A stretch of 60,160 bases of DNA from Candidatus Zhuqueibacterota bacterium (lineage in GTDB: Bacteria > BS750m-G25). This document shows, one piece after another, positions 1 through 60,160 of the stretch; within the stretch, counting starts at the first letter, position 1; the number at the start of each line of letters is the position of its first letter. A program made the position numbers and the translations under genes. Location of the stretch: NCBI GenBank assembly GCA_016783505.1, contig JADHWK010000011.1:1-60160 (forward strand). The letters are read 5' to 3'. The notes below the pieces were generated by a model. It searched no databases. It saw only the letters and a program-made list of their open reading frames with translations, and was not told where the DNA came from.

Positions 1-315
1 GTTCCCCAGGCCATCCTGGCAGCCAAGGCCGGGGCCACCTTTGCCAGTCCCTTCGTGGGTCGGTTGGATGACATCAGCCACGTAGGGATGGACCTGGTGC
101 GGGAGATCGTGACCGTCTACGAAAACTATGGATTTGCTACCGAGGTGATCGTGGCCAGTATCCGCAACCCCCTGCATGTGGTGGACGCCGCATTAGCTGG
201 GGCCCATATCGCTACTATCCCCTTTAAGGTGATCGAGATAATCATCAAACACCCCCTTACCGATAGGGGGATCCAAAAATTTCTGGCGGATTGGGAAAAG
301 ATGAGGCCAATCTAA
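1..315 (+). CDS. tal: Transaldolase / fructose-6-phosphate aldolase family, 5'-truncated by the window edge
   Basis: The frame is open from base 1: [22 protein letters not shown]...[10 protein letters not shown]...[15 protein letters not shown], typical of the TalC/FSA C-terminal half. Confidence 0.93.
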
Positions 316-384
316 CACGGCAAAGCAGCAATTAGTACACACTTAATGAGCTTTGAAGATAAAAATTTTAATTGCTAAAGTAAT

Positions 385-523
385 AATGGAACGATGGAAG
401 AATGGAATTATGGATAAAGGGATAAGTGGATAAATGGATTTATGGAGTGATGGATTGATGAGGCTGCTGAATATTAGCGGGTAAAAAAATTTTCCAATAA
501 TCCAACTATCCAATAATCCATTT
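385..523. repeat. Degenerate 8-bp tandem repeat array followed by its inverted complement
   Basis: About nine units AATGGAAC/GATGGAAG/AATGGAAT/TATGGATA... at 385-460, then TTCCAATA ATCCAACT ATCCAATA ATCCATTT at 492-523. Confidence 0.8.
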
Positions 524-611
524 ATATGAGTGTTAGAATTGCAGAGACATTATACTTTACTGACACATATGACCTATATATAATTGTCAATACTTAAGTG
601 GGAGAGTCCCC

Positions 612-842
612 ATGAATGAAGATTTTGAATGGATCCGAACCCATATAGAAGAGTTGGTGGAGAAGTATGCGGGAAACTATGTGGCGGTGGTCGAAAAAAG
701 AGTAGTGGTTGTCAATAAATCAGGCAAGCTCGCTGAGGATAAAGCATTGACTCAGCTTCCAGGCAAAGAACCCTTGGTTTTTCCGGTTCCCAAAAAAGAG
801 GATTTCAATTGTCTGCTATCGTTTTTCCCTATTCGACCCTGA
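612..842 (+). CDS. DUF5678-like small protein
   Basis: 76 aa, EDFEWIRTHIEELVEKYAGNYVAVVEKRVV pattern; SD GGAGAG; overlaps the downstream protease gene. Confidence 0.75.
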   Translation: MNEDFEWIRTHIEELVEKYAGNYVAVVEKRVVVVNKSGKLAEDKALTQLPGKEPLVFPVPKKEDFNCLLSFFPIRP

Positions 843-1219
843 AGGATCGTAAAGTTCCTATCGTTCCGATAAATATTTTTGGGAATGGAAGATGGCATTA
901 TTGCTTGGCCTTTGTAGATTCTGGTGCCACTTTCAGCATTTTTAAAAAAGACGAAGCCCAGGGATTGGGCTTGGAATTTGACTCCGGCACTGAGATCTGG
1001 GTTGTAGTAGGTGGCGGAAGTTACATCCCTGTTTACATTCACCGGCTGAAAGTGATGATCGGCGAGGAAGAAATCGAAGCGGACATCGGTTTTTCTGATA
1101 GGTTGGGGGTCGGGTTTAATCTTCTGGGGAGAAAAAATATTTTTGATTGTTTCAGAGTGTGTTTCAACGACAAAGAAGGGATTGTCAGCTTCGAGGCAAA
1201 TAATAGGCAGAACAGTTGA
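809..1219 (+). CDS. Retropepsin-like (clan AA) aspartyl protease
   Basis: AFVDSGATFS catalytic motif and C-terminal NLLGR motif. Confidence 0.85.
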   Translation: MSAIVFPYSTLKDRKVPIVPINIFGNGRWHYCLAFVDSGATFSIFKKDEAQGLGLEFDSGTEIWVVVGGGSYIPVYIHRLKVMIGEEEIEADIGFSDRLGVGFNLLGRKNIFDCFRVCFNDKEGIVSFEANNRQNS

Positions 1220-1619
1220 AAAGGTGAGTGTTCAAAATTACGGGGATGTATTGAAGGCTGCTGATGGTCTCATCACCGAGGATCAGATCCGCACCGTCGA
1301 GGCGGATGCGGTTGTGGATACGGGAGCTACTTATCTCTGTTTACCTCCCAAGGTCATTAAGAAGCTGGGACTGTTATTTCATACTGATGTAACGGTTAAG
1401 ACTGCCAATGGGGATGCTTATCAAAGGCTGTTTCTCGGTGCAAAGGCCGAAATCCAAGGACGCAGTGCCCTCGTTACCGTAATGGAAAACGATTTGAAAA
1501 CACCACCCCTGATTGGGTATATTATTTTAGAAGAGTTAGATTTGGTGGTTGACCCCCGAACGAAGACCATTATTCCTAATCCCACCCACGAAGGGAAGTG
1601 GACTGCGGATTTGTATTAA
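1203..1619 (+). CDS. Clan AA aspartic protease (AF_0612-like); start uncertain, possibly ATA at 1203
   Basis: AVVDTGATYL and PLIGYIILEELDLVVDP motifs; GAGG at 1193-1196 precedes in-frame ATA-GGC-AGA (GRTVEKV). The ORF track extends it to 1143. Confidence 0.8.
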   Translation: MGRTVEKVSVQNYGDVLKAADGLITEDQIRTVEADAVVDTGATYLCLPPKVIKKLGLLFHTDVTVKTANGDAYQRLFLGAKAEIQGRSALVTVMENDLKTPPLIGYIILEELDLVVDPRTKTIIPNPTHEGKWTADLY

Positions 1620-1646
1620 TCATTAGACATAGTTGTTAGGAAAGAT

Positions 1647-2831
1647 ATGAAATCTTCTGCATTATTGAAGTATTTCATAATCGGCTTTGCCGTCGGTTTA
1701 GCGGGCATTCTCCTGTTTAAGGGATTGCCATATCGGGAAGGGGGGGAAAGTCCGGTAAGGCAGCCCCTGTTGGTGAAAAATATTGCTGCCCAGGAGATAC
1801 AGGACGAGATTACAGCTTCCCGTCAAAACGCCATCACCCGGGCGGTAAAGAAGGCGGGACCAGCCGTGGTGGGGATCAACGTCACCCAGGTGAGGGAATA
1901 CCGGGCCCGGAATCCCTTCTTCAATGATCCCTTTTTTCGGGACTTCTTTCCTCCCCTGATTTATCGTCAGCCCATCAAAAGTCTGGGCTCCGGGCTTCTG
2001 ATCTCCGATGACGGCTACATCCTGACCAATGAACACGTGGTCCACAATGCGGTGGAAATCATCGTCACCCTCACCGACGGGGAACAATATGATGCGGAGC
2101 CGGTGGGGGCGGATTTTAACTCCGACATCGCCCTGTTGAAAATAGAAGGTAATGATTTTCATTCTCTCAAATTTGGCAATTCGGACGATATTATCATCGG
2201 GGAGTGGGTGATCGCCATCGGTAATCCCTACGGATTGTTTTCTATCAATAATGAACCCACGGTAACCGTGGGGGTGGTGAGCGCCGTGAACCGGGATTTT
2301 GGCAAATTACAGAATCGGCGGGTGTATAAGGATATGATCCAGACCGACGCCTCCATCAATCCGGGTAATTCGGGAGGACCCCTGATCAATTCGCTGGGCG
2401 AGGTCATCGGGATGAACACCATGATCTATTCGGAGAGCGGGGGCTCCATCGGGCTGGGGTTTGCCATTCCCATCAATTACGTCAAAGAGATCGTGGATGA
2501 TCTGAGGGAACGGGGCGGGGTAAACCGGAATTACTGGACGGGTTTAAGCATTCAGGACGTGGACCGGCTGATCGCCTGGAGCCTGGGGCTTAAGTCCACC
2601 AAAGGGGTGATTGTCACCGACGTGGAAAAGGGCAGCCCGGCCGAAAAGGTGGGGGTTGAAGTAGCCGACGTGATCCTGGAAATGAATGGGATCGAGATCA
2701 ATAATGATCGGGATGTCCGTGAACTCCTCCAGAATAGCGACCTTAAGGTAGGGGATAAGCTGGAACTTAAAATCTTCCGTGATGGGAAAATCCTCAAGAA
2801 GAAAGTCAAATTGGAGGCGGTGGGGGGATAA
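1647..2831 (+). CDS. degP: HtrA/DegP-family serine protease with one PDZ domain
   Basis: N-terminal TM segment, LTNEHV, SDIALL and INPGNSGGPL triad motifs, C-terminal PDZ (GSPAEKVG). Confidence 0.93.
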   Translation: MKSSALLKYFIIGFAVGLAGILLFKGLPYREGGESPVRQPLLVKNIAAQEIQDEITASRQNAITRAVKKAGPAVVGINVTQVREYRARNPFFNDPFFRDFFPPLIYRQPIKSLGSGLLISDDGYILTNEHVVHNAVEIIVTLTDGEQYDAEPVGADFNSDIALLKIEGNDFHSLKFGNSDDIIIGEWVIAIGNPYGLFSINNEPTVTVGVVSAVNRDFGKLQNRRVYKDMIQTDASINPGNSGGPLINSLGEVIGMNTMIYSESGGSIGLGFAIPINYVKEIVDDLRERGGVNRNYWTGLSIQDVDRLIAWSLGLKSTKGVIVTDVEKGSPAEKVGVEVADVILEMNGIEINNDRDVRELLQNSDLKVGDKLELKIFRDGKILKKKVKLEAVGG

Positions 2832-2865
2832 TTAGAACATAAATTTTTGAACTGAGGGGGCAGTT

Positions 2866-3193
2866 ATGTCTCCTTTTAGCCAAAATTATACTGTTAAAAA
2901 GAAATCCAAAATTCTTGACCAGATACATTCCGCCATTCGAACCAGGCATTACAGCCTCCGTACTGAAGAAGCTTATGTTAACTGGATCAAAAGATTTATC
3001 CTTTTTCACAAGAAACGGCACCCTCTTGAAATGAGTGAGAAAGAAATAAATCAGTTTTTAACCTACCTTGCGGCATTCATTTGCGACACATCTGTTAGAA
3101 GCTGGATATGATATTCGAACTGTACAAGAATTATTAGGTCACAAAAATCTGGCAACAACGATGATTTATACGCATGTTCTGAATATAGGCTAG
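2866..3193 (+). pseudogene. intI: Integron integrase with a large internal deletion and frameshift
   Basis: N-terminal LDQIHSAIRTRHYSLRTEEAYVNWIKRFILFHKKRHP...FLTYLA is fused out of frame to C-terminal [39 protein letters not shown] (RHSF onward at 3071-3193). The central catalytic region is missing. Confidence 0.95.
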
Positions 3194-3312
3194 TTATTTA
3201 GATTTAACCGCTTGTTATTTAGAATCTATAACCACCAAAATACAAATGAGCTTATCCATCTCATCAAGATGGTTTTGCTGATTTCATTGGAATGGATATA
3301 CTTAGGTTGGGC
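3185..3312 (+). other. attI-like recombination site, copy 1
   Basis: Directly 3' of intI; ends GGATATACTTAG-GTTGGGC (GTT at 3306); 124-bp ungapped repeat of 5422-5545. Confidence 0.75.
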
Positions 3313-3419
3313 GGATGAAATGACATATATTGCGTACACCTAGTTAGACGAAAAGATTGGCTAAATGGAGGACGGATTGAGACGGAGTTTATAGACAATA
3401 GAAAAGGCGAAGTTAAAAG

Positions 3420-3575
3420 GTGACAGCTAATACAAGACAGACACTCACGATCGAAATGATGATAATGACGATGTTGTTGTTGATAATGATGATGGTGGTG
3501 GTGAACGGTGACGACGTCAACCATGACAATGCTGAGAACATAGGCAAGATGGCTAAAGGCGACAAATCGATTTGA
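3420..3575 (+). CDS. Possible 51-aa hydrophobic peptide in the cassette 1 leader
   Basis: GTG...TGA frame: MTANTRQTLTIEMMIMTMLLLIMMMVVVNGDDVNHDNAENIGKMAKGDKSI, built on an ATG/TTG/GTG triplet tract; weak RBS. Confidence 0.25.
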   Translation: MTANTRQTLTIEMMIMTMLLLIMMMVVVNGDDVNHDNAENIGKMAKGDKSI

Positions 3576-3600
3576 CACACTAACCAGTTTGGAGAGTCTC

Positions 3601-5109
3601 ATGGAACAAAGCAGTAATAAAAAGAATACACCACGACAATTGATGGAACTTGCAGTGCAAGAGGGCGAACACTCCATCCCTGAGCATCATGACAAAGAAG
3701 ACCCGTTTGTCGGAGCTATTGTAGCAACCAAGGACGGAAAGATTCTGGCGAAGGCTCATCGTGGAGAACTACGTGTTGGTGAACACTGCGAGTTCACGCT
3801 CCTTGAAAGAAAGCTTCGCGATCAGAACCTTTCCGGTTGTGATCTGTATGTAACCATGGAACCCTGTACTGATGAATCCAGAGGACCTGGAAAGCGGGGT
3901 TGTGCAACCCATATTGCCAGCGCTCGCATCGTGACCGTATATATTGGAATAGATGACCCCAATCCTACGATCGCTCGTGAGGGTATTCGATACCTTATCT
4001 CAAAAAATGTGGTGGTGCACCCGTTCGACGCCGACATGCAGGAGAAAATTAGAGAGAGGAATGCTGCTTTCATCAAGGAGAAAGAAGAAGAGGTAAAGAC
4101 TATTGCTTTGAAGGAGGCTGAGGAAGGAAAGAAGACTCTTCTCGAAAGGTCCAAAGCTGATGCATCATTTGCTGGTCTTTCTAATAACACCCTGCAAAAA
4201 TTCGTCGAGCTTTCTAAACTCCCTTATGCGTTCCCGTCGATAGATTTTAATAAGTGGGCAACTGAATATGGATTGCTGGAACAAACGGATGGAACAACTG
4301 AACCTCGGCCCACTGGGCTAGGGAGCATGCTCTTTGGCCAGCGACCTTCAATTTTTTACCCACAAGTCATTTTCAAGACCGAGATCCAATACGGTACGGG
4401 AGAGCCGGAAATACACGACTTTGAGGATCCGCTTGTGCTTCAATGGCCGCAGATTCGTGAGTATCTCTTAAGCAAGGCTTTCAAACTCCCAATAAATAGA
4501 TCAGGTGGGGAACGCATCGAAACTCCTGATTTTCCAATAGACGTAATTCGCGAAGCCGTGGTCAATGCAATTGTTCATCGCGATTACAACATCGAAGGTG
4601 CGACAAACTATCTCTACATTGATCCTGAGAAGATCATTATTCGGAGCCCGGGAGTTGTTGTTCCGCCAATTACACTTGAAGACCTAAGAGAATTCAAGGC
4701 ATCGTGGTACAGTCGCAATCCGAAAATCATGTATGTGTTCAATCAGATGAGGCTTGCTGAACAGCGGGGCAAAGGGATAAGCAGCATGAAGCAATTGCCC
4801 TCGCTTGGATTTCCTCTTCCCACATTTGAGATTCAGGGGGGTAGCCTAGTTGTTACTTTTGCGAGAACTCGAACTGCGGCGGGTAAAGCTGATATATCAG
4901 CACTGGAGTACAAGGAATTGTTGTTCATTCAGGCCTATGAACCGATTACGCGGGCACAATTCGCTAAAGAGTTCAACCTGCCTACCAGGACTGCCCAAAA
5001 CCATCTCGGCCGGCTTATTGACATGGGTGTCATTTCCCCGAAGGGAAAAGGCAAGGCAATAAAGTATTATCATAAAAGGATGAGCGTAATGGATAGCAAT
5101 GAACTCTGA
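3601..5109 (+). CDS. Zn-dependent deaminase (RibD/dCMP-deaminase-like) fused to a HATPase_c_4 (GHKL-like) domain and a C-terminal winged HTH; cassette 1
   Basis: PFVGAIV, GEHCEF (HxE) and VTMEPC...GC motifs; REAVVNAIVHRDY, RSPG, SRNP and EQRGKGI; ITRAQFAKEFNLPTRTAQNHLGRL HTH. SD GGAGAG precedes ATG 3601. Confidence 0.88.
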   Translation: MEQSSNKKNTPRQLMELAVQEGEHSIPEHHDKEDPFVGAIVATKDGKILAKAHRGELRVGEHCEFTLLERKLRDQNLSGCDLYVTMEPCTDESRGPGKRGCATHIASARIVTVYIGIDDPNPTIAREGIRYLISKNVVVHPFDADMQEKIRERNAAFIKEKEEEVKTIALKEAEEGKKTLLERSKADASFAGLSNNTLQKFVELSKLPYAFPSIDFNKWATEYGLLEQTDGTTEPRPTGLGSMLFGQRPSIFYPQVIFKTEIQYGTGEPEIHDFEDPLVLQWPQIREYLLSKAFKLPINRSGGERIETPDFPIDVIREAVVNAIVHRDYNIEGATNYLYIDPEKIIIRSPGVVVPPITLEDLREFKASWYSRNPKIMYVFNQMRLAEQRGKGISSMKQLPSLGFPLPTFEIQGGSLVVTFARTRTAAGKADISALEYKELLFIQAYEPITRAQFAKEFNLPTRTAQNHLGRLIDMGVISPKGKGKAIKYYHKRMSVMDSNEL

Positions 5110-5313
5110 ATCGCACCACAAATCGCACCAACATGGCGCGATTCATGTTTTTTACCTGTTTGGTTAGGATGATCGCGCTATTATGCGAGCCAACATGGCG
5201 CGATTAAGATTACGAAGAAATCTTGCTGGTTCTATTCGTGCCAATCTTCTCCGCCTAACTAAAACGGTAATATGTGCAGAATAGTCAAATATATAGTCTA
5301 AATATTGCCGCCC

Positions 5314-5365
5314 AACCAGGCATTACAGCCTCCGGACTGAAGAAGCTTATGTTAACTGGATCAAA
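5314..5365 (+). pseudogene. intI: Second 52-bp intI fragment fused to the R'' box of the cassette 1 attC
   Basis: 51/52 identical to 2940-2991; shares the AAC of GCCCAAC (5310-5316). Confidence 0.9.
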
Positions 5366-5421
5366 GTAATATCAAGGGGATGAGTTTATCCGTCTGATTC
5401 GGATGGATAAACCAGAGCAAA

Positions 5422-5549
5422 ATAGGCTGGTTATTCATATTTAACTGCTTGTTATTTAAAGGTTATAAACATCAAAATTCAAATGAGTTTATCCATCTCA
5501 TCAAGATGGTTTTGCTGATTTCATTGGGATGGATATACTTAGGTTATGC
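5422..5549 (+). other. attI-like recombination site, copy 2
   Basis: 13 mismatches in 124 bp versus copy 1 (manual count). Identity stops right after GTT (5543-5545), where cassette 2 begins (GTTATGC). Confidence 0.75.
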
Positions 5550-5573
5550 TGAAATCTAATGGGGGGTAAAATT

Positions 5574-6902
5574 ATGAAATCATCATATACAAAATGTCTT
5601 AATTGTAACACAGTGAATTTATCAATAAGCATTTTATGCAGTGTATGTTCAAAACTACTAATTAGGCTTCGTTGGTGGTTTTTTATATTACTATTTATAT
5701 CATTTGCTATCTCTAGTTATCTTAGTGGCCAATTAGGATTAATTTGGTTCGAATATGTATATTTGGAATTATTAGTCATAGGTATAATATTTATCTTGTT
5801 AAGAAATCATACAAAACTTTGGCCTTCTTTATTCTTTTTCTTTTTTTTATCTTTTATCTTAATTCTATTACACAATTATTATGATCAATTTTCTTTTCTA
5901 CCAAAGGTTACTACTTCATTTATTAAATTACTAATTGCTATTTATTTACCTATTGCCTATTGGTTTTCTTTTGTTAGAGCCTGTAAAGAAACTGAGCAGA
6001 GCATAATAAAGAGCTTTTCCGTATTTTCATTAGTAGTTTTTATTCTTTTAAATTTATTAAAATTAATCAATAAATATTTCTTATTAGTCGATGAAAATAT
6101 AATATCTGTAATTACCAAGAGTTTATATTTAAGGGAGATATTTTTAATAATATCGATTCTATTCGCTTCATACATTTCTTTTATCAACGCATTGAAAAGA
6201 AGAATTTCTCAACCACAAGACTTATTTTCAAAAATTACACATGTTCCTGATTTTACTTTTAATCCAGAAGTAAATTGGATTAGTTCATTTTTACCAATCA
6301 TTAAAGTAATATATATAGTCACATCAAAAATTTATATAATAATAATTACATTCATAAAAGAGGTCATCAATATTTTTAAAAGAATAATGGAATATTTAGT
6401 AAAATTTCTAAATAACTTTATTTTAGAATTCATACAACTTACCAATAATTTAATAAAAGTATTTCTTAGAAGTGTGAGATTTTATATTACATTAAATATG
6501 ATACCACTTTTCATGTTATTTCTAATATCAATTGTTAATGTTCGCTTATCTCAAAATATCTTTCTTTTTATTAACTCATCAAACAACATAAGTCACTTAT
6601 TTAATATAATGTTAAAGATATTTTATATTGTATTTCTATCTTTTTTCATGTTATGGTCTATTACTGAATATAATTTTAAAAAGTTTAGGGATAGTTATAT
6701 TTTTTCAGCAACGTTTATAATTTTCACTATTTTTATTGGTTCATTGTTATCATCATATGCTCTATATGTATTCGCAAAATTTCTAGACAATTCTGTTTTT
6801 AAAAGCTTCAATATCTTTTTAGTTACTGGTACTATTTTATTAGGAATATTTTTAGTTTCTATGTTTACTTACAGTAAAATTAAGAAGGAAAAGACGATTT
6901 AA
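5574..6902 (+). CDS. Polytopic membrane protein with an N-terminal Zn ribbon; cassette 2
   Basis: CLNC-x10-CSVC followed by about 10 hydrophobic segments; extremely AT-rich; alternative start at 5559. Confidence 0.8.
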   Translation: MKSSYTKCLNCNTVNLSISILCSVCSKLLIRLRWWFFILLFISFAISSYLSGQLGLIWFEYVYLELLVIGIIFILLRNHTKLWPSLFFFFFLSFILILLHNYYDQFSFLPKVTTSFIKLLIAIYLPIAYWFSFVRACKETEQSIIKSFSVFSLVVFILLNLLKLINKYFLLVDENIISVITKSLYLREIFLIISILFASYISFINALKRRISQPQDLFSKITHVPDFTFNPEVNWISSFLPIIKVIYIVTSKIYIIIITFIKEVINIFKRIMEYLVKFLNNFILEFIQLTNNLIKVFLRSVRFYITLNMIPLFMLFLISIVNVRLSQNIFLFINSSNNISHLFNIMLKIFYIVFLSFFMLWSITEYNFKKFRDSYIFSATFIIFTIFIGSLLSSYALYVFAKFLDNSVFKSFNIFLVTGTILLGIFLVSMFTYSKIKKEKTI

Positions 6903-6919
6903 TAATTCTATAATATTAA

Positions 6920-7106
6920 GCATAACCCAAAAATGCACCGGATGAAAACGCTACCCTCAATTTTCACATTTCAGTTCGGCCAACTCATGTTTCGGGCGTT
7001 GATATTGGTTTTTCTTGTTGGGGTCATTCTTTTCGTTCAGTTGTATATTCGTCCGGTGTTCTGGTAGTTTATCGGTTGGTTTCACCTGTTATGCGAATCG
7101 TTAGGC
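6920..7106 (+). other. attC site (long, 187 bp)
   Basis: R'' GCATAAC at 6920; ATGCACCGGATGAAA pairs imperfectly with TTTCACCTGTTAT; R' GTTAGGC at 7100. Confidence 0.75.
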
Positions 7107-7126
7107 TGAAAAATCGGTAAAACATT

Positions 7127-7843
7127 ATGAATGAAAAAGCACCATCCACACTCACGCTTGATGAAATTGAAGAGATTGAAAAGCTTACGCTTCGTTGGAT
7201 TTTTCAGGCCGTTTTGGACTTTGGGATGGAAGCGCCTGAAATCTTTCTCAAGTCCCCTGATCGTGTAAAAGATATTGCCGAAGATATAACGAGAGAACTG
7301 TTGGATAGATTGCCGGGATATAATGTTCCACAACGTATCTATGGCACTGTGGATTACAAAAAAGCAAGATATATCATTTTGCCGGACCAAACCGTTAGGC
7401 AAACCTTGTTTATCGAGTCTAAAGCGGAAAAAGAACATAGATCAGCAACCATCCAAATGTCGCAACTCTCCATTTGGGTTCGGCAACGACGTTCAGGTAG
7501 TGAGATTAACGAAAAGGGGTTTTTACCGGAAATCTCTGAATACGGGGGGAAGCATTATTTAACAACCACCTCCCTAGTGCATTTTATGTACAAAGACGAA
7601 GGAGGAATGCACCATCTCAAAGAAGTGACCATAGCAGCCGTCCCTAATGGGCTATTACAAGATCGCTATAACCCTACTTGTGAGGACACGATCTGGTTGG
7701 CTGGAAGAAATGCGCCAACACTTGGTGAGGATTTTCGGGTGAGACTGAGTTTCTCAAAACTGAAGCAAAAGGCTTCATGGCGAATTCAAAAAATTATCTA
7801 CGATGAATCTACAGGGGAGTGCACAGGGCAATGGCAGTCGTAA
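7127..7843 (+). CDS. SfiI-family type II restriction endonuclease; cassette 3
   Basis: EKLTLR...DIAEDITRE...GTVDYKKAR...FIESKAEK...QMSQ...GRNAPTLGEDFRVRLSF recalled as the SfiI-family signature; overlaps a methyltransferase gene. Confidence 0.85.
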   Translation: MNEKAPSTLTLDEIEEIEKLTLRWIFQAVLDFGMEAPEIFLKSPDRVKDIAEDITRELLDRLPGYNVPQRIYGTVDYKKARYIILPDQTVRQTLFIESKAEKEHRSATIQMSQLSIWVRQRRSGSEINEKGFLPEISEYGGKHYLTTTSLVHFMYKDEGGMHHLKEVTIAAVPNGLLQDRYNPTCEDTIWLAGRNAPTLGEDFRVRLSFSKLKQKASWRIQKIIYDESTGECTGQWQS

Positions 7844-8850
7844 AGATTTCAGAGTATCTTAAATCCAATCACATATATCACGGGGATGCCAGGGTGCTTC
7901 TGAAAAAAATAGAGCCTGAAACCGTTGCATTGAGCTTATGGTCACCGCCCTATTTTGTCGGAAAGGATTATGAAAAGGAGTTAACCTTTGACGACTGGAA
8001 GCATCTTCTTCATGAGACCATTGCCCTGCATTACGAAATCCTAAAACCAGGGGGGTTCTTAGCGATAAATATTGCGGATATTCTATGTTTTAAGGATGAA
8101 TCTATGCCAAAAATCATGGCTGAAAATGTCTCAAGAAGAAAAATTGATCTTACAAGAGCACAAATATTAAAAGTAAAAGATAAGAATCCCGACTGGAATC
8201 GCTATAAGCTCGCAGAATACTTTGGTTGTAGTGAACAAACTATAGATAGAAGGCTACACGGAAACAATATACGAGGCGGCAAATATCAAGCCCAGACGAG
8301 AGTTTTCATTGTGGGTGGGCTTATAGAGAGAATGGCTTTAGATGCTGGTTTATATGCTTATGATAGACGTATTTGGGTAAAAGACGCGGCATGGGAAAGC
8401 TCCAGGTGGCATACGATTTCCTATCGGGCCGTTGATGAATTCGAATATTTGTATGTTTTCTGGAAACCTGGCGTAACAAAAGTGGATCGCTCCAGATTAA
8501 CCAAGCAAGAGTGGATCAACTGGGGGTCGAGAGGCATTTGGGAAATCCCTTCCGTGCGAAGCAATGCGGATCATGAATCAAAATTTCCCATTGAATTACC
8601 CAGAAGGGCTATAAAGCTATTTACAGATTCAGAGGATATTGTGCTGGATTGCTTTATTGGAAGTGGAACAACGGCTTTAGCGGCAATAAGTGAAGGGCGA
8701 AGGTATATTGGAATCGATAAAGAAAAGAGGTCGGTAGAAATATCTAGGGCAGCGGTGGCCTCGTATCATGAATATGCCAAAGAGCCTCAACAAATGGAAT
8801 TAATGGTGCAAGAAATAGAAGCCAAATATGAAGCAAAAACCGAAACCTAA
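7831..8850 (+). CDS. N4-cytosine (beta-class) DNA methyltransferase with an internal HTH; cassette 3
   Basis: Motif IV WSPPY precedes motif I LDCFIGSGTT; insert NRYKLAEYFGCSEQTIDRRL; the stop TAA lies inside the attC R'' box. Confidence 0.92.
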   Translation: MAVVKISEYLKSNHIYHGDARVLLKKIEPETVALSLWSPPYFVGKDYEKELTFDDWKHLLHETIALHYEILKPGGFLAINIADILCFKDESMPKIMAENVSRRKIDLTRAQILKVKDKNPDWNRYKLAEYFGCSEQTIDRRLHGNNIRGGKYQAQTRVFIVGGLIERMALDAGLYAYDRRIWVKDAAWESSRWHTISYRAVDEFEYLYVFWKPGVTKVDRSRLTKQEWINWGSRGIWEIPSVRSNADHESKFPIELPRRAIKLFTDSEDIVLDCFIGSGTTALAAISEGRRYIGIDKEKRSVEISRAAVASYHEYAKEPQQMELMVQEIEAKYEAKTET

Positions 8851-8916
8851 CAACAGCTTGCAGTTGACCGCTCCTCTGCTACGCTCCACAGTGGCAACTG
8901 AAGCTGGGCGTTATGC
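8845..8916 (+). other. attC site (72 bp)
   Basis: ACCTAAC-AACAGCTTGCAGTTGAC...GGCAACTGAAGCTGGGC-GTTATGC, a canonical hairpin with extrahelical bases. Confidence 0.95.
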
Positions 8917-8942
8917 TGTATATTAAAATTTAGAGGTTAATC

Positions 8943-10241
8943 ATGGCATCTAAAATTATTTTAACGGATGAAGAAATAATCACATGCCCTCAATGTTCAA
9001 ATAAATTTTCATTACATCAAGGTATTACGAGACAGACACTTGATAAATATGAAGAAGAATTTAATAATGAAATTAAGGAACAGAGTAAAAGATCAGAAGA
9101 AAGAATACGTGCTGAGTTAGAAAAACAATTGAAATCTGTCTATTCTGTTGAAGTTCAAGAACTCAAGGATAAATTATCAGATAAAGAAGCAATATTAAAT
9201 CGAGCAAGAATCAAGTTTAAAAATTTGCAAACGGAAGAACGCAAAAAACTCGAAGAGGAATTTGAATTAGAGAAAAAAAGCTACTTCGAAGAAATATCAA
9301 GAAAAGACTCAGAATTGAAGAAATTTAGGGAGCAAGAGATAGAATTGAGAAATGAAAAACGTAAACTTGAAGATGACAAAAAGAATATGGAGTTAGAAGT
9401 TCAAAGAAAAATTGATACAGAAAAAGATAAAATGTATGAACAAATATCAAAAGATATATCTGATAAATTTCGACTAAAAGAATCAGAATATCAAAAGAAG
9501 TTGAGCGATGCCCAAAGAGCTAATGAAGAACTTGAAAGAAAATTAAAGCAAGGATCACAACAACTTCAAGGAGAAGTGTTAGAGCTCGAGATAGAAAAAT
9601 TATTATATACAGAATTCCCCCTCGATAATATCAATCCTGTTAAAAAAGGGGAACGTGGTGCTGATATTTTACAAGAAGTATGCACGCCGACTGGTCAAAT
9701 TTGTGGTACTATAATATGGGAAGCCAAAAATCAAAAAAATTGGTCTGATAAATGGATTCAAAAATTAAAGGATGATCAAATAGAAGTCAATGCCGAAATT
9801 GCTGTTATTGTAAGTTCTTCCTTGCCTAAAGATATGCAAGAATTATTTGAACGTAGAGATGATATTTGGATTTCAAGCGATAAAGTAGTTAAACCAGTAG
9901 CTCATTCCTTACGATTAATGTTACTTGAAATGAATAAAATAAAGATGGTAAGTGCAGGTAAAAGCGAAAAAATGGAATTGTTGTATGATTATTTATGTAG
10001 CCATCAATTCACACAAAAAGTAAAAGGAGTCATAGAGACTTTCGTAAATATGAAAACAGAATTAGATCAAGAAAAAAATGCTTTTCAAAGAATTTGGAAA
10101 AAACGTGAAAGTCAAATTGATAGAGTAGTTAATAATATGAGTAGTATGATAGGTGAATTGCAAGGTATTGCACAGCATTCAATTCCACAATTAGAGGATA
10201 TACAACCTCTGTTATTGCCAGTTTCTGATGATGAGTTATAG
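8943..10241 (+). CDS. DUF2130-family coiled-coil protein with a putative C-terminal nuclease-like domain; cassette 4
   Basis: ITCPQC, long coiled coil, GSQQLQGEVLELEIE, GADILQ, GTIIWEAKN and WIQKLKDDQ motifs. Confidence 0.88.
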   Translation: MASKIILTDEEIITCPQCSNKFSLHQGITRQTLDKYEEEFNNEIKEQSKRSEERIRAELEKQLKSVYSVEVQELKDKLSDKEAILNRARIKFKNLQTEERKKLEEEFELEKKSYFEEISRKDSELKKFREQEIELRNEKRKLEDDKKNMELEVQRKIDTEKDKMYEQISKDISDKFRLKESEYQKKLSDAQRANEELERKLKQGSQQLQGEVLELEIEKLLYTEFPLDNINPVKKGERGADILQEVCTPTGQICGTIIWEAKNQKNWSDKWIQKLKDDQIEVNAEIAVIVSSSLPKDMQELFERRDDIWISSDKVVKPVAHSLRLMLLEMNKIKMVSAGKSEKMELLYDYLCSHQFTQKVKGVIETFVNMKTELDQEKNAFQRIWKKRESQIDRVVNNMSSMIGELQGIAQHSIPQLEDIQPLLLPVSDDEL

Positions 10242-10248
10242 ATAATCA

Positions 10249-10378
10249 GCATAACAAAAATTTCAACCTGACTGGAACAGCGATTGGCGAATTTGATTTT
10301 TCGGTACTCGCAATACGTTTTCAAAAATATTGAAATACAATGCGTCGTATGTTCCAGCAGGTTATTTTCACGTTATAC
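10249..10378 (+). other. attC site (130 bp)
   Basis: GCATAAC...TTCAACCTGACTGGAACA pairs with TGTTCCAGCAGGTTA...; R' GTTATAC at 10372. Confidence 0.92.
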
Positions 10379-10397
10379 GCGTAAATAGAGGGCTAAA

Positions 10398-11198
10398 ATG
10401 AATCCTGAATTTTGGCGCAATTTTTTCCAATGGATGATGTACATTGCCACTGCATTTATTCTAATTGGTACCATTGGTGTAAATATTTTTACTAAGAAAA
10501 TTGAAAAACTTGAAAAAGATAAAACAGCATTACTTGAAAGGCAGCGTGATGCTGAAATAGAAAAAAATATAAAAAATACAGAAAAACTATTAACACTGAA
10601 TACTTTCCTTGGGGGAATTGATAATCCCGTTGAAAAGCTGTTCTTAATAATTGACTTTTATCGGTCCTGCACAGTTGAAGAACTACAAGGATTTGTATGT
10701 TATTTAAACTTCCATAAAATAAATAGGACTTATGAATTTAAAGTTAGTCACGCAATGAAACATCCTGAAAATGAAATGAGATTATTCTTGAAACAAAAAT
10801 CTGTAAATAGTGGAGAATGGAACTCTAATCCATCTATTATGCAAGCTTTCCACAATAGAGCTGAAACTTCATTTTTAGCATTCGATCTTTGGTACTTTTT
10901 AAAAGAGAAACCGAAAGGATTAAAAATAAGAGATTTAAATTCAGCATTTTTCGAAATTGCTGTTAGCAAGAAACACTCCAATTTAATAAAAGAATTTCAA
11001 ATCAATGTAAATGACTGGACAATAATACATAGAAATTGTATTGATAATAATTGGAAAGATTATAAGTCAGATTGGTTGCCTTCCGATAAAATTGAACTCG
11101 GAGCATATTACTATCGTGATTTTCAAAATAGAGAAATAATAACGCAAAGAATTGATTTTTTCCAAGAAGGTGCCTCTCGTTATTATGTTATGTTTTAA
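10398..11198 (+). CDS. Hypothetical protein with an N-terminal membrane anchor; cassette 5
   Basis: 266-aa ORF filling the cassette; TM segment MMYIATAFILIGTIGVNIF, then a short coiled coil; no recognised domain. Confidence 0.8.
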   Translation: MNPEFWRNFFQWMMYIATAFILIGTIGVNIFTKKIEKLEKDKTALLERQRDAEIEKNIKNTEKLLTLNTFLGGIDNPVEKLFLIIDFYRSCTVEELQGFVCYLNFHKINRTYEFKVSHAMKHPENEMRLFLKQKSVNSGEWNSNPSIMQAFHNRAETSFLAFDLWYFLKEKPKGLKIRDLNSAFFEIAVSKKHSNLIKEFQINVNDWTIIHRNCIDNNWKDYKSDWLPSDKIELGAYYYRDFQNREIITQRIDFFQEGASRYYVMF

Positions 11199-11206
11199 TA
11201 ATTCGC

Positions 11207-11393
11207 CCATAACACAGCAATGCAGGGGATGCGACCGCCCCCTTTCATTCGTTATTTTCGGTTTGGCCTACGGTCGGTTACAGCGTTCATTTATATTGCA
11301 TGAATTGGGTTTCGTTTCATTGTTTTTGTAAGTTAAGGTTTTTTGTTCAGGTCGGTTCGTGGTTGGTCGCACCCCTGATCGCCAACGTTAATC
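11207..11393 (+). other. attC site (long, 187 bp), last in the array
   Basis: CCATAAC...ATGCAGGGGATGCGACC pairs with GGTCGCACCCCTGAT...; R' GTTAATC at 11387. Confidence 0.9.
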
Positions 11394-11454
11394 AGCTCAT
11401 TTCTTTTGCCTAATTCAATTGGTTCCATCAATAGTTTAAACTTATAGGAAAAAA

Positions 11455-12771
11455 ATGTTAGAACGCTACACCCTTCCCGAAATGGGGGAGGTTTGGTCGG
11501 AAGAACATAAGTTTGAAACCTGGCTCCGGGTGGAAATTGCCGTCTGTGAAGCCCAGGCCGAAATGGGGTTAATCCCGAAAGAAGCGGTTTCCGTCATCAG
11601 GGAAAAAGCTGCATTTGACGTTGGGCGAATTCAGGAGATCGAAGAAAAGGTCAATCACGACGTCATCGCCTTCCTGACCAACGTGGCCGAAAACGTGGGT
11701 GCCGAGGCCCGGTATGTTCATCTGGGGATGACCTCTTCGGATGTCCTGGATACAGCTTCGGCCCTGAGGTTACAGGAAGCCGGTGACATTATTTCAAGAA
11801 AAATAGAGTCTCTGAAAAGCCTGCTGGCCGGAAAAGCCCTTCAATATCGTGACAGGGTCATGATCGGCCGTACCCACGGGATGCATTCAGAGCCCATTAC
11901 CCTGGGTCTCAAATTCGCCGTCTATTTCTATGAAATGGGTCGTAACATCCAGCGTTTCCAAAGGGCACTGGACGGGATTTCTTTCGGCAAGATCTCCGGG
12001 GCGGTGGGCACTTTTGCTTTCTTAGACCCCAGCATAGAGGAGAAGACCTGTTCCCTTTTGGGTCTGAAGCCGGCTCCCATATCCACCCAGGTCCTGCAAC
12101 GGGACCGTCATGCTGAATTTTTAACAACGCTGGCCATTATTGCCGGTTCGCTTGAAAAAATCGCCACCGAGATCAGGAATTTGCAGCGGACGGAAATTCT
12201 GGAGGTGGAAGAGCCCTTCGGCAAAGGTCAGAAAGGCTCCTCAGCCATGCCCCATAAACGGAACCCTATCACCTGCGAACGGATCGTCGGCTTAGCCCGG
12301 ATGGTCCGGGCCAACGCTATGGTTGCCTTAGAGAATATCGCCCTGTGGCATGAGCGGGATCTCACCCATTCTTCGGCCGAGAGGATCATCTTCCCCGATA
12401 CCACTATTCTTATTGATTACATGCTGGAAAAAACGATCGCTGTTTTAGAAAACCTGACGGTTTATCCGGAGAACATGGAGGCCAATCTTAACCTACTGAA
12501 TGGTCTCATTTTCTCCCAGGCGGTGCTGTTAGCCCTGGTAAAAAAAGGGATGGACCGGGAAGGGGCATACCGAATAGTGCAGCGGAACGCCATGGCGGCT
12601 TCTCGAGCCCGGGAAAATTTTAAAGAGAAAATATCGGGGGATAAAACCATAAAGAAATTATTAACTCTTGAAGAGATAGAAGATTGTTTTGACCTGAAAA
12701 CACACTTGAGAAACATAGACCGGATTTATGAGAGAGCAGGGTTAGGTAGCGTAAATCAGCGGGGTGGATAG
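11455..12771 (+). CDS. purB: Adenylosuccinate lyase
   Basis: HLGMTSSD, GRTHG and GSSAMPHKRNP signatures. Confidence 0.98.
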   Translation: MLERYTLPEMGEVWSEEHKFETWLRVEIAVCEAQAEMGLIPKEAVSVIREKAAFDVGRIQEIEEKVNHDVIAFLTNVAENVGAEARYVHLGMTSSDVLDTASALRLQEAGDIISRKIESLKSLLAGKALQYRDRVMIGRTHGMHSEPITLGLKFAVYFYEMGRNIQRFQRALDGISFGKISGAVGTFAFLDPSIEEKTCSLLGLKPAPISTQVLQRDRHAEFLTTLAIIAGSLEKIATEIRNLQRTEILEVEEPFGKGQKGSSAMPHKRNPITCERIVGLARMVRANAMVALENIALWHERDLTHSSAERIIFPDTTILIDYMLEKTIAVLENLTVYPENMEANLNLLNGLIFSQAVLLALVKKGMDREGAYRIVQRNAMAASRARENFKEKISGDKTIKKLLTLEEIEDCFDLKTHLRNIDRIYERAGLGSVNQRGG

Positions 12772-13503
12772 ATGGAAAAATTGGATCTTTTTTTAGAGGG
12801 AAGGACCAAGCGGCTTTATAGGACGGATAATGAAAACTTCTTGATCCTAGAGTTTAAGGACAATGCCACTGCCTTTGACGGTCAAAAGAAGGGAAAGATC
12901 GAGGGAAAGGGAGCAATAAACAATCAGATTTCCTCTCATTTGTTTAAATATCTTGAAAGCCACCACGTGGCTACCCACTTTGATCGCAGTGTCTCGCCTA
13001 CAGAGATGCTGGTTAAAAAAGTGGAGATTATCCCCATCGAGGTGGTGGTTCGCAATGTGGTGAGCGGACGCATGGTGACCCTGTATGGGTGGAAGGAGGG
13101 GGAAGAACTGAAGTGTCCGGTGGTGGAATACTATCTTAAGGATAATTCTCTTTCCGATCCCATGATCAACGAAAGCCACGTCATGGCTTTTGAACTGGCT
13201 GAGGCTGAGGAGGTAAAGGCCTTAAACCGCATTGCCCGTAAGGTTAACGTAATTCTGCGGCCCTTTTTCGACCGTCGGGAACTGTTGTTGGTAGATTTCA
13301 AATTGGAATTCGGCCGTCACAAAAATTATCTTCTGGTGGCAGATGAGATCTCCCCGGATACCTGCCGGATCTGGGACAAAAAAAGCAAAAAAAAATTGGA
13401 TAGGGATCGTTTTCGCAAGGACATGGGTGGGGTGAAAGATGCCTACCAGGAAGTTTTGACCCGGATTGTGGGAGCTGAATCCTCTCAATCTGTAATAACT
13501 TAA
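12772..13503 (+). CDS. purC: SAICAR synthetase
   Basis: FKDNATAFDG, IPIEVVVRN, LVDFKLEFG and ADEISPDTCRIWD motifs. Confidence 0.97.
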   Translation: MEKLDLFLEGRTKRLYRTDNENFLILEFKDNATAFDGQKKGKIEGKGAINNQISSHLFKYLESHHVATHFDRSVSPTEMLVKKVEIIPIEVVVRNVVSGRMVTLYGWKEGEELKCPVVEYYLKDNSLSDPMINESHVMAFELAEAEEVKALNRIARKVNVILRPFFDRRELLLVDFKLEFGRHKNYLLVADEISPDTCRIWDKKSKKKLDRDRFRKDMGGVKDAYQEVLTRIVGAESSQSVIT

Positions 13504-13510
13504 CTCAACG

Positions 13511-14149
13511 ATGGCCAGGGAAGGTCGAAAAATTATCTTTATTGCCCTTGGATTTTTCTTTATTTTCGGTCTATTGGCGGGAGTAAAGGGAGGCATTTTC
13601 TGGATGGGGGGTTCCATTTTTTTCTGTCTCGCTTTCCTGTTTGTCCTCTTCTTTTTTCGGGACCCAGAACGGGAGGTTATCCCCGATCCCAGGGTTATTT
13701 TAGCCCCGGCTGATGGCCGGGTGGTCCATGTAGGCGATTTCTTTGACGAACGATTTTTAAAGGGCGAAGCGAAGAAGGTGGATGTCTTTATGTCCCTTTT
13801 CAACGTTCACATCAATAGGATCCCCATGTCAGGAACGGTCCGATTATTGCAACATCTACCCGGTTCATTCTATTCAGCTTTCCGTCCCCAGGCATCCGAG
13901 CGAAATGAGCAGATGCTCATCGGCATTCAAAATGGGGAAACCCGGGTGCTCCTTAAACAGGTAGCCGGCGTTATGGCCCGACGGATCGTCTGCCGATTGC
14001 AGGAGGGGGAAGGGGTGTGTCAAGGGGAACGTTTTGGGATGATCAAATTCGGTTCCAGGGTGGAAGTCGTCTTACCCAAATCTACTATATTAAGGGTTAA
14101 GGTGGGGGATCGGACCAGGGGGGGCGAAACAATTTTAGGAGAATTATAA
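13511..14149 (+). CDS. psd: Phosphatidylserine decarboxylase proenzyme
   Basis: FFRDPER, APADG, NVHINR and FGSRV autocleavage motifs. Confidence 0.95.
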   Translation: MAREGRKIIFIALGFFFIFGLLAGVKGGIFWMGGSIFFCLAFLFVLFFFRDPEREVIPDPRVILAPADGRVVHVGDFFDERFLKGEAKKVDVFMSLFNVHINRIPMSGTVRLLQHLPGSFYSAFRPQASERNEQMLIGIQNGETRVLLKQVAGVMARRIVCRLQEGEGVCQGERFGMIKFGSRVEVVLPKSTILRVKVGDRTRGGETILGEL

Positions 14150-14151
14150 TA

Positions 14152-14889
14152 ATGAAGTACACCAAACAGATCGTGCCTAGTTTGTTTACGGTGGGCAATC
14201 TGGGCTTTGGCTTTTGGGCGGTGACCAAGGTCCTGACGGGAAGCTTTGAAGCAGCAGCATTTCTAATCATCATCGCTTCCATCTGCGATGGACTCGACGG
14301 GAAAGTAGCCCGCTATGTGAAGGGGCAATCCCAGTTTGGAGTAGAGTTTGATTCCATAGTGGACGCCATTTCCTTCGGGCTGGCACCCGCCATTTTACTC
14401 TATCAGTGGTATTTTTATCAATGGGGTAAGTGGGGGGTACTTGTTTGTTTTTTCTATTTGCTATGTGTGTGTTACCGACTGGCCCGTTACAACGTTCTGC
14501 AGACCGGGTACCCCCAGAAAAGATATCTGGGGCTACCCACCCCGGCAGCGGCTATTACCTTAGCTTCCTTTGTGTTGTTCAATTTTGAATACTGGGATCA
14601 GGTCATTTTGGACCGGATTCTATTAGGCTTAATGGTGATACTGGCCCTCTTGATGGTCAGCCATGTCCGCTATGATGCCCTCCCCAAGCTGAGCTTTAAG
14701 GAATCAAAGAAGAATGTTTGGAATCTCCTTTTACTTTGCTTGGCAGTTATTGCGGTTGCTCTTTATCCTCGCAAGGTTTTCTTTCCCATTATGTCCGGGT
14801 ATATCCTCTTTGGGATGGTAAGATGGTCGGTGCATTTTATCCGGAAGCGCCCCTTTGAAGAAGCGGAACAGAAAAAGGTGATACCATAA
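14152..14889 (+). CDS. pssA: CDP-diacylglycerol--serine O-phosphatidyltransferase
   Basis: DGLDGKVAR...G...DSIVDAISFG CDP-alcohol phosphotransferase motif, GLPTPAAA; adjacent to psd. Confidence 0.93.
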   Translation: MKYTKQIVPSLFTVGNLGFGFWAVTKVLTGSFEAAAFLIIIASICDGLDGKVARYVKGQSQFGVEFDSIVDAISFGLAPAILLYQWYFYQWGKWGVLVCFFYLLCVCYRLARYNVLQTGYPQKRYLGLPTPAAAITLASFVLFNFEYWDQVILDRILLGLMVILALLMVSHVRYDALPKLSFKESKKNVWNLLLLCLAVIAVALYPRKVFFPIMSGYILFGMVRWSVHFIRKRPFEEAEQKKVIP

Positions 14890-14893
14890 AATC

Positions 14894-15154
14894 ATGCTAG
14901 CAAAAATCTACATTACATTGAAAGATGGAATCTTAGACCCCCCCGGGAAAACCGTACAACAGGCCTTGACTTCCCTGGGTTATGCCAACGTAGAAGATGT
15001 GCGGATCGGGAAGTACGTTCTGGTTCGTTTTAAGAACGGGGAGCGGACTGATCTTGAAGATCAGACCCGGCAGATGTGCGAGAAACTGTTGGCTAACCCG
15101 GTTATTGAAAGTTTTTCCTTTGAAATTGTTGAAAACCCGGAAAGGGAGAAATGA
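14894..15154 (+). CDS. purS: FGAM synthase subunit PurS
   Basis: [13 protein letters not shown] and [12 protein letters not shown] motifs. Confidence 0.96.
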
Positions 15155-15840
15155 GATTTGGGGTCGTTGTTTTTCCAGGGTCCAATTGTGACCATGACTG
15201 CTATTATGTGTTGAAAAACGTCTTAGGGCAGGACGTTTCATTCGTTTGGCATAAAGAAACCCTCCTGGAGAAATTTGACGGTATCGTCCTTCCGGGGGGG
15301 TTTTCTTATGGGGATTATCTACGTACGGGGGCTGTCGCCAGGTTTTCACCCATTATGGAGGAAATTAGCCGCTATGTTCGCGGTGGAGGATCTGTTCTTG
15401 GTATATGTAACGGCTTTCAGATCCTCTTGGAGTGTGGGTTATTACCCGGGGCCATGTTGCCTAACTCCAACCTCAAGTTTATCTGTAAAAATGTACACCT
15501 GCGGGTGGAAAATACTCTCTCCAATTTTACCCATAATTTCCGGGAGGGCGAGGTTTTAAAAATGCCCATAGCCCACGCAGAAGGCAATTATTACGTAGAC
15601 AAGGAAACCCTGAAAGGGTTAGAAGACAGGGGGCAGATCGTCTTTCGGTATTGTACCCCGGACGGTGAAGTGGTGAGCTCAGCCAATCCCAACGGATCGG
15701 TGGAAAACATAGCGGGCATCTGCGACCAAAGGGGCCGGGTATTGGGTATGATGCCCCATCCTGAGCGATGTGCCGAGGGGATCCTCGGGGGCGTTGACGG
15801 ACGGAAAATCTTTGAATCCTGGCTACAAACTGTAAAGTGA
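15151..15840 (+). CDS. purQ: FGAM synthase glutaminase subunit PurQ
   Basis: [25 protein letters not shown] and MMPHPER motifs. Confidence 0.98.
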
Positions 15841-16024
15841 GCTGCGAAATGATGGAGAAATGGATTATTGCCTGCCCCGTCCGCCGTGCCCGACTAGGGT
15901 AGGAGGCTATGCTCCCAGGGGATAAAAATTTTCCTTTCTTTTTTCATTTGTCCATCCCAAATTGACTTAAGATTCCATAGTTTGCCGATTTGTTTTTTAA
16001 AGATTTTTAGCATGGAATAAATTT

Positions 16025-16291
16025 ATGATGAGAAAAAGATCTATCTTTATTGTTTTCCTGATTTTGATTCTGGGTGCGGTGTTGGGATCGGTGATGGGGG
16101 AGGTTATTGGCCTGGTGCTGCCCGAGGGGGTCGTCAAGCAGGTTTTTATCAAGGGTCTAAAATTCGAGATAGGTCCAATTACAGTTGATTTAGTTATGTT
16201 CACCTTTACCATAGGGTTTAGCTTAAAGCTGAACTTTATTAGCGTGCTTGGGATTGGAATTAGCGCCTACCTGTTAAAATGGTATCGGTAA
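16025..16291 (+). CDS. DUF4321-like small membrane protein
   Basis: LILGAVLGSVMGEVIG...TVDLVMFTFTIGFSLKLN pattern. Confidence 0.75.
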   Translation: MMRKRSIFIVFLILILGAVLGSVMGEVIGLVLPEGVVKQVFIKGLKFEIGPITVDLVMFTFTIGFSLKLNFISVLGIGISAYLLKWYR

Positions 16292-16301
16292 TTGTGTAAA
16301 A

Positions 16302-17063
16302 ATGACTACCACTAAAACCCGGGAAAAGGGGGAAAAAAAACGAGGTGAAAAGGTAATGTCCTTTGTTGACCACCTGGAAGAACTCCGCCTCCGATTGATT
16401 TATATAATTGTTGGCCTGGTGGTTGCCGCCGTCATATGTTTCATCTTTGCCGGTCGGATCCAGGAAGTTCTGGTCCAGCCCTATTTCAGGGAGGGGGACT
16501 CCTCCCTGGCACTACTCAATCCCACCGAGGGTTTCCTGGTTCAGCTAAAAATCTCTTTGATCGCCGGGTTTTTTCTGGCCTTGCCCTTCATCTTCTATCA
16601 CTTCTGGCACTTTGTGGCCCCAGGTCTCTTGCAAAAAGAAAAGAAATATGTCCTGCCTATCATTTTTTTTTCCACCCTTTCTTTTTTGTTGGGGGGGGTG
16701 TTCGCCTATCATATCTTACCCTACGCTACCCGTTTTTTCCAATCTTTTTCTTCTAATGGGATCGTCAATACCTGGTCTCTGGGAAAATACGTCGGATTTA
16801 TTGCCCGGTTAATGCTGGCTTTTGGGGTGGTCTTTGAACTGCCCATCGTCATCTTTTTCCTGGCCAAAGTGGGCGTAGTTAGTCCCCAGTTTTTAAAGCA
16901 GAAACGGAAACATGTCATTGTCCTTTTTTTTGTCATGGCGGCGGTGATTACCCCACCGGATGTTTTTACCCAGTTAATCTTAGTGGCCCCTTTAATAATC
17001 CTATTTGAGATCAGCATTCTGTTGGCCAAATTAGCCTATCCGAAAGAGGAAACCAGTGGATAG
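16302..17063 (+). CDS. tatC: Twin-arginine translocase subunit TatC
   Basis: DHLEELRLRL, FVAPGL, FELP and AAVITPPD motifs. Confidence 0.97.
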   Translation: MTTTKTREKGEKKRGEKVMSFVDHLEELRLRLIYIIVGLVVAAVICFIFAGRIQEVLVQPYFREGDSSLALLNPTEGFLVQLKISLIAGFFLALPFIFYHFWHFVAPGLLQKEKKYVLPIIFFSTLSFLLGGVFAYHILPYATRFFQSFSSNGIVNTWSLGKYVGFIARLMLAFGVVFELPIVIFFLAKVGVVSPQFLKQKRKHVIVLFFVMAAVITPPDVFTQLILVAPLIILFEISILLAKLAYPKEETSG

Positions 17064-17116
17064 CCATAAAACAGGTGGTTTTCCACCCCAATTTAATGGG
17101 TTATCATTACCAAATT

Positions 17117-17301
17117 GTAGCCACAGGCTTCATGCCCGCGTGTGGTAAATCCGCACCCCGAAGATTCGGGGTGCGACTACGAGCATTTTTTGATTCTTAT
17201 GGGTTAATGTTATCAAGTTGTAGCCGCAGTCCCTGCTCCCGATGGATGTTGTCATCCATCGGCAACCGAAAGGGAAAAGGCTGTCCCGAACCTTTGGGAC
17301 A
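17117..17301. repeat. REP-like palindrome cluster
   Basis: GTAGCCACAGG...CGCACCCCGAAGATTCGGGGTGCGACTAC (17117-17180); a second GTAGCCGCA at 17220; hairpins CCGATGGATG/CATCCATCGG and TGTCCC/GGGACA. Confidence 0.6.
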
Positions 17302-17607
17302 ACATACCCGCCGAACTCCATAGGGATGACAACATCTTACCATTTCCGCACTCCACTTTCATTACTGTTAGAATTACAAAAACATTTAATTTGCCTGCAC
17401 AAAAGATAAAAACTCTATTTTGATACTCTAAATGTGGTCTTACTCTGAAATTCGGTCTCGACTTATGAGTGATGAGATCAGTAGGTTGAAGTGGTGCGGC
17501 ATTATTTGCAAATGATAAAAGATAACGGATAGTTAAATGCTTTTGTCTCCTTATTCGAGCAGGAGGGATTAAAGGAGGCGGCACGGATAGATCGTAAAAT
17601 TAAGGGG

Positions 17608-17912
17608 GTGCGCCGTGAAATTGGCCGGTATGATCCTGTGAATCAAGGATTTGATCGTTGTGAAAGATCAGCCCCTGAGCTGTGCCTCCCTCGTTATGAT
17701 GCAAAACTGTTAACTTCTTCCAAAGAACTGGCCGATTATTATGAAAAGGTCGTCAAAATAGTGGGTGATGCCAAAATATCTTCAAGGGAAAAAGTCGCTC
17801 CTTGGGTTTTTTATGGGTCAGGTAATGCGAAAAACGGGAGGCCGAGCAAATCCTAAGAACCTTGAATTCATTGTTGAAAGAAAAATTGTCGAAAATGCTT
17901 ACATCAGAATAG
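17608..17912 (+). pseudogene. gatB: Decayed 3' part of Asp/Glu-tRNA amidotransferase subunit B
   Basis: Pieces in three frames: PEL..LPRYDAKLLTSSKELADYYE..DAKISS; KYLQGKKSLLGFFMGQVMRKTGGRANPK; LNSLLKEKLSKMLTSE* (stop 17910-17912). Confidence 0.88.
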
Positions 17913-17956
17913 ATGCATTTTTTGTAAAAAATTTATCCAAACTCTGCATTTTTCTC

Positions 17957-17984
17957 TTGACATTTTGAAAAAAATTGTTAAATT
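17957..17984 (+). promoter_or_regulatory. Sigma70-type promoter of module 1
   Basis: TTGACA, 16-bp spacer ending TGT, then TAAATT; the same spacing is conserved at 48364-48391. Confidence 0.7.
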
Positions 17985-17997
17985 ATAATATAACATA

Positions 17998-18046
17998 TGA
18001 TTTATATCACATGAAGTAGTGATGTATATCACAAAGTTCTATATCA
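17998..18046. promoter_or_regulatory. Putative operator with two near-palindromes and a half site
   Basis: TGATTTATATCA (17998-18009), TGATGTATATCA (18020-18031) and TATATCA (18040-18046), just downstream of the -10. Confidence 0.5.
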
Positions 18047-18079
18047 TTATGCATATTTCAAATGGGGGTAAGTTAATGG

Positions 18080-18114
18080 AAAGCCGATTTTAGAGCGACT
18101 AATCGGCTTTTTTT
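18080..18114 (+). terminator. Intrinsic terminator in the 5' leader of module 1
   Basis: 10-bp stem AAAGCCGATT/AATCGGCTTT with an 11-nt loop, running into a T tract. Confidence 0.7.
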
Positions 18115-18255
18115 ATTTTAAAATGATATTTTAGGGTTAAAAACGTGAAATATATAATTTAAGGGTCTATTGAAAGGAGGTGATGAGGAAAAAGTGGCTA
18201 AAAATCTTTTTAAAAAACAGAAAGCAAAACACCCATAACAGGGAGGAGTTGAAAA

Positions 18256-21200
18256 ATGTATCGAAAGATCTTTTTAGTGGCTACTTTGTTGTTCCTTCTG
18301 CCTGCCTTGATATTTGCTACAGAGGGTAAATTGCGCGGCGTGGTAACAGACGAGGAAACAGGTGAGCCACTCCCCGGCGCGAACGTTATACTTGAGGAAA
18401 CCGTCCTCGGTGCATCCACCGATTTGGAAGGTGTGTATGTCGTGCTCGCCGTTTCGCCCGGAAGGTACACGGTGCGAGTCAGCTACATTGGGTACCAGAC
18501 GTTAGCGGTCTCCAACATCCGCGTCAGCGCAAACCTCACCACCACGAAAGATTTCCAGCTCACCCCAACAACAATAGATCTCGGGGCAATCGAAGTGGTG
18601 GCAGAGCGCCCGCTGATCCAACGGAATACCACCAATACCATCCGGATGACGACCCAGGAAGATATTCAGAACATGCCAATCCGTGGGTTGGATAATATCC
18701 TGGCGCTGGAAGCAGGCACAGTGCTGCAGGACGGCATACTGCACATACGTGGCGGTCGCGAACGTGAAGTGGCATACTTCATTGATAATGCCACAGCGAC
18801 AGTTCCCTACGTTGAGATCGGCCTTGGGGGTAGGGGCATGCAGTCGCAAAACCCCGGACTTGGAGAGGACCCTAACTACAGCGTTATACAAGAGTCAATT
18901 GAAGAAATTCAGATGCAGGCAGGGGGTTACACGGCGGAGTTCGGGGGTGGAAACTCAGCCATAGTACGCACCACCATGCGCTCCGGTGGCCCCAGACTCA
19001 GGGCGACAGTTGATTACCGGACGGACGCCTTTGCGAAGGAAGGCGAACAGTTTCTTGGAACATCGTCGTATGGCTACCAAAACGCCGTGCTCACCTTGAG
19101 TGGACCTATGCCCTTAATTCCTAAACTCAGGTTCTTTGCCGCGGGTCAGTACAACTATATGGACAACCGAACCCCAAGTTTTATTGAGCCCTTCAAGTTT
19201 GAGGGTCTGACAGAGGATGGTTATGCGGGGAGATCAGCTTATACCGATTCCCTGCTACCTGAAAATGGTACGGTCGAGTTCAAGCGGAATCATCTGCCCG
19301 ACAACTGGAGGAAAGACGGCTCTATCCAGGGAACGTTGCTGTATCCCCTGACAGATGCCTTCAAATTGCGGTTTACGGGTAGTTATCGCGGCTTAAGCCA
19401 GCTCACCGAGGGTCACCTCTTTGGGGGAACTCAAGCATCAAATTCCCCTTCATCTTTATACAACTATTTCAATATGGATAGAAGGCCGGAAAGAAGGGAG
19501 AGGTGGGGGTTAACCAGCCTGCGAGCCACCCATATTTTAAACCCCAAGACCTTCTATGAAGTTACCCTTTCCTACTCGAATCGGTCCTACAAGAGATTTG
19601 ACCCGGAATTCGAGGATGACTGGAGGTCCTATCCAGACAGCATAGCCAACTATGAAAAGGGATACGGGGTAGACTCAACCAACCAATGGCTGTCAAGGTA
19701 TCGGCCCCCCATTGAGTACAGTACCATCAACAATTTTGAATTCCAACCCCCAGGTTTCCCCACCAACCAATACGAGAAAAATAGCCAGTCGGATATCGGG
19801 GCGGCCCTCGACTTCACCACCCAGATGACGAAAACCTGGGAGTTAAAAGCAGGCGGCCGATTCGACCAGTGGACCATGCGCCGTTTCAACATTCGGGATA
19901 TCAGTGATTTAATGGAGGTTGAGTATGGTCCAGACGGAAGTTTAGACCCTGACAGATTTGCCAGCGACTATGAACGGTGGGTGAAACTTGCTAGATCAGG
20001 TGATAGACTCCGCCCGATCATCTACGGATACGACATTGATGGGGAGGAATACGACGAATTTCCCAATGGTCCCCGTAAGCCGTTATTCGCCTCCTTCTAC
20101 CTCCAGAATAAGTTCGAACACCGCGACATGATCCTCAACCTCGGTCTCCGCTTCGAAAGGATTGACATCAACGCCCCGATGCCAAAAAATCTTGAGGAAC
20201 CCGCCTTTGACGAGGACCTCGACTGGATAATCGAAGACGAAATGGAGGAGAGTGATCCCTATGACTACTGGCTGCCACGGGTCACCTTTTCGTTCCCGGT
20301 GACCGATAAAACGGTATTTTACACCTTATATGGCAAATACGTACAGATGCCGAACCTGAGTTCCATCTATCATGGGGTTCCGAAAATCAGTATGACCGTC
20401 AGTGAGGTCACCCGTCGTCCATACGGTTACTTTGGAGATTGGGTAGGGTTTTCTGCCAAGCCGGAGCATACTACCCAATACGAAATGGGTATCCGCCAAT
20501 CAATAACTGACAATTTTGCCCTCACCGCTACCGGGTTTTATAAGGACCTTCGGGATCAACTCCGATGGGATGTTGTCCGAGCAGTAGGAGAAGAATACGA
20601 TACAGAAGGTGAAATACAGTATGCGGGTCGTCTCAACAATGACTTTGGTACGGTGAAAGGGGTGGAGCTGACCCTGGAACTTCGACGCACCAAGCGGCTA
20701 ACTTCCAGGGCTAATTACACCTGGTCTGATACCCGGGGAACGGGATCCGATTCCAGACAATCAAGGGTCTGCGTGAGCGACGAAGTGATCGCAGAGTATC
20801 CCACCCTCATCTTCCCGCTCGACCATCACCAGCCCCATAGGGGTTCGGTGATGTTGGACTACCGCTTTGGCAAGGGTGATGGTGGTAAGCTACGCCAGGG
20901 TATGGGGATGAATTTGCTATTGACCTTCAACAGCGGCCATGCCTACACCAAGATTGTGGAGCCGCAAAACCTCGGTCAGGCAAATGCGTGGAATGTGGGC
21001 GTGCGTGCATTGGGTGACTCCCGCTTCCGAAACCCTGAAGAGCCGCTAAACTCTTCCCTGACGCCCTGGAATTTTAACGTTGACCTCAACTTGAATAAGT
21101 TATTCTACCTTGGCGGGATTAACGTAGATGTGTATGTGAACGTGTTGAACCTGTTTGACACCAAACATGTCATCAACGTCTATCCCATGACGGGAACTGC

Positions 21201-21378
21201 CGAAGATGATGGATGGTTGAGGGCTCCGCTGGCGGCTCCGTTTAATGCAATCCCCAACTATACCGATTTCTACAGGGCGATCAACTCCGATAACCGGTGG
21301 GCGTTTCAGGGGGTATGGGGGCAAGACCTCTATGGTACCCCCCGTCAGATACGCTTCGGCGTAAGGCTGGAACTCTGA
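18256..21378 (+). CDS. TonB-dependent receptor with an N-terminal carboxypeptidase-regulatory-like domain
   Basis: Signal peptide, GEPLPGANV, HIRGGR plug, GGYTAEFG, C-terminal PRQIRFGVRLEL. Confidence 0.93.
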   Translation: MYRKIFLVATLLFLLPALIFATEGKLRGVVTDEETGEPLPGANVILEETVLGASTDLEGVYVVLAVSPGRYTVRVSYIGYQTLAVSNIRVSANLTTTKDFQLTPTTIDLGAIEVVAERPLIQRNTTNTIRMTTQEDIQNMPIRGLDNILALEAGTVLQDGILHIRGGREREVAYFIDNATATVPYVEIGLGGRGMQSQNPGLGEDPNYSVIQESIEEIQMQAGGYTAEFGGGNSAIVRTTMRSGGPRLRATVDYRTDAFAKEGEQFLGTSSYGYQNAVLTLSGPMPLIPKLRFFAAGQYNYMDNRTPSFIEPFKFEGLTEDGYAGRSAYTDSLLPENGTVEFKRNHLPDNWRKDGSIQGTLLYPLTDAFKLRFTGSYRGLSQLTEGHLFGGTQASNSPSSLYNYFNMDRRPERRERWGLTSLRATHILNPKTFYEVTLSYSNRSYKRFDPEFEDDWRSYPDSIANYEKGYGVDSTNQWLSRYRPPIEYSTINNFEFQPPGFPTNQYEKNSQSDIGAALDFTTQMTKTWELKAGGRFDQWTMRRFNIRDISDLMEVEYGPDGSLDPDRFASDYERWVKLARSGDRLRPIIYGYDIDGEEYDEFPNGPRKPLFASFYLQNKFEHRDMILNLGLRFERIDINAPMPKNLEEPAFDEDLDWIIEDEMEESDPYDYWLPRVTFSFPVTDKTVFYTLYGKYVQMPNLSSIYHGVPKISMTVSEVTRRPYGYFGDWVGFSAKPEHTTQYEMGIRQSITDNFALTATGFYKDLRDQLRWDVVRAVGEEYDTEGEIQYAGRLNNDFGTVKGVELTLELRRTKRLTSRANYTWSDTRGTGSDSRQSRVCVSDEVIAEYPTLIFPLDHHQPHRGSVMLDYRFGKGDGGKLRQGMGMNLLLTFNSGHAYTKIVEPQNLGQANAWNVGVRALGDSRFRNPEEPLNSSLTPWNFNVDLNLNKLFYLGGINVDVYVNVLNLFDTKHVINVYPMTGTAEDDGWLRAPLAAPFNAIPNYTDFYRAINSDNRWAFQGVWGQDLYGTPRQIRFGVRLEL

Positions 21379-21438
21379 TAAATTGGTTTACCGATTGGAT
21401 TGTTTGAACTAAGATTCAAAAAAGAGGAGTTAGGAACC

Positions 21439-24400
21439 ATGAGGAAAATAATTATTCTATCCATTGTTGCCGCGGTTGCCTTGCTCAGCATGCTGGTGGG
21501 ATCGGTTTCCTTTGCTAAAGAGGAAGCCAATGAGACAATGAGCGGCAGGGGCTCGCTTTACAAGTCCAGCGATTATAAGCCGGATCGTTACCAGGTTCTC
21601 AACATTAATAACCTGTGGACCTGGACGCGCAGCGACGGTATCTCCAACCATTCGCCGTTGGGGGATAACGGGACCTTCTTTCCGCGGGGGACAGCCTGGC
21701 TCATCTACACGGACGGCATCATGTGGGGTGGCAAATGTTACAAAGATGCTGCATTGACAGAGCCCGCTCCACTTGGTCAACTAATTCGAGTGGGCGGCAC
21801 CAATTACGTCACTGGGTGTCGTGAAGGGCACATTGAAGGCACCGATGCTACCGCTGAGCCGTCCCCTCCTGGCGATGCTCTTATCTATAGAATCCGCCGC
21901 GACTACGCATCCATGTCCACGGAAGAATTGCAGAGGGATGCGGCGGAATCTAACGAGACCTCCGTCTCCAGCATAACCAGTGCAGAGACGGATGAGATCT
22001 ACGATCGGTACGAGTTAGATTGGGAAAATTGGCCGGTTGACCTTGGTGCCCCCTATATTGATAGAAACGGGGATGGGTTATACACCGCGCCGCCCCCCTT
22101 CAGTGCAACCTTCACCGTAGATGATCTCATCGCTGGGGGTCACGATGAACCGGGAATTGCTGGGGCCGACCCCAACTCACCAGCAGACCAGGTGGTATGG
22201 ACGGTTTTCAATGACCTCGACAGTGAGCAATGTATTGTCCTGCAGGGTTCCCATCCGATGGGTATGGAAGTGCAAATCACGGTTTGGGGCTACAAACGCA
22301 CCGACGCCCTGGGCAGTATCTATTTCCGCCGGGCAAGGATTATTAACAAGGGAGGCGTTGACACCAATGGTGATGGTAGCGCGGACGGCTCTTTCTGGGT
22401 TGACAGCATGTATGTGGCCCAGTGGTCAGATCCAGATTTGGGCTCAGCGGGTGACGACCTGTTGGGTTGCGATACCACCTTGAGCATAGGGTATGTGTAT
22501 AATGGCAATGCCAACGATAACGAGTATGTTAAGTTTGGTCTGCCCCCGCCTACGGCAGGGTATGACTTTCTGCAAGGTCCGATTGTGGCAGACAGCGGCT
22601 CTGTTGCGGTGTTCGACCTCAAATACCGAAACGATTTCAAGAATTTACCCATGACGTCCTTTTCGTGGTTTTCCGCCGGGAGTCCTATCTCTGATCCACC
22701 GCGTGACTATGGTACAGGGACGTTGCGCTGGTACAAAATGCTTCGGGGATATGTCCCCTTAGATGGACCCCTTGCATATTATCCATTCCCTGCGGGTGTA
22801 ACACCGAATACGTTTCCGTATTCTGGGGATCCAGTCACACAAACAGGTCTTCTTGATGGTCAGGGAACGCCCGACTCGTTTGCTCCGGGCGACCGCCGAC
22901 TCAACGTCAGCACCGGTCCCTTTACCTTAGCCCCTGGGGACACCCAGGAAGTTGTTGTGGCTGTTGTATGTGGAATCGGTGCCGATAGATTCTCCAGTAT
23001 TTCGGTGATGAAGTTCAACGACCGTTTTGCCCAGAACACCTACGACGCCCTCTTCCAGGTTCCCAGTCCGTCAAAAGCACCAACTGTGGTTGTAACTGAA
23101 TTGGATGGTCAGGTGGTTCTGGAGTGGGGGACCGATCTGGCGCGCGTTACCGACATAGAGACCACGGTGAACGAGCCCGGCGGTTTTGTGTTCGAAGGTT
23201 ACAACGTGTATCAATTCCCAAGTGCAGGTGCCTCCATCACCACCGAAGGAACAAAACGTATTGCCACCTATGACCTACCAACTGACCCCACGGTAATTCA
23301 AGACGAGCAATTTGACGTAAGCTCCGGTCTTGTTCGGTTTATGCCCGTTCAATTTGGCACAAACAGCGGCATAAAGCGTTTCTTCGAATTTGACCGTGAT
23401 TATGTCCTGGATGTTGACAAAATCTACAACGGGCAGGAGTATTATTTAGCCGTTACGGCCTACTCACGGGCCACGGTGTCCGGATACTTACCGGCGGCCC
23501 TGGAGTCGAGCCCGACAATCCTTACAGCTGTCCCCAAAGTGCCGTTTGGAGTCACCTATTATTCGGCGTACAATGACACACTTGCTGTTGAGCATGTTAG
23601 TGGAACCAGTGACGGTGTTGTACGTCCTATCGTTCTCGATCCCACGTTAAGTACGGGTGATACTTACGAGGTCAGTTTTGTAGCTACGGACAGTACTCCG
23701 GTGTGGAAATTGACGAATATCACGGATAATGTAGTTCTCCTCGATAACCAAACTAACCAAAGCGGAGACGATGAGTACAAGTTTGTTGATGGTCTCAACT
23801 TGAAGGTGGAAGGTCCACCACTTGAAGGAAACTCCTGGTCGGCTGAGGAAATAACGGGCGAGCGCTGGTTCTCGGGAGCGGGTGATGGCGAACTGCTGTA
23901 CGGAGGCGCCTACCTCGCTCCAAACTTCACTGGCAGTGGAATGGATCCCGCCGATTATAAGACAGTGGAGATCCGCTTTGTTGCGAAGACAGGCTACACA
24001 GATGACAACGGCAACGGAGCGTACGATATTGGTGAACCGTATACAATGCCAGAAACTGGCACACAGAAAGCCTGGCTTTATCAGACCTGGAATGATGAGG
24101 ATGCGTACCGAGGATTTTTCGATGTGCCTTTCACTGCATGGGATGTTCAAGGGGCGAATCCCCGTCAACTGAATGTTATCGTCCGGGATTATGATGATAA
24201 TGGCCAATGGGATTTGCATGACGACGATGTTTCTCCGTACAACTATACCTGGATCGCGGATACTGACTACGATCCGACGGGCGTGTTGCACGGTCCTCCC
24301 TCGCTGGGTGGTACAGGGTGGCTTTTCGATCAGAGCGATAAACCGGCACTCTGGACCTTGTGGCTAGGTCAACGTGGTTCGAGAGAACCTTATGGAGCAG

Positions 24401-24834
24401 ATGTCACATTGACGTTGGTGCCAAACTTCGTTAACACTGTGACTGACGTTTTTGGATTCAGCGCCCCCATGCCAAGAACAGGTTCTGATGATGAAGAATT
24501 TAGTGCAGAAAAGGTAGGCGTGTTCCCAAATCCGTACTACGCCTATAACCCAGCGGAGAGAAGCAAGCTTGCCAGGTTCGTCACCTTTAACAACTTACCG
24601 CCAGTGGCGACTATCAGAATCTTCAACTTAGCCGGTCAGTTGGTGCGAAAGATAGAGAAAGACAATACCTCACAGTTCCAACAGTGGAATCTGCTGAATC
24701 ATGATTCCCTTCCGGTGGCCAGCGGTATGTACATTGCGCATATTGAGATGACATTGCCTACAGGCAATAAGAAGTCCACCAAGATTCTGAAGCTAGCGAT
24801 CATCCAAGAGCAAGAAGTGCTCGATGTGTATTAA
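21439..24834 (+). CDS. Large secreted protein with a T9SS type A-like C-terminal sorting domain
   Basis: Signal peptide; GPFTLAPGDTQEVVVA, FEGYNVY and NGQEYYLAVTAY blocks; CTD VFPNPYY...IRIFNLAGQLVR...VASGMYI. Start set at ATG 21439. Confidence 0.88.
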   Translation: MRKIIILSIVAAVALLSMLVGSVSFAKEEANETMSGRGSLYKSSDYKPDRYQVLNINNLWTWTRSDGISNHSPLGDNGTFFPRGTAWLIYTDGIMWGGKCYKDAALTEPAPLGQLIRVGGTNYVTGCREGHIEGTDATAEPSPPGDALIYRIRRDYASMSTEELQRDAAESNETSVSSITSAETDEIYDRYELDWENWPVDLGAPYIDRNGDGLYTAPPPFSATFTVDDLIAGGHDEPGIAGADPNSPADQVVWTVFNDLDSEQCIVLQGSHPMGMEVQITVWGYKRTDALGSIYFRRARIINKGGVDTNGDGSADGSFWVDSMYVAQWSDPDLGSAGDDLLGCDTTLSIGYVYNGNANDNEYVKFGLPPPTAGYDFLQGPIVADSGSVAVFDLKYRNDFKNLPMTSFSWFSAGSPISDPPRDYGTGTLRWYKMLRGYVPLDGPLAYYPFPAGVTPNTFPYSGDPVTQTGLLDGQGTPDSFAPGDRRLNVSTGPFTLAPGDTQEVVVAVVCGIGADRFSSISVMKFNDRFAQNTYDALFQVPSPSKAPTVVVTELDGQVVLEWGTDLARVTDIETTVNEPGGFVFEGYNVYQFPSAGASITTEGTKRIATYDLPTDPTVIQDEQFDVSSGLVRFMPVQFGTNSGIKRFFEFDRDYVLDVDKIYNGQEYYLAVTAYSRATVSGYLPAALESSPTILTAVPKVPFGVTYYSAYNDTLAVEHVSGTSDGVVRPIVLDPTLSTGDTYEVSFVATDSTPVWKLTNITDNVVLLDNQTNQSGDDEYKFVDGLNLKVEGPPLEGNSWSAEEITGERWFSGAGDGELLYGGAYLAPNFTGSGMDPADYKTVEIRFVAKTGYTDDNGNGAYDIGEPYTMPETGTQKAWLYQTWNDEDAYRGFFDVPFTAWDVQGANPRQLNVIVRDYDDNGQWDLHDDDVSPYNYTWIADTDYDPTGVLHGPPSLGGTGWLFDQSDKPALWTLWLGQRGSREPYGADVTLTLVPNFVNTVTDVFGFSAPMPRTGSDDEEFSAEKVGVFPNPYYAYNPAERSKLARFVTFNNLPPVATIRIFNLAGQLVRKIEKDNTSQFQQWNLLNHDSLPVASGMYIAHIEMTLPTGNKKSTKILKLAIIQEQEVLDVY

Positions 24835-24886
24835 TGCCACGCTGAATCATTTTTGGATTTAAACAACTGAATAAGGAGATAATGCC

Positions 24887-25942
24887 ATGAAAAACAGAGT
24901 CATATTTTCTTTGGTGGTCCTCTGCGTGGTGATGGCCGTGATGGTCAGCAGCCTTGATGCGCAGGAGGCACGGAACAGGAGGATCGGGAGCGCGGCAGCG
25001 ACGGAGCTTCTGATCCCGGTTGGGGCGCGGGACATGGCCATGGGGGGTTCGAGCATCGCAGTCTCGGAGGGTGTTGAGGCTATTCACTGGAACCCTGCCG
25101 GTCTGGCACTTCTTCCTACCTCTGCTGAGGCACTGGTCTCTTCGATGTCGTACATAGCTGACATCCAGCTAAACTATGGTGCTGTTGGGGTTTCCTTCGG
25201 CCGTTTAGGTGTGCTGGGGCTCAGCGTTAGGTCTTTGAGCTTCGGCGACATCCTCCTGACTACAAATGATGATCCCGAGGGCGAGGCGGGCAGGACATTC
25301 TCACCCGCCTTTATTACTGTAGGACTGAGCTATGCTATAGCGTTTACCGATAGGGTCAATGCTGGGGCTACCATTAAAGCAATCTCTGAGAAGATGGGTC
25401 GAGCGTACGGTTCCGGGTTTGCCGTGGACCTCGGCGTGCAATACCATGGGCTCGCTGAGGTTCCTGGACTCAACGTCGGCATTGCCATGAAGAACTTCGG
25501 TCCCCAGGTTGAGTTTGGTGGATCCGGCTTATTACGCAGAGCCACCTCGAGCGAGGGGCGGCGCCCGGAACAGCACTACCAGAGCCAAGCGGCCAGCTAC
25601 GAGCTACCCTCCGTAGTGGAAATTGGTGTAACCTACGAGCGCTCCTTAGGCGAGAACCTGGATTTGAGACTAAACAGCGCCTTCGTAAACAATAACCTGG
25701 CGCTCGATTCATACCGGTTAGGCGGCGAAGTGGGCTTTGGCCTACAAAAGGCCCGCTTGTTTGGCCGCGGCGGTATTGAACTCGCCCCGACAGAAGACAT
25801 TGACGAGTTTATTTTTGGTCCTACCCTGGGGTTTGGTCTGTACTACGAGGCCGTTGGGATCAACTTTATGCTGGATTATGCTTGGCGGCAAGTCGAATAC
25901 TTCAATGACAATTCGGTGTTTTCGTTGAAGTTTGGCTTCTAG
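24887..25942 (+). CDS. PorV/PorQ-family outer-membrane beta-barrel
   Basis: LLIPVGARDMAMG, HWNPAGL, terminal FSLKFGF. Confidence 0.9.
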   Translation: MKNRVIFSLVVLCVVMAVMVSSLDAQEARNRRIGSAAATELLIPVGARDMAMGGSSIAVSEGVEAIHWNPAGLALLPTSAEALVSSMSYIADIQLNYGAVGVSFGRLGVLGLSVRSLSFGDILLTTNDDPEGEAGRTFSPAFITVGLSYAIAFTDRVNAGATIKAISEKMGRAYGSGFAVDLGVQYHGLAEVPGLNVGIAMKNFGPQVEFGGSGLLRRATSSEGRRPEQHYQSQAASYELPSVVEIGVTYERSLGENLDLRLNSAFVNNNLALDSYRLGGEVGFGLQKARLFGRGGIELAPTEDIDEFIFGPTLGFGLYYEAVGINFMLDYAWRQVEYFNDNSVFSLKFGF

Positions 25943-25987
25943 GATTCGCCCCAAGATATTTCCAACCGTAAAGTATTTCTTGAGATT

Positions 25988-26024
25988 AAGAGAAAGGCTG
26001 TCTTTCGTGGACAGCCTTTCTCTT
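25988..26024 (+). terminator. Hairpin / terminator after the PorV-like gene
   Basis: 15-bp perfect stem AAGAGAAAGGCTGTC / GACAGCCTTTCTCTT with a 7-nt loop. Confidence 0.75.
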
Positions 26025-26046
26025 GTTGACCAACAGCAGGGGATAA

Positions 26047-28401
26047 ATGTTAAGACGTTTCTTTGGCGCCCCAGAGTCGTTACTTTTATGCTTACTTTAT
26101 TCCTCGACTTTCCTCTTTTCCTGTGAGCAACACCCGCCTCCTAAATCCTACTTTCCTGAAACTGGTCGAAATGCACTTTATCAGCGTTCCCTCGACCTGC
26201 GAAGCAATCTTAACGTTCTATCTATAGCGATTCAACCCGGTCATGAGGATCTCTCTGCCTTAGCGTTTTTCCGCCTTGGGCGGGGTGCAACAATTATGAG
26301 TGCCTACCTCACAAACGGGGAAGCTGGTGAGAGCGATGTCCAGGCAGAATATCCTCCGTATCTTGCCGCGATCCGCCGGGAGGAAGCCTCGAAGGCCCTT
26401 TCGTATCTGGGCGGCGGGGTTCATTTTCTTAATATGCCCGACATCGCCGCAGCGAGGGATTCGGCAAGGGTTCGGGAATTGTGGCCAAGCGACGCCCTCC
26501 AGGCGCGTCTGGTCAAACTTTTTTCCCAATTCAAGCCTGATATAGTCATGGTAGCTCGCGATTGGGCGGCTGAGGGGAAAAGCCCGTGGTGGGATGCTCT
26601 GTGTTCCGATGTGTTGGTTGCAGTTAAAAAGATCGTCCCAGCTAAATCGCAAAAAAATTTAGTGGGTACCAAATATCACCGGTTCTGGGGTATTGATCGT
26701 GTTTTTATTGATGATGGGAAAAGAAAAGGTATTTCAATTCCCGTTGACCAGCGTCATCCACGTTGGAAAAAAACCTATCGCGCCATCGGAGGGGAGGCTG
26801 CGCGGTTCTATGGTTCATTAGCGATCCAGCGGCGCCTGTGGATAAACGGCGAGGAACCATCCTACCGTCTTGTCTACCCGACTCCACCGTTATCAATTAG
26901 TGAAATTGATGCGGGGTTACCAGAGGCGAGTACGGCACGGTTACGCTTGATAGAGCAGGAAATCGAACAACTCACTAAGGCTACACTCCAGGGGAAGACT
27001 AAGAATCCATTAAGACGCCTGGTAGCCATCCTGGACTCCGTTAATTTTTACCTTGTACGACGATACACCTTACACGCCCGCGAACAGAAAACGTTGTTGC
27101 ACTGGAAAAGGGGGCTTGAAAACCTTCGCTGCACGTTGCTCGGTGTCGAAGTGGAATATTCAATCAGCGATACGGCTCTTACCGAGCGGCAATTGACTTT
27201 TCTGTCAATTGACACAGTTAAGGGGATAAGTTCTGAAGGGGACACAGATATATATTTTACTGACCTTGATCCAGGATGGGCCATCAATGAAGAACTGGAA
27301 CGAAGACTGCCGCTCAGGCTCCACCAGAAGTACCGTTTGCTCTCACCGTCACGTGTTGACTATACCTTTCCGCCCGGACTACATAAGTTACAATCCCCAA
27401 CCTTTGGAAAGCCATTTAGCTTTTTCATCATTCATCGTGCCCCATCAAAAGAACGAAGCTTTGTACACCGCACCACCATAGAGCTTTCGTTCGCCCCAAG
27501 ATTCGTCCCTGAGATTCTGACGCCCATCGTTCGCATGGTGCCAGGCGAGCGGGTCGTATTTCGACTCACGAATCTCTCGCGGGATGGCGTGGCAGACACC
27601 ATCAGAGTTGAAGATTCACTTGCTTCTTCAACAGAGAGCGCATTTCGCTTGAGCTATAAAGGAAGCTCCCATCTCGATACGCTGTTCATTACCTGGAAGG
27701 GAAATCCAGATGATGGAACCCATTTGATACCGGTACAGATTGACGGAATAACGGTAGCAAATTTCGCGGCAAGAAAGTTCCATACCAAGGTTGATACATC
27801 CAAAAAAATTGGAATTGTCACAGGATTACAGAATAGCCCCACAGAAAATGCCCTTCGCCGCTTGAACGTTAAATTTTCCACTGTCGGGTTAGGTCGAACG
27901 TTTTCACAGCAGATTGATTCATTAGACGTCCTCATTATTGACAGACGGGTACTCTCGTTGAAGCCGCAAATGGGAGATTTTAAGAATGAGATGGACAATT
28001 TCGTCAACCGGGGGGGTCATTTGGTTGTTCTATCGCAAGATGCTGCAACGTGGAACGCTAAACCGCTTTGGGCCGGGATGCACTTAACACCAACGTTACT
28101 ATTCGATGAAAATATCCCACTTGAGTTGGACTCAACGCATACACTTCTCACCTATTCCAATCTCATTTCTCCCGAGGATTGGAACGGATGGCTTTATTTG
28201 CGGGGTTACAACGTTGTCTCAGGTAGCGCCCTAGAAGACGCCCAGCTTCCGGTGAAAGTGAAGCGTGAAGGCGTACCGCTCATTGTTTTCCTGAGAGAGG
28301 GCAAGGGGAAACGGACTTATATTGATTTGGCACTTGGCCACCAGTGGATGAACATTCACCCCGGGGCATTTCGATTACTAGCAAACCTCATTTCATATTG
28401 A
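26047..28401 (+). CDS. Lipoprotein, PIG-L/LmbE deacetylase-like with a degenerate metal site and a C-terminal GATase-like domain
   Basis: Lipobox FLFSC; VLSIAIQPGHED where HPDD is expected; TNGEAG, IRREEA, FKPDIV; C-terminal FVNRGGHLVV...GKGKRTY...PGAFRLLANLIS. Confidence 0.8.
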   Translation: MLRRFFGAPESLLLCLLYSSTFLFSCEQHPPPKSYFPETGRNALYQRSLDLRSNLNVLSIAIQPGHEDLSALAFFRLGRGATIMSAYLTNGEAGESDVQAEYPPYLAAIRREEASKALSYLGGGVHFLNMPDIAAARDSARVRELWPSDALQARLVKLFSQFKPDIVMVARDWAAEGKSPWWDALCSDVLVAVKKIVPAKSQKNLVGTKYHRFWGIDRVFIDDGKRKGISIPVDQRHPRWKKTYRAIGGEAARFYGSLAIQRRLWINGEEPSYRLVYPTPPLSISEIDAGLPEASTARLRLIEQEIEQLTKATLQGKTKNPLRRLVAILDSVNFYLVRRYTLHAREQKTLLHWKRGLENLRCTLLGVEVEYSISDTALTERQLTFLSIDTVKGISSEGDTDIYFTDLDPGWAINEELERRLPLRLHQKYRLLSPSRVDYTFPPGLHKLQSPTFGKPFSFFIIHRAPSKERSFVHRTTIELSFAPRFVPEILTPIVRMVPGERVVFRLTNLSRDGVADTIRVEDSLASSTESAFRLSYKGSSHLDTLFITWKGNPDDGTHLIPVQIDGITVANFAARKFHTKVDTSKKIGIVTGLQNSPTENALRRLNVKFSTVGLGRTFSQQIDSLDVLIIDRRVLSLKPQMGDFKNEMDNFVNRGGHLVVLSQDAATWNAKPLWAGMHLTPTLLFDENIPLELDSTHTLLTYSNLISPEDWNGWLYLRGYNVVSGSALEDAQLPVKVKREGVPLIVFLREGKGKRTYIDLALGHQWMNIHPGAFRLLANLISY

Positions 28402-28546
28402 TATATTATAAGTGGTTAGCCATCTGAAGAAAGTGCACTAAATTATAATCTAATGCACCCAATCTAGGAAGGATGGCCTATTTTTGCTGATTACTTCACA
28501 TGGCTAAATAATTACGATATATTGAAGAAAAGGAGGGCGATTCACT

Positions 28547-29914
28547 ATGAAGAAACTTTTTTTCTTGGTTGTTCTCATTGCCTTCTCTTGTGCTGAACTA
28601 TTAGCACAGGAGCTCACCCCGACTGGTTCATTTGTACTCAATCTGGATTACGCAAGATTTCGCAACGATGATCAGTCTGGATACTTAGAAATCTATTATG
28701 GGTTTTATCCCCACCTTCTCACCTACCAATGGTCGGAAGGCAAATATAGGGCTGGGGTGCAACTGTGGACTCGACTGCGGAACAACAAGACGAAGGCGCT
28801 TGTGATGAGTGAACGAGCGCTGCTGCCTATGGTGGCAACTGATACGAGCGAGGCTTCGTTCCGTTACCCGTTCATCACCCAAGCCGGCTATGCCCTTCCA
28901 TTGGGCGACTATACCCTTGAAGTGGTCGCCAACGACTCACTCGCCCCGTCGCGTCGTGATAACATCAGCTTGGCGATCAGCGTCAATGCATATCCCAGTG
29001 GGGTGGGGTGCAGCGATTTGGAATTATGCAGCAATATCAAATCTTCCCAACAAAAGGACGATCCCTTCTTCAAAAACTCACTGGAGGTTGTCCCCAACCC
29101 TACATTAGTCTTTGGCATCACCGTTCATCCGGTGGTGTTCAACTACTTGGAGCTGTACAACTTAAACCCCGAAGAAACATACAGGGTGAAAACACTCATA
29201 ATTGACTCTGAAGGGAATATAGCACGAGAGTCATCAAAAACACGTAAATATGGGGTGAGGAATGCGATTGAGGTGGGTACCACAAACGTGACGTCAATCC
29301 TATCAGGGAAATATCGTTTTCGGCATTTGCTTTTTGACCACAGTTCAAGCGAACTAGGTCGAACAGAGAAAACGTTTTTCGTATATAATCCACATCTGCA
29401 AGGCCCTTCGTTAACCGGCCCTTTTTTCCAAATGAGCGAGCTAGCCGGACTGTCAGAAGAGGAACTGACAGCGGAGTTTCGTCAGGCACAGTACATTGCA
29501 ACAGACCGAGAGATCAAGTTGTTCGCACAAGTTGACTCCGAAGCCGGTAAGCGGGAGTTCCTGGCAAAATTCTGGGTTGATGTTGCGAAAGGGCGCTTCG
29601 ACCGTCCACCGATTAAGCGTGCGCAGCATTTGCAACGCGTCGCTGTTGCCAACGAACGGTACCGTTCAATGGGAAAAGAGGGTTGGCAGACAGATCGAGG
29701 CCGCGTCTATGTCCTATACGGGGAACCAGATGAAATCGATCGATTCCCCAGCCTAGGTGAAAGTAAGCCTTACGAGATTTGGCGTTTCCATAGAATCGAG
29801 AGCGGTGTGGAATTCGTATTTGTAGATGATTTTGGATTTGGATTCTATAGATTAGTTCACTCTACTAAGCGCGGCGAGTTGTGGGATGATCAATGGGAAA
29901 GCTATTTGAAATAG
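28547..29914 (+). CDS. GWxTD domain-containing secreted protein
   Basis: Signal peptide; GWQTDRGRVYVLYGEPDEI motif. Confidence 0.93.
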   Translation: MKKLFFLVVLIAFSCAELLAQELTPTGSFVLNLDYARFRNDDQSGYLEIYYGFYPHLLTYQWSEGKYRAGVQLWTRLRNNKTKALVMSERALLPMVATDTSEASFRYPFITQAGYALPLGDYTLEVVANDSLAPSRRDNISLAISVNAYPSGVGCSDLELCSNIKSSQQKDDPFFKNSLEVVPNPTLVFGITVHPVVFNYLELYNLNPEETYRVKTLIIDSEGNIARESSKTRKYGVRNAIEVGTTNVTSILSGKYRFRHLLFDHSSSELGRTEKTFFVYNPHLQGPSLTGPFFQMSELAGLSEEELTAEFRQAQYIATDREIKLFAQVDSEAGKREFLAKFWVDVAKGRFDRPPIKRAQHLQRVAVANERYRSMGKEGWQTDRGRVYVLYGEPDEIDRFPSLGESKPYEIWRFHRIESGVEFVFVDDFGFGFYRLVHSTKRGELWDDQWESYLK

Positions 29915-30084
29915 CAGCCTTATGATTTGTCGGCCGGTGTGTATGAAGTATAAATATTAGATCATGGAGGTGAATGGTCACACAATACCACCTTCGAGAA
30001 GAATGGCTGTTCCAAGGGGTCCCGGCTAGTCTATTATGTTGGTTTCGTCTCCTCACTATTATTTTCATTGATTAAGAAAAAGAG

Positions 30085-32354
30085 ATGGCAGCTCAAAGAA
30101 TCAAAATTCTGTTGCTCGCTTTTTTAGTTTGTGCCTACGCTGCTATGGCCTATGCCCAGGAAGTCACAATTACCGGATTCGTGCGCGATATGAATACCTA
30201 CCGAGAAATTGGCAATGTAAACATTTATATCAAAGGTACACAAATTGGTACCAGTAGCGACTTTGCGGGAAGATATTTGCTTCGAGTGCCTGTTACTACC
30301 GGACAAATGGTGGTAGTTTTCCGACACATTGCTTACGAGCCACGGGAGATTCCACTCGAATCGCTCTCGGAGATGCGGCAGGTTTATCTGCAGCCGCGTG
30401 TGATTCCATTAAGGGGCGTTACAATTGAGGAGAAAAGATACCAATCAATAGAGATAGAAAAGGATTTGCCCCAAACTGTTTCCATGGTTGAAGCACGGAA
30501 TTTTGAAATTCGGGGGTACGTTGATGCTGGCGACTTGCTTAGAATAGATCACAGTGTTCAGGTGGATGAAGAACTGAGCGGTAAAAAAACGGCCTCTATT
30601 CGCGGTGGCAACCCGGACGAAGTCTTGGTGTTGTATAACGGTATCAAAATGAACAACCCGTATGACAATACCTTTGATCTGTCACTGATTGATTTGGAGG
30701 ATATTGAAAGGTTTGAGATCATCAAGGGCAGCAATACGGCGCTCTACGGCCCTGAAGCATTTTCCGGTATAATCAACATCGTCCCCAAGGTGCAGCACGA
30801 TTACAATATTAGATTTCAGCAGCGGCTTGGCACCTATCGTTCCGGAAACTGGGGACTACACCTCTATCACAAGCTTAACCGTCTGCACGGATCTTGCAGT
30901 TTAAAACGCGGTGGTGCCAAAAGGAATTTTGTTGACGTGGCCGATGACAAAGGACGGCTGGAAAACACCTCCCTGCATCATACCGCCAACCTCACCTACA
31001 TTTTTTCGGATCATTCCGATGGGCGGCCGGCAAATTCTCTGGGCGCCATGTATATCTACTCGTCCATGAGGTATGACAACCAGCGTGACGTCGAGAGCTT
31101 GTCGAATCTAAACGAATTGCTGTCGTTTCAATACACCGGGGATATTGCCAGATTAAAAGACCTCGATGTGTCCGTATCGCAAGGTTGGAGGAGGAACAGT
31201 TTCTGGCCAGCGGCACTGGTGCACTCCACCGGTGTATAGAGGATCGGGCCATTTATATCAATACAAAGAAGGGTCTGAAATTCGGCCTGGTGGACTTATT
31301 ATTAGCGTATCAGTTTCAACACGCCGAGCTCGATTTCAGCGACGAACGAAGAAATCTCCAGGAGCAACCTGTTGGTTTGGAGTCCGCCCAATTTAAGCGG
31401 CAACACCATGGTCTGGTGTCCATTGCCAAATTAAATGAAGACATCGGCTCGGGGTTTCTTAAGACAATTGAGGTGAGTGGCAGTTTGCGTCGTGATTGGG
31501 TGCAGGATGAGCAAGCCAATCCAATACTACGTAGCGAGCCGCCGGAAGGCGAGCAAGGAAGTACCGTGGGCGTTTTCAACGAAAATAAGTGGCAAGAGAA
31601 TATGATTAAGTTTGCTCTGAGCCTATCTGGGGATCGGAAGGATCTCACATTTAACGGCTATTTAAGCTTTGGTATGAATACCAAATTTCCGACCCTGTTT
31701 CAGCAGATCAGCTCACCGATTTTGCTAACGGAGGCCGCCTCCCGTCCAAATCTTAGTCCGGAAAAAAACCGCAGCTCGGAATTGAGCGTTGTCGTAACCA
31801 GGGACATTCGCGGGAAAGGAAGCATCTACGGCTGGCAAATTTCCGGGAATTTTTTCCAGAACTACTACGACAATAAATTTCGCGTTTCAGCCATACCGGG
31901 CGTTCCGGTGGCCTTTTATGATAACGTTCCAAATGCACGAATTTCTGGAGTTGAAACCAAGTCAAGCGTTTTCTTCTTCCGCAAGAAGGTGACTGTGGAA
32001 TTGGGTATGTCCCGCTACTTTATCTCGGAAAAAGCCGCCTTTCCCTTTAAGTCCGACTTCAAACGAACGCTGAACTTCATCGTTGACCATGCTGGCTATT
32101 CATTTCAGATTCACTGGTTCAAAGAAGGGGAGCAGGCGGGATGGCTACGCCAGCAAAATGGCCACTTTGCGGAGATAACTCTTCCTGACTATTCAAACCT
32201 TGATTTACATCTGAGTAAGGCATTCCAGATGGGCAAACTAAAGCTATTTGCAAACGCCAGCGGTCGTAACTTGTTGTATGATGATGAGGTAGTCTTACAG
32301 GGTCTGGCCATCCGCGATCGCCGGTTCTACCTCACCGTGGGTGCGCAGTACTGA
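30085..32354 (+). pseudogene. TonB-dependent receptor split by a frameshift near 31175-31185 (ORFs 30085-31239 and 31185-32354)
   Basis: ORF1 has the signal peptide and plug (SIRGG, IERFEIIKGSNTALYG). ORF2 continues the barrel (NLSPEKNRS) and ends RRFYLTVGAQY. A sequencing error is possible. Confidence 0.8.
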
Positions 32355-32396
32355 GACAACCGTTTTCAATGATTAAAACTCAGAGGGTAAACGTGC

Positions 32397-33266
32397 ATGA
32401 AAACAGGGCGATGCATTGAGAAGGTTTTGTTCGGAGGGTTGTGTCTTTCAATTCTTTGGGGCTGTACCGAGAATCCCTTTACCTTCAGTGAGGAAGATAT
32501 CTCCTATGGGTCTCGCCAAATTCGCGGTAAGGTTATACTCAGTGACGGATCGAGCCCCGAGGGAGTTTATGTCTGGCTTGAGGGTTTTAATATCGATATG
32601 CGCACCGATGAGGCCGGCCAGTTCCAAGTGACTTTGCCACCACCAGCGAGTCAGGGAACGCCAGGGGGCGTGAGCGGCGTGTTTGACCTCTATTTCTATC
32701 TCGCCAACTATCACCTTACCTCCTCCCGGGTGATCGTTCGAAATGGCACATTTTCTTACGGTCAAGGAGACATTGATAAAAACGGCGAACTGATGGGGCC
32801 AATAATCTTGACGAAGTTTCTTCACATCAGTACCCAAGTGACACCCGCCTTTATTGATACAGATTTTGATGGCTCGGTATACGTAAAGATCACGTTGCAA
32901 GCCACTACTGACACAGTCACAGTGGTTTTCCCCAGGTTGGCCCAAGACCTAGTAGGCAGTGTGTTTTTGAGAAAACTAGATTCAGACGAAGTCTTTATTT
33001 TAACAACCAATAGTGTCGGCTATATAACGAATAGTGCAGAACTCATCGGACGGTCGCCATACAACCGGACAATGGTATTTGCCTTTCGTTCTGGAGCTTA
33101 CCCACCAGGAGACTATGAGGTTATTCCATACCTGTTGGTCAAACATGAAGTCATTCCGCAAGGACTGATTGAGAGTTTTGGTGAGAACGTCGAGGAACTT
33201 GGGCCAAATTATCTTAAAATCCCATTCCAGCGCCAGGGAGGACGGTTTGAGATCAGAAACTATTAA
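32397..33266 (+). CDS. Hypothetical lipoprotein with a carboxypeptidase-regulatory-like N-terminal domain
   Basis: Lipobox LWGC; IRGKVILSDG...RTDEAGQF. Confidence 0.8.
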   Translation: MKTGRCIEKVLFGGLCLSILWGCTENPFTFSEEDISYGSRQIRGKVILSDGSSPEGVYVWLEGFNIDMRTDEAGQFQVTLPPPASQGTPGGVSGVFDLYFYLANYHLTSSRVIVRNGTFSYGQGDIDKNGELMGPIILTKFLHISTQVTPAFIDTDFDGSVYVKITLQATTDTVTVVFPRLAQDLVGSVFLRKLDSDEVFILTTNSVGYITNSAELIGRSPYNRTMVFAFRSGAYPPGDYEVIPYLLVKHEVIPQGLIESFGENVEELGPNYLKIPFQRQGGRFEIRNY

Positions 33267-33536
33267 GATACAATTTGAAGTAAACTCTTGTGTCGTTTAA
33301 CCGATGCGCTTAACAAAACGAAGGTAAGTGGTTGCATAGGGTCTTACCATTGGTGTGTATAACATCAGGCGTTTGCAAGGCTTACAAATAGATTTATTGA
33401 ACTATGCCCGGAATAACCTTATGGCCTTCAAAGTATTACCTTTTTTCAATATTCACAATGATAAAATCCCGAAATTTTCACCTCAAAACAATATTACTGT
33501 ATTAGTATGTATCTGACCTTATATGATGGAGGTAGT

Positions 33537-34523
33537 ATGAGCGGGAAAAATCTTTGTATGACGATCGTGTTATTCCTGGCTGCAAACATTCAAGCCCAGG
33601 AAGGGTTTTTGCGGCCCGTGCATACATATTCCATTGTGGCTCGGGATTCTGTGACAGGTGAAATGGGCGTTGCCGTCCAGTCGCACTGGTTTTCTGTGGG
33701 GAGTGTGGTTACCTGGGCTGAGGCGGGTGTTGGTGCCGTGGCAACTCAATCCTTTGTGGAGGTTTCGTATGGACCTTTGGGACTTGAATTGATGAAAGCT
33801 GGTAAGACGGCACTGGAGGCATTGTCCGCTTTGCTGAAAGCCGATCCAAACCCCAACGTGCGACAGGTGGCGATGGTTGACAAACACGGCAATGTGGCTG
33901 TGCACACCGGGGCCAATTGTATTGAAGCTGCGGGGCACCATCTGGGGAAGCAGTATACCACACAGGCTAATCTGATGGAAAAGGATACTGTCTGGGATGC
34001 CATGGCAAAAGCGTACGAAACGACTTCTGGTGACCTCATTAATAGATTAATGGCTTCGTTAGAGGCTGCAGAGCAAGAGGGTGGGGATATCCGCGGAATG
34101 CAGTCGGCGGCTATTTTGGTCGTGCCAGGAACATCGCAAGGAGCCCCGTGGCGAGAAAAAGTTATTGAACTGCGCGTCGAGGATCATCCCCGGCCGCTTG
34201 AAGAATTAAAACGTTTGATCCGCGTTCACCGAGCTTACGAACACATGAACAAGGGAGACGAACTGCTCGCCGAAAACGATATGGAAGGCGCATTGATGGA
34301 ATATTCTAAAGCAAGTGAGCTGTGTCCTGAGAACGTGGAGATTATTTACTGGCAGGCTGTTACCATGGTAGGGGCTGGAGATGTAGAGAAAGCGCTGCCG
34401 CTATTCCGAAAGGTGTTTGAGAAAGATCCAAATTGGGTGGAACTAACTCGGCGTCTGCCAGCATCAGGATTGCTGCCTGATGATCCGGACCTTGTGCAAA
34501 AAATCATTTCAGTGGCACGGTGA
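33537..34523 (+). CDS. DUF1028 (Ntn-hydrolase-like) protein with C-terminal TPRs
   Basis: HTYSIVARD, GVGAVATQS, GGDIRGMQSAA and LRVEDH motifs; signal peptide; SD GGAGG. Confidence 0.9.
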   Translation: MSGKNLCMTIVLFLAANIQAQEGFLRPVHTYSIVARDSVTGEMGVAVQSHWFSVGSVVTWAEAGVGAVATQSFVEVSYGPLGLELMKAGKTALEALSALLKADPNPNVRQVAMVDKHGNVAVHTGANCIEAAGHHLGKQYTTQANLMEKDTVWDAMAKAYETTSGDLINRLMASLEAAEQEGGDIRGMQSAAILVVPGTSQGAPWREKVIELRVEDHPRPLEELKRLIRVHRAYEHMNKGDELLAENDMEGALMEYSKASELCPENVEIIYWQAVTMVGAGDVEKALPLFRKVFEKDPNWVELTRRLPASGLLPDDPDLVQKIISVAR

Positions 34524-34539
34524 GAAGGAGGAAACGGTC

Positions 34540-36417
34540 ATGAAATCCTTCACTGTTCGAACTATAGGCTTGCTCTGGCTTTGCTGTTTCGGCATTTTTG
34601 ACGGGCTATCCGCTCAAGATTCATTATACATCAGAACTCACTACACGAAGTCCGAGCACATGGTCCCCATGCGTGACGGGGTCAAGCTTTTTACCGCCGT
34701 TTATGCACCAAAAGACCCCTCGCAAACACACCCCATTATGCTTACGCGCACACCATATAGCTGTTCTCCCTACGGACTTGATGCCTATAAGAAATCCCTG
34801 GGACCTTCCGGCGATTTTGCAAAGGAGGGCTACATCTTTGTGTATCAGGATGTGCGGGGGAGATTCATGTCCGAGGGAGAATTCGTAATGATGAGACCCC
34901 ATAATCCAAAGAAAAAGGGACCAACCGATATTGATGAGAGCAGCGATACCTACGACACGATCGAATGGTTGTTGAAGAATATTCCCAACGATAATGGCCG
35001 AGTCGGCATGTGGGGTATTTCCTATCGGGGCTTTTACGTCACTAAGGGGATCATTGATTCGCATCCTGCCCTGAAAGCGGCTTCCCCGCAAGCTCCTATA
35101 GCTGATATGTTCATTGGAGATGATTTTCACCACAACGGTGCCTTCTTCCTCGCCCATGCATTCCGATTCCTATCGGTCTTTGGTAAGCCAAGATTGGGTC
35201 CAACAACCGAATGGCCGGAACGCTTTGATTACGGCACACCAGATGGCTATAATTTTTTCCTTAAGATGGGACCTCTTTCTAATGCAAACGATAAATATTT
35301 CAAGAACGAGATATCCATTTGGAACGATTATATGGATCATCCCAACTATGATGAATACTGGAAGGCCCAAAACGTGCTGCCACACCTCAAGAATATTAAA
35401 TCCGCAGTAATGACCGTTGGGGGCTGGTTCGATTCTGAGGACTCATATGCCCCACTAAACGTTTACGAGACGATTGAGAAGGAGAATCCAAACATCATTA
35501 ACACAGTTGTGATGGGGCCATGGTCTCACGGGGGTTGGGCTCGTACGGATGGTGATAAACTGGGGAACATTCAGTTCGGCTATAAGACCGGCCTTTATTT
35601 CAGAAAAAAGATTGAACTACTCTTCTTCAATTACTATTTGAAAGATAGTGGCGAACTAAATCTTCCCGAAGCATTGGTATTTGAGACAGGGACGAACGAA
35701 TGGAGATCTTATGACCGATGGCCACCTAAGGATATCGAGGTGAAGAATCTGTATTTTCACGCTAATGGAAAACTATCGTTCGACCATCCTATGGAGAAAT
35801 CTGAGCGGGCTTTCGATGAATACATTAGTGATCCGAGCAAACCTGTTCCCTTCACGGCCGAAATTACAACTTCAATGGGTCACACTTTTATGGTTGAGGA
35901 TCAACGCTTTGCATGGACTCGTCCTGACGTGCTAGTTTATGAGAGTGATGTATTGACTGAAGATATCACGATTGCCGGGCCAATCATAGCGAACCTATAT
36001 GTCTCGACTACAGGAACCGACTCAGACTGGATTGTAAAGTTCATTGACGTGTATCCTGACAACGCACCGGATAATGAACCGAATCCTTGCAACGTGAGAA
36101 TGGGTGGGTATCAAATGTTGCTTGCGGGTGAAGTCATGCGAGCCAAGTTTAGAAATAGTTACGAAAGGCCGAAGCCGATGGTATCCAATAAAGTCACCAA
36201 GTTGGAATTTGAATTGCGAGATAAGTATCATACATTTTTAGAAGGACACAAGATTATGGTGCAAGTTCAGAGCACATGGTTTCCACTTGTGGATCTCAAC
36301 CCACAGAAATTTGTAAATATTTACAGAGCAACTGATGCGGATTTTCAAAGAGTCACCCAAAGAGTTTATCATTCTAAGAGATATAGCTCCCATCTGAAGT
36401 TACCTATTATAAAATAG
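34540..36417 (+). CDS. CocE/NonD-family serine hydrolase (S15; amino-acid ester hydrolase / glutaryl-7-ACA acylase-like)
   Basis: VPMRDGVKL, RTPY, QDVRGRFMSEG, GISYRG nucleophile and GPWSHG motifs; signal peptide. Confidence 0.93.
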   Translation: MKSFTVRTIGLLWLCCFGIFDGLSAQDSLYIRTHYTKSEHMVPMRDGVKLFTAVYAPKDPSQTHPIMLTRTPYSCSPYGLDAYKKSLGPSGDFAKEGYIFVYQDVRGRFMSEGEFVMMRPHNPKKKGPTDIDESSDTYDTIEWLLKNIPNDNGRVGMWGISYRGFYVTKGIIDSHPALKAASPQAPIADMFIGDDFHHNGAFFLAHAFRFLSVFGKPRLGPTTEWPERFDYGTPDGYNFFLKMGPLSNANDKYFKNEISIWNDYMDHPNYDEYWKAQNVLPHLKNIKSAVMTVGGWFDSEDSYAPLNVYETIEKENPNIINTVVMGPWSHGGWARTDGDKLGNIQFGYKTGLYFRKKIELLFFNYYLKDSGELNLPEALVFETGTNEWRSYDRWPPKDIEVKNLYFHANGKLSFDHPMEKSERAFDEYISDPSKPVPFTAEITTSMGHTFMVEDQRFAWTRPDVLVYESDVLTEDITIAGPIIANLYVSTTGTDSDWIVKFIDVYPDNAPDNEPNPCNVRMGGYQMLLAGEVMRAKFRNSYERPKPMVSNKVTKLEFELRDKYHTFLEGHKIMVQVQSTWFPLVDLNPQKFVNIYRATDADFQRVTQRVYHSKRYSSHLKLPIIK

Positions 36418-36495
36418 CACCTAATCAATGCCTATTATCTGTAGGATGGTAAGCTGTTCCATTCATACGGATAGTAGATTTTTAGGAGAAAGATA

Positions 36496-39000
36496 ATGAA
36501 TAAACTAAAAGTGCTTAAATGGATTTTATCGGTGATTTTCATCCTCAGCTTGCTTAATTCAACACATGCCCAAAGCTTGCCCAAGGGAAAGTACCATCGA
36601 AATCGGGAACGGGTTATTGACATTATTCACTATAAAGCTGAGATGAATTTTGATTTCAGTAAAAAAGAGGTAGCGGGAAAAGTGACTGTGATTTTCTGTC
36701 CACTGAATAAAATAAACAAATTTTCCTTAGATGCAATGCGACTAAAATTCGAGGAAGTTAATCTCATTCGGAAGACTGTAATCAAACCGTTAAAATTCGA
36801 TCATCTTGACCAAGCCCTTGAAATAACCCTTGATCGAATGTATTTACCGAGAGATACTGTGACTGTGTCTATACGTTATACAGCCCAACCCAATGCCGGC
36901 ATGTATTTTTTGAAGGATTATACACACGATGGCCAGTTCTATATTTACACCTACGGAGAAGGGGGCCTTCATTCGAACTGGCTTCCCATTTACAACGAAC
37001 TCAACGATAAATTCTCGACGGAGATGGTGGTAACCGTACCGTCTCCTTACACAGTTATTTCCAATGGAAAATTGTTAAATGTTGAAAACCAGCAGAATGG
37101 AGAACAGACTTTTCACTGGAAACAGGATTTACCCCATTCGAATTATCTCATTTCCATTTATGTGGGTGAATTTGAAAAAGGGGATTTACCTCCTGCATTC
37201 GGCACAATTCCGCTTAGTTACTGGGTTCCAAAAGGGAGATTGAAAGAGGGGGCTTATGCATTTCGAAATACTTCTAAGATGGTGGAATTCTTTTCCAACC
37301 GATTTGATTATAAATATCCCTGGGATAAGTATGATCAAATTGCTTTTCCGGATTATGCCATAGGGGCAATGGAACATACCTCGATCACGGGACATCGGGC
37401 TTCGATGTTAAGGGATGAATATGCGCCTTCAAATTTTGGCCCCCCGGATTTCGAGAGTTATCATAATGTTTGGACTGCTGAGGGTATAATTGCCCATGAA
37501 TTGGCGCATCACTGGTTTGGGAATAATCTAACCTGCCGTAATCTAAACTTCCTCTGGCTGAATGAAAGTTTTGCCACGTATTGTCAGATGCTATGGGATG
37601 AAGAATCACTTGGGAAAGAAACGCTTCTTCTTGACAGGCAGGATGCTTTGGATCGTTACATGGACTATGTGGCCACAGAACATCTTATTCGCCCATTGGA
37701 GTATTCATATTACGATGCGGTCGGAGAAATTTATACGATAGAACTTACTTACCTCAAAGGGGCTATCATCCTTCATATGTTAAGAAACATCCTGGGGGAT
37801 GAAGATTTCTTTCAGGCCTGGAGTTATTATCTCCGCAAGCATGAATTCTCCAATGTGGAAAGCACAGATTTTAAGATAGCGATTGAAGAGGCTACAGGAA
37901 AAAACCTTGACTGGTTTTTTGATGATTGGGTTTATGACGGTGGATACCCGATTTTTGAAGTCAATTATACCTATCTAAAAGATCGTAAACTCATTGACCT
38001 AACTGTAAGACAAGTCCAACCGATCATCGAGGGTCAGGATCTATTTACCTTACCTGTTGAGATAACCATCGCCACTTCAAAAGGAGTAAAAAGGGAAACC
38101 ATCTGGGTGAAAACCAAGGAAGATCAATTCCTCCTTGGTTGCGGCGAGGAACCACTGATGGTCAGTTTTGATGGCAAGGGTGCTCTGGTAGCAGAGATCA
38201 GATTCGACAAGTCACTTGATGAACTGCTTTATGAGATAGAAAATGGTGAACTTCCCGGTCGCATCTGGGCGATGAGGGAAATTGTCCATTGGTTTCCGGT
38301 ACATCCAAAATCCTTACAAGCAATTTCAAACACCATATCAGGTGCTTCATTTTGGGGGCTGAAAGCCGAAGCAGCTCTTCTTTTAGGTAAACTCCGCACC
38401 CCAGAAGCAGAAAAGGTGATCTCAAAGGCATTGAAGTCATCCGATTATGGAATTCGAAAAGCTGCTGTTTTGGCCTTACCAAATTTCAGGATACATTTTG
38501 CCGAGAAGATATTGAAAAATATCATAAAAAAAGACCCACATTCTGATGTGGTTGCAACAGCAATTATGGCATTGGCAAAAACCAACCCAGATGCAAATGT
38601 AGACTTCATAAGAAAGCAAATTAACCGTTCCGCTTGGTATGAGGAGATCACCATAGCTTGTTTGGAAGCTTATGAAATCATTGGCGACAATCGATTGGTT
38701 TCAGATATTGAACCATTTACGAACGAAAAATATAATGAGTATGTTCGAAATGCCGCTTTGGAAGCCTGGAAAAGTTGCATACCTCAAGATCAGAAATTAC
38801 ATGAAGTTTTGATGAGTAATGCAAAAAACGCGCAGTCCGGGATAAAACTGTCGTCTATAGAATTATTAGGATCTTTACACGTGGCGCAGGCTATTCCAGT
38901 TCTCGAAAAGATTGTCAACACATCTGGAGATATTGATTTCAGGGTTGCGGCAAAAAAGGCGCTGGTTGAAATAAAGAGAGTGGCGGAATCAAGTAAATAA
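36496..39000 (+). CDS. M1-family aminopeptidase with C-terminal HEAT repeats
   Basis: GAMEH and HELAHHWFG-x-WLNESFA zinc motifs; signal peptide. Confidence 0.94.
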   Translation: MNKLKVLKWILSVIFILSLLNSTHAQSLPKGKYHRNRERVIDIIHYKAEMNFDFSKKEVAGKVTVIFCPLNKINKFSLDAMRLKFEEVNLIRKTVIKPLKFDHLDQALEITLDRMYLPRDTVTVSIRYTAQPNAGMYFLKDYTHDGQFYIYTYGEGGLHSNWLPIYNELNDKFSTEMVVTVPSPYTVISNGKLLNVENQQNGEQTFHWKQDLPHSNYLISIYVGEFEKGDLPPAFGTIPLSYWVPKGRLKEGAYAFRNTSKMVEFFSNRFDYKYPWDKYDQIAFPDYAIGAMEHTSITGHRASMLRDEYAPSNFGPPDFESYHNVWTAEGIIAHELAHHWFGNNLTCRNLNFLWLNESFATYCQMLWDEESLGKETLLLDRQDALDRYMDYVATEHLIRPLEYSYYDAVGEIYTIELTYLKGAIILHMLRNILGDEDFFQAWSYYLRKHEFSNVESTDFKIAIEEATGKNLDWFFDDWVYDGGYPIFEVNYTYLKDRKLIDLTVRQVQPIIEGQDLFTLPVEITIATSKGVKRETIWVKTKEDQFLLGCGEEPLMVSFDGKGALVAEIRFDKSLDELLYEIENGELPGRIWAMREIVHWFPVHPKSLQAISNTISGASFWGLKAEAALLLGKLRTPEAEKVISKALKSSDYGIRKAAVLALPNFRIHFAEKILKNIIKKDPHSDVVATAIMALAKTNPDANVDFIRKQINRSAWYEEITIACLEAYEIIGDNRLVSDIEPFTNEKYNEYVRNAALEAWKSCIPQDQKLHEVLMSNAKNAQSGIKLSSIELLGSLHVAQAIPVLEKIVNTSGDIDFRVAAKKALVEIKRVAESSK

Positions 39001-39074
39001 ACTAAAATTAATCTTGATGTTAAGATGCAATCTATTCATTATTCAATAGTACATAACTGAATTTGGAGGAAAAA

Positions 39075-40616
39075 ATGATCAAACTATTGCAAAAAACCAC
39101 GGGAGCGGGTCTGCTTCTTCTTTTCCTACTGTTGATTGTTGTCCCAACGTACGCTCAGGAGGACCATCTCAACGATCTGAATGACTATGTCGAAAAAGCC
39201 ATGCGGGATTGGAAGGTTCCTGGGGTAGCAATTTCGATTGTTAAGGATGATTCTGTTGTTTTTGCAAAAGGTTATGGGATTAGGGAACTCGGCAAGGAGG
39301 CGAAAGTGGATGAATATACACTCTTTTCCGTCGCCTCGAATACAAAGGCATTTACTGCTGCACTGCTCGGCATGCTTGTGGATGAAAGTAAACTCAATTG
39401 GGATGATCGGGTAACCGATTACTTAAGAGAATTCCAGATGTATGATCCTTATGTCACGCGCGAGATCAATATTCGCGACCTGCTCACACACCGCAGCGGA
39501 CTGCCAACCTTCGGGGGTGATCATTTATGGATCGGTAACTCTCTAAGTCGAGATGAAATAATAGCCCGTATTCGTCATCTGAAGCCGAGTGCGCAATTTC
39601 GCACCAAATTTCAATATCAGAATCTTATGTTTCTGGTAGCGGGACAGGTTATTCCGGAAATTACAGGCAAGAGCTGGGAGGTGACCATTAAGGAGCGGAT
39701 ACTCATACCCTTAGGCATGATGGAAAGTAACACGAGCATTCGAGATCTGAAGGGCAAGATAAATGTTGCCACCCCACATGAGATAGTTGGGGGTAAATTA
39801 GTACCAATCGAATATGATAATGTTGATAATACCGCTCCTGCAGGTGCGATTAACTCAAACGTGGTGGAAATGGCTCGGTGGATGCGACTCAATCTAAACG
39901 GCGGCGTTTACAATGGCAAACAGATTCTTAGTGCCGAAGTCATGCGAGAAATGCATACCATTCAAATGCCAATCCCAATATCAGCAGATAGAGAGAAGAT
40001 GCTGGGGACGCATTTCTTGGGATACGGCTTAGGCTGGGGAATTTCAGACTACAGAGGACGTAAATTGGTGAGCCACGGCGGTGGGCTTTCAGGTATGATT
40101 TCCCTTCAGACATTGATCCCTGAGGAAAATCTCGGTGTGATCATTCTCACCAACTTTGCCCCCCACTCATTGACCAGAGCATTGACCTATAAAGTAATAG
40201 ACGCCTTTCTCGGGGAACCGGAGCGGGATTGGAGTGCCGAATACTTAGAGCGCAGAAAAGAATCAAAAGAAAAACAGAAAAAAGCTGAAAAAGAATTGCA
40301 AACAAAGCGGGTTAAAAGAACCAAACCATCACTTAAGTTAAAAAATTACAGCGGTATATATTCTGACGAGTTATCAGGCGAGGCAGAGGTCAGACTTGAG
40401 AACCGTAAACTTGTCTTTAATTACAATCCAAGGCATATTGGTGATTTAGAACACTGGCATTACGATACATTTCGTGTTACTTGGCGTAATCCTATTTACG
40501 ATATGCCTGAAAGGACCTTTCTTACATTTTATTTGGATGAAATGGGGAAGGTGGCTAAATTAAAAGTTACATTTTATGATCCCATCTATTTTAAAAAGGT
40601 CCCCAGGTCTGAATAA
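39075..40616 (+). CDS. Serine hydrolase, beta-lactamase class C / S12-like, with a DUF3471-like C-terminus
   Basis: ASNTK (SxxK), LLTHRSG, YQN and HGG motifs; signal peptide. Confidence 0.92.
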   Translation: MIKLLQKTTGAGLLLLFLLLIVVPTYAQEDHLNDLNDYVEKAMRDWKVPGVAISIVKDDSVVFAKGYGIRELGKEAKVDEYTLFSVASNTKAFTAALLGMLVDESKLNWDDRVTDYLREFQMYDPYVTREINIRDLLTHRSGLPTFGGDHLWIGNSLSRDEIIARIRHLKPSAQFRTKFQYQNLMFLVAGQVIPEITGKSWEVTIKERILIPLGMMESNTSIRDLKGKINVATPHEIVGGKLVPIEYDNVDNTAPAGAINSNVVEMARWMRLNLNGGVYNGKQILSAEVMREMHTIQMPIPISADREKMLGTHFLGYGLGWGISDYRGRKLVSHGGGLSGMISLQTLIPEENLGVIILTNFAPHSLTRALTYKVIDAFLGEPERDWSAEYLERRKESKEKQKKAEKELQTKRVKRTKPSLKLKNYSGIYSDELSGEAEVRLENRKLVFNYNPRHIGDLEHWHYDTFRVTWRNPIYDMPERTFLTFYLDEMGKVAKLKVTFYDPIYFKKVPRSE

Positions 40617-40683
40617 ATATTAGGCTTGAAGTTTGTTATTGAAACTCTGTAAAGCTCATAATATTGAGCTAAAGGCGTTTAGT

Positions 40684-41451
40684 ATGAAAAAGATTCTCAT
40701 AATGTTTTTTATCCTTATGGTTTTTAAGTCACAATTATGGGCACAGCATTATATTACGCTTGGTTTGGGATTTAGTGGAGCGTTTTTTGATTCCGAAGAT
40801 CTGGATCGTTTTAAGGAGACATATAATTCAGTGAATAGCCCATATCTTGCGAACTATATGCGTGGGATCGGAGGGGCCATGGGTTTACGGTGGGAAATCG
40901 GTTATCGGTATATTGGTCGTTTAGGTACTGCCGTTTTAATTGGCATGCAAAATTATAAAAGTAATGATGCAGCCCAATATCAGAATGGTGAAGTGAGAAA
41001 TTTAGAACTAAAAATGAACAGCATGTATGTCGAATCTGAAATAGGGCATACCCGTAAGAACTTCTTTGTGAATGGTGTTTTAACATTATTTTTCGATCGA
41101 AAATTGACCCTTAAGAGTAAATATTCAGGACCAACAAGCGAAGCGGTAAAAAATCCTTTGAATGGAACTTACAATAGCGATACATCAATTTCAACAGATA
41201 TGGGGATTGCTATAGGGATTATTAAAGAACCGATTATTCTCACCGGTAAAATAACCTATCCCCTATTTACTGGGGGTGGATCCAATATTTTACAAGATAA
41301 ACGAGTCGAAAAAATTGAAAATGGGACAGATATTTTTCCAAATGATTATGAGGATTATTGCTTTGATAAGACCTACGATGGGGTCGCAAGCGATATTGAT
41401 GGATTGAAGATTTTGGTGACAATTGCCTTGGTGATTCCGTTAAAGAAGTAA
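40684..41451 (+). CDS. Hypothetical secreted protein, possibly an outer-membrane beta-barrel
   Basis: Signal peptide MKKILIMFF...LWA; alternating hydrophobic strands. Confidence 0.65.
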   Translation: MKKILIMFFILMVFKSQLWAQHYITLGLGFSGAFFDSEDLDRFKETYNSVNSPYLANYMRGIGGAMGLRWEIGYRYIGRLGTAVLIGMQNYKSNDAAQYQNGEVRNLELKMNSMYVESEIGHTRKNFFVNGVLTLFFDRKLTLKSKYSGPTSEAVKNPLNGTYNSDTSISTDMGIAIGIIKEPIILTGKITYPLFTGGGSNILQDKRVEKIENGTDIFPNDYEDYCFDKTYDGVASDIDGLKILVTIALVIPLKK

Positions 41452-41646
41452 TTGTGGAACCCAAATCCATAGTTGAGCTCTTACCCATTTTATCTAAATC
41501 TTGAGTAGATCAACTGGGAAGGATATCAAGAAGGAGAGAGGTGATAATGTAGATAATATGATCTGGTTTGACAAATACCATTACGATATTTCCGATAAAG
41601 ATTGAGGAAATTACATTATTCAAATTGTAAGAGAGGAGATTTTGAA

Positions 41647-42612
41647 TTGCTCAATCAGAAACCGAAAAACCAAGATCTTAATTGGCCCATGACTTTACCC
41701 CGCTATATGGAGATTCCAACCTTTATGCGGACCCCGCTGATCAAAGATCCAACCGAGTTTGACATCGCAATGATCGGGATACCCTATGATGGAGCGGTTA
41801 CAAACCGACCGGGGGCGCGGCATGGTCCGCGTGAGATCCGCAACTCATCCAGCATGATGCGGGCGATTCACCATGTAACCCGGGTAAATCCTTATGAACT
41901 TTGCCGGATTGGCGATGCAGGTGATGTGCCTTTTACCAGGGTTTATAATGTAGAAGAAACTCATCATGACATTACCCGCTTTTTTGCCCAATTTTACCAG
42001 GCTGGGATTTTGCCGCTATCAGCGGGGGGCGATCATTCAGTCACTCTGCCGATTCTTCGAGCACTTGCTGAAGACGCTCCGATCGGTATGGTCCATATTG
42101 ATGCACATACGGATACCTGGGATGAACTTATGGGCTGTAAATTCAGCCATGGTGCACCGTTCCGTCGGGCAGTGGAGGAAAACCTGCTAGATCCAAAGCG
42201 CACAGTGCAAATTGGCATTCGCGGCGCCCAGAATACGAGCGAGGGCTGGGATTACTCCATTGACAGTGGTATGCGAGTCATTTTTATGGAGGAATTTACG
42301 AAGCTCGGCGTAGATGCGGTAGTCGCTGAAACGCGCCGGTTCGTGGGTAATGGGCCGACCTATATTTCCTTCGACATTGACAGTCTGGACCCGGTTTATG
42401 CTCCCGGCACTGGAACCCCGGAGATCGGTGGCCTCACCACGATCGAGGCCCAAGCCCTGCTACGGGGTCTTCGCAGGCTGAACCTGATCGGGGCCGATGT
42501 GGTGGAAGTCTCACCACCATTTGATCCAAGCGGGAACACCGCACTGGTCGGTGCCACTATCATGTATGAAATTCTGTGCCTGCTGGCAGAAACAGTTGCA
42601 GCGCGCTCCTGA
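41647..42612 (+). CDS. Ureohydrolase (agmatinase family), resembling guanidinopropionase GpuA
   Basis: GARHGP, GGDHS, DAHTD and SFDIDSLDP Mn ligands; TTG start after SD GAGGAG (the ORF track starts it at 41602). Confidence 0.92.
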   Translation: MLNQKPKNQDLNWPMTLPRYMEIPTFMRTPLIKDPTEFDIAMIGIPYDGAVTNRPGARHGPREIRNSSSMMRAIHHVTRVNPYELCRIGDAGDVPFTRVYNVEETHHDITRFFAQFYQAGILPLSAGGDHSVTLPILRALAEDAPIGMVHIDAHTDTWDELMGCKFSHGAPFRRAVEENLLDPKRTVQIGIRGAQNTSEGWDYSIDSGMRVIFMEEFTKLGVDAVVAETRRFVGNGPTYISFDIDSLDPVYAPGTGTPEIGGLTTIEAQALLRGLRRLNLIGADVVEVSPPFDPSGNTALVGATIMYEILCLLAETVAARS

Positions 42613-42676
42613 TTGCGACTTGCCTTGCACAAATTTCTAACCCGTGGCCACTTGACCTCTTTAAGGAGGTATACAA

Positions 42677-42946
42677 ATGAAATTTGTTGAAGATCCAAGA
42701 ATAAGGGAAGGCCGTAAGACCCTTGCCCTGGCCTGGCTCTATTTTTTCATCTATCTTATCGTCATTATGGGTTCGTCATATTTTTTAGGGATAAAACCCT
42801 ACTTATGGGGATTACCTCGCTGGGTGGCAATTGGTAACATAGTGGTCCCCATCGTATTTGTAATAATGCTAATATTTGTGGTGGAAAAATTCATACCTGA
42901 TATCCCCCTGACAGATGACGAAGAAGAATCGGAGGAAAAAGAATGA
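42677..42946 (+). CDS. YhdT/DUF997-like two-TM partner of a sodium:solute symporter
   Basis: EDPR...LWGLPRW...DIPL pattern; ATGA overlap with the symporter gene. Confidence 0.8.
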   Translation: MKFVEDPRIREGRKTLALAWLYFFIYLIVIMGSSYFLGIKPYLWGLPRWVAIGNIVVPIVFVIMLIFVVEKFIPDIPLTDDEEESEEKE

Positions 42947-44427
42947 ATGCGGCAATAGTTACCTTCTTGGCTTATACAGCAATATTGATTGCAATTGGAA
43001 TATGGTCATATCGGATTGTAGAAAAAGTACCCATCGCAAAATACGAAAAGGAATTCTATGCAGCAGGCAGAGGGCTGGGGGGAATTGTGGTGGCCTTAAT
43101 CATTGCCGGAGGGCTTGCCAGCGCGGGAACCTTTATCGCCGGTCCTGGAATGACCTATGCTTATGGCTATTCCTGGGTGCTTTTCAATAACTTCCAGATT
43201 TTTATGAACCTTGCATTATTGGCTCCAATAGGTATAATAGTCGGAATTGTAGCACGGCGAGTGAATGCTGTAACCTACCTGGACATATTCAAAGCCAGAT
43301 ATCAAAGCAAGGCTATTATAATATTACTTGCAGTTTTAGTGACAATATTTTTAATACCATATATGTCGGTCCAGTTTGTAGGTTCGGCCAGGGTTATTGC
43401 TCAAATGACAGATATGGGATTTTTTCCGTCTCTTGCTCTCGGATCTCTGGTCGTATTGGTTTATTGTGTATTGGGTGGTATGCGTGGGACATCTCTAGCG
43501 ATTCTTATACAAGGCATTGTCATAACCGTTGGATGCATATTGCTGTTTATAGGCACAGTAAATTATGCAGGGGGATTCAAAAGGTCTACTGAGATCCTTG
43601 CCGCCCAGGACATTAACTTTCTTTCACCAACTATGGGCGGTGCATTTTCCCCAGCGTTTGCTTTTTCAATTGCTTGCATCACAGGTCTTTTTGTAGTTGG
43701 CATGCCGCATGCAATGCTCGGTGCTCTTACATACAAAAATACAAGAGCGCTTAAAAGAGGCATCTGGATGGGAGGGATATTGGTTTTAATATGGACACTT
43801 CTTTTGTGTATGGCAGGAGTAATAGGCCGTTCAATAAAACCTGATCTTGCAGTACCGGATGAAATTGCTCCTTGGTTAGCAATGCATGTGATGCCGGAAG
43901 CTCTGGGAGGAGTTGTCCTCGCAGGTATTGTGGCAGGAATCCAGACGACTGTTGCGGCAATGGCCATAATCATAACCTCAAGTATAGCAAAAAATCTTCT
44001 CAGAGAACTCAAACCAGATATATCAAGCGAAAAAATTAAATCAGCCTCAAGATGGACTATGGGGGGCTGCCTGGCAATCGCGATAGCATTAGCCCTGCTG
44101 CAGCCCCCATTAATTCAGTGGATCATCTTCTTTTCAATCGGGGGACTGCAAACTGCTACATTTGGACCGATCCTTTTGGGTATGTTTTGGAAAAGAGGAA
44201 ATCAGTGGGGAACGATCGCATCCATTACCTGGGGAATGATCACCTATGCGCTTGCCAAAACAATCGTTCCACAAATTGCCCTATGGGGGACGTTTGAATC
44301 TTTTGTTCCCACAATTACTTCTGTTATCGTTTACGTTGTGGTCAGCCTGGCTACACCTAATCCATCTGATAAAATCATATGGACATTTTGGGGACCAGCC
44401 ATGAGAACGTTAAAAAGCAACTATTAG
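42943..44427 (+). CDS. Sodium:solute symporter (PanF-like)
   Basis: EFYAAGRGLG, SAGTFIAGPG, GGMRG and GMFWKRGN motifs; about 13 TM segments. Confidence 0.92.
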   Translation: MNAAIVTFLAYTAILIAIGIWSYRIVEKVPIAKYEKEFYAAGRGLGGIVVALIIAGGLASAGTFIAGPGMTYAYGYSWVLFNNFQIFMNLALLAPIGIIVGIVARRVNAVTYLDIFKARYQSKAIIILLAVLVTIFLIPYMSVQFVGSARVIAQMTDMGFFPSLALGSLVVLVYCVLGGMRGTSLAILIQGIVITVGCILLFIGTVNYAGGFKRSTEILAAQDINFLSPTMGGAFSPAFAFSIACITGLFVVGMPHAMLGALTYKNTRALKRGIWMGGILVLIWTLLLCMAGVIGRSIKPDLAVPDEIAPWLAMHVMPEALGGVVLAGIVAGIQTTVAAMAIIITSSIAKNLLRELKPDISSEKIKSASRWTMGGCLAIAIALALLQPPLIQWIIFFSIGGLQTATFGPILLGMFWKRGNQWGTIASITWGMITYALAKTIVPQIALWGTFESFVPTITSVIVYVVVSLATPNPSDKIIWTFWGPAMRTLKSNY

Positions 44428-44533
44428 ATCTACACTATATATATTTTTTATAGAGAAGGGCTTTTGCTTTTTCAAACAAAAAAATTAATGGGTTTATCTA
44501 AGGATTAGAAAATTTTAAAAAGGAGAAAGAAAC

Positions 44534-45646
44534 GTGAAGGAAAAATTAAAAATCACCAGTGTTGATATCTATAAAGCTGATATCGAATTCAAAGAGCCGT
44601 TCAGGATAGCAATCATGGAAATCCTCAGCGCCCAGAGTGTCTTTATAAAAATCAATACAAATGAGGATTTATATGGGCTTGGCGAAGCAAATCCCACCTG
44701 GGGGATCACAGGTGAGACGCAATCTATCAATCTTGCCGGAGCCGTTGACCTTGCCAGGTTATTGCTCAATAAGGATCCCCTAAATATTGAAGGGCGGATG
44801 AGAGAAATTGACAGATTTTTAATCCACAACAGCACACTGCGGAGTGCTTTCGATATGGCATTGTATGACCTTCTGGGCAAGGTTGCCGAACTTCCGTTGT
44901 ATGCTGTTCTTGGAGGAGGAAAGCGTTCCTTCTGGACGGATAACACAATAGGAATCGCCGATCCTGATTACATGGCTAAAAAAGCCCTTGATTACAAGAA
45001 TCAAGGGTTCCAGGCTATAAAAGTTAAACTCGGGACCACCACAGATCAGGACATCGAAAGAATCAAAAAGATCAGAAAAGCCATAGGAGATGATCTGCCA
45101 ATCCGGATTGATGCTAACCAGGGTTGGGATTATAAAACTGCTGTAGTTACTCTCCAAGGTCTGGAATCAATGGGAATTGAGTATTGCGAGCAGCCCATTG
45201 CTTGTTGGGACTATGAGAATATGCGGCGGATCAGACAGAATACTTCGATTGCGATCATGGCTGATGAGTCCTTGTTTGACCATCATGACGCGTTTAAACT
45301 TGCATCCATGGGGTGCTGCGACTATTTTAATATTAAATTGGCAAAGTCTGGAGGCATCCATACCGCTCTGAAGATCAATGCGATAGCTGAAAGTGCCGGT
45401 ATTCGCTGCATGGTAGGTTGCATGACTGAGACACGGCTGGGTTTGACAGCGGCGGCGCATGTGGTTTCCGCGCGGCCCAATATTCAATATGCGGACCTCG
45501 ATGGTTATTTAATGTTGAAAGAAGACCCAGTCATCGGCGGTGCCCATTACAATGTCGGAGAAATTAATCTACCCGACACTCCCGGTCACGGTGCAGATAT
45601 AGATCCTGATTTCCTGAAACATTGTGAATCTACGACGGTCAAGTAG
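44534..45646 (+). CDS. Dipeptide epimerase (L-Ala-D/L-Glu epimerase-like, enolase superfamily)
   Basis: KVK, DANQG, EQP, ADES, NIKLAKSGG and DLD motifs. Confidence 0.92.
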   Translation: MKEKLKITSVDIYKADIEFKEPFRIAIMEILSAQSVFIKINTNEDLYGLGEANPTWGITGETQSINLAGAVDLARLLLNKDPLNIEGRMREIDRFLIHNSTLRSAFDMALYDLLGKVAELPLYAVLGGGKRSFWTDNTIGIADPDYMAKKALDYKNQGFQAIKVKLGTTTDQDIERIKKIRKAIGDDLPIRIDANQGWDYKTAVVTLQGLESMGIEYCEQPIACWDYENMRRIRQNTSIAIMADESLFDHHDAFKLASMGCCDYFNIKLAKSGGIHTALKINAIAESAGIRCMVGCMTETRLGLTAAAHVVSARPNIQYADLDGYLMLKEDPVIGGAHYNVGEINLPDTPGHGADIDPDFLKHCESTTVK

Positions 45647-45715
45647 CAGCAATAGTGATGTGTTTCAATATGAGAAAAACAAGTTTACAGAATACCAAAA
45701 AAGGAGGGTTATGTT

Positions 45716-46522
45716 ATGAAGGGAATGAACAATCTATTGAAAAAATGGCCGGTACTTATCTTCGTCGGTCTTGCATTTGCAGCCTGTAGGCAAGCTCAAG
45801 ATTTCAAGGCGGGATTACTGGATATGACGTATCCCTTTGATGAAAACACCATTTACTGGCCAACTGCAAAACCCTTTAAGTTACAGAAGGGTGCCTGGGG
45901 AATCACTGAGAAAGGCTATTGGTACGCTTCTAACGAATATAGTGCCGCAGAACACGGAGGAACCCATGTAGACGCACCTATTCATTTTGCCCAGAATGGG
46001 CGGACTATTGACCAAATTCCCCTGGATGAATGGATCGGGCCCGCAGTCAAGATAGATGTTACCGAAAAATGCGAAAGAAATCGGGATTACCTCCTTAGTG
46101 TCGATGATATTAGAGACTGGGAGAAGAAATATGGCAGAATTCCTGATCATGCCTGGGTAATCATGTACACTGGTATAGATACTAAATATTACCCTGATAA
46201 AGAAAAAGTCCTGGGAACGGACAGAACAGGCGAAGCAGCAATTCCTGAGTTGAGTTTCCCAGGTTTTTCACCTGAATCAGTTGAGTTTTTGATAAGAGAG
46301 AGAAACATCACGGGAATAGCCCTTGACACTCCTAGTATAGATTACGGAAAATCAAAGGACTTTAAAGTTCACCAAACTCTCTTTGCCGCTGATAAACTTG
46401 CTTTGGAAAATATAGCCAATTTAGATAAGCTTCCATCTTCTGGATCGATGCTTTATGTAATGCCGATGCTCATCAAAGATGGAACAGGTGCGCCAGCTCG
46501 AGTTTTCGCGATGCTTCCTTAA
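45716..46522 (+). CDS. Cyclase-family (kynurenine formamidase-like) metal hydrolase, lipoprotein
   Basis: EHGGTHVDAPIHF, DTPSID and GTGAPARV motifs; lipobox FAAC. Confidence 0.9.
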   Translation: MKGMNNLLKKWPVLIFVGLAFAACRQAQDFKAGLLDMTYPFDENTIYWPTAKPFKLQKGAWGITEKGYWYASNEYSAAEHGGTHVDAPIHFAQNGRTIDQIPLDEWIGPAVKIDVTEKCERNRDYLLSVDDIRDWEKKYGRIPDHAWVIMYTGIDTKYYPDKEKVLGTDRTGEAAIPELSFPGFSPESVEFLIRERNITGIALDTPSIDYGKSKDFKVHQTLFAADKLALENIANLDKLPSSGSMLYVMPMLIKDGTGAPARVFAMLP

Positions 46523-46635
46523 GTTTTTATAAAATACCACCAAACACATTAAAAACACGAAAAGGAGACAGTCCCTTAATCACTTAAAAATTGAGTTTTG
46601 TAAAACTTTTTTCAAAAAAATACATGGAGGACAAA

Positions 46636-48034
46636 ATGCGCAGAAGAATTTTAAAAATCTTACTCGTTGCCTTTTTCATCGGCAATTTGTCTCTTGCGAC
46701 AGCGCAGAACTTGACCGGAAGAGAAAAACAATGGCTGGCAAAAGCTTATCGAAATGATAAGAATGGCTGGATATTCTTGCATATTGAAGGAGGACCTTTT
46801 GAAAGAGGGTTCCAGCGTGGTTACTTGACTGCTAACGAAATTGATGAGTTCTTAAAAACAGTAGCTTATTTAGAAAAATTTGAGACTGCCAAAGAAATTG
46901 ATTTTTTTGTTAAAGCTGCTAATATACTTTTCAAGAATAAAGTCTCTAAAGAATATATTGAAGAGATGAAAGGGACGGTGGCGGGGATGGAAAAAGCGGG
47001 GAGAAAAGTAACTTTTGAGGAAATGCTTTTTATGAATGGATTTATTGATGTGCTCTGGCACTGGTGGCCTCAGGAGAAGGATAAAATTAAAATGCCTGGC
47101 CCTGGTTGTAGTGCTTTTATTGCCACCGGAGAGGTGACTTCCGATGGCAAAATAGTAATGGCTCATAATTCATGGTATTTCTATTCTTAGATTTTGTAAT
47201 ATTATTGTGGACATCGTTCCAGACAAGGGACACCGAATCCTGATGCAATCCTGGGGACCTTGTTTATATAGCGCCACTGATTTTTTCATCACTGGGGCAG
47301 GGTTAATTGGTACAGAAACTACAATTGGAGGTTTTAGCGGATTCGATCCAGAGGGGATACCTGTTTTTGAAAGAGCCAGGAAAGCAATGCAATATGCCAA
47401 TAGCATTGATGAATGGGTTAAAATAATGATTGAAAACAATAATGGGGCCTATGCCAATTCCTGGCTATTGGGAGATATTAGAACTAATGAGATTGCCCGG
47501 CTTGAGCTTGGTTTGAAACATCACAGTATAGAGAAAAAGAAGGATGGGTATTTTACGGGTTCAAATATTGTGGATAATATAGAAATTTTAAGAGAGGAGA
47601 CCGATGCGACTTATGATGATGTAAGAAATTTTTCTGTAGCTCGCAGGGTGCGTTGGAAACAGTTAATGAAAAAGTATTATGGGAAAATTGATGTGGAAAT
47701 TGCCAGAAGAATGCTGGCTGACCATTATGATGTCTATTTAGAAAAAGAAATACCAAGCTCCAGAACAATATGCGGTCACTGGGAATTAGATAATGGAAGT
47801 GTTCCGGGAAGTCTAGGTGCTTATCTACCAGGCGGAGCCATCGATGGAAAAGTCGTTAGCTCAAATATGGCAAAGAATTGGAAGATCTGGGCAAAATGGG
47901 GAAGCTCTTGCGACATTGGTTTCGATGCTAAAAAGTTTTTAGAAAAACACCCACAGTATGAATGGCTGCAAGGATATTTAAAAGATCTACCTGCCAAACC
48001 TTGGACTATATTCCCTTTTAACGAAAGTAAATAA
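46636..48034 (+). pseudogene. C45 / phospholipase-B-like Ntn hydrolase split by a frameshift near 47180-47190
   Basis: ORF1: signal peptide, HIEGGPFERGFQRG, CSAFIATG...AHNSW (Cys nucleophile). The other frame continues LRFCNIIVDIVP...ETT...GAYANSWL. A sequencing error is possible. Confidence 0.82.
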
Positions 48035-48064
48035 TTTTGCACCAATTTTTCTGCTTATTATTAC

Positions 48065-48169
48065 TTAATTGATAAATTTGGTGAAGACATTGAAGAGCCT
48101 TTTCCTGGTTATCTTAATATTCCATTCAAGGTTGAAGGTGGGGATTTCAGCATCACCGCACTCGATTAA
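48065..48169 (+). pseudogene. 3' remnant of a paralog of the 32397-33266 lipoprotein
   Basis: LIDKFGEDIEEPFPGYLNIPFKVEGGDFSI versus LIESFGENVEELGPNYLKIPFQRQGGRFEI, 17/30 identical, ungapped. Confidence 0.8.
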
Positions 48170-48280
48170 TTGAATCTGAAGCATAATTAAGCTAAGTCAC
48201 TGATATCAAATAAATTAATTTTTGGTGCCGTCTCAATTTTGTGTCGTCAATATCGAAAACTATGTCCCTTAGTCCTTTTG

Positions 48281-48461
48281 TTGTTAAAAGAAGAGTTGTC
48301 GAAAATGCTTATATCAGAATAGACTTGCTTATTGTGAAATTTCATTCAACCCTCATTTTTTTCTTGACATTTACCAAAAAATTATTAAATTATAAATAAA
48401 CATAATTTGTCTTCATATAGAAAACTTTAGAAAGCCGAGTTAGGATGAAAATATTGGCTTC
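48281..48461 (+). promoter_or_regulatory. Second copy of the gatB 3' end + promoter + leader hairpin block (module 2)
   Basis: 48281-48322 is 38/42 identical to 17871-17912 (LLKEELSKMLISE*); TTGACA-16bp-TAAATT at 48364-48391; AAGCCGA/TTGGCTT hairpin at 48432-48460. Confidence 0.85.
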
Positions 48462-48512
48462 ATTCATTTTAGGTGGTTGTTGTTTTAGGGGGTAAATAAG
48501 GAGGAGGCTAAG

Positions 48513-51500
48513 ATGAATAGCAGATCAATCTTGCGTATTGGCACGCTGATTATGCTTTTGGCGGTGCCGATTTTCATCTGGGCGGGGACTACGGGAAAGA
48601 TCGCCGGCAGGATATTTGATGAAAGCACCGGGGATCCCTTGCCCGGGGCTAACATTATCGTGATGGGTACTACCATGGGGGCCATGGCGGACATGAACGG
48701 GGAGTATTTCATTATCAATATCCCCCCTGGTAAGTATACGGTGAAGGCCACTATGATGGGATATAAGGCCCTGGTAGTGGAGAACGTACGGGTCATTTCG
48801 GACCTGACGACTACCCAGGATTTTGCACTGCCAGCGACCGTTCTGGACATCGGGGAAGAGGTGACCATCGTGGCGGAGAGACCTTTAATCGAGATGGACA
48901 TGACCGCCTCCCGCACCATCACCACTGCCGAGGATATTTTGGCCATGCCGGTGGAGGACATTGATGATATTGTGGCGCTGACCGCCGGGGCTACGACAGA
49001 GGAAAACATCCGGGGGGGCCGGGATGAAGAGATAGTCTATAAACTGGATGGAATAACTCTCAAGGATCCGGTGGACGGGAACCTGGATAGCGATATCCCC
49101 CTGCTATCGCTGCAAGAGATGTCGGTGGAAACCGGGGGGTTCAGCGCCGAATACGGGGAGGCCATGTCCGGGATCGTCAGCATGGTATTTAAAGAAGGGG
49201 GACCGTCATATTCGGGTCAGGTGAGGTATAAAACCAACGATATAGGCTCACCCGGCTTCCAGGAAAAACTGGGCGACCATCACACTACCCTAATTGATAT
49301 GAAAGATAACAAGATGATAACCAGTGAAATGCGGCGTGCCGAGAAGATGCGGAACGTTGAATTTTCCCTGGGCGGTCCTGAACCCCTCACCATGGTTCTG
49401 TTTCCTATTCTAGGGATTAAGCCTCCGGGAACCGCAAACATGCACCTCGGGGGGGAATATACTGACACTCACGGTAGGTTCCCCGGTCAGCGGGATATCA
49501 AATATACCGTCAATGGAAAATTAAGCTATCGGCCATCGCCGAACTATAAGTTGACTTTTCATGGCTTCGTAACGGACCGGGATCGAAGAATCTACAGTCA
49601 CAGTTGGAAAAATACCACTTATGAGAGCGAATTAGGAGAGGATTTAAATCACGATGGTGATATGACCGACGTTTTCAGCATGCTGGACAATTTACCCCGG
49701 TATGAATACAATACCGATCAACAGGCCTTAACCTGGACCCACACCTTGAGTCCCCGGACGTTTTATGAAGTGAGAATGAGCCGGTATATGACTAAACGGT
49801 TAATGCAGTGTATTGAGAACATTAACGAAGATACCGATGGGGATGGTCATCTGGACCTATACTATGATGTTGATGGGGATGGTGTTAAAGAGGACGTGGA
49901 TGGGGACGGCGATAATAGCCATGAGGACCTGAACGGTAACTTGGTCTGGGATTGGAACGTCTACGGGCCGAACACTGACCTGTACCTGGATGAAAACGAC
50001 AATGATTTCATAGATGCTTCTGAAGGTAGGCCGCGAAGCGAATGGCTGCGATGGGAGGATCTTCCTACCCAAAGATATAAAGATACGAATAATTTCTACA
50101 TTTATGGTTATAATGAGACCATCTCATTCCCCAGGGCGGCCCAGTGGTACAATGACAAAAAAGAAATATATACGGCCAAGGTGGATTTAACCAGTCAGGT
50201 GACCCCGAGGCATCTGTTCAAAATGGGGGGTGAAGCTGTTTATATGGAAGTGTTTTCGCATACGGTGGATCTGGCTTCAGGGGGCAATGTTTACGGAGAA
50301 AATTACAAAACCTATCCCAATCAAGGCGGCTTATATATTACCGATAAGATGGAATACCAAGGGATGATCGTCAACGCCGGGATGCGTTTTGACTGGTTCG
50401 ATGCCAATTGGGATAACTTTCCGGCAGACCCCACCGATCCCGTTCCTGATTCAGTTATCACCGTGGGGGGGATTATCAAGAATCCCATCAAGGTTTCCCG
50501 GAAAACCTATTGGGAGCCGAGGCTGGGTGTTGCCTATCCCATTACGGAGCAGGATGTGCTGTATTTCAGCTATGGAAGGTTTATGCAGCAGCCTGTGCTC
50601 CGTAACATTTTCAGAAATGTGAACTTTGACCTTAGCGGGGCCTTCGGGCTGATGGGAAACGCCAACTTAGAGCCCCAGCGCACCACCGCCTATGAAATCG
50701 GGGTTAAACATCAGTTTCTCCGCCCCACTGGGCAGTCCTTTTCGGCAAAATTTTTAAGCTCCATTATGCCTGATCTACTGAAAGTCAATGGATTCTTTAA
50801 GGATATCACCGGTTTGGTGGATGTCCAGCAGACATATTATTCTATTGCCGACTGGTATGGCCTTTACATTAATGAAGATTACGGCAACATTCGGGGCTTT
50901 GAGATCAATTTGGTTAGACGCCGCTATCCGGGGGATTACTTCTCCGGTTCCGCCAACTACACATATATGGTGGCCAAGGGCAAGAGCTCCAGCGACCGGT
51001 TGAACTATGATACCGTTTGGGCCGAGGATATTGTTCCTACCACGGAAAACTATCTGGATTGGGATCAGCGGCATACGGTGAACACCAACCTGGAATTCCG
51101 GGTGCCCCGCAACAGAAAGCTACTGTTCGGCACCTCGGTGCTGGACGATGCCGGTATGAACGTGATCTTCCGGTATGGCAGCGGCATGCCCTATTCCCCG
51201 CCCAAGCGGAGCAAAGAGCCTGAAATAAACACCGAGCGATTTCCCTGGTATTCAACCACTGACGTTCGCTTTGACAAGAGGATTGGTATTGGGAAAAAGG
51301 GTCGCGCTACCTTCTTCGTCTGGATTGACAATATCTTCAACCGGCTGAATATTGACGGGGAACTGGTGACATACTATGGGTACGAGACATGGTATCATAC
51401 TTTTACCAAAGCCCAGGAAGCATACGATGAGGGCGTGATGTCCTATGAAGATTATATGTCTTTGATGGACGCTCAAGATCCCAACGATGCAAACGGGAAT

Positions 51501-51629
51501 GGTATCACCGAAGAGGGTGACGGTGTGGTTGACTACAATAAAAAATATCCCGCCGGCGGACCGAGACTCGACCCCCGGGTCTACATGCCTATGAGGAGGA
51601 TCCGGTTTGGGATTCAATTTGAATTTTAA
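48513..51629 (+). CDS. TonB-dependent receptor with multiple DxDxDG loops
   Basis: GTTGKIAG, GDPLPGANI, NIRGGR, GGFSAEYG, terminal RRIRFGIQFEF. Confidence 0.94.
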   Translation: MNSRSILRIGTLIMLLAVPIFIWAGTTGKIAGRIFDESTGDPLPGANIIVMGTTMGAMADMNGEYFIINIPPGKYTVKATMMGYKALVVENVRVISDLTTTQDFALPATVLDIGEEVTIVAERPLIEMDMTASRTITTAEDILAMPVEDIDDIVALTAGATTEENIRGGRDEEIVYKLDGITLKDPVDGNLDSDIPLLSLQEMSVETGGFSAEYGEAMSGIVSMVFKEGGPSYSGQVRYKTNDIGSPGFQEKLGDHHTTLIDMKDNKMITSEMRRAEKMRNVEFSLGGPEPLTMVLFPILGIKPPGTANMHLGGEYTDTHGRFPGQRDIKYTVNGKLSYRPSPNYKLTFHGFVTDRDRRIYSHSWKNTTYESELGEDLNHDGDMTDVFSMLDNLPRYEYNTDQQALTWTHTLSPRTFYEVRMSRYMTKRLMQCIENINEDTDGDGHLDLYYDVDGDGVKEDVDGDGDNSHEDLNGNLVWDWNVYGPNTDLYLDENDNDFIDASEGRPRSEWLRWEDLPTQRYKDTNNFYIYGYNETISFPRAAQWYNDKKEIYTAKVDLTSQVTPRHLFKMGGEAVYMEVFSHTVDLASGGNVYGENYKTYPNQGGLYITDKMEYQGMIVNAGMRFDWFDANWDNFPADPTDPVPDSVITVGGIIKNPIKVSRKTYWEPRLGVAYPITEQDVLYFSYGRFMQQPVLRNIFRNVNFDLSGAFGLMGNANLEPQRTTAYEIGVKHQFLRPTGQSFSAKFLSSIMPDLLKVNGFFKDITGLVDVQQTYYSIADWYGLYINEDYGNIRGFEINLVRRRYPGDYFSGSANYTYMVAKGKSSSDRLNYDTVWAEDIVPTTENYLDWDQRHTVNTNLEFRVPRNRKLLFGTSVLDDAGMNVIFRYGSGMPYSPPKRSKEPEINTERFPWYSTTDVRFDKRIGIGKKGRATFFVWIDNIFNRLNIDGELVTYYGYETWYHTFTKAQEAYDEGVMSYEDYMSLMDAQDPNDANGNGITEEGDGVVDYNKKYPAGGPRLDPRVYMPMRRIRFGIQFEF

Positions 51630-51713
51630 CGTTCCATTAAATCGTTTTTCAGATTGAATTCTTAGTCAAGCCATTTATTTGATTAGCCATAGGTTAGGTA
51701 GGGAGATAACATC

Positions 51714-54071
51714 ATGAAAATGAAAATAATTTTGCTGGCAGTAATCTCTTCCTTTCTCCTTCTCCTGTTGGGAATAGATTCATCACAGGCCCGGAGGAGG
51801 GGTTCCACCGGGGGTCACCAGATTCAAAAGACTACAGACAGACCGGTAAAGGATTTTCGGGTCCATCAGGTGGGCACCTTATGGAATATGGTGACCAATT
51901 ATGGGGGCTACGGGGATCCCAATTCCGCCAATCCCTCAATGGATTGGCCCGGGGGCAGTGAGACCTACTATCTCTGGGAAGGACGCTTCTGGATCGGGGC
52001 CATCGTGGGGGGGGAGAAGCTGTGTTCCCATGCCGATTATGGGGACTATGAGTTTTACCCTACGGAGGGGAGCGAATTCTTTTTCGGGCCGGGGAAGGCC
52101 ATTCAAGATCACACGGTGGTGTTCGATGATCTATATGAACAGGGAGAGCACATCCCCATCGGGTTTGAGGTGCACGAGCGGGGGATGACCTGGAGTATGC
52201 CCGACTACGACGATTTCCTTATATATGAATATGAAATAATTAACGTCAGTGGAAGCACATTAAATGGCGTTTTTACAGGTTGGATTTATGACGCCGATGT
52301 TGCCGCGTTGGCGGATCCCTCTTCCCCGCATATTGACGATATGGTGGACTACGATGGCTGGGATGGGGATGACAGCGATACCGATGAGGCGGACTGGGTG
52401 GACCCCATGGACCTGGATGGGGATGGGGAGACGGGATATGATGAATGGGGTTGGCCCTACGGGTATGCCATGATGAGCGGGCCGCTTCCCAGGAATCCCA
52501 ATTACGATCCCTCCAGGATCGAACCTGACGGCCTTTATGATGAATTTACTGTCATCGAAGATGAAAGGGGTGAAGCCATACTTTTTGACACCGATGTGAC
52601 CATAGGCGATGTTTCATATTCCGCCGGGGATATGGTGATAAAAGCCGATGGTTCTCCCTTGATAGGATGGAAGATCTCCCGGAACAGCTCCTACATATGG
52701 GACGGGGACGATCCGATGTCTGCTGAAAACGACATCGGGGAACGGGGGGCACCCACCAAGATCCCTGGTTTGATCGCCGGTCGCTTGATCTATTCGGACA
52801 TCTGCAAAAAGGACGCCAGCGGAAACTATATGTTTGGGGACGTATTTCCTTACAATCAACTTCCCGATTTTCAGAATTTCCCTGAAGATACCCTGCTCAG
52901 GCCCTACGCCCATCAATGGTGGAACTGGGAGAGCGACCCCGGGGACGATATTGAAAAATATGATTACTTAAGCGCCCAGCATTCCGCATCCACCCAGATG
53001 GGTGAACACTATTACTTTTTGCGTCATCCCTTCGATTATAATGCCCCGGTGTTTGACTATCGCTTTATAATGTCCACCGGGCCTTTCAATGGCTTCGGTC
53101 CCTTAGATACCCTGAGGTTCGTATTCGCTGCCGGGGTGGGAAGGGGCCACCAGGGGATGAGGGAGGTCATGGACAATGCCCTGAAGGCCTATTATGCGGG
53201 CAGCGGGCACAGCGATCCCTACAATCCTTCCGATTTCGTATCCGATGATCACTATGTACTGCCCATCCCCCCCCCGATGCCCCAATTGACCTACAGCCCC
53301 ATGGACAAGGGGGTGAGATTAGCCTGGGATAATCTGGCAGAGACTGCCATTGATGCCATGTTGGGGGCACCGGATTTTGAGGGATATAAGATCTACCGCT
53401 CCATGTATAACCCCTCTGGTTGGGAAATGATCGCTGCCTTCGATAATCTACCTGATTCAGTAGTATACGTCATCAATACAGACGGGGATACCCTGAACCC
53501 CGGCAATCCGGTTGACCTTCCCGACCTGGAGTATGTCTATGAGGACACCGGGGGTACCTTCCTGGGAATGCCCGTCAGTCGTCCTGTGAACGGGCTGAAA
53601 TATTTCTACAGCGTGGTTGCCTACGATCCCTACAAGCCGTCCACGCCCCTTTCTCCGAGCCTGCCATCCATGGAATCGTCAAAAGCAAACTATATGAAGG
53701 AGGAATCCGGTGCTCCATCGCCGGTCATTCCTACCAAGTTATACGAAGTTGAAGAAATTGGGGTCAAACACGACCTCACGAGGATTAAAGTCGTACCCAA
53801 TCCCTATAAGGGCACGGCGTTGTTTGAGTCACGCTACGAGGATAAGGTTCGATTCACCCAGCTACCCCCAGCCTGTAAGATATCCATCTTCACCCTGACC
53901 GGGGATCTGGTGAACACCATATATCATACCGACGGATCCGATGCGGAACTGTGGAATCTCCTCTCCCGAAACGGCCAGGCAGTGGTGAGCGGGCTATATC
54001 TTTTTGTGGTAGAGGTAGAAGAACCAGGCTACGATAAGTACATTGGGAAATTTGTCATTATTCGAGGATAA
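51714..54071 (+). CDS. Secreted acidic protein with a T9SS type A-like C-terminal domain; paralog of 21439-24834
   Basis: Signal peptide; STGPF, DFEGYKIYRS and NGLKYFYSVVAYD blocks; CTD VVPNPY...IFTLTGDLV...VVSGLYLF. Confidence 0.88.
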   Translation: MKMKIILLAVISSFLLLLLGIDSSQARRRGSTGGHQIQKTTDRPVKDFRVHQVGTLWNMVTNYGGYGDPNSANPSMDWPGGSETYYLWEGRFWIGAIVGGEKLCSHADYGDYEFYPTEGSEFFFGPGKAIQDHTVVFDDLYEQGEHIPIGFEVHERGMTWSMPDYDDFLIYEYEIINVSGSTLNGVFTGWIYDADVAALADPSSPHIDDMVDYDGWDGDDSDTDEADWVDPMDLDGDGETGYDEWGWPYGYAMMSGPLPRNPNYDPSRIEPDGLYDEFTVIEDERGEAILFDTDVTIGDVSYSAGDMVIKADGSPLIGWKISRNSSYIWDGDDPMSAENDIGERGAPTKIPGLIAGRLIYSDICKKDASGNYMFGDVFPYNQLPDFQNFPEDTLLRPYAHQWWNWESDPGDDIEKYDYLSAQHSASTQMGEHYYFLRHPFDYNAPVFDYRFIMSTGPFNGFGPLDTLRFVFAAGVGRGHQGMREVMDNALKAYYAGSGHSDPYNPSDFVSDDHYVLPIPPPMPQLTYSPMDKGVRLAWDNLAETAIDAMLGAPDFEGYKIYRSMYNPSGWEMIAAFDNLPDSVVYVINTDGDTLNPGNPVDLPDLEYVYEDTGGTFLGMPVSRPVNGLKYFYSVVAYDPYKPSTPLSPSLPSMESSKANYMKEESGAPSPVIPTKLYEVEEIGVKHDLTRIKVVPNPYKGTALFESRYEDKVRFTQLPPACKISIFTLTGDLVNTIYHTDGSDAELWNLLSRNGQAVVSGLYLFVVEVEEPGYDKYIGKFVIIRG

Positions 54072-54095
54072 GTCAAGATAATCGGGGAGGATATT

Positions 54096-55208
54096 GTGAA
54101 GAAAAAAATTACTATATATAGTATACTGTTTATATTATTGCTGATTATCCCACTCGCCTTAAGCCATGCTCAGGAGTTCGCTAAGGTGGGAACGGTGGGG
54201 GCCCAGTTTCTGAAGATCGGGATGGGAGCGCGGGCGGTGGGGATGGGGGAAGCCTTTGCAGCGGTTGGCAACGACGTTTCCGCTTTGTTCTGGAACCCGG
54301 CTGGTTTGACCGGGGTAAAAAATAATTCTCTATTTTTGGCCAGGGCTGAATGGCTGGCCGATATTGATTATACCGCAGCGGGGTTTGCCAAGAACATACC
54401 TGGCGTGGGCACGGTCGGGGTCAGCTTTGCTTCCCTCAATTCTGGGGACATGGATGAGACCACCGTAGCGCAGCAGGAGGGCACGGGACGGACCTTCCAC
54501 ACCGGTGATCTAATGATAGGGGTCGCCTTCGCCCGCATGCTAACGGATAAGTTTGCCCTGGGGGGAAACGTTAAATATATTCGGGAAGGATTGGTTCAGG
54601 GCCTTGGTGGCGGTGATGATGAAGCGGCCACCGCCTGGGCGGTAGACCTGGGGACCCTTTACTATACCGGTTTTCGATCCCTTCGAATGGGGTTGTCTGT
54701 CCGGAATTTCGGCCCCGAGTTAAAATTCGCCGGCACCTATAATGACTGGGATAACGGCACCCTGGTCATTGATCCCAACACCGGTGAGCCCTGGAAATTC
54801 GAATATTTACCATACCATATGCCGTTGACCTTCAAGCTGGGGTTGGCCATGGAACCGGTGGTGATGGATAATCAAAAGCTGACGGTGGCTATGGATCTGG
54901 TGCATCCCAACGACAATGTAGAACGGATTCACTTCGGTGCCGAATATACCTTAATGAACATGATTGTTCTGCGGGCGGGTTACGTTGGCCTGTTCGGAAT
55001 TCTGGGTCGGGTTGATACAGAAATTGAGGATGAGGGGGAAGAGAACGAGAGGGAATATGATATTCACAACTATGCCCAGAACCTGAGCGCCGGGTTGGGA
55101 TTTCGACTGAACTTAGGCGGTTTGGGGAAGGTGAATATTGACTATGCCTACTCCGACTTTGGTGTGTTGGATTGGGTTCATAGGGCATCTTTAAACATTG
55201 ACTTTTAA
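54096..55208 (+). CDS. PorV/PorQ-family outer-membrane beta-barrel
   Basis: FLKIGMGARAVGMG, FWNPAGL, terminal HRASLNIDF. Confidence 0.92.
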   Translation: MKKKITIYSILFILLLIIPLALSHAQEFAKVGTVGAQFLKIGMGARAVGMGEAFAAVGNDVSALFWNPAGLTGVKNNSLFLARAEWLADIDYTAAGFAKNIPGVGTVGVSFASLNSGDMDETTVAQQEGTGRTFHTGDLMIGVAFARMLTDKFALGGNVKYIREGLVQGLGGGDDEAATAWAVDLGTLYYTGFRSLRMGLSVRNFGPELKFAGTYNDWDNGTLVIDPNTGEPWKFEYLPYHMPLTFKLGLAMEPVVMDNQKLTVAMDLVHPNDNVERIHFGAEYTLMNMIVLRAGYVGLFGILGRVDTEIEDEGEENEREYDIHNYAQNLSAGLGFRLNLGGLGKVNIDYAYSDFGVLDWVHRASLNIDF

Positions 55209-55235
55209 GATGCTTTGCATATAATGGAGGCGAGA

Positions 55236-58200
55236 ATGTTGAGGAAAGGTAACGGTTTCTTATTGCCCTTGGTTTTGGTTATTTCCGTTATGGTTCTGGG
55301 GCCGGCACTTTCCTACGGCCAAAACCCACAGGTAATCTCGGCTGCTTACATTGATAGCACAAACGTTTTACAGTTTGTCTTTAACCGTCCGGTCTTCACC
55401 GATTCTTCCCGGGTTATCCGGGGTGGGATAACCCTGGATGGGGATAACGGTGGTGACTATCCGGATGTAACCCTGACCGGGGGAACCTTTATAAATCCTG
55501 CCAATCCGGACACTGTTGTAAGCATTTACGCGAGTCTGGAGGATCAGAAAAAGATTGAGGGAATGGTAGATCGAAACAGCCTGGAGTTGGTTCTATCAGC
55601 AAATACCTTTGTTGATGCCAATTACGGGGGCAATTCAGAATTAACCACCGACGACGATCTTCCGGTAGATTTTATAGAAGACCGCAACCCACCGACACCG
55701 ATTGCCGTTCGGTATGATGCTGGCATAAATCATTTGACCATAATGTTCAGCGAGCCGGTACAAATCGGCGGTCCGAATGCCGCAAAGATCTTGTTACCGG
55801 GTATGGCTCTCGATGATGATTTTGGCGGTCCCAACATGGACGCCATGCTTACTCGCCAGAATGCTGAGGTTATGACCGATTCGACCGGGTATGCGTTTAA
55901 TGACATCGTCCTAGTGGATATCAAACCCAGTCTACAGCAGGTCATCGAAGCTTTTACTGAATCCACAATCATCTTGAAACTGGACCCGTTTACGTTTTTG
56001 GATGACGACCACCGTAACAGCAATAAAGCGCTAACCGTAAACGACAGTATTAATGTTAACTATCTGCCCGACCTCGATCCCACCGGTATTGACAGCGCTT
56101 CTTACAATGCTGGTGAGAATAAACTCTACATCCATTTTGACGAGGCGGTCACCAATAGCTTTGAGGGGGAAGAGTGGGTGGATTACTCAAAGATTGTCTT
56201 TGACGATGACTGGGGCGGTCCTAACCCCGACATCACCCTATCCGGGGGACTATCCGAGGTTTCGGGCCTGACAACCCTGAAGATCGAAGTAACCACTGAA
56301 GACCAACAGGCCATCGAGGCGCTGACCAATAAGGATTCCTTTGTGCTTACCCTGGGTGCCTATGCAGTGCTGGACGCTGGTTATAACGGCATCCGGGAAT
56401 TTACGTTGGATGACAGCATCCTGGTTCGATACATCGAGGAGGGGGAGGGCGATAAGCCGGTGGTGGATTCTGTAAAATATGACGCCGGATTGAATGAACT
56501 AACCCTGTTTTTTGACAAGAGGATGGATAGGGATTTTTTTGTGTTGACCGGGATCACCTTAGACGACGATAATGGGGGACCTAACCCTAATGTGACCCTT
56601 ACCGGGGCCGATACGGTCATCATCAGGCGGTCAGAAGTAAAGATTGGGGTAAACATTAACGATGAGGTGGGGATTGAAGGGATGGCGGCGAAAGATTTCC
56701 TGAAGTTAGTCTTAGCGCCTTATTCTTTTATTGATCGCACTAATGGAAATGGGAATGTTGCTGTTAGTCTGGGAAGTAACCTGTTTGTATCATATCAGCC
56801 GGATACTGTAGCCCCTGAAATTCTTTCGGTAAAATATGATTTCCGTAATGATGAACTTTTGTTTGCTTTTGATAAATCTGTAAAGCATGGGGATTTAACC
56901 GGGATTAGCCTTGGTGAAATAACTTTGACTGGTGGGGAAGTGAAAGAGACGGTAGATACCACAACCATAACCATAGGGGTCAACGCGGATGACCAAGCCA
57001 ACATTGAGGGGCTTGCTAATTCTGTTAAGTCTAACCTGACCGTTTCTGTGGCCGCCCAGACCTTTAAGAACCTGGATGATGTTCCCAATTCGGACCTTTC
57101 TTTTCAGGATAGTGATACCACCGCATCGGGTGATACGCTCTTCGTTGGATACGGTCGTAAATTCTGGGATAAGAGCTTTGAAGCGTTCCCCACCGTTGAT
57201 GAATGGGTTCCCGCTTCTTTAAGGGCGGCGGGAGACCATTCCTACTTCTACGTGGCCGATGGCCAATGGCGGGTTACCGTTACCCAGGCCGATGTGGATA
57301 GCCTGCTGACCGCCTTTGAAGTCAGCACCCCTGCTGATCCTACCCGGGGCATCTACCAGATCTGCCGGGATGTATTTGGCGAGGAAGGGGATACCGACGG
57401 TGACAGTCTGATTACCATCCTTCTGATGGACCTGAGGGATGAATTTGGCCAGGGTCGGGCAGCCAGGTATGCCGACCTGCCAAAGGCGGGTTATTTCGAC
57501 CCCCGAAATGAGCTGCCCGATACTGTTTATGCCCATTCCAATGAAGTGGATATGTTCTACATTGATACCGATCCTATTATATTAGAAGCTGGCACCGCCG
57601 GCAACGCCCTGGCGGATATGTTCCAGCGAATGATTTCCCACCATGTAGATCCCGATGAAGAGGAATGGCTGATGGAGGGGATGTCGGCTATGGCCCAGGT
57701 GATAACTGGGTATGGGTTTTCCAGCTATCAGTATCCTGAAAAAGATCCCACACCGGCGGCCGGCAACGATATGACATCCTGGACTGAATGGCAGGCTGGA
57801 TATCCCATTGACCTTGACGATCTTTACAACACTTTCTTGTTCCATCTTTACCTTTATGAACAATACGATAGTGTGGTTACCATTTCCGCCATTGCCACCG
57901 ATACCGCCAACGGGCTGGCCAGTATAGATAGCAATCTTTCATCCCTGGGTTATTCCCAGAGTGTATCGCAGATCTTCGACGATTTTGCGGTGGCCTGTTT
58001 CTTCGATACTTTGGATCACCCTGTCTACGGGAATAAATATGGCTTTGAACTGGTTGATCTGGGAACGCCCATTACAGAAAAGATCAAGTGGACGCGAGAT
58101 GACTATATTTTAGAACAGGCCCAATGGTCCTTCTCCAATTTTATCGTGATAGAAAAAGAAAAAGTTCCTCAAACCTTACTGTTCAATGGAAACGATGAGA

Positions 58201-59432
58201 CGGAATTTAGTTTCATTATGGCAACAATGGAGGAGATAAGGCCGGGGGTTTATAATTTAGGTTCTGTAGAAATAGGGATACCGGATACCCTCTTCAATGA
58301 GCTCTCCATGGATCTCGATACCACCTCATTTGCCTTCCTGGTTTCTTGCAGTAAAACTGCGGGGGGGCCGGTGCCATCATCCTTTGTCATCTCCAGAGAT
58401 CTTACCCCGCCGGAGATCAGTCTCGGTGTTTTCCAGAATCCATCGGTGGACGAGTTTCTGGATATTCATGTAATCTCCTCGGAAAGATTGTATGAAGATA
58501 TGACCGATGAGGGCCCGGTGATAGCCGTTACCCTGTATACCACTACGGATACCACTACCAATGAAATGGTGGCTGACCTCAATTTCACCGACCCCGGGGA
58601 GACGATGTTCAATTATCATGCTGAATTTACCCTGTGGACAAGCGGCGACTATGTGGTAAAGGCTATCGGTCAGGATATTAGTGGGAACGATTTTGTGCCG
58701 GATTCCACCGTCCTTACCGCTCAGAAGATTCTGGCCAATCAGGGTGGTGCCATCAAGGATGTTCAGGGGAAGGCGTCGCTGGTGCTGCCCCCGGGGTCTG
58801 TTGGGCGGGATGTCTATATTACCCTCCAGGTTGTAGAGACCGAGAAACCCGGGGCCCTTTTCCAAAAGGGTTCCCTGTCCCCGAGACCTGGAGAACGGGA
58901 GTCCATAGGGCCGGCCTTTCGCTTCGGGCCGGCGGGGATTACGCTCTCCATACCCGCTTCCCTGACGTTGTCCTGGGAAGGGGATATTCCCGAGGCCCCC
59001 TTGGGTATCTACCGCATGCGGGATACTACCTGGGTTTATGTGGGTGGGGTTACCGATCGGGAAAAGCGGACGGTAGTGGCCCAGGTTACAAAGTTGGGTC
59101 AGTTCCAGATCCAGGCCGGGGCACCGGGGGAGGAAGGTCCTGAAGTGCCGAGGACATATTATTTATCCCAGAATTTTCCCAATCCCTTCAACCCCATCAC
59201 CACCATTGAGTATGGACTGCCGGAGGCCAGCCGGGTTACCCTGACAGTTTACAATATCCTGGGTCAGGCATTGGTAACCTTAGTGGATGGTCATCAAAAC
59301 CCGGGGTTTTTCCTAGTCGGGTTTGATGCCACCCCCTATGCTTCAGGCGTTTACTTCTATAAAATTAATGCCCTGGCTGAGGCCGGTGAAAGGAAATTTA
59401 GCCAGATTAAAAAGATGGTAGTGCTTAAATAG
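55236..59432 (+). CDS. T9SS cargo with five Ig-like repeats, a degenerate M30-like metallopeptidase domain, a ZU5-like domain and a CTD
   Basis: Repeats YDAGxNxLxxxF...LDDDxGGPNPDxTL; VFGEEGDTDGD...AGYF...SNEVDMFYID...ALADMFQRMI...WLMEGMS; LSQNFPNPFNP CTD. Start set at ATG 55236 after GGAGG. Confidence 0.88.
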   Translation: MLRKGNGFLLPLVLVISVMVLGPALSYGQNPQVISAAYIDSTNVLQFVFNRPVFTDSSRVIRGGITLDGDNGGDYPDVTLTGGTFINPANPDTVVSIYASLEDQKKIEGMVDRNSLELVLSANTFVDANYGGNSELTTDDDLPVDFIEDRNPPTPIAVRYDAGINHLTIMFSEPVQIGGPNAAKILLPGMALDDDFGGPNMDAMLTRQNAEVMTDSTGYAFNDIVLVDIKPSLQQVIEAFTESTIILKLDPFTFLDDDHRNSNKALTVNDSINVNYLPDLDPTGIDSASYNAGENKLYIHFDEAVTNSFEGEEWVDYSKIVFDDDWGGPNPDITLSGGLSEVSGLTTLKIEVTTEDQQAIEALTNKDSFVLTLGAYAVLDAGYNGIREFTLDDSILVRYIEEGEGDKPVVDSVKYDAGLNELTLFFDKRMDRDFFVLTGITLDDDNGGPNPNVTLTGADTVIIRRSEVKIGVNINDEVGIEGMAAKDFLKLVLAPYSFIDRTNGNGNVAVSLGSNLFVSYQPDTVAPEILSVKYDFRNDELLFAFDKSVKHGDLTGISLGEITLTGGEVKETVDTTTITIGVNADDQANIEGLANSVKSNLTVSVAAQTFKNLDDVPNSDLSFQDSDTTASGDTLFVGYGRKFWDKSFEAFPTVDEWVPASLRAAGDHSYFYVADGQWRVTVTQADVDSLLTAFEVSTPADPTRGIYQICRDVFGEEGDTDGDSLITILLMDLRDEFGQGRAARYADLPKAGYFDPRNELPDTVYAHSNEVDMFYIDTDPIILEAGTAGNALADMFQRMISHHVDPDEEEWLMEGMSAMAQVITGYGFSSYQYPEKDPTPAAGNDMTSWTEWQAGYPIDLDDLYNTFLFHLYLYEQYDSVVTISAIATDTANGLASIDSNLSSLGYSQSVSQIFDDFAVACFFDTLDHPVYGNKYGFELVDLGTPITEKIKWTRDDYILEQAQWSFSNFIVIEKEKVPQTLLFNGNDETEFSFIMATMEEIRPGVYNLGSVEIGIPDTLFNELSMDLDTTSFAFLVSCSKTAGGPVPSSFVISRDLTPPEISLGVFQNPSVDEFLDIHVISSERLYEDMTDEGPVIAVTLYTTTDTTTNEMVADLNFTDPGETMFNYHAEFTLWTSGDYVVKAIGQDISGNDFVPDSTVLTAQKILANQGGAIKDVQGKASLVLPPGSVGRDVYITLQVVETEKPGALFQKGSLSPRPGERESIGPAFRFGPAGITLSIPASLTLSWEGDIPEAPLGIYRMRDTTWVYVGGVTDREKRTVVAQVTKLGQFQIQAGAPGEEGPEVPRTYYLSQNFPNPFNPITTIEYGLPEASRVTLTVYNILGQALVTLVDGHQNPGFFLVGFDATPYASGVYFYKINALAEAGERKFSQIKKMVVLK

Positions 59433-59462
59433 TAAAACCTTAGCAAAAATCAAATAAACGAT

Positions 59463-59564
59463 AAGACCCATAGGGTCTTGCCCAAGGAATTATTAACTAA
59501 GGTCATTTCAAGCTTTTATCTTCAATAGTTCGAAGTTTCTTAAGACAAGGTCATAGACCTTGTC
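59463..59564. repeat. Two short palindromes after module 2
   Basis: AAGACCC-ATA-GGGTCTT (59463-59479) and GACAAGGTC-ATA-GACCTTGTC (59544-59564), both with an ATA loop. Confidence 0.55.
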
Positions 59565-59643
59565 AAATCTTAGTGATTAAAAAATTGGCCCAAGTTTAGT
59601 AAATAAAACTGGGGTTTCAGGTATCTTGGGATTTGAGGAGGTT

Positions 59644-60160
59644 ATGAGCATGTTTTCTAAAAAAGCGGGCATAAGCATTATACTTGTTATGGCTGTTCTC
59701 ATAGGGGGCTGTGAGCGGAAGGGGAAACACATACCCACTGATCCCTCAACCATCGTCTCCAACACTACTGATGGATGGGCGGCTTTTGAGGACGGGGATT
59801 ATGAGGCGGCTATCGTTTACTTCAACGATGCCAAGAACCGGGACGCCTCCAGTGAGGAAGCCTACAGCGGCCTGGGATGGGCCTATTCCCGGGATCGCCA
59901 GTTCATATTTTCCTATCCCAACTTCGGTCTCCTTCTGTCACTCACCGAGGATTCCACCTTGATAACGGATGCCTATGCTGGGCTGGCTTTTACCTATTCC
60001 GCCGATCCCGAAAAGCGGGACGACCAGGAAGGGGATTCGCTGGCGATCAGGTTCGCCAGGGAAGCCCTCAGCCTGGATCCTGATTATCAGTTTAGCCATG
60101 ATCAGTCCATTGATGCCGTTATCCTGCACGCCCTGATTGCCCAGAGTTTCTATAATCGTA
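59644..60160 (+). CDS. TPR-containing lipoprotein, 3'-truncated by the window edge (absent from the ORF track)
   Basis: SD GAGGAG; MSMFSKKAGISIILVMAVLIGGC lipobox; GWAAFEDGDYEAAIVYF...EAYSGLGWAY TPR; the frame stays open to the end. Confidence 0.85.
   Translation, partial: MSMFSKKAGISIILVMAVLIGGCERKGKHIPTDPSTIVSNTTDGWAAFEDGDYEAAIVYFNDAKNRDASSEEAYSGLGWAYSRDRQFIFSYPNFGLLLSLTEDSTLITDAYAGLAFTYSADPEKRDDQEGDSLAIRFAREALSLDPDYQFSHDQSIDAVILHALIAQSFYNR

Follow-up and report, generated by a model that had tools for sequence, protein, structure and literature searches.

The segment at 3306 to ~5320 of the window, by which the whole analyzed stretch of 60,160 nucleotides is meant, is interpreted here, with a confidence slightly above even, as a self-contained mobile module composed of one protein and its private DNA-site array, the protein representing a deaminase-armed sibling of the Schlafen-GHKL-HTH defense proteins. 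We infer the role in defense by analogy, from the neighbors of the homologs and from related proteins equipped with another effector. The first-pass annotation had suggested a candidate anti-phage system; the protein is matched by no full-length model in PADLOC-DB v2.0.0, and a literature search found no name for the family and no published description of the deaminase-GHKL-wHTH fusion or of post-stop arrays; new here are the post-stop box array and the RibD-clade effector on this chassis. The gene and its encoded domains are as follows.

3601..5109, + strand: gene for the 502-aa deaminase-GHKL-wHTH protein, ATG start
3622..4080, + strand: RibD-clade Zn-deaminase domain, residues 8-160 (RibG 2b3z profile and Foldseek, residue conservation)
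4273..4875, + strand: GHKL ATPase domain, residues 225-425, Pfam core 339-420 (Pfam, 3lmm_A profile, Foldseek, conservation)
4888..5076, + strand: C-terminal wHTH, residues 430-492, recognition helix ~462-474 (AF2, PDB wHTH matches, weak HTH_24)

The fusion and the motifs that had been read from this gene in the first-pass annotation were recovered by Pfam, PDB profiles and the AF2 model, with the motifs as written there. Homologs align from the ATG, the alternative TTG start at 3589 adding four residues. In Pfam searches, the protein matched dCMP_cyt_deam_1 at residues 11-116 (E 2.4e-11; 43.9 bits against a cutoff of 25) and HATPase_c_4 (PF13749) at residues 339-420 (E 4.9e-13; 49.3 bits against a cutoff of 26), and no Schlafen nuclease (AlbA_2, PF04326) was found at E values up to 0.1. 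The features of a CDA-superfamily Zn-deaminase (HxE and two Zn cysteines) are complete, as H62-C63-E64 and E87-P88-C89...C101, and are accompanied by R54, R94, K98 and D119-P-N121. The GHKL domain harbors the N-box 'EAVVNAIVHRDY' (E318/N322), SPG at 349-351, RN at 372-373 and G392, and is predicted to bind and hydrolyze ATP on the basis of motif conservation and its likeness to RzAgo. The GHKL and wHTH half is matched by the Schlafen-type protein 3lmm_A (PDB profile, E 7.7e-20; also by Foldseek). Rather than on HTH_24, which reaches only 15 bits at residues 442-478 and lies under its Pfam cutoff, the wHTH assignment is based on the AF2 model, in which three helices and a two-strand wing occupy residues 434-491 (pLDDT 92.4), and on PDB profile matches to wHTH regulators (2d1h, E 2.6e-4).

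More than 100 full-length homologs share this layout, and the architecture is, therefore, not regarded as a product of chance. By purpose-built HMMs, all 120 listed proteins of the homolog search carry both deaminase and GHKL, as do no fewer than 110 of the 150 top-ranking representatives at 50% identity. The fusion belongs to a large unnamed family spanning several phyla, with proteins 69-76% identical in MAGs labeled Ignavibacteriales, WOR-3, Sumerlaeota and Bacteroidota; its distribution is sporadic, with one full-length match in 60 other genomes searched (unrelated bacteria, of the same domain only), and none of 65 viral-contig matches contained the full fusion. Among 190 full-length members, H62, E64, C89 and C101 of the Zn site are each conserved in 189, as are R54 and the N-box E318, with R94 in 188, D119 in 187, K98 in 181, N or D at position 121 in 177 and N322 of the N-box in all 190; both catalytic centers are thus under purifying selection across these members.

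The closest relatives without the deaminase have Rce1-like, TatD-like or Schlafen N-termini, and a Schlafen+HATPase_c_4 paralog is present in the same genome. PADLOC returned partial matches to Aga_SIR2-PNTD (residues 161-358, 2.6e-10), pAgo (residues 273-428), wHTH pieces and, at E 0.03 over 40 residues, dCTPase. Together with 3lmm, these relatives and the pAgo/Aga matches uphold the earlier proposal of a HATPase_c_4-wHTH chassis, as do two preprints according to which no prokaryotic Schlafen architecture is more frequent than Schlafen+GHKL(+HTH) (bioRxiv 10.64898/2026.05.29.728809; bioRxiv 10.1101/2025.07.24.666596), the latter (Perez Taboada et al.) ranking Schlafen+HisKinase(+HTH) as the commonest pSlfn design. 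Two other pSlfn architectures protected E. coli, and in section 3 of that preprint the Schlafen-HisKinase-HTH class is not one of the two; in BREX loci, a role as backup effectors has been ascribed to Schlafen-'minimal histidine kinase'-wHTH proteins (PMC12839542). By its domain content, the 502-aa protein is not a member of the Schlatpase or pSlfn HisKinase-HTH class, whose chassis it nevertheless shares.

On profile scores, RibD is clearly the closest deaminase clade: RibG (2b3z) matched the domain with an E value of 2.2e-23 (2b3z_D, rmsd 2.3 A over 153 columns in Foldseek), against 5.4e-15 for TadA structures, the second-best PDB profile matches. The likeness to RibD/RibG (2b3z, 4g3m) extends over the fold, HxE, PC...C with its long insert, the ribose-contact motif DPNP and a basic loop for contact with the phosphate. 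In RibG, Asp101 and Asn103 are reported to contact the ribose 2'/3'-OH and Lys79 the phosphate (PMC8256712), and these contacts align with D119-P-N/D121 and the basic C..R..K..C insert of the family; the RibD likeness thus reaches the substrate-contact residues. These observations bear on the possibility that a nucleic-acid-editing deaminase, tethered by its wHTH, acts on the bases of phage or host DNA or RNA and not on free nucleotides. Such a reading draws on matches to MafB19-deam, with 29.5 bits where Pfam requires 27, and to Inv-AAD, with 29.2 bits where it requires 26.5, on the second rank of TadA, and on the attached DNA-binding domain and hairpin-forming boxes; it is, however, considered very unlikely given the closer match to RibD, the extended stretch that separates the Zn cysteines, which Iyer et al. 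(2011, PMC3239186) describe as a RibD trait, and the retention of the RibG residues for free ribose 2'/3'-OH and 5'-phosphate, which would suit a mononucleotide-like substrate.

The same likeness could point to a housekeeping riboflavin-pathway deaminase incidentally fused to other domains, RibD deaminase domains being the best matches in both sequence and fold. The match of the fusion to the 343-position RibD model TIGR00326 is, however, confined to positions 1-148, at 52.1 bits against a cutoff of 156.35, and the RibD reductase domain is absent from the 502-aa protein (NCBIfam), whereas a canonical bifunctional ribD on another contig of the same assembly scores 345.6 bits. As had been stated in the first-pass annotation, rib genes are absent nearby (none was found in window positions 1-12000), and a search of the same interval against Rfam at E values up to 1 gave zero matches, hence no FMN riboswitch. 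The family also departs from RibD/RibG in its own RGELRxG motif ahead of HxE and in the insert, where the histidine conserved in RibD according to Iyer et al. is not kept and Arg94 and Lys98 are found instead. A full-length member in only one of the 60 genomes, the location of the gene on a mobile cassette and the mobile and defense contexts of the fusion, with the true ribD elsewhere in the genome, likewise speak against a housekeeping role, and the riboflavin reading is regarded as close to refuted.

Those contexts were assessed at 25 loci besides the window, ten of them short contigs covered through a pooled tally of the top 25 families; an initial contig search with the single 502-aa protein as query had returned 8 loci. 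An R-M, AbiTii, HmaB, PDC-S19, SLATT or type III REase gene is found nearby in 12 of the 25; the other 13 show no identified defense neighbor, 10 of these being the short contigs covered by the pooled tally only. HsdS lies upstream and co-oriented in six loci, abutting or overlapping the gene start in L004, L010, L015, L018 and L023 and one gene away in L012, and HsdR is located downstream of the fusion gene in L012 and L018. Elsewhere, the gene sits between metH and metK (L006) or beside PD40/TPR and HIT/HEAT genes (L001 and L003). No rib family occurs within the top 25 of the 117-neighbor tally, and the homologs appear to occupy variable, defense-rich places and not riboflavin contexts, as the first-pass annotation would have predicted.

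The cassette and the integron platform to which it belongs comprise the following features.

2866..3111, + strand: intI remnant, N-terminal part, 81-aa frame (Phage_int_SAM_4, 1.3e-18; TIGR02249 positions 1-55/315)
3089..3193, + strand: intI remnant, C-terminal 34 codons and stop (Phage_integrase positions 139-168/172; TIGR02249 positions 271-304/315)
3182..3315, + strand: attI-like segment, copy A (direct repeat with 5419-5552)
3306..5320 (end ~5320), + strand: mobile cassette with gene, box array and attC-like 3' end (metagenome contig matches)
3457..3579, + strand: possible 40-codon Met-rich upstream ORF, triplet-repeat-like stretch, uncertain (read from sequence)
5262..5320, + strand: attC-like 3' end of the cassette, candidate attC (sequence; end from metagenome contigs)
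5314..5552, + strand: second platform remnant, with larger deletions than the first (52 nt of intI and attI-like copy B)
5544..11392, + strand: further cassettes, all with an imperfect palindrome at the end, flanked by ...AAC / GTT...

Contig matches from two studies (runs X4 and X7) start exactly at 3306 and end at 5314-5321, with sequence unlike the window on both sides. The X4 contig (3462 nt) matches the window only at 3306-5321, with 47 differences, and the X7 contigs match 3306-4849 and 4846-5314 before continuing with unlike sequence; X2 and X11 show loose ends past 5320/5321. That 3306-~5320 is a discrete mobile integron cassette is thus supported, as the 2.0-kb unit occurs in other flanks in other metagenomes. 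The Met-rich upstream ORF varies in length by 3 nt (X7) and 36 nt (X2), and a comparable Met-rich frame precedes the gene in L001.

The earlier claim of an integron cassette is, accordingly, sustained by this unit, by the intI remnants and by the attI-like crossover; it is to be qualified in that intI is gutted and the array interrupted. The intI fragments, oriented as the cassettes are, end 113 nt ahead of the crossover at 3306, and the gene is taken to be inactive because it is internally deleted (model positions ~56-270 are gone). The attI-like copy A carries the crossover core GTTGGGC at 3306-3312 and a terminator-like hairpin at 3256-3272; a promoter and terminator scan of 2800-5600 performed no better than shuffles, the only hairpin found being that of this duplicated segment. 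Copies A and B share 87% identity, which stops immediately past GTT, and are the only two in the 2.5-Mb assembly, for which reason an assignment of this 134-nt duplicated segment to a BIME-like repeat family was rejected. Copy B, with its crossover GTTATGC at 5543-5549, belongs to the second platform remnant that interrupts the array, whose intI piece (5314-5365) is 98% identical to 2940-2991; X4 contigs match 5482-5546 and diverge past GTT, with copy B joined to other sequence (5545/5546). The attC-like end comprises GCCTAAC (5262-5268), a 9-bp stem (5274-5282 / 5302-5310) and GCCCAAC (5310-5316), the inverse of the first 7 nt of the cassette; its fold, assessed with the R' half replaced in the window, did not surpass shuffles (z values of -0.6 and +0.9) and yielded no convincing attC hairpin for this cassette. 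The downstream cassettes have clearer attC-like palindromes, and five of the eight GTTATGC/GCATAAC matches in the window fall in 5543-10255. They encode a 447-aa AT-rich membrane ORF, an SfiI-like REase with an N6/N4 MTase, a DUF2130 protein and a 266-aa ORF; the first-pass annotation had likewise placed an R-M system in the array.

Directly after the stop codon, two units of short boxes follow.

5110..5142, + strand: triple-box unit 1 (boxes 5110-5118 direct, 5122-5130 direct, 5134-5142 inverted)
5172..5204, + strand: triple-box unit 2, offset from unit 1 by 62 nt, middle box degenerate (repeats; homologous units elsewhere)

The order is box, box, inverted box, with a 12-nt phase and a 62-nt period, and this composite pattern is unique in the assembly. 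In a strict scan, trusted over a relaxed one that also matched 100 of 721 control windows, an array was detected within 300 nt past the stop in 21 of 26 loci (the window included), and 25 of the 62 units found in 298 kb sit in this post-stop zone. Neighboring boxes are spaced by 12 nt in 40 of 47 units, and successive units recur at 60-63 nt in 15 of 21 intervals. Phased repeats also stand directly post-stop in 29 of 101 Schlafen-chassis genes, against 16 of 946 control ORFs. The repeats at 5110-5205 were considered as the attC of the cassette, and this candidate was rejected, as the gene has such triple-box units behind it in type I R-M operons and in other settings as well.

The sequence of the boxes co-varies with the wHTH recognition helix and against the core tree, as judged from 22 loci and a handful of independent contrasts. 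Helix and box both differ between the sisters L010 and L015, and both are common to L015 and L019, which lie apart in the core tree; a further contrast is that of L017 (R, ATCCGGCCA) with L157 (K, ATCAGGCCA). Apart from R-M genes, no conserved protein partner was found in the 25 loci. The 'single-gene' description given in the first-pass annotation leaves out the array past the stop codon, which constitutes a conserved partner in cis.

A C-terminal wHTH with cognate repeats is a classic feature of regulators, and COG2865-type proteins are often annotated as such (PF22168 name). The protein might, therefore, be a locus-specific one-component regulator which, like an R-M controller protein, uses its wHTH and boxes to control downstream transcription, for example of hsdR, the deaminase being a ligand sensor or a minor metabolic activity. 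The boxes do lie between the gene and its downstream neighbor, and in L012, L018 and L024 this neighbor encodes HsdR or a methylase. However, the next gene in L006 (metK) is convergent, the window cassette ends ~115 nt past the boxes, and homology common to the window and L001 covers the gene and ~150 nt only, and the boxes thus travel with the fusion gene and not with a target gene. In addition, both catalytic centers are almost invariant, which would be needless for a pure sensor, and relatives on the same chassis carry nucleases; a regulatory role is considered unlikely.

Alternatively, the array could work as RNA and not as DNA: when it is folded single-stranded, box 1 pairs with box 3, and the units fold with z values of -2.7 and -2.1. 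In ToxIN, RNA antitoxin repeats lie in tandem beside the gene, and the tandem repeats beside the fusion gene recall this arrangement. A selfish, toxin-like addiction or stabilization module of cassettes and R-M operons, type III TA-like if the repeats are RNA and with no primary anti-phage role, would also be consistent with a mobile, sporadic gene whose other neighbors, or those of its homologs, are selfish elements (R-M systems, IS110, RadC). The repeats are, however, located past the gene and not ahead of it, and some relatives have direct repeats only, with a 10-12-nt phase that permits no hairpin, which argues for double-stranded DNA sites; we regard the addiction module as improbable, to a high degree.

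In the proposed mobile defense module, a RibD-clade Zn-deaminase takes the place of the usual Schlafen RNase on the Schlafen-GHKL-HTH ('Schlatpase') design, and the wHTH would bind the post-stop boxes. The GHKL domain may serve as an ATP-dependent oligomerization switch, for which the precedent is one distant relative only, the Schlafen-pAgo RzAgo, in which ATP binding by PF13749 through the E/N pair is reported to lead to tetramerization and effector activation (bioRxiv 10.64898/2026.05.29.728809). A phage-linked trigger would then switch on the deaminase, which would convert a phosphorylated ribosyl compound, most likely a nucleotide pool, with an abortive-infection-type defense as the presumed outcome.

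A more specific idea, which we put forward as quite unlikely, casts the box array as a safety catch templated by DNA. Loaded in cis on its helically phased sites just past the stop codon, the protein would stay inactive within a nucleoprotein oligomer until a phage act strips it off. Candidate acts are the deployment of a DNA-mimic anti-restriction protein, the degradation of host DNA and the loss of the adjacent type I R-M complex. Once freed, the ATP-bound GHKL domain would tetramerize and the RibD-like deaminase would destroy a pool not yet known as a defense target, possibly by converting guanine to xanthine nucleotides, given the 2-amino-4-oxo-pyrimidine substrate of RibD. If true, such a catch would govern tens of thousands of Schlafen-GHKL-HTH proteins.

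For the module as a whole, the RibD-clade deaminase would be a new effector on a chassis that recent preprints tie to anti-phage defense. The chassis may be a swappable platform, offering a clean test of whether the GHKL switch works independently of the effector, and the cognate box array a handle on how single-protein systems are silenced or sense infection, a question not addressed in the literature found. Should the substrate be a nucleotide pool, the list of nucleotide-conversion defenses would be extended, and a new regulated nucleotide deaminase activity might be obtained.

Among known systems, the Schlatpases (Kuzmenko et al. bioRxiv 2026), the pSlfn HisKinase-HTH proteins and 3lmm (DIP2311) resemble the fusion in the PF13749 E/N N-box, the C-terminal wHTH and a length of ~500 aa, and Schlafen-GHKL-HTH proteins further share with it the association with defense islands and R-M systems and the phased repeats directly post-stop. 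They differ in that the fusion carries an N-terminal RibD-clade Zn-deaminase and not a Schlafen/AlbA_2 RNase, and in that its array is a regular pair of direct-direct-inverted units with a 62-nt period.

RdrB of RADAR is a nucleotide-converting defense deaminase. With it, with the dCTP deaminase (Tal et al., preprint 10.1101/2021.04.26.441389) and with the ATP deaminase Cad1 (cited in PMC13462974), the fusion has in common the idea of defense by deamination of a nucleotide pool, the deaminase acting as the effector part within a larger protein that is regulated. The fusion belongs to another deaminase clade or fold, in line with the marginal PADLOC dCTPase match, and its regulatory module is GHKL and wHTH rather than a kinase-like, CARF or AAA partner.

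PrrC and RloC-type effectors, which are anticodon nucleases, are embedded in type I R-M operons. The fusion is comparable in that its gene is placed between hsdS and hsdR, in the same orientation and in many cases across the hsdS stop (the five loci listed above), but it bears no sequence relation to them, and its effector is a deaminase. No type I R-M gene neighbors the window copy, and the link to HsdMS is, therefore, not obligatory; where the gene does lie within a type I R-M operon, its position suggests a back-up line behind restriction.

The gene at 3601-5109 (+) is an intact ORF of 502 codons, whose ATG lies where homolog alignments begin. The motifs from which the first-pass annotation had read a deaminase-GHKL fusion (HCE, EPC...C and VVNA) are each present in the protein sequence. 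Two Pfam matches exceed their cutoffs, a deaminase domain of CDA type (residues 11-116) and HATPase_c_4 (PF13749; residues 339-420), whereas the HTH at residues 442-478 was matched below threshold only. A profile built from 60 family members and searched against the PDB returned RibD deaminase domains as top matches (2b3z, 2.2e-23), while residues 228-415 matched the Schlafen-type protein 3lmm (7.7e-20) and residues 430-490 matched small wHTH regulators. AlphaFold modelled the protein with confidence (pLDDT 92.4, pTM 0.72), and Foldseek matched the model to 3lmm and to RibG (rmsd 2.3 A over 153 columns).

Despite this kinship, the rival explanation that the protein is a riboflavin enzyme is nearly excluded. 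A complete, canonical bifunctional ribD (345.6 bits) is encoded on another contig of the same assembly (2.5 Mb, 60% complete), and the sole NCBIfam match of the fusion protein, to positions 1-148 of the RibD model, scores 52 bits where the cutoff is 156. As the model was matched over these N-terminal 148 positions only, the reported absence of a RibD reductase domain holds, as does that of a riboflavin context: the 25 top families in a pooled count of 117 neighbour proteins, taken from related loci, include no rib family, and a scan of window positions 1-12000 found no Rfam family, and thus no FMN riboswitch there.

The fusion belongs to a large, conserved and unnamed family. A word-indexed search gave 650 matches, with deaminase and GHKL domains in 120/120 of the matches listed (our own domain HMMs), and an exhaustive search of 50%-identity representatives (E up to 1e-30) gave 168, of which 150 were listed. 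Among these 150, the same HMMs found both domains in 110 (a wHTH being detectable in 81), GHKL and wHTH without the deaminase in 23, the deaminase alone in 12 and GHKL alone in 5; many of the representatives with a partial architecture are fragments. Each of the four Zn/acid residues (H62, E64, C89, C101) is retained in 189/190 full-length members, as is E318 of the GHKL N-box, with N322 present in 190/190. Family members are labelled in databases as "deaminase", "ATP-binding protein" or, erroneously, "RecG helicase". That the protein maps to no named system agrees with a PADLOC v2 search, in which no model covered it and contacts were limited to its GHKL and wHTH parts (pAgo/Aga and CARF models), and with literature searches (HATPase_c_4 with deaminase, RibD-like with defence, and GHKL with deaminase defence systems), which returned no description of the fusion.

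In RibG, Asp101 and Asn103 contact the ribose 2'- and 3'-OH, and Lys79 is joined by a salt bridge to the 5'-phosphate (PMC8256712). In the PDB profile alignment, these substrate-contact residues align with D119-P-N121 of the family and with its long inter-cysteine insert, D119 being present in 187/190 full-length members, N or D at position 121 in 177/190, and R94 and K98 of the insert in 188/190 and 181/190, respectively. We infer from this alignment that the substrate is a phosphorylated ribosyl compound with free 2'/3'-OH, mononucleotide-like rather than a polynucleotide; sequence does not tell the base. A rival explanation, in which the protein is a DNA- or RNA-editing enzyme, could draw on TadA, second to RibD in the PDB profile search (5.4e-15), and sits less well with a mononucleotide-like substrate.

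The view that the GHKL-wHTH chassis usually carries a Schlafen domain is supported by the 3lmm match, by a 506-aa Schlafen+PF13749 paralog in the window's own genome and by preprint figures, according to which PF13749 also occurs in 58.6% of 103,533 prokaryotic Schlafen proteins (the "Schlatpase" supradomain), most Schlatpase proteins having a C-terminal HTH (bioRxiv 10.64898/2026.05.29.728809). The same preprint describes RzAgo, in which ATP binding via an E/N pair leads to tetramerisation and an active Schlafen tRNase, and reports that pAgo loci and type I R-M loci exchange a Schlatpase module. The commonest pSlfn partners are reported as HisKinase (34%) and HisKinase-HTH (19.2%), and two other pSlfn architectures protected against phage (bioRxiv 10.1101/2025.07.24.666596); Schlafen-"minimal histidine kinase"-wHTH proteins have been termed backup effectors of BREX loci (PMC12839542). 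The closest deaminase-less relatives of the C-terminal half bear Rce1-like, TatD-like or Schlafen N-termini, and a few family members carry an extra N-terminal extension of 140-190 aa without a Pfam match; these observations and the own-genome paralog agree with effector swapping on this chassis.

Placement of the gene in a first integron cassette was supported. Two integron integrase fragments lie upstream (positions 1-55 and 271-304 of the 315-position model), representing an internally deleted intI with the same reading direction as the cassettes. A 134-nt segment with a terminator-like hairpin, ending in ...GTT, is present at 3182-3315 and 5419-5552 and nowhere else in the assembly, the second copy being preceded by 52 nt of intI (5314-5365). 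Contigs from four other metagenome runs were aligned to window positions 2400-7400: a 3462-nt contig from run X4 matches 3306-5321 only (47 differences), contigs from X7 match 3306-4849 and 4846-5314 and are then unlike the window, those from X2 and X11 have loose ends past 5320/5321, and further X4 contigs track the second attI-like copy to 5545/5546 before diverging. The interval 3306-~5320 is, therefore, a discrete 2.0-kb unit that begins at G|TT within GTTGGGC and recurs in other flanks; together with an attI-like site joined elsewhere to other DNA, this amounts to cassette behaviour. An attC hairpin fold of its end, however, gave no confirmation, and its junction with the second platform remnant (intI piece plus attI-like copy) has the microhomology AACCAGG. 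Each of the four units that follow closes with a clearer ...AAC/GTT... palindrome:

Cassettes downstream of the deaminase cassette
5559-6902, 447-aa multi-pass membrane ORF, no family match
7127-8850, complete type II R-M pair
8943-10241, DUF2130 protein whose N-terminal half is long and coiled
10398-11198, 266-aa ORF, no match

The array is indeed shared with an R-M system, the 7127-8850 cassette encoding, in overlapping frames, an endonuclease of the SfiI family (Pfam 7.1e-88) together with a methyltransferase of N6/N4 type (PADLOC MTase_II, 1.7e-143); the other three have 23-34% GC and gave no PADLOC matches.

Several further features were noted in the window. A GAT/GTG-rich, triplet-repeat-like stretch upstream of the gene (3440-3580), which varies in length by 3 and 36 nt in other samples, contains a possible 40-codon Met-rich ORF (3457-3579), either a candidate leader peptide or simply low-complexity sequence; a similar Met-rich frame precedes the homolog at locus L001. 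The gap between the end of a transaldolase-like gene and small ORFs contains, at 389-525, a GGAT-rich run of 8-nt period (six overlapping 27-nt copies) followed by a 27-nt inverted repeat (430-456/499-525). Two adjacent overlapping ORFs (809-1619) with weak to moderate matches to retropepsin-like aspartyl proteases (PF13975/PF13650) adjoin an HtrA-type protease gene.

Genomic context was assessed at 25 loci with full-length homologs (7 species genomes and 18 metagenome contigs; L numbers). A co-oriented HsdS gene lies upstream in 6/25, abutting or overlapping the gene start in L004, L010, L015, L018 and L023 and one gene off in L012; HsdR is downstream in L012 and L018, and L004 and L023 carry HsdM. 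Other neighbours were as follows:

Further neighbours of the homologs
L012, PDC-S19 (PADLOC candidate)
L024, HmaB-type methylases on both sides of the homolog
L009, L013 and L031, large N6/N4 methylases
L031, type III REase
L002, AbiTii and an integrase fragment
L011, SLATT_4
L010 and L015, RadC

An R-M or defence neighbour was thus identified in 12/25 loci, 10/25 being short contigs covered by the pooled neighbour tally only. The anticipated defence context was accordingly borne out for these 12, while the homologs between metH and metK (L006) and beside ordinary-looking genes (L001 and L003) count against it. The gene is mobile and sporadic, since none of 65 viral-contig matches was a full fusion, 1/60 unrelated genomes held a full-length member, and MAGs bearing the labels of four different phyla encode proteins of 69-76% identity. 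Such mobility would also suit a rival explanation as an addiction module; no protein partner common to all 25 loci was found. The L002 integrase fragment (5714-6091), upstream of AbiTii and the homolog, resembles the C-terminal intI remnant of the window (75% over 73 nt), and this copy may also lie in a decayed integron.

The gene is followed by an array of two triple-box units, each comprising a 9-nt box, its repeat 12 nt on and then an inverted copy:

Triple-box units of the window
5110-5142, unit 1, directly 3' of the stop codon
5172-5204, unit 2

This composite pattern is unique within the assembly, and the post-gene design recurs at other loci, each of which has its own box sequence. A strict scan (7-mers, no more than one mismatch overall; 298 kb, both strands, 26 loci), relied on because a relaxed scan was noisy (100/721 control windows matched), found 62 units, of which 25 lie within 300 nt 3' of the gene, spread over 21/26 loci. 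Box-to-box spacing is 12 nt in 40/47 units, and the unit period is 60-63 nt in 15/21 intervals and 125 once. At the nucleotide level, the window is homologous to L001 over the gene and ~150 nt only, so the array travels with the gene. In a limited sample that offers few independent contrasts, the wHTH recognition helix and the box sequence change jointly and out of step with the core tree (residues 8-425): TAxNH-type helices pair with boxes ending ..CC(A) and AQRxL-type helices with ..AC(A); the sisters L010 and L015 differ in both helix and box, L015 and L019, apart on the tree, share both, and L017 is set apart from L157 by a single residue of the helix and a single position of the box. Of the deaminase-less chassis genes, 29/101 have at least three phased 8-mers in the 120 nt that follow the stop, against 16/946 other ORFs of the same loci; such repeats frequently begin with the stop codon, and frequently all copies are direct. 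Direct-only arrays with a 10-12-nt phase fit better with one face of double-stranded DNA than with an RNA hairpin; as single strands, the window units fold by pairing of box 1 with box 3, so the array could also work as RNA. Searches of the literature found no mention of such arrays.

Variant arrays were also seen. The own-genome paralog (L155, contig C9; 506-aa Schlafen+HATPase_c_4 gene) has five direct 12-nt repeats ~20 nt past its stop, an array of its own with a box unrelated to the window's. Close homologs at L004 (11507-11740) and L002/L003 (downstream) have tandem GCGCC-type and GGGCA-type boxes in opposite order, as if their arrays had recombined. The unit at L016 (2158-2250) is inverted relative to the gene, and that at L031 (9461-9570) has by eye a period of ~71 nt, one helical turn over the usual 62, the automated scan having paired its boxes in another way.

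Building on the observed architecture, conservation, mobility, context and array co-variation, we propose that the wHTH would bind the array, that the GHKL domain would serve as an ATP-dependent oligomerisation switch, and that the deaminase would be the effector, acting on a nucleotide-like pool, with abortive-type phage defence as the presumed outcome, often as a back-up embedded in type I R-M operons, as is PrrC. An array beside its own gene would also suit the rival explanation of a local regulator, against which the near-invariant Zn/acid residues may be set. Relative to known systems, the window protein shares PF13749 and a C-terminal wHTH with Schlatpase proteins, whereas their N-terminus is Schlafen and its own is a RibD-clade deaminase. 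Typical of that clade is a long CxxC insert bearing a conserved His (Iyer et al. 2011, PMC3239186); the family likewise has a long inter-cysteine insert, but the His is not conserved. The chassis and the defence logic are known, while the effector and the newly characterised cis element are new.

Follow-up and report, generated by a model that had tools for sequence, protein, structure and literature searches.

Uptake loci built around TonB-dependent receptors (PUL-like loci) occur in the Bacteroidota and related phyla, where a receptor with an N-terminal carboxypeptidase-regulatory-like domain is followed by surface proteins and degradative enzymes. Paralogous outer-membrane protein genes undergo gene conversion, for example in the bab/sab family of Helicobacter pylori, and integrative elements whose target is a gene's 3' end leave direct repeats, attL and attR. 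We analysed a window of 60,160 nt from a Candidatus Zhuqueibacterota genome (the whole stretch of DNA, with coordinates counted from its first letter), in which the end of a GatB-like gene and a promoter occur twice, each time before a receptor operon. As in PUL-like loci, an outer-membrane receptor is followed by surface proteins and degradative enzymes and the TonB receptor carries the N-terminal carboxypeptidase-regulatory-like domain, but instead of a SusD-like partner, of which there was no sign, the receptor is accompanied by a PorV/FadL-like barrel and by a large protein ending in a T9SS-type tail. A literature search for this trio of receptor, T9SS-tail protein and PorV gave general T9SS work only. 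As in the bab/sab type of conversion, short young tracts lie at the 5' ends of diverged outer-membrane paralogs, such as a tract of 287 nt, whereas the block with the GatB-like tail lies entirely outside the coding region, between flanks that have no homology today.

Rearrangements can also provide genes with promoters. In Escherichia coli, promoter capture through microhomology-mediated deletions and duplications is experimentally documented, in a paper that also cites the Cit+ case of the long-term evolution experiment (PMC6614815). As described there, a rearrangement sets a copy of a resident promoter before a gene and breakpoints in neighbouring genes leave fragments at the joint (PMC6614815), which resembles the present locus. 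Here, in contrast, the event is old (about 10-20% divergence) and inferred from sequence alone, its geometry misfits a single tandem duplication, and microhomology at the block edges is not demonstrated. A second related system is formed by the orphan-module arrays of Rhs, CDI and T6SS effector-immunity genes, which are described as arising by displacement with a conserved upstream anchor, homology-facilitated illegitimate recombination being the proposed route (PMC5361080). There too, diverged modules are arrayed and the displaced ones are preceded by a conserved upstream stub; according to that source the anchor belongs to the toxin gene or cluster itself, and alternative modules are seen in many strains (PMC5361080). 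In this genome, by contrast, unrelated housekeeping genes (cdsA and, as a relic, gatB) supplied the stubs, the modules are uptake operons, and alternatives at the site were not seen.

The repeated block and its source gene

The features of the window that are discussed below are as follows.

16302..17063, plus strand: tatC (Pfam TatC, E 2.8e-69), the last intact gene before the relic
17116..17314, no strand assigned: two palindromic repeats of a dispersed family (17116-17180 and 17230-17314), where the front of gatB would be expected
17650..17912, plus strand: GatB/YqeY-domain relic (tblastn with the GatBs of 27 genomes; Pfam GatB_Yqey)
17871..18003, plus strand: copy A, with tail 17871-17912, spacer 17913-17946 and promoter region 17947-18003 (-35 at 17957-17962, -10 at 17979-17984)
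18078..18118, plus strand: terminator-like hairpin with T run in leader A, between promoter and receptor A (-13.5 kcal/mol, z -3.1)
18256..25942, plus strand: operon A (Pfam; same order in metagenome loci)
18256-21378, plus strand: TonB-dependent receptor of operon A, receptor A (Pfam)
21400-24834, plus strand: 1144-aa protein of operon A, with a weak T9SS sorting-tail match
24887-25942, plus strand: PorV-like barrel of operon A (Pfam)
26047..32354, plus strand: conserved extension of operon A, namely a PIG-L-domain protein, a GWxTD protein and a second receptor (Pfam)
33507..48034, plus strand: peptidase and amino-acid catabolism genes (Pfam)
48281..48408, plus strand: copy B, with tail 48281-48322 (no GatB-like sequence upstream), spacer and promoter (-35 at 48364-48369, -10 at 48386-48391)
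48513..59432, plus strand: operon B (Pfam)
48513-51629, plus strand: receptor B (Pfam)
48582..48868, plus strand: young tract inside receptor B, 247/287 nt (86%, ungapped) shared with receptor 2 of contig C10; the remainder has 28% protein identity
51714-54071, plus strand: 785-aa protein of operon B (Pfam scan)
54096-55208, plus strand: PorV-like barrel of operon B (Pfam)
55215-59432, plus strand: 1405-aa protein of operon B, with a T9SS sorting-tail match just below the cut-off

Copies A and B align over about 130 nt (blastn: 80.6% identity in 129 columns, E 1.7e-23), the gene tail agreeing at 39/43 positions, the promoter at 43/51 and the spacer at 19/30. The tails were found as originally predicted: 17871-17912 and 48281-48322 agree at all but 4 of 42 positions and encode LLKEKLSKMLTSE and LLKEELSKMLISE, each followed by a stop codon, and the similarity continues unbroken through TTGACA-16-TAAATT. 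Both edges are abrupt, at 17871/48281 on the left and at 18003/48408 on the right, and the flanks do not align. The longest identical run common to both tails, 16 nt, would fit a recombination core but also ordinary 90% identity. In a blastn search against the whole 2.51-Mb assembly the tail gave the match between the two copies (39/43, E 7e-11) and no further one. The block occurs twice in this assembly, which is 59.9% complete; the part not recovered may contain an intact gatB or a third copy. The present sequence shows no homology in either flank of copy B, and the 246 nt before it have no blastn match elsewhere in the genome.

GatB-like sequence reaches 220 nt upstream of copy A, an extension that copy B lacks. 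Because the tail runs on into more GatB-like relic only behind tatC, this locus holds the native copy. With the GatBs of 27 other genomes, tblastn aligned only 17650-17811 (residues ~305-375) and 17765-17896 (~445 to the end), in different frames; the relic consists of two fragments with about 85 residues missing between them, changes frame again after ANPK and lacks the N-terminal 300 residues. Pfam GatB_Yqey matches at model positions 111-148 of 148 (E 8.7e-11), and the frame of the tail is the GatB frame, most GatBs from the 27 other genomes ending in ...ANPxxVNxLLKEKL or close variants. N- and C-terminal GatB domains are not found together in one open frame; there are only ends of the C-terminal domain, in two to three frames. 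A word-index search with the 67-aa relic ORF returned, as the best of 12 candidates scored, three GlnRS with an appended YqeY domain (E 0.011-0.033). The original description of the first tail as the end of a decayed gatB therefore stands in that a GatB-frame relic continues upstream; judged by its sequence, the parent gene is gatB-like, gatB itself not being proven. A profile search of the 59.9%-complete genome gave no GatB_N domain above the E 0.05 cut-off and gatA was not found in it, while GlnRS and AsnRS are both encoded, so that the relic was probably dispensable. The two palindromic repeats upstream have blastn matches in both orientations on more than 10 contigs, and a TatC scan of a collection of genome contigs gave one locus, with 43% identity and no synteny.

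The two operons and the DNA between the copies

In agreement with the original prediction, both copies lead into operons of a receptor, a large secreted protein and a PorV-like gene (Pfam). The PorV matches exceed the Pfam cut-off (30.1 and 42.7 bits versus 27), the receptor matches likewise pass, and the T9SS sorting-tail matches stay under it (16.8 and 26.2 bits versus 27). The order of the extension of operon A, whose second receptor is split (30085-31239 and 31185-32354), is identical in the metagenome loci L054, L060, L062, L065, L076 and others. Between 33507 and 48034 we found DUF1028, S15, M1, beta-lactamase family, arginase family, SSF transporter, MR_MLE and cyclase genes and a split phospholipase-B-like gene.

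Receptors A and B share 31%/26% identity and the PorV-like genes of the two operons 28%. At four-fold sites under identical residues, third positions of the receptors agree at 23.1% of 143 sites against a codon-usage expectation of 27.7 +/- 3.2%, and those of the PorV-like pair at 26.4% against 28.3%. By this measure, operons A and B are ancient paralogs with saturated synonymous sites, and the block, with its 80.6% identity against chance-level agreement at those sites, is far younger than the operon paralogy; the divergence is not even along the unit, as a duplication of the whole module would have it. It is therefore scarcely credible that the block is a leftover of the old tandem duplication that made both operons. 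Their common order of block, receptor, large protein and PorV-like gene would suit such an origin, but the chance-level synonymous sites contradict it, receptor-A orthologues from many lineages (45-73%) are far closer to A than B is, and a non-coding stub could not hold 80-90% identity for so long.

An integrative island of 30.4 kb in the 3' end of gatB, with the two copies as attL and attR and an integrase acting in trans, is very improbable too. Like the ends of att-site elements, the copies are direct repeats that contain a gene end and stand tens of kilobases apart, and they are identical over a run of 16 nt; 15 kb upstream there is a broken tyrosine-recombinase gene (2866-3193), and short low-GC genes elsewhere in the genome are bracketed by direct repeats that include a gene tail. 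However, the earlier observation that no recombinase is adjacent was correct, no Phage_integrase or recombinase domain occurring in the scanned ORFs of at least 100 aa at 17.9-48.5 kb. The segment between the copies (about 30.3-30.4 kb) has a GC content of 0.462 versus 0.464 for the genome and does not look foreign, unlike the small low-GC inserts, so that the likeness to these is incomplete; its cargo is an operon of conserved order in relatives together with peptidase genes. Moreover, the similarity continues about 90 nt past the stop codon into the promoter, and the target gene, instead of being kept intact, is dead.

Related loci differ for the two receptors. Receptor-A homologues were found at 88, 87 and 87% identity in a protein search, and the best non-self homologue of receptor B, among 5.8 billion proteins, at 61%; receptor B is thus possibly a later arrival, which may have been in need of a promoter. 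The receptor-A operon has a single gene order across 68 metagenome loci and therefore behaves as a stable operon. No GatB match was present near the receptor-A homologues (45-73% identity) in any of these 68 loci, 50 of which, by our own count from the table, hold at least 1 kb upstream of the homologue. In 32 loci the nearest upstream ORFs were ROK, ClpX, LexA, serA-like and others, 10 having no Pfam match.

Gene tails, young tracts and promoters elsewhere in the genome

A second arrangement of this kind was found on contig C10, in the order cdsA, receptor 1, a 730-aa protein, a PorV-like gene, a remnant of the cdsA tail, a similar promoter, receptor 2 and a third module. The tail remnant agrees with cdsA at 35/41 positions, and the promoters of receptors 1 and 2 agree with each other at 32/39. 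Over their first 40 codons, receptors 1 and 2 share 78% of nucleotides, and 68% of third positions versus 37% in the rest. Tail-bearing repeats were also counted genome-wide: among 1674 ORFs, 13 queries of the last 48 nt had a directly oriented non-coding match on their own contig versus 5 internal-control queries, both counts being lower bounds since queries of this length missed the C10 case itself. In 11 aligned tail pairs, hand-picked with the C10 pair included and summed by ourselves, mismatches amount to 10.6% at first, 6.5% at second and 15.1% at third codon positions (chi-square p 0.0006) and to 15.3% in intergenic sequence, a pattern that fits copies which were identical at the event and of which one remained selected while the other decayed.

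According to the original prediction, modules are acquired or exchanged at the gatB end. This holds to the extent that the tail of an upstream gene can travel with a promoter before the next receptor module and that modules stand in arrays, the C10 cdsA being the second case. Neither gatB as an anchor or attachment site nor the swapping of whole modules is supported: gatB is a short and probably dispensable relic, the assembly has two copies of the block, 0/68 loci carry a GatB match, the receptor-A operon has a constant order in them, the promoter is generic, the scanned ORFs of at least 100 aa between the copies include no integrase, and the composition is not foreign.

In essence, the original model is one of anchored acquisition, similar to the displacement model for Rhs/CDI and T6SS arrays, in which DNA of a relative would enter via a conserved upstream gene as anchor and have its other end joined illegitimately, the resident module being pushed downstream with a stub of the anchor and repeats of the event building arrays behind gatB and cdsA. 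Such a model is published for other arrays (PMC5361080), and the recurrence with a second housekeeping gene, the resemblance of a tail variant in run X6 to copy B and the great difference between the closest homologues of the two receptors speak for it; tail and promoter outlast the spacer, as expected for functional sequence in two lineages. We nevertheless hold it to be unlikely. In none of the 68 related loci was gatB near the receptor-A operon, the gatB relic is a poor long-term anchor, and modules would already have had to be swapped once before, precisely at the edge of the promoter. In addition, the ratio of 1 : 0.70 : 0.43 for positions 3, 1 and 2 in the 11 tail repeats is a better fit to copies identical at the event than to long-constrained orthologues, and nearly all third positions of the C10 tail agree despite the saturated neutral sites of the neighbouring genes.

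The tail itself could act as an upstream promoter element (an activator site or UP-like), its copies being kept alike by selection; how it was copied would then be secondary, duplicates that include the tail being those that survive. At both loci the tail significantly outconserves the adjacent spacer (39/43 versus 19/30, p 0.007, in the gatB block; 35/41 versus 12/43, p 9e-8, on C10), and in each case some 45-85 nt separate it from the -35 hexamer downstream. Against this, the gatB and cdsA tails have no common motif, the gatB tails show neither an additional copy in the genome nor an inverted repeat or RNA structure (z +0.86 and +0.88), and copy A reads as a plain gene end. The idea, which we consider improbable, accounts for the conservation and not for the origin of the copy. 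We give similarly little credence to a recurrent, possibly enzyme-driven addition of DNA behind resident genes that leaves 40-330 nt of the upstream gene's tail and intergenic sequence duplicated where the new DNA is joined. Single low-GC foreign genes (those behind DUF3108, V-ATPase subunit C, PEPCK-like and other genes) and the receptor/PorV arrays behind gatB and cdsA would then have one common origin, and the tails would be functional as recognition sequence or promoter element and not passengers. If tail-bearing repeats round low-GC genes do mark a defined insertion mechanism, this would be a new route of gene gain.

Origin of the second copy

With middling confidence, we read the block as a scar left where non-allelic recombination reached the 5' end of a receptor operon, an event that is not specific to gatB. 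The source of the roughly 130 nt copied to a place before receptor B would be the tatC-side locus, either of this genome or of a close relative. Seeding probably took place in the near-consensus promoters common to these operons; such homology is available, since 8 or more further sites in the genome, one of them before tRNA-Met, match the promoter part over 18-56 nt with 78-100% identity, and the block promoter is of a generic type that fits the genome-wide promoter consensus. The left end of the copy would be an illegitimate join, placed 42 nt ahead of the relic's former stop codon, with the last 14 codons of the relic as a passenger, and the outcome would be a second copy of a strong promoter before operon B, that is promoter duplication or capture. 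The copy may have arisen through one-ended repair synthesis, through template switching accompanied by a flanking duplication, or through a duplication and a subsequent deletion, the last requiring two steps because a plain tandem duplication cannot set an upstream promoter before a downstream gene.

In favour of this recombination scar, the block is a short, highly identical stretch whose flanks are diverged or unrelated, and more such tracts occur in the paralog family, between receptor B and C10 receptor 2 and between C10 receptors 1 and 2. The promoter consensus, with 78-90% identity among unrelated promoters, could serve as homology on the right side, nothing being seen on the left, and a standard conversion tract is not demonstrated since copy B has no flanking homology. 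A tail that is better kept than the spacer is not expected if a single copied block simply decayed neutrally. Read as such a scar, the block would make the uptake operons ancient barrels whose 5' ends are reshuffled by short recombination tracts, and would be a small example of promoter gain and diversification in such operons. In annotation, housekeeping-gene stubs before receptor operons would be scars and not genes, which is also useful for dating gene-family expansion in uncultured FCB-type bacteria.

A misassembly was rejected on the 10-20% divergence of the copies and on the bridging of junction A in a second study, in which a contig of 1087 nt covers 17394-18480 with 1 mismatch. In run X6, a loose end of 36 nt leads from the relic into a tail variant that is by eye nearer to copy B than to copy A, which fits import from a relative and a later change of copy A equally. 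A read joint 17261>21419 was rejected as a rearrangement and attributed to cross-matching, its shorter side having 27 letters and starting in a dispersed repeat. Loose ends at 18109 and 18142 are part of a 34-nt stretch in another, more abundant sequence, and the low X5 cover at 17342-17675 and 18010-18343 is no evidence.

An AAGCCGA hairpin had been proposed for both leaders. The heptamer is indeed present in both, but we reject a shared structured element: when the two leaders are shuffled, 968 of 5000 trials yield a 9-mer in common, and hairpin B folds no better than its shuffles (z -0.23). Rfam gave no family in the window at the gathering score and, at E up to 1 in 17850-18270, just one rliA match at chance level. 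Hairpin A, with its T run, looks like an intrinsic terminator.

The repeated block and the gene relic at its left end

The window is one entire contig (C44, 60,160 nt) of an assembly of 2.51 Mb in 89 contigs (GC 0.464, completeness 59.9%, contamination 1.8%), and its large genes lie without exception on the + strand. The elements compared here are the following.

17650-17912: remains of a gene with a GatB/YqeY domain (the relic)
17871-18003: block preceding receptor operon A (copy A)
18256-21378, + strand: TonB-dependent receptor A
48281-48408: block preceding receptor operon B (copy B)
48513-51629, + strand: TonB-dependent receptor B

The relic is preceded by purB, purC, psd, pssA, purS, purQ, a DUF4321 gene and tatC, in this order; behind tatC lie 850 nt without an intact gene and then operon A, and operon B follows about 30 kb beyond. 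None of the roughly 200,000 species genomes searched belongs to this phylum, and in the searched genome contigs the closest match to TatC has 43% identity.

The original prediction named two matching stretches that continue through a promoter, and this observation was borne out: the first 42 nt of the two copies are identical at 38/42 positions, and the local alignment, which sets the block limits listed, runs on through the promoter. In blastn against the whole assembly, the gene tail matches at 39/43 (E 7e-11) and the entire block at 80.6% over 129 columns (E 1.7e-23). The tail is followed by a spacer rich in A and T runs (19/30 aligned columns identical, gaps not counted) and then by the promoter region, identical at 43/51, where both copies have TTGACA, 16 nt and TAAATT. 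No third copy was found in this 59.9%-complete assembly.

Metagenome runs of nine studies contain at least part of 14000-23000. A run from a study that is not the likely source contains one contig spanning 13000-17259 with 2 differences and a further one crossing 17394-18480 with 1 difference; the junction of relic, block and receptor A is therefore real. A low-depth contig of sequencing run X6 follows the relic to 17853 and then carries a variant tail (30 letters compared), the last 18 letters of which are by eye closer to copy B than to copy A.

That the tail stems from a decayed gatB, as was also predicted, holds for its frame and domain. The ORF at 17765-17968 encodes the final 38 positions of the GatB_Yqey domain (Pfam, E 8.7e-11), and the GatBs of 27 other genomes match only 17650-17811 (around residues 305-375) and 17765-17896 (from around residue 445 to the C-terminus), two fragments in different frames. 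With ...ANPxxVNxLLKEKL or a near variant as the C-terminus of most of these GatBs, the frame of LLKEKLSKMLTSE* is the GatB frame, entered through one further frame change after ANPK. The only proteins that the relic ORF retrieved in a word-index search were three GlnRSs carrying an additional YqeY domain, at weak E-values, and the parent gene is best described as gatB-like, its identity as gatB falling short of strict proof. Neither the contig nor the rest of the assembly contains the catalytic N-terminal domain of GatB (best match E 0.049, elsewhere), and the 590 nt from tatC to the relic hold palindromic repeats of a family present on many contigs.

Full genes for GlnRS (749 bits, C30:3089-4672) and AsnRS (475 bits, C60:7022-8299), both over the curated cut-off, occur on other contigs of the assembly, and gatA was not found in its 60% of the genome. 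This combination implies that tRNA-Gln and tRNA-Asn are charged directly, the way E. coli and Bacteroides do it; the two control genomes without GatB in these searches, E. coli and Bacteroides thetaiotaomicron, likewise have GlnRS and AsnRS without gatA. The amidotransferase route therefore seems, within the limits of 60% completeness, to have been given up, with the gatB-like gene decaying.

Surroundings of the receptor-A operon in relatives

Operon A comprises a TonB-dependent receptor, a 1144-aa protein, a PorV-like barrel, a PIG-L-domain protein, a GWxTD protein and a second, split receptor, and is followed by peptidase and amino-acid catabolism genes. In the protein collection, receptor A has homologues at 88, 87, 87, 77, 75 and 73% identity; the best non-self homologue of receptor B has 61% and the next 55-57%. 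Aligning the best 16 receptor-A homologues led to 68 metagenome loci (45-73% identity) in which the order receptor, large protein, PorV-like, PIG-L, GWxTD and often a second receptor is kept. GatB matches at E up to 0.001 are missing from all 68 loci, 50 of which extend 1 kb or more upstream of the receptor, and so are the genes found upstream of receptor A in the window. The nearest upstream ORFs, scanned in 32 of 33 chosen loci (one near-duplicate left out), were serA-like in seven, LexA in two, asparaginase in two and without Pfam match in ten, with single cases of ROK, ClpX, a helicase, a class II tRNA synthetase and others; GatB was found in 0/32. In more distant relatives the receptor-A operon thus has no gatB linkage.

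The promoter of the block is of a generic type common to many genes. With copy A as query, at least eight other contigs match, in the promoter part alone (78-100% over 18-56 nt), one match preceding a tRNA-Met gene and another a further receptor on contig C10. The promoter parts of A and B, at 84%, are not more alike than unrelated promoters of the same genome, so that it is the tail, together with contiguity, that supports a common descent of the block.

In the receptor-A leader, the motif AAGGAGGTGA (18166-18185) lies about 70-100 nt upstream of the start codon, separate from the ribosome-binding site, and occurs in many related loci as well (L053, L055-L060, L063 and L076), sometimes in two or three copies. 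Between promoter and receptor (18078-18142) stands a terminator-like hairpin with a T run and then TTTTAGGG, and similar stretches occur in the leaders of L055 and L059. This hairpin, which matches no Rfam family, may be an attenuator or a short RNA.

Age of the block and similar repeats elsewhere

Operon B holds a receptor, a 785-aa protein, a PorV-like barrel and a 1405-aa protein, and its likeness to operon A is old. The receptors share 31% and 26% identity in two segments, the PorV-like proteins 28%, and the second genes only 99 residues at the C-terminus (36%) and a weakly matching internal stretch. Where residues are identical, the third positions of four-fold sites agree in 23.1% (n=143) for the receptors vs 27.7 +/- 3.2% expected from codon usage alone, and in 26.4% (n=53) vs 28.3% for the PorV-like pair. 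Neutral sites are thus saturated, and a non-coding block still 80-90% identical cannot be as old as the duplication from which A and B arose; it is far younger than the operons. For this operon type of receptor, PorV and T9SS, a literature search of limited scope yielded general T9SS papers only and no description.

A comparable arrangement is found on C10. Behind cdsA (Pfam CTP_transf_1, E 6e-53) stand receptor 1, a 730-aa protein and a PorV-like gene; a 41-nt remnant of the cdsA tail (35/41) and a similar promoter (32/39) then lead into a second series of genes, namely receptor 2, a 706-aa protein, a 195-aa protein, a PorV-like gene, a TIG-domain protein and receptor 3. BLASTP puts receptors 1 and 2 at 48% identity (52% over the columns aligned for third-position analysis), with third positions identical in 34.8% vs 27.2% expected; over the first 40 codons the DNA is 78% and third positions are 68% identical. 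Receptor B and C10 receptor 2 moreover share an ungapped tract (48582-48868 and C10:18621-18907, 247/287 nt) that spans the N-terminal carboxypeptidase-regulatory-like domain, the remaining protein being 28% identical, which reads as a clear mosaic between contigs. The 5' ends of receptor modules thus bear several short tracts of similar and modest age on an anciently diverged background. Gene conversion among outer-membrane paralogs is known in Helicobacter.

Repeated gene tails are not confined to receptor modules. The terminal 48 nt of 1674 long ORFs served as queries and windows 150 nt further inside the genes as controls; 13 queries vs 5 controls matched non-coding DNA in direct orientation on the same contig within 60 kb; the C10 tail falls below the threshold of this census. 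In the cases inspected, the tail of a resident gene and the following intergenic stretch are repeated beyond one inserted gene, as repeats of 125-330 nt with 75-91% identity. The resident genes are DUF3108, V-ATPase subunit C, a PEPCK-like gene and a cNMP-binding protein, and the inserted ones a radical SAM enzyme, a 597-aa ORF, a 166-aa ORF and a DUF5615/PIN-like gene (L128-L131, C57:6751-9529, C66:42830-45417, C33:6733-8098 and C5:3770-4849). GC is clearly low in three of the four inserts (0.305, 0.342 and 0.396 vs flanks of 0.42-0.54) and 0.460 vs 0.50 in the fourth. Summed over 11 hand-picked aligned pairs, the C10 pair included, mismatches at codon positions 1, 2 and 3 number 40/379, 25/386 and 58/384 (chi-square p 0.0006), and 47/307 in intergenic DNA, as would be expected if the copies were identical at the event and the first was then selected as a gene end while the second decayed. 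Such repeat-bracketed inserts look like a recurrent mode of insertion with long flanking duplication, and these genome-wide tail-bearing repeats are a more interesting lead than the gatB block. The 30.3-kb segment between the gatB copies has the GC of the genome (0.462), so the gatB case is not simply an enlarged version of the small low-GC inserts.

Recombination as a proposed source of the block

The block is native at A, and the feature reads as an ordinary kind of recombination scar. Since it is young, its promoter is generic and comparable tracts and repeats occur elsewhere, we give roughly even chances to the reading that the block before operon B arose by non-allelic recombination, which duplicated the promoter with 42 nt of dead gene alongside. 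The exchange may have been seeded in the promoter and its left end closed through an illegitimate join, and operon B might have benefited from the copied promoter. In E. coli, promoter capture has been shown to proceed via microhomology-mediated deletions and tandem duplications, as described in PMC6614815. One unexplained detail counts against a recombination scar: the tail is better conserved than the adjoining spacer (p 0.007 for the gatB block, 9e-8 for C10), for which patchy tracts, later indels in the A/T runs, import of the sequence from a relative or selection on the tail for a role upstream in the promoter might each account.

The original prediction, in which receptor modules are acquired or exchanged at the gatB end and carry it along, is akin to the displacement model put forward for Rhs, CDI and T6SS arrays, as outlined in PMC5361080. 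Its observation is confirmed and its interpretation supported in part. A docking site specific to gatB is not supported, given the generic promoter, the similar tracts elsewhere and the gatB linkage of 0/68 loci, and we regard such anchored exchange as unlikely.

Elsewhere in the window, what is left of a broken tyrosine-recombinase gene (2866-3193) is its N-terminal SAM-like domain (E 1.3e-18) and, of the catalytic domain, the final 37 residues (E 1.1e-15); the middle part is missing. A 52-nt piece of the gene (98%, at 5314-5365) and an intergenic block of 127-134 nt (87-89%, at 3182-3315 and 5419-5552) recur 2.2-2.4 kb downstream. Three further genes are split, each into two overlapping or adjacent ORFs: the second receptor (30085-32354), a phospholipase-B-like gene (46591-48034) and an aspartyl-protease-like gene (809-1619). 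Together with the gatB and recombinase relics, they suggest that gene decay is still under way. The repeats near the broken recombinase gene bracket a deaminase/HATPase_c_4 gene, after which a low-GC stretch (0.33-0.40, 4-12 kb) carries an SfiI-like restriction enzyme and a methylase.
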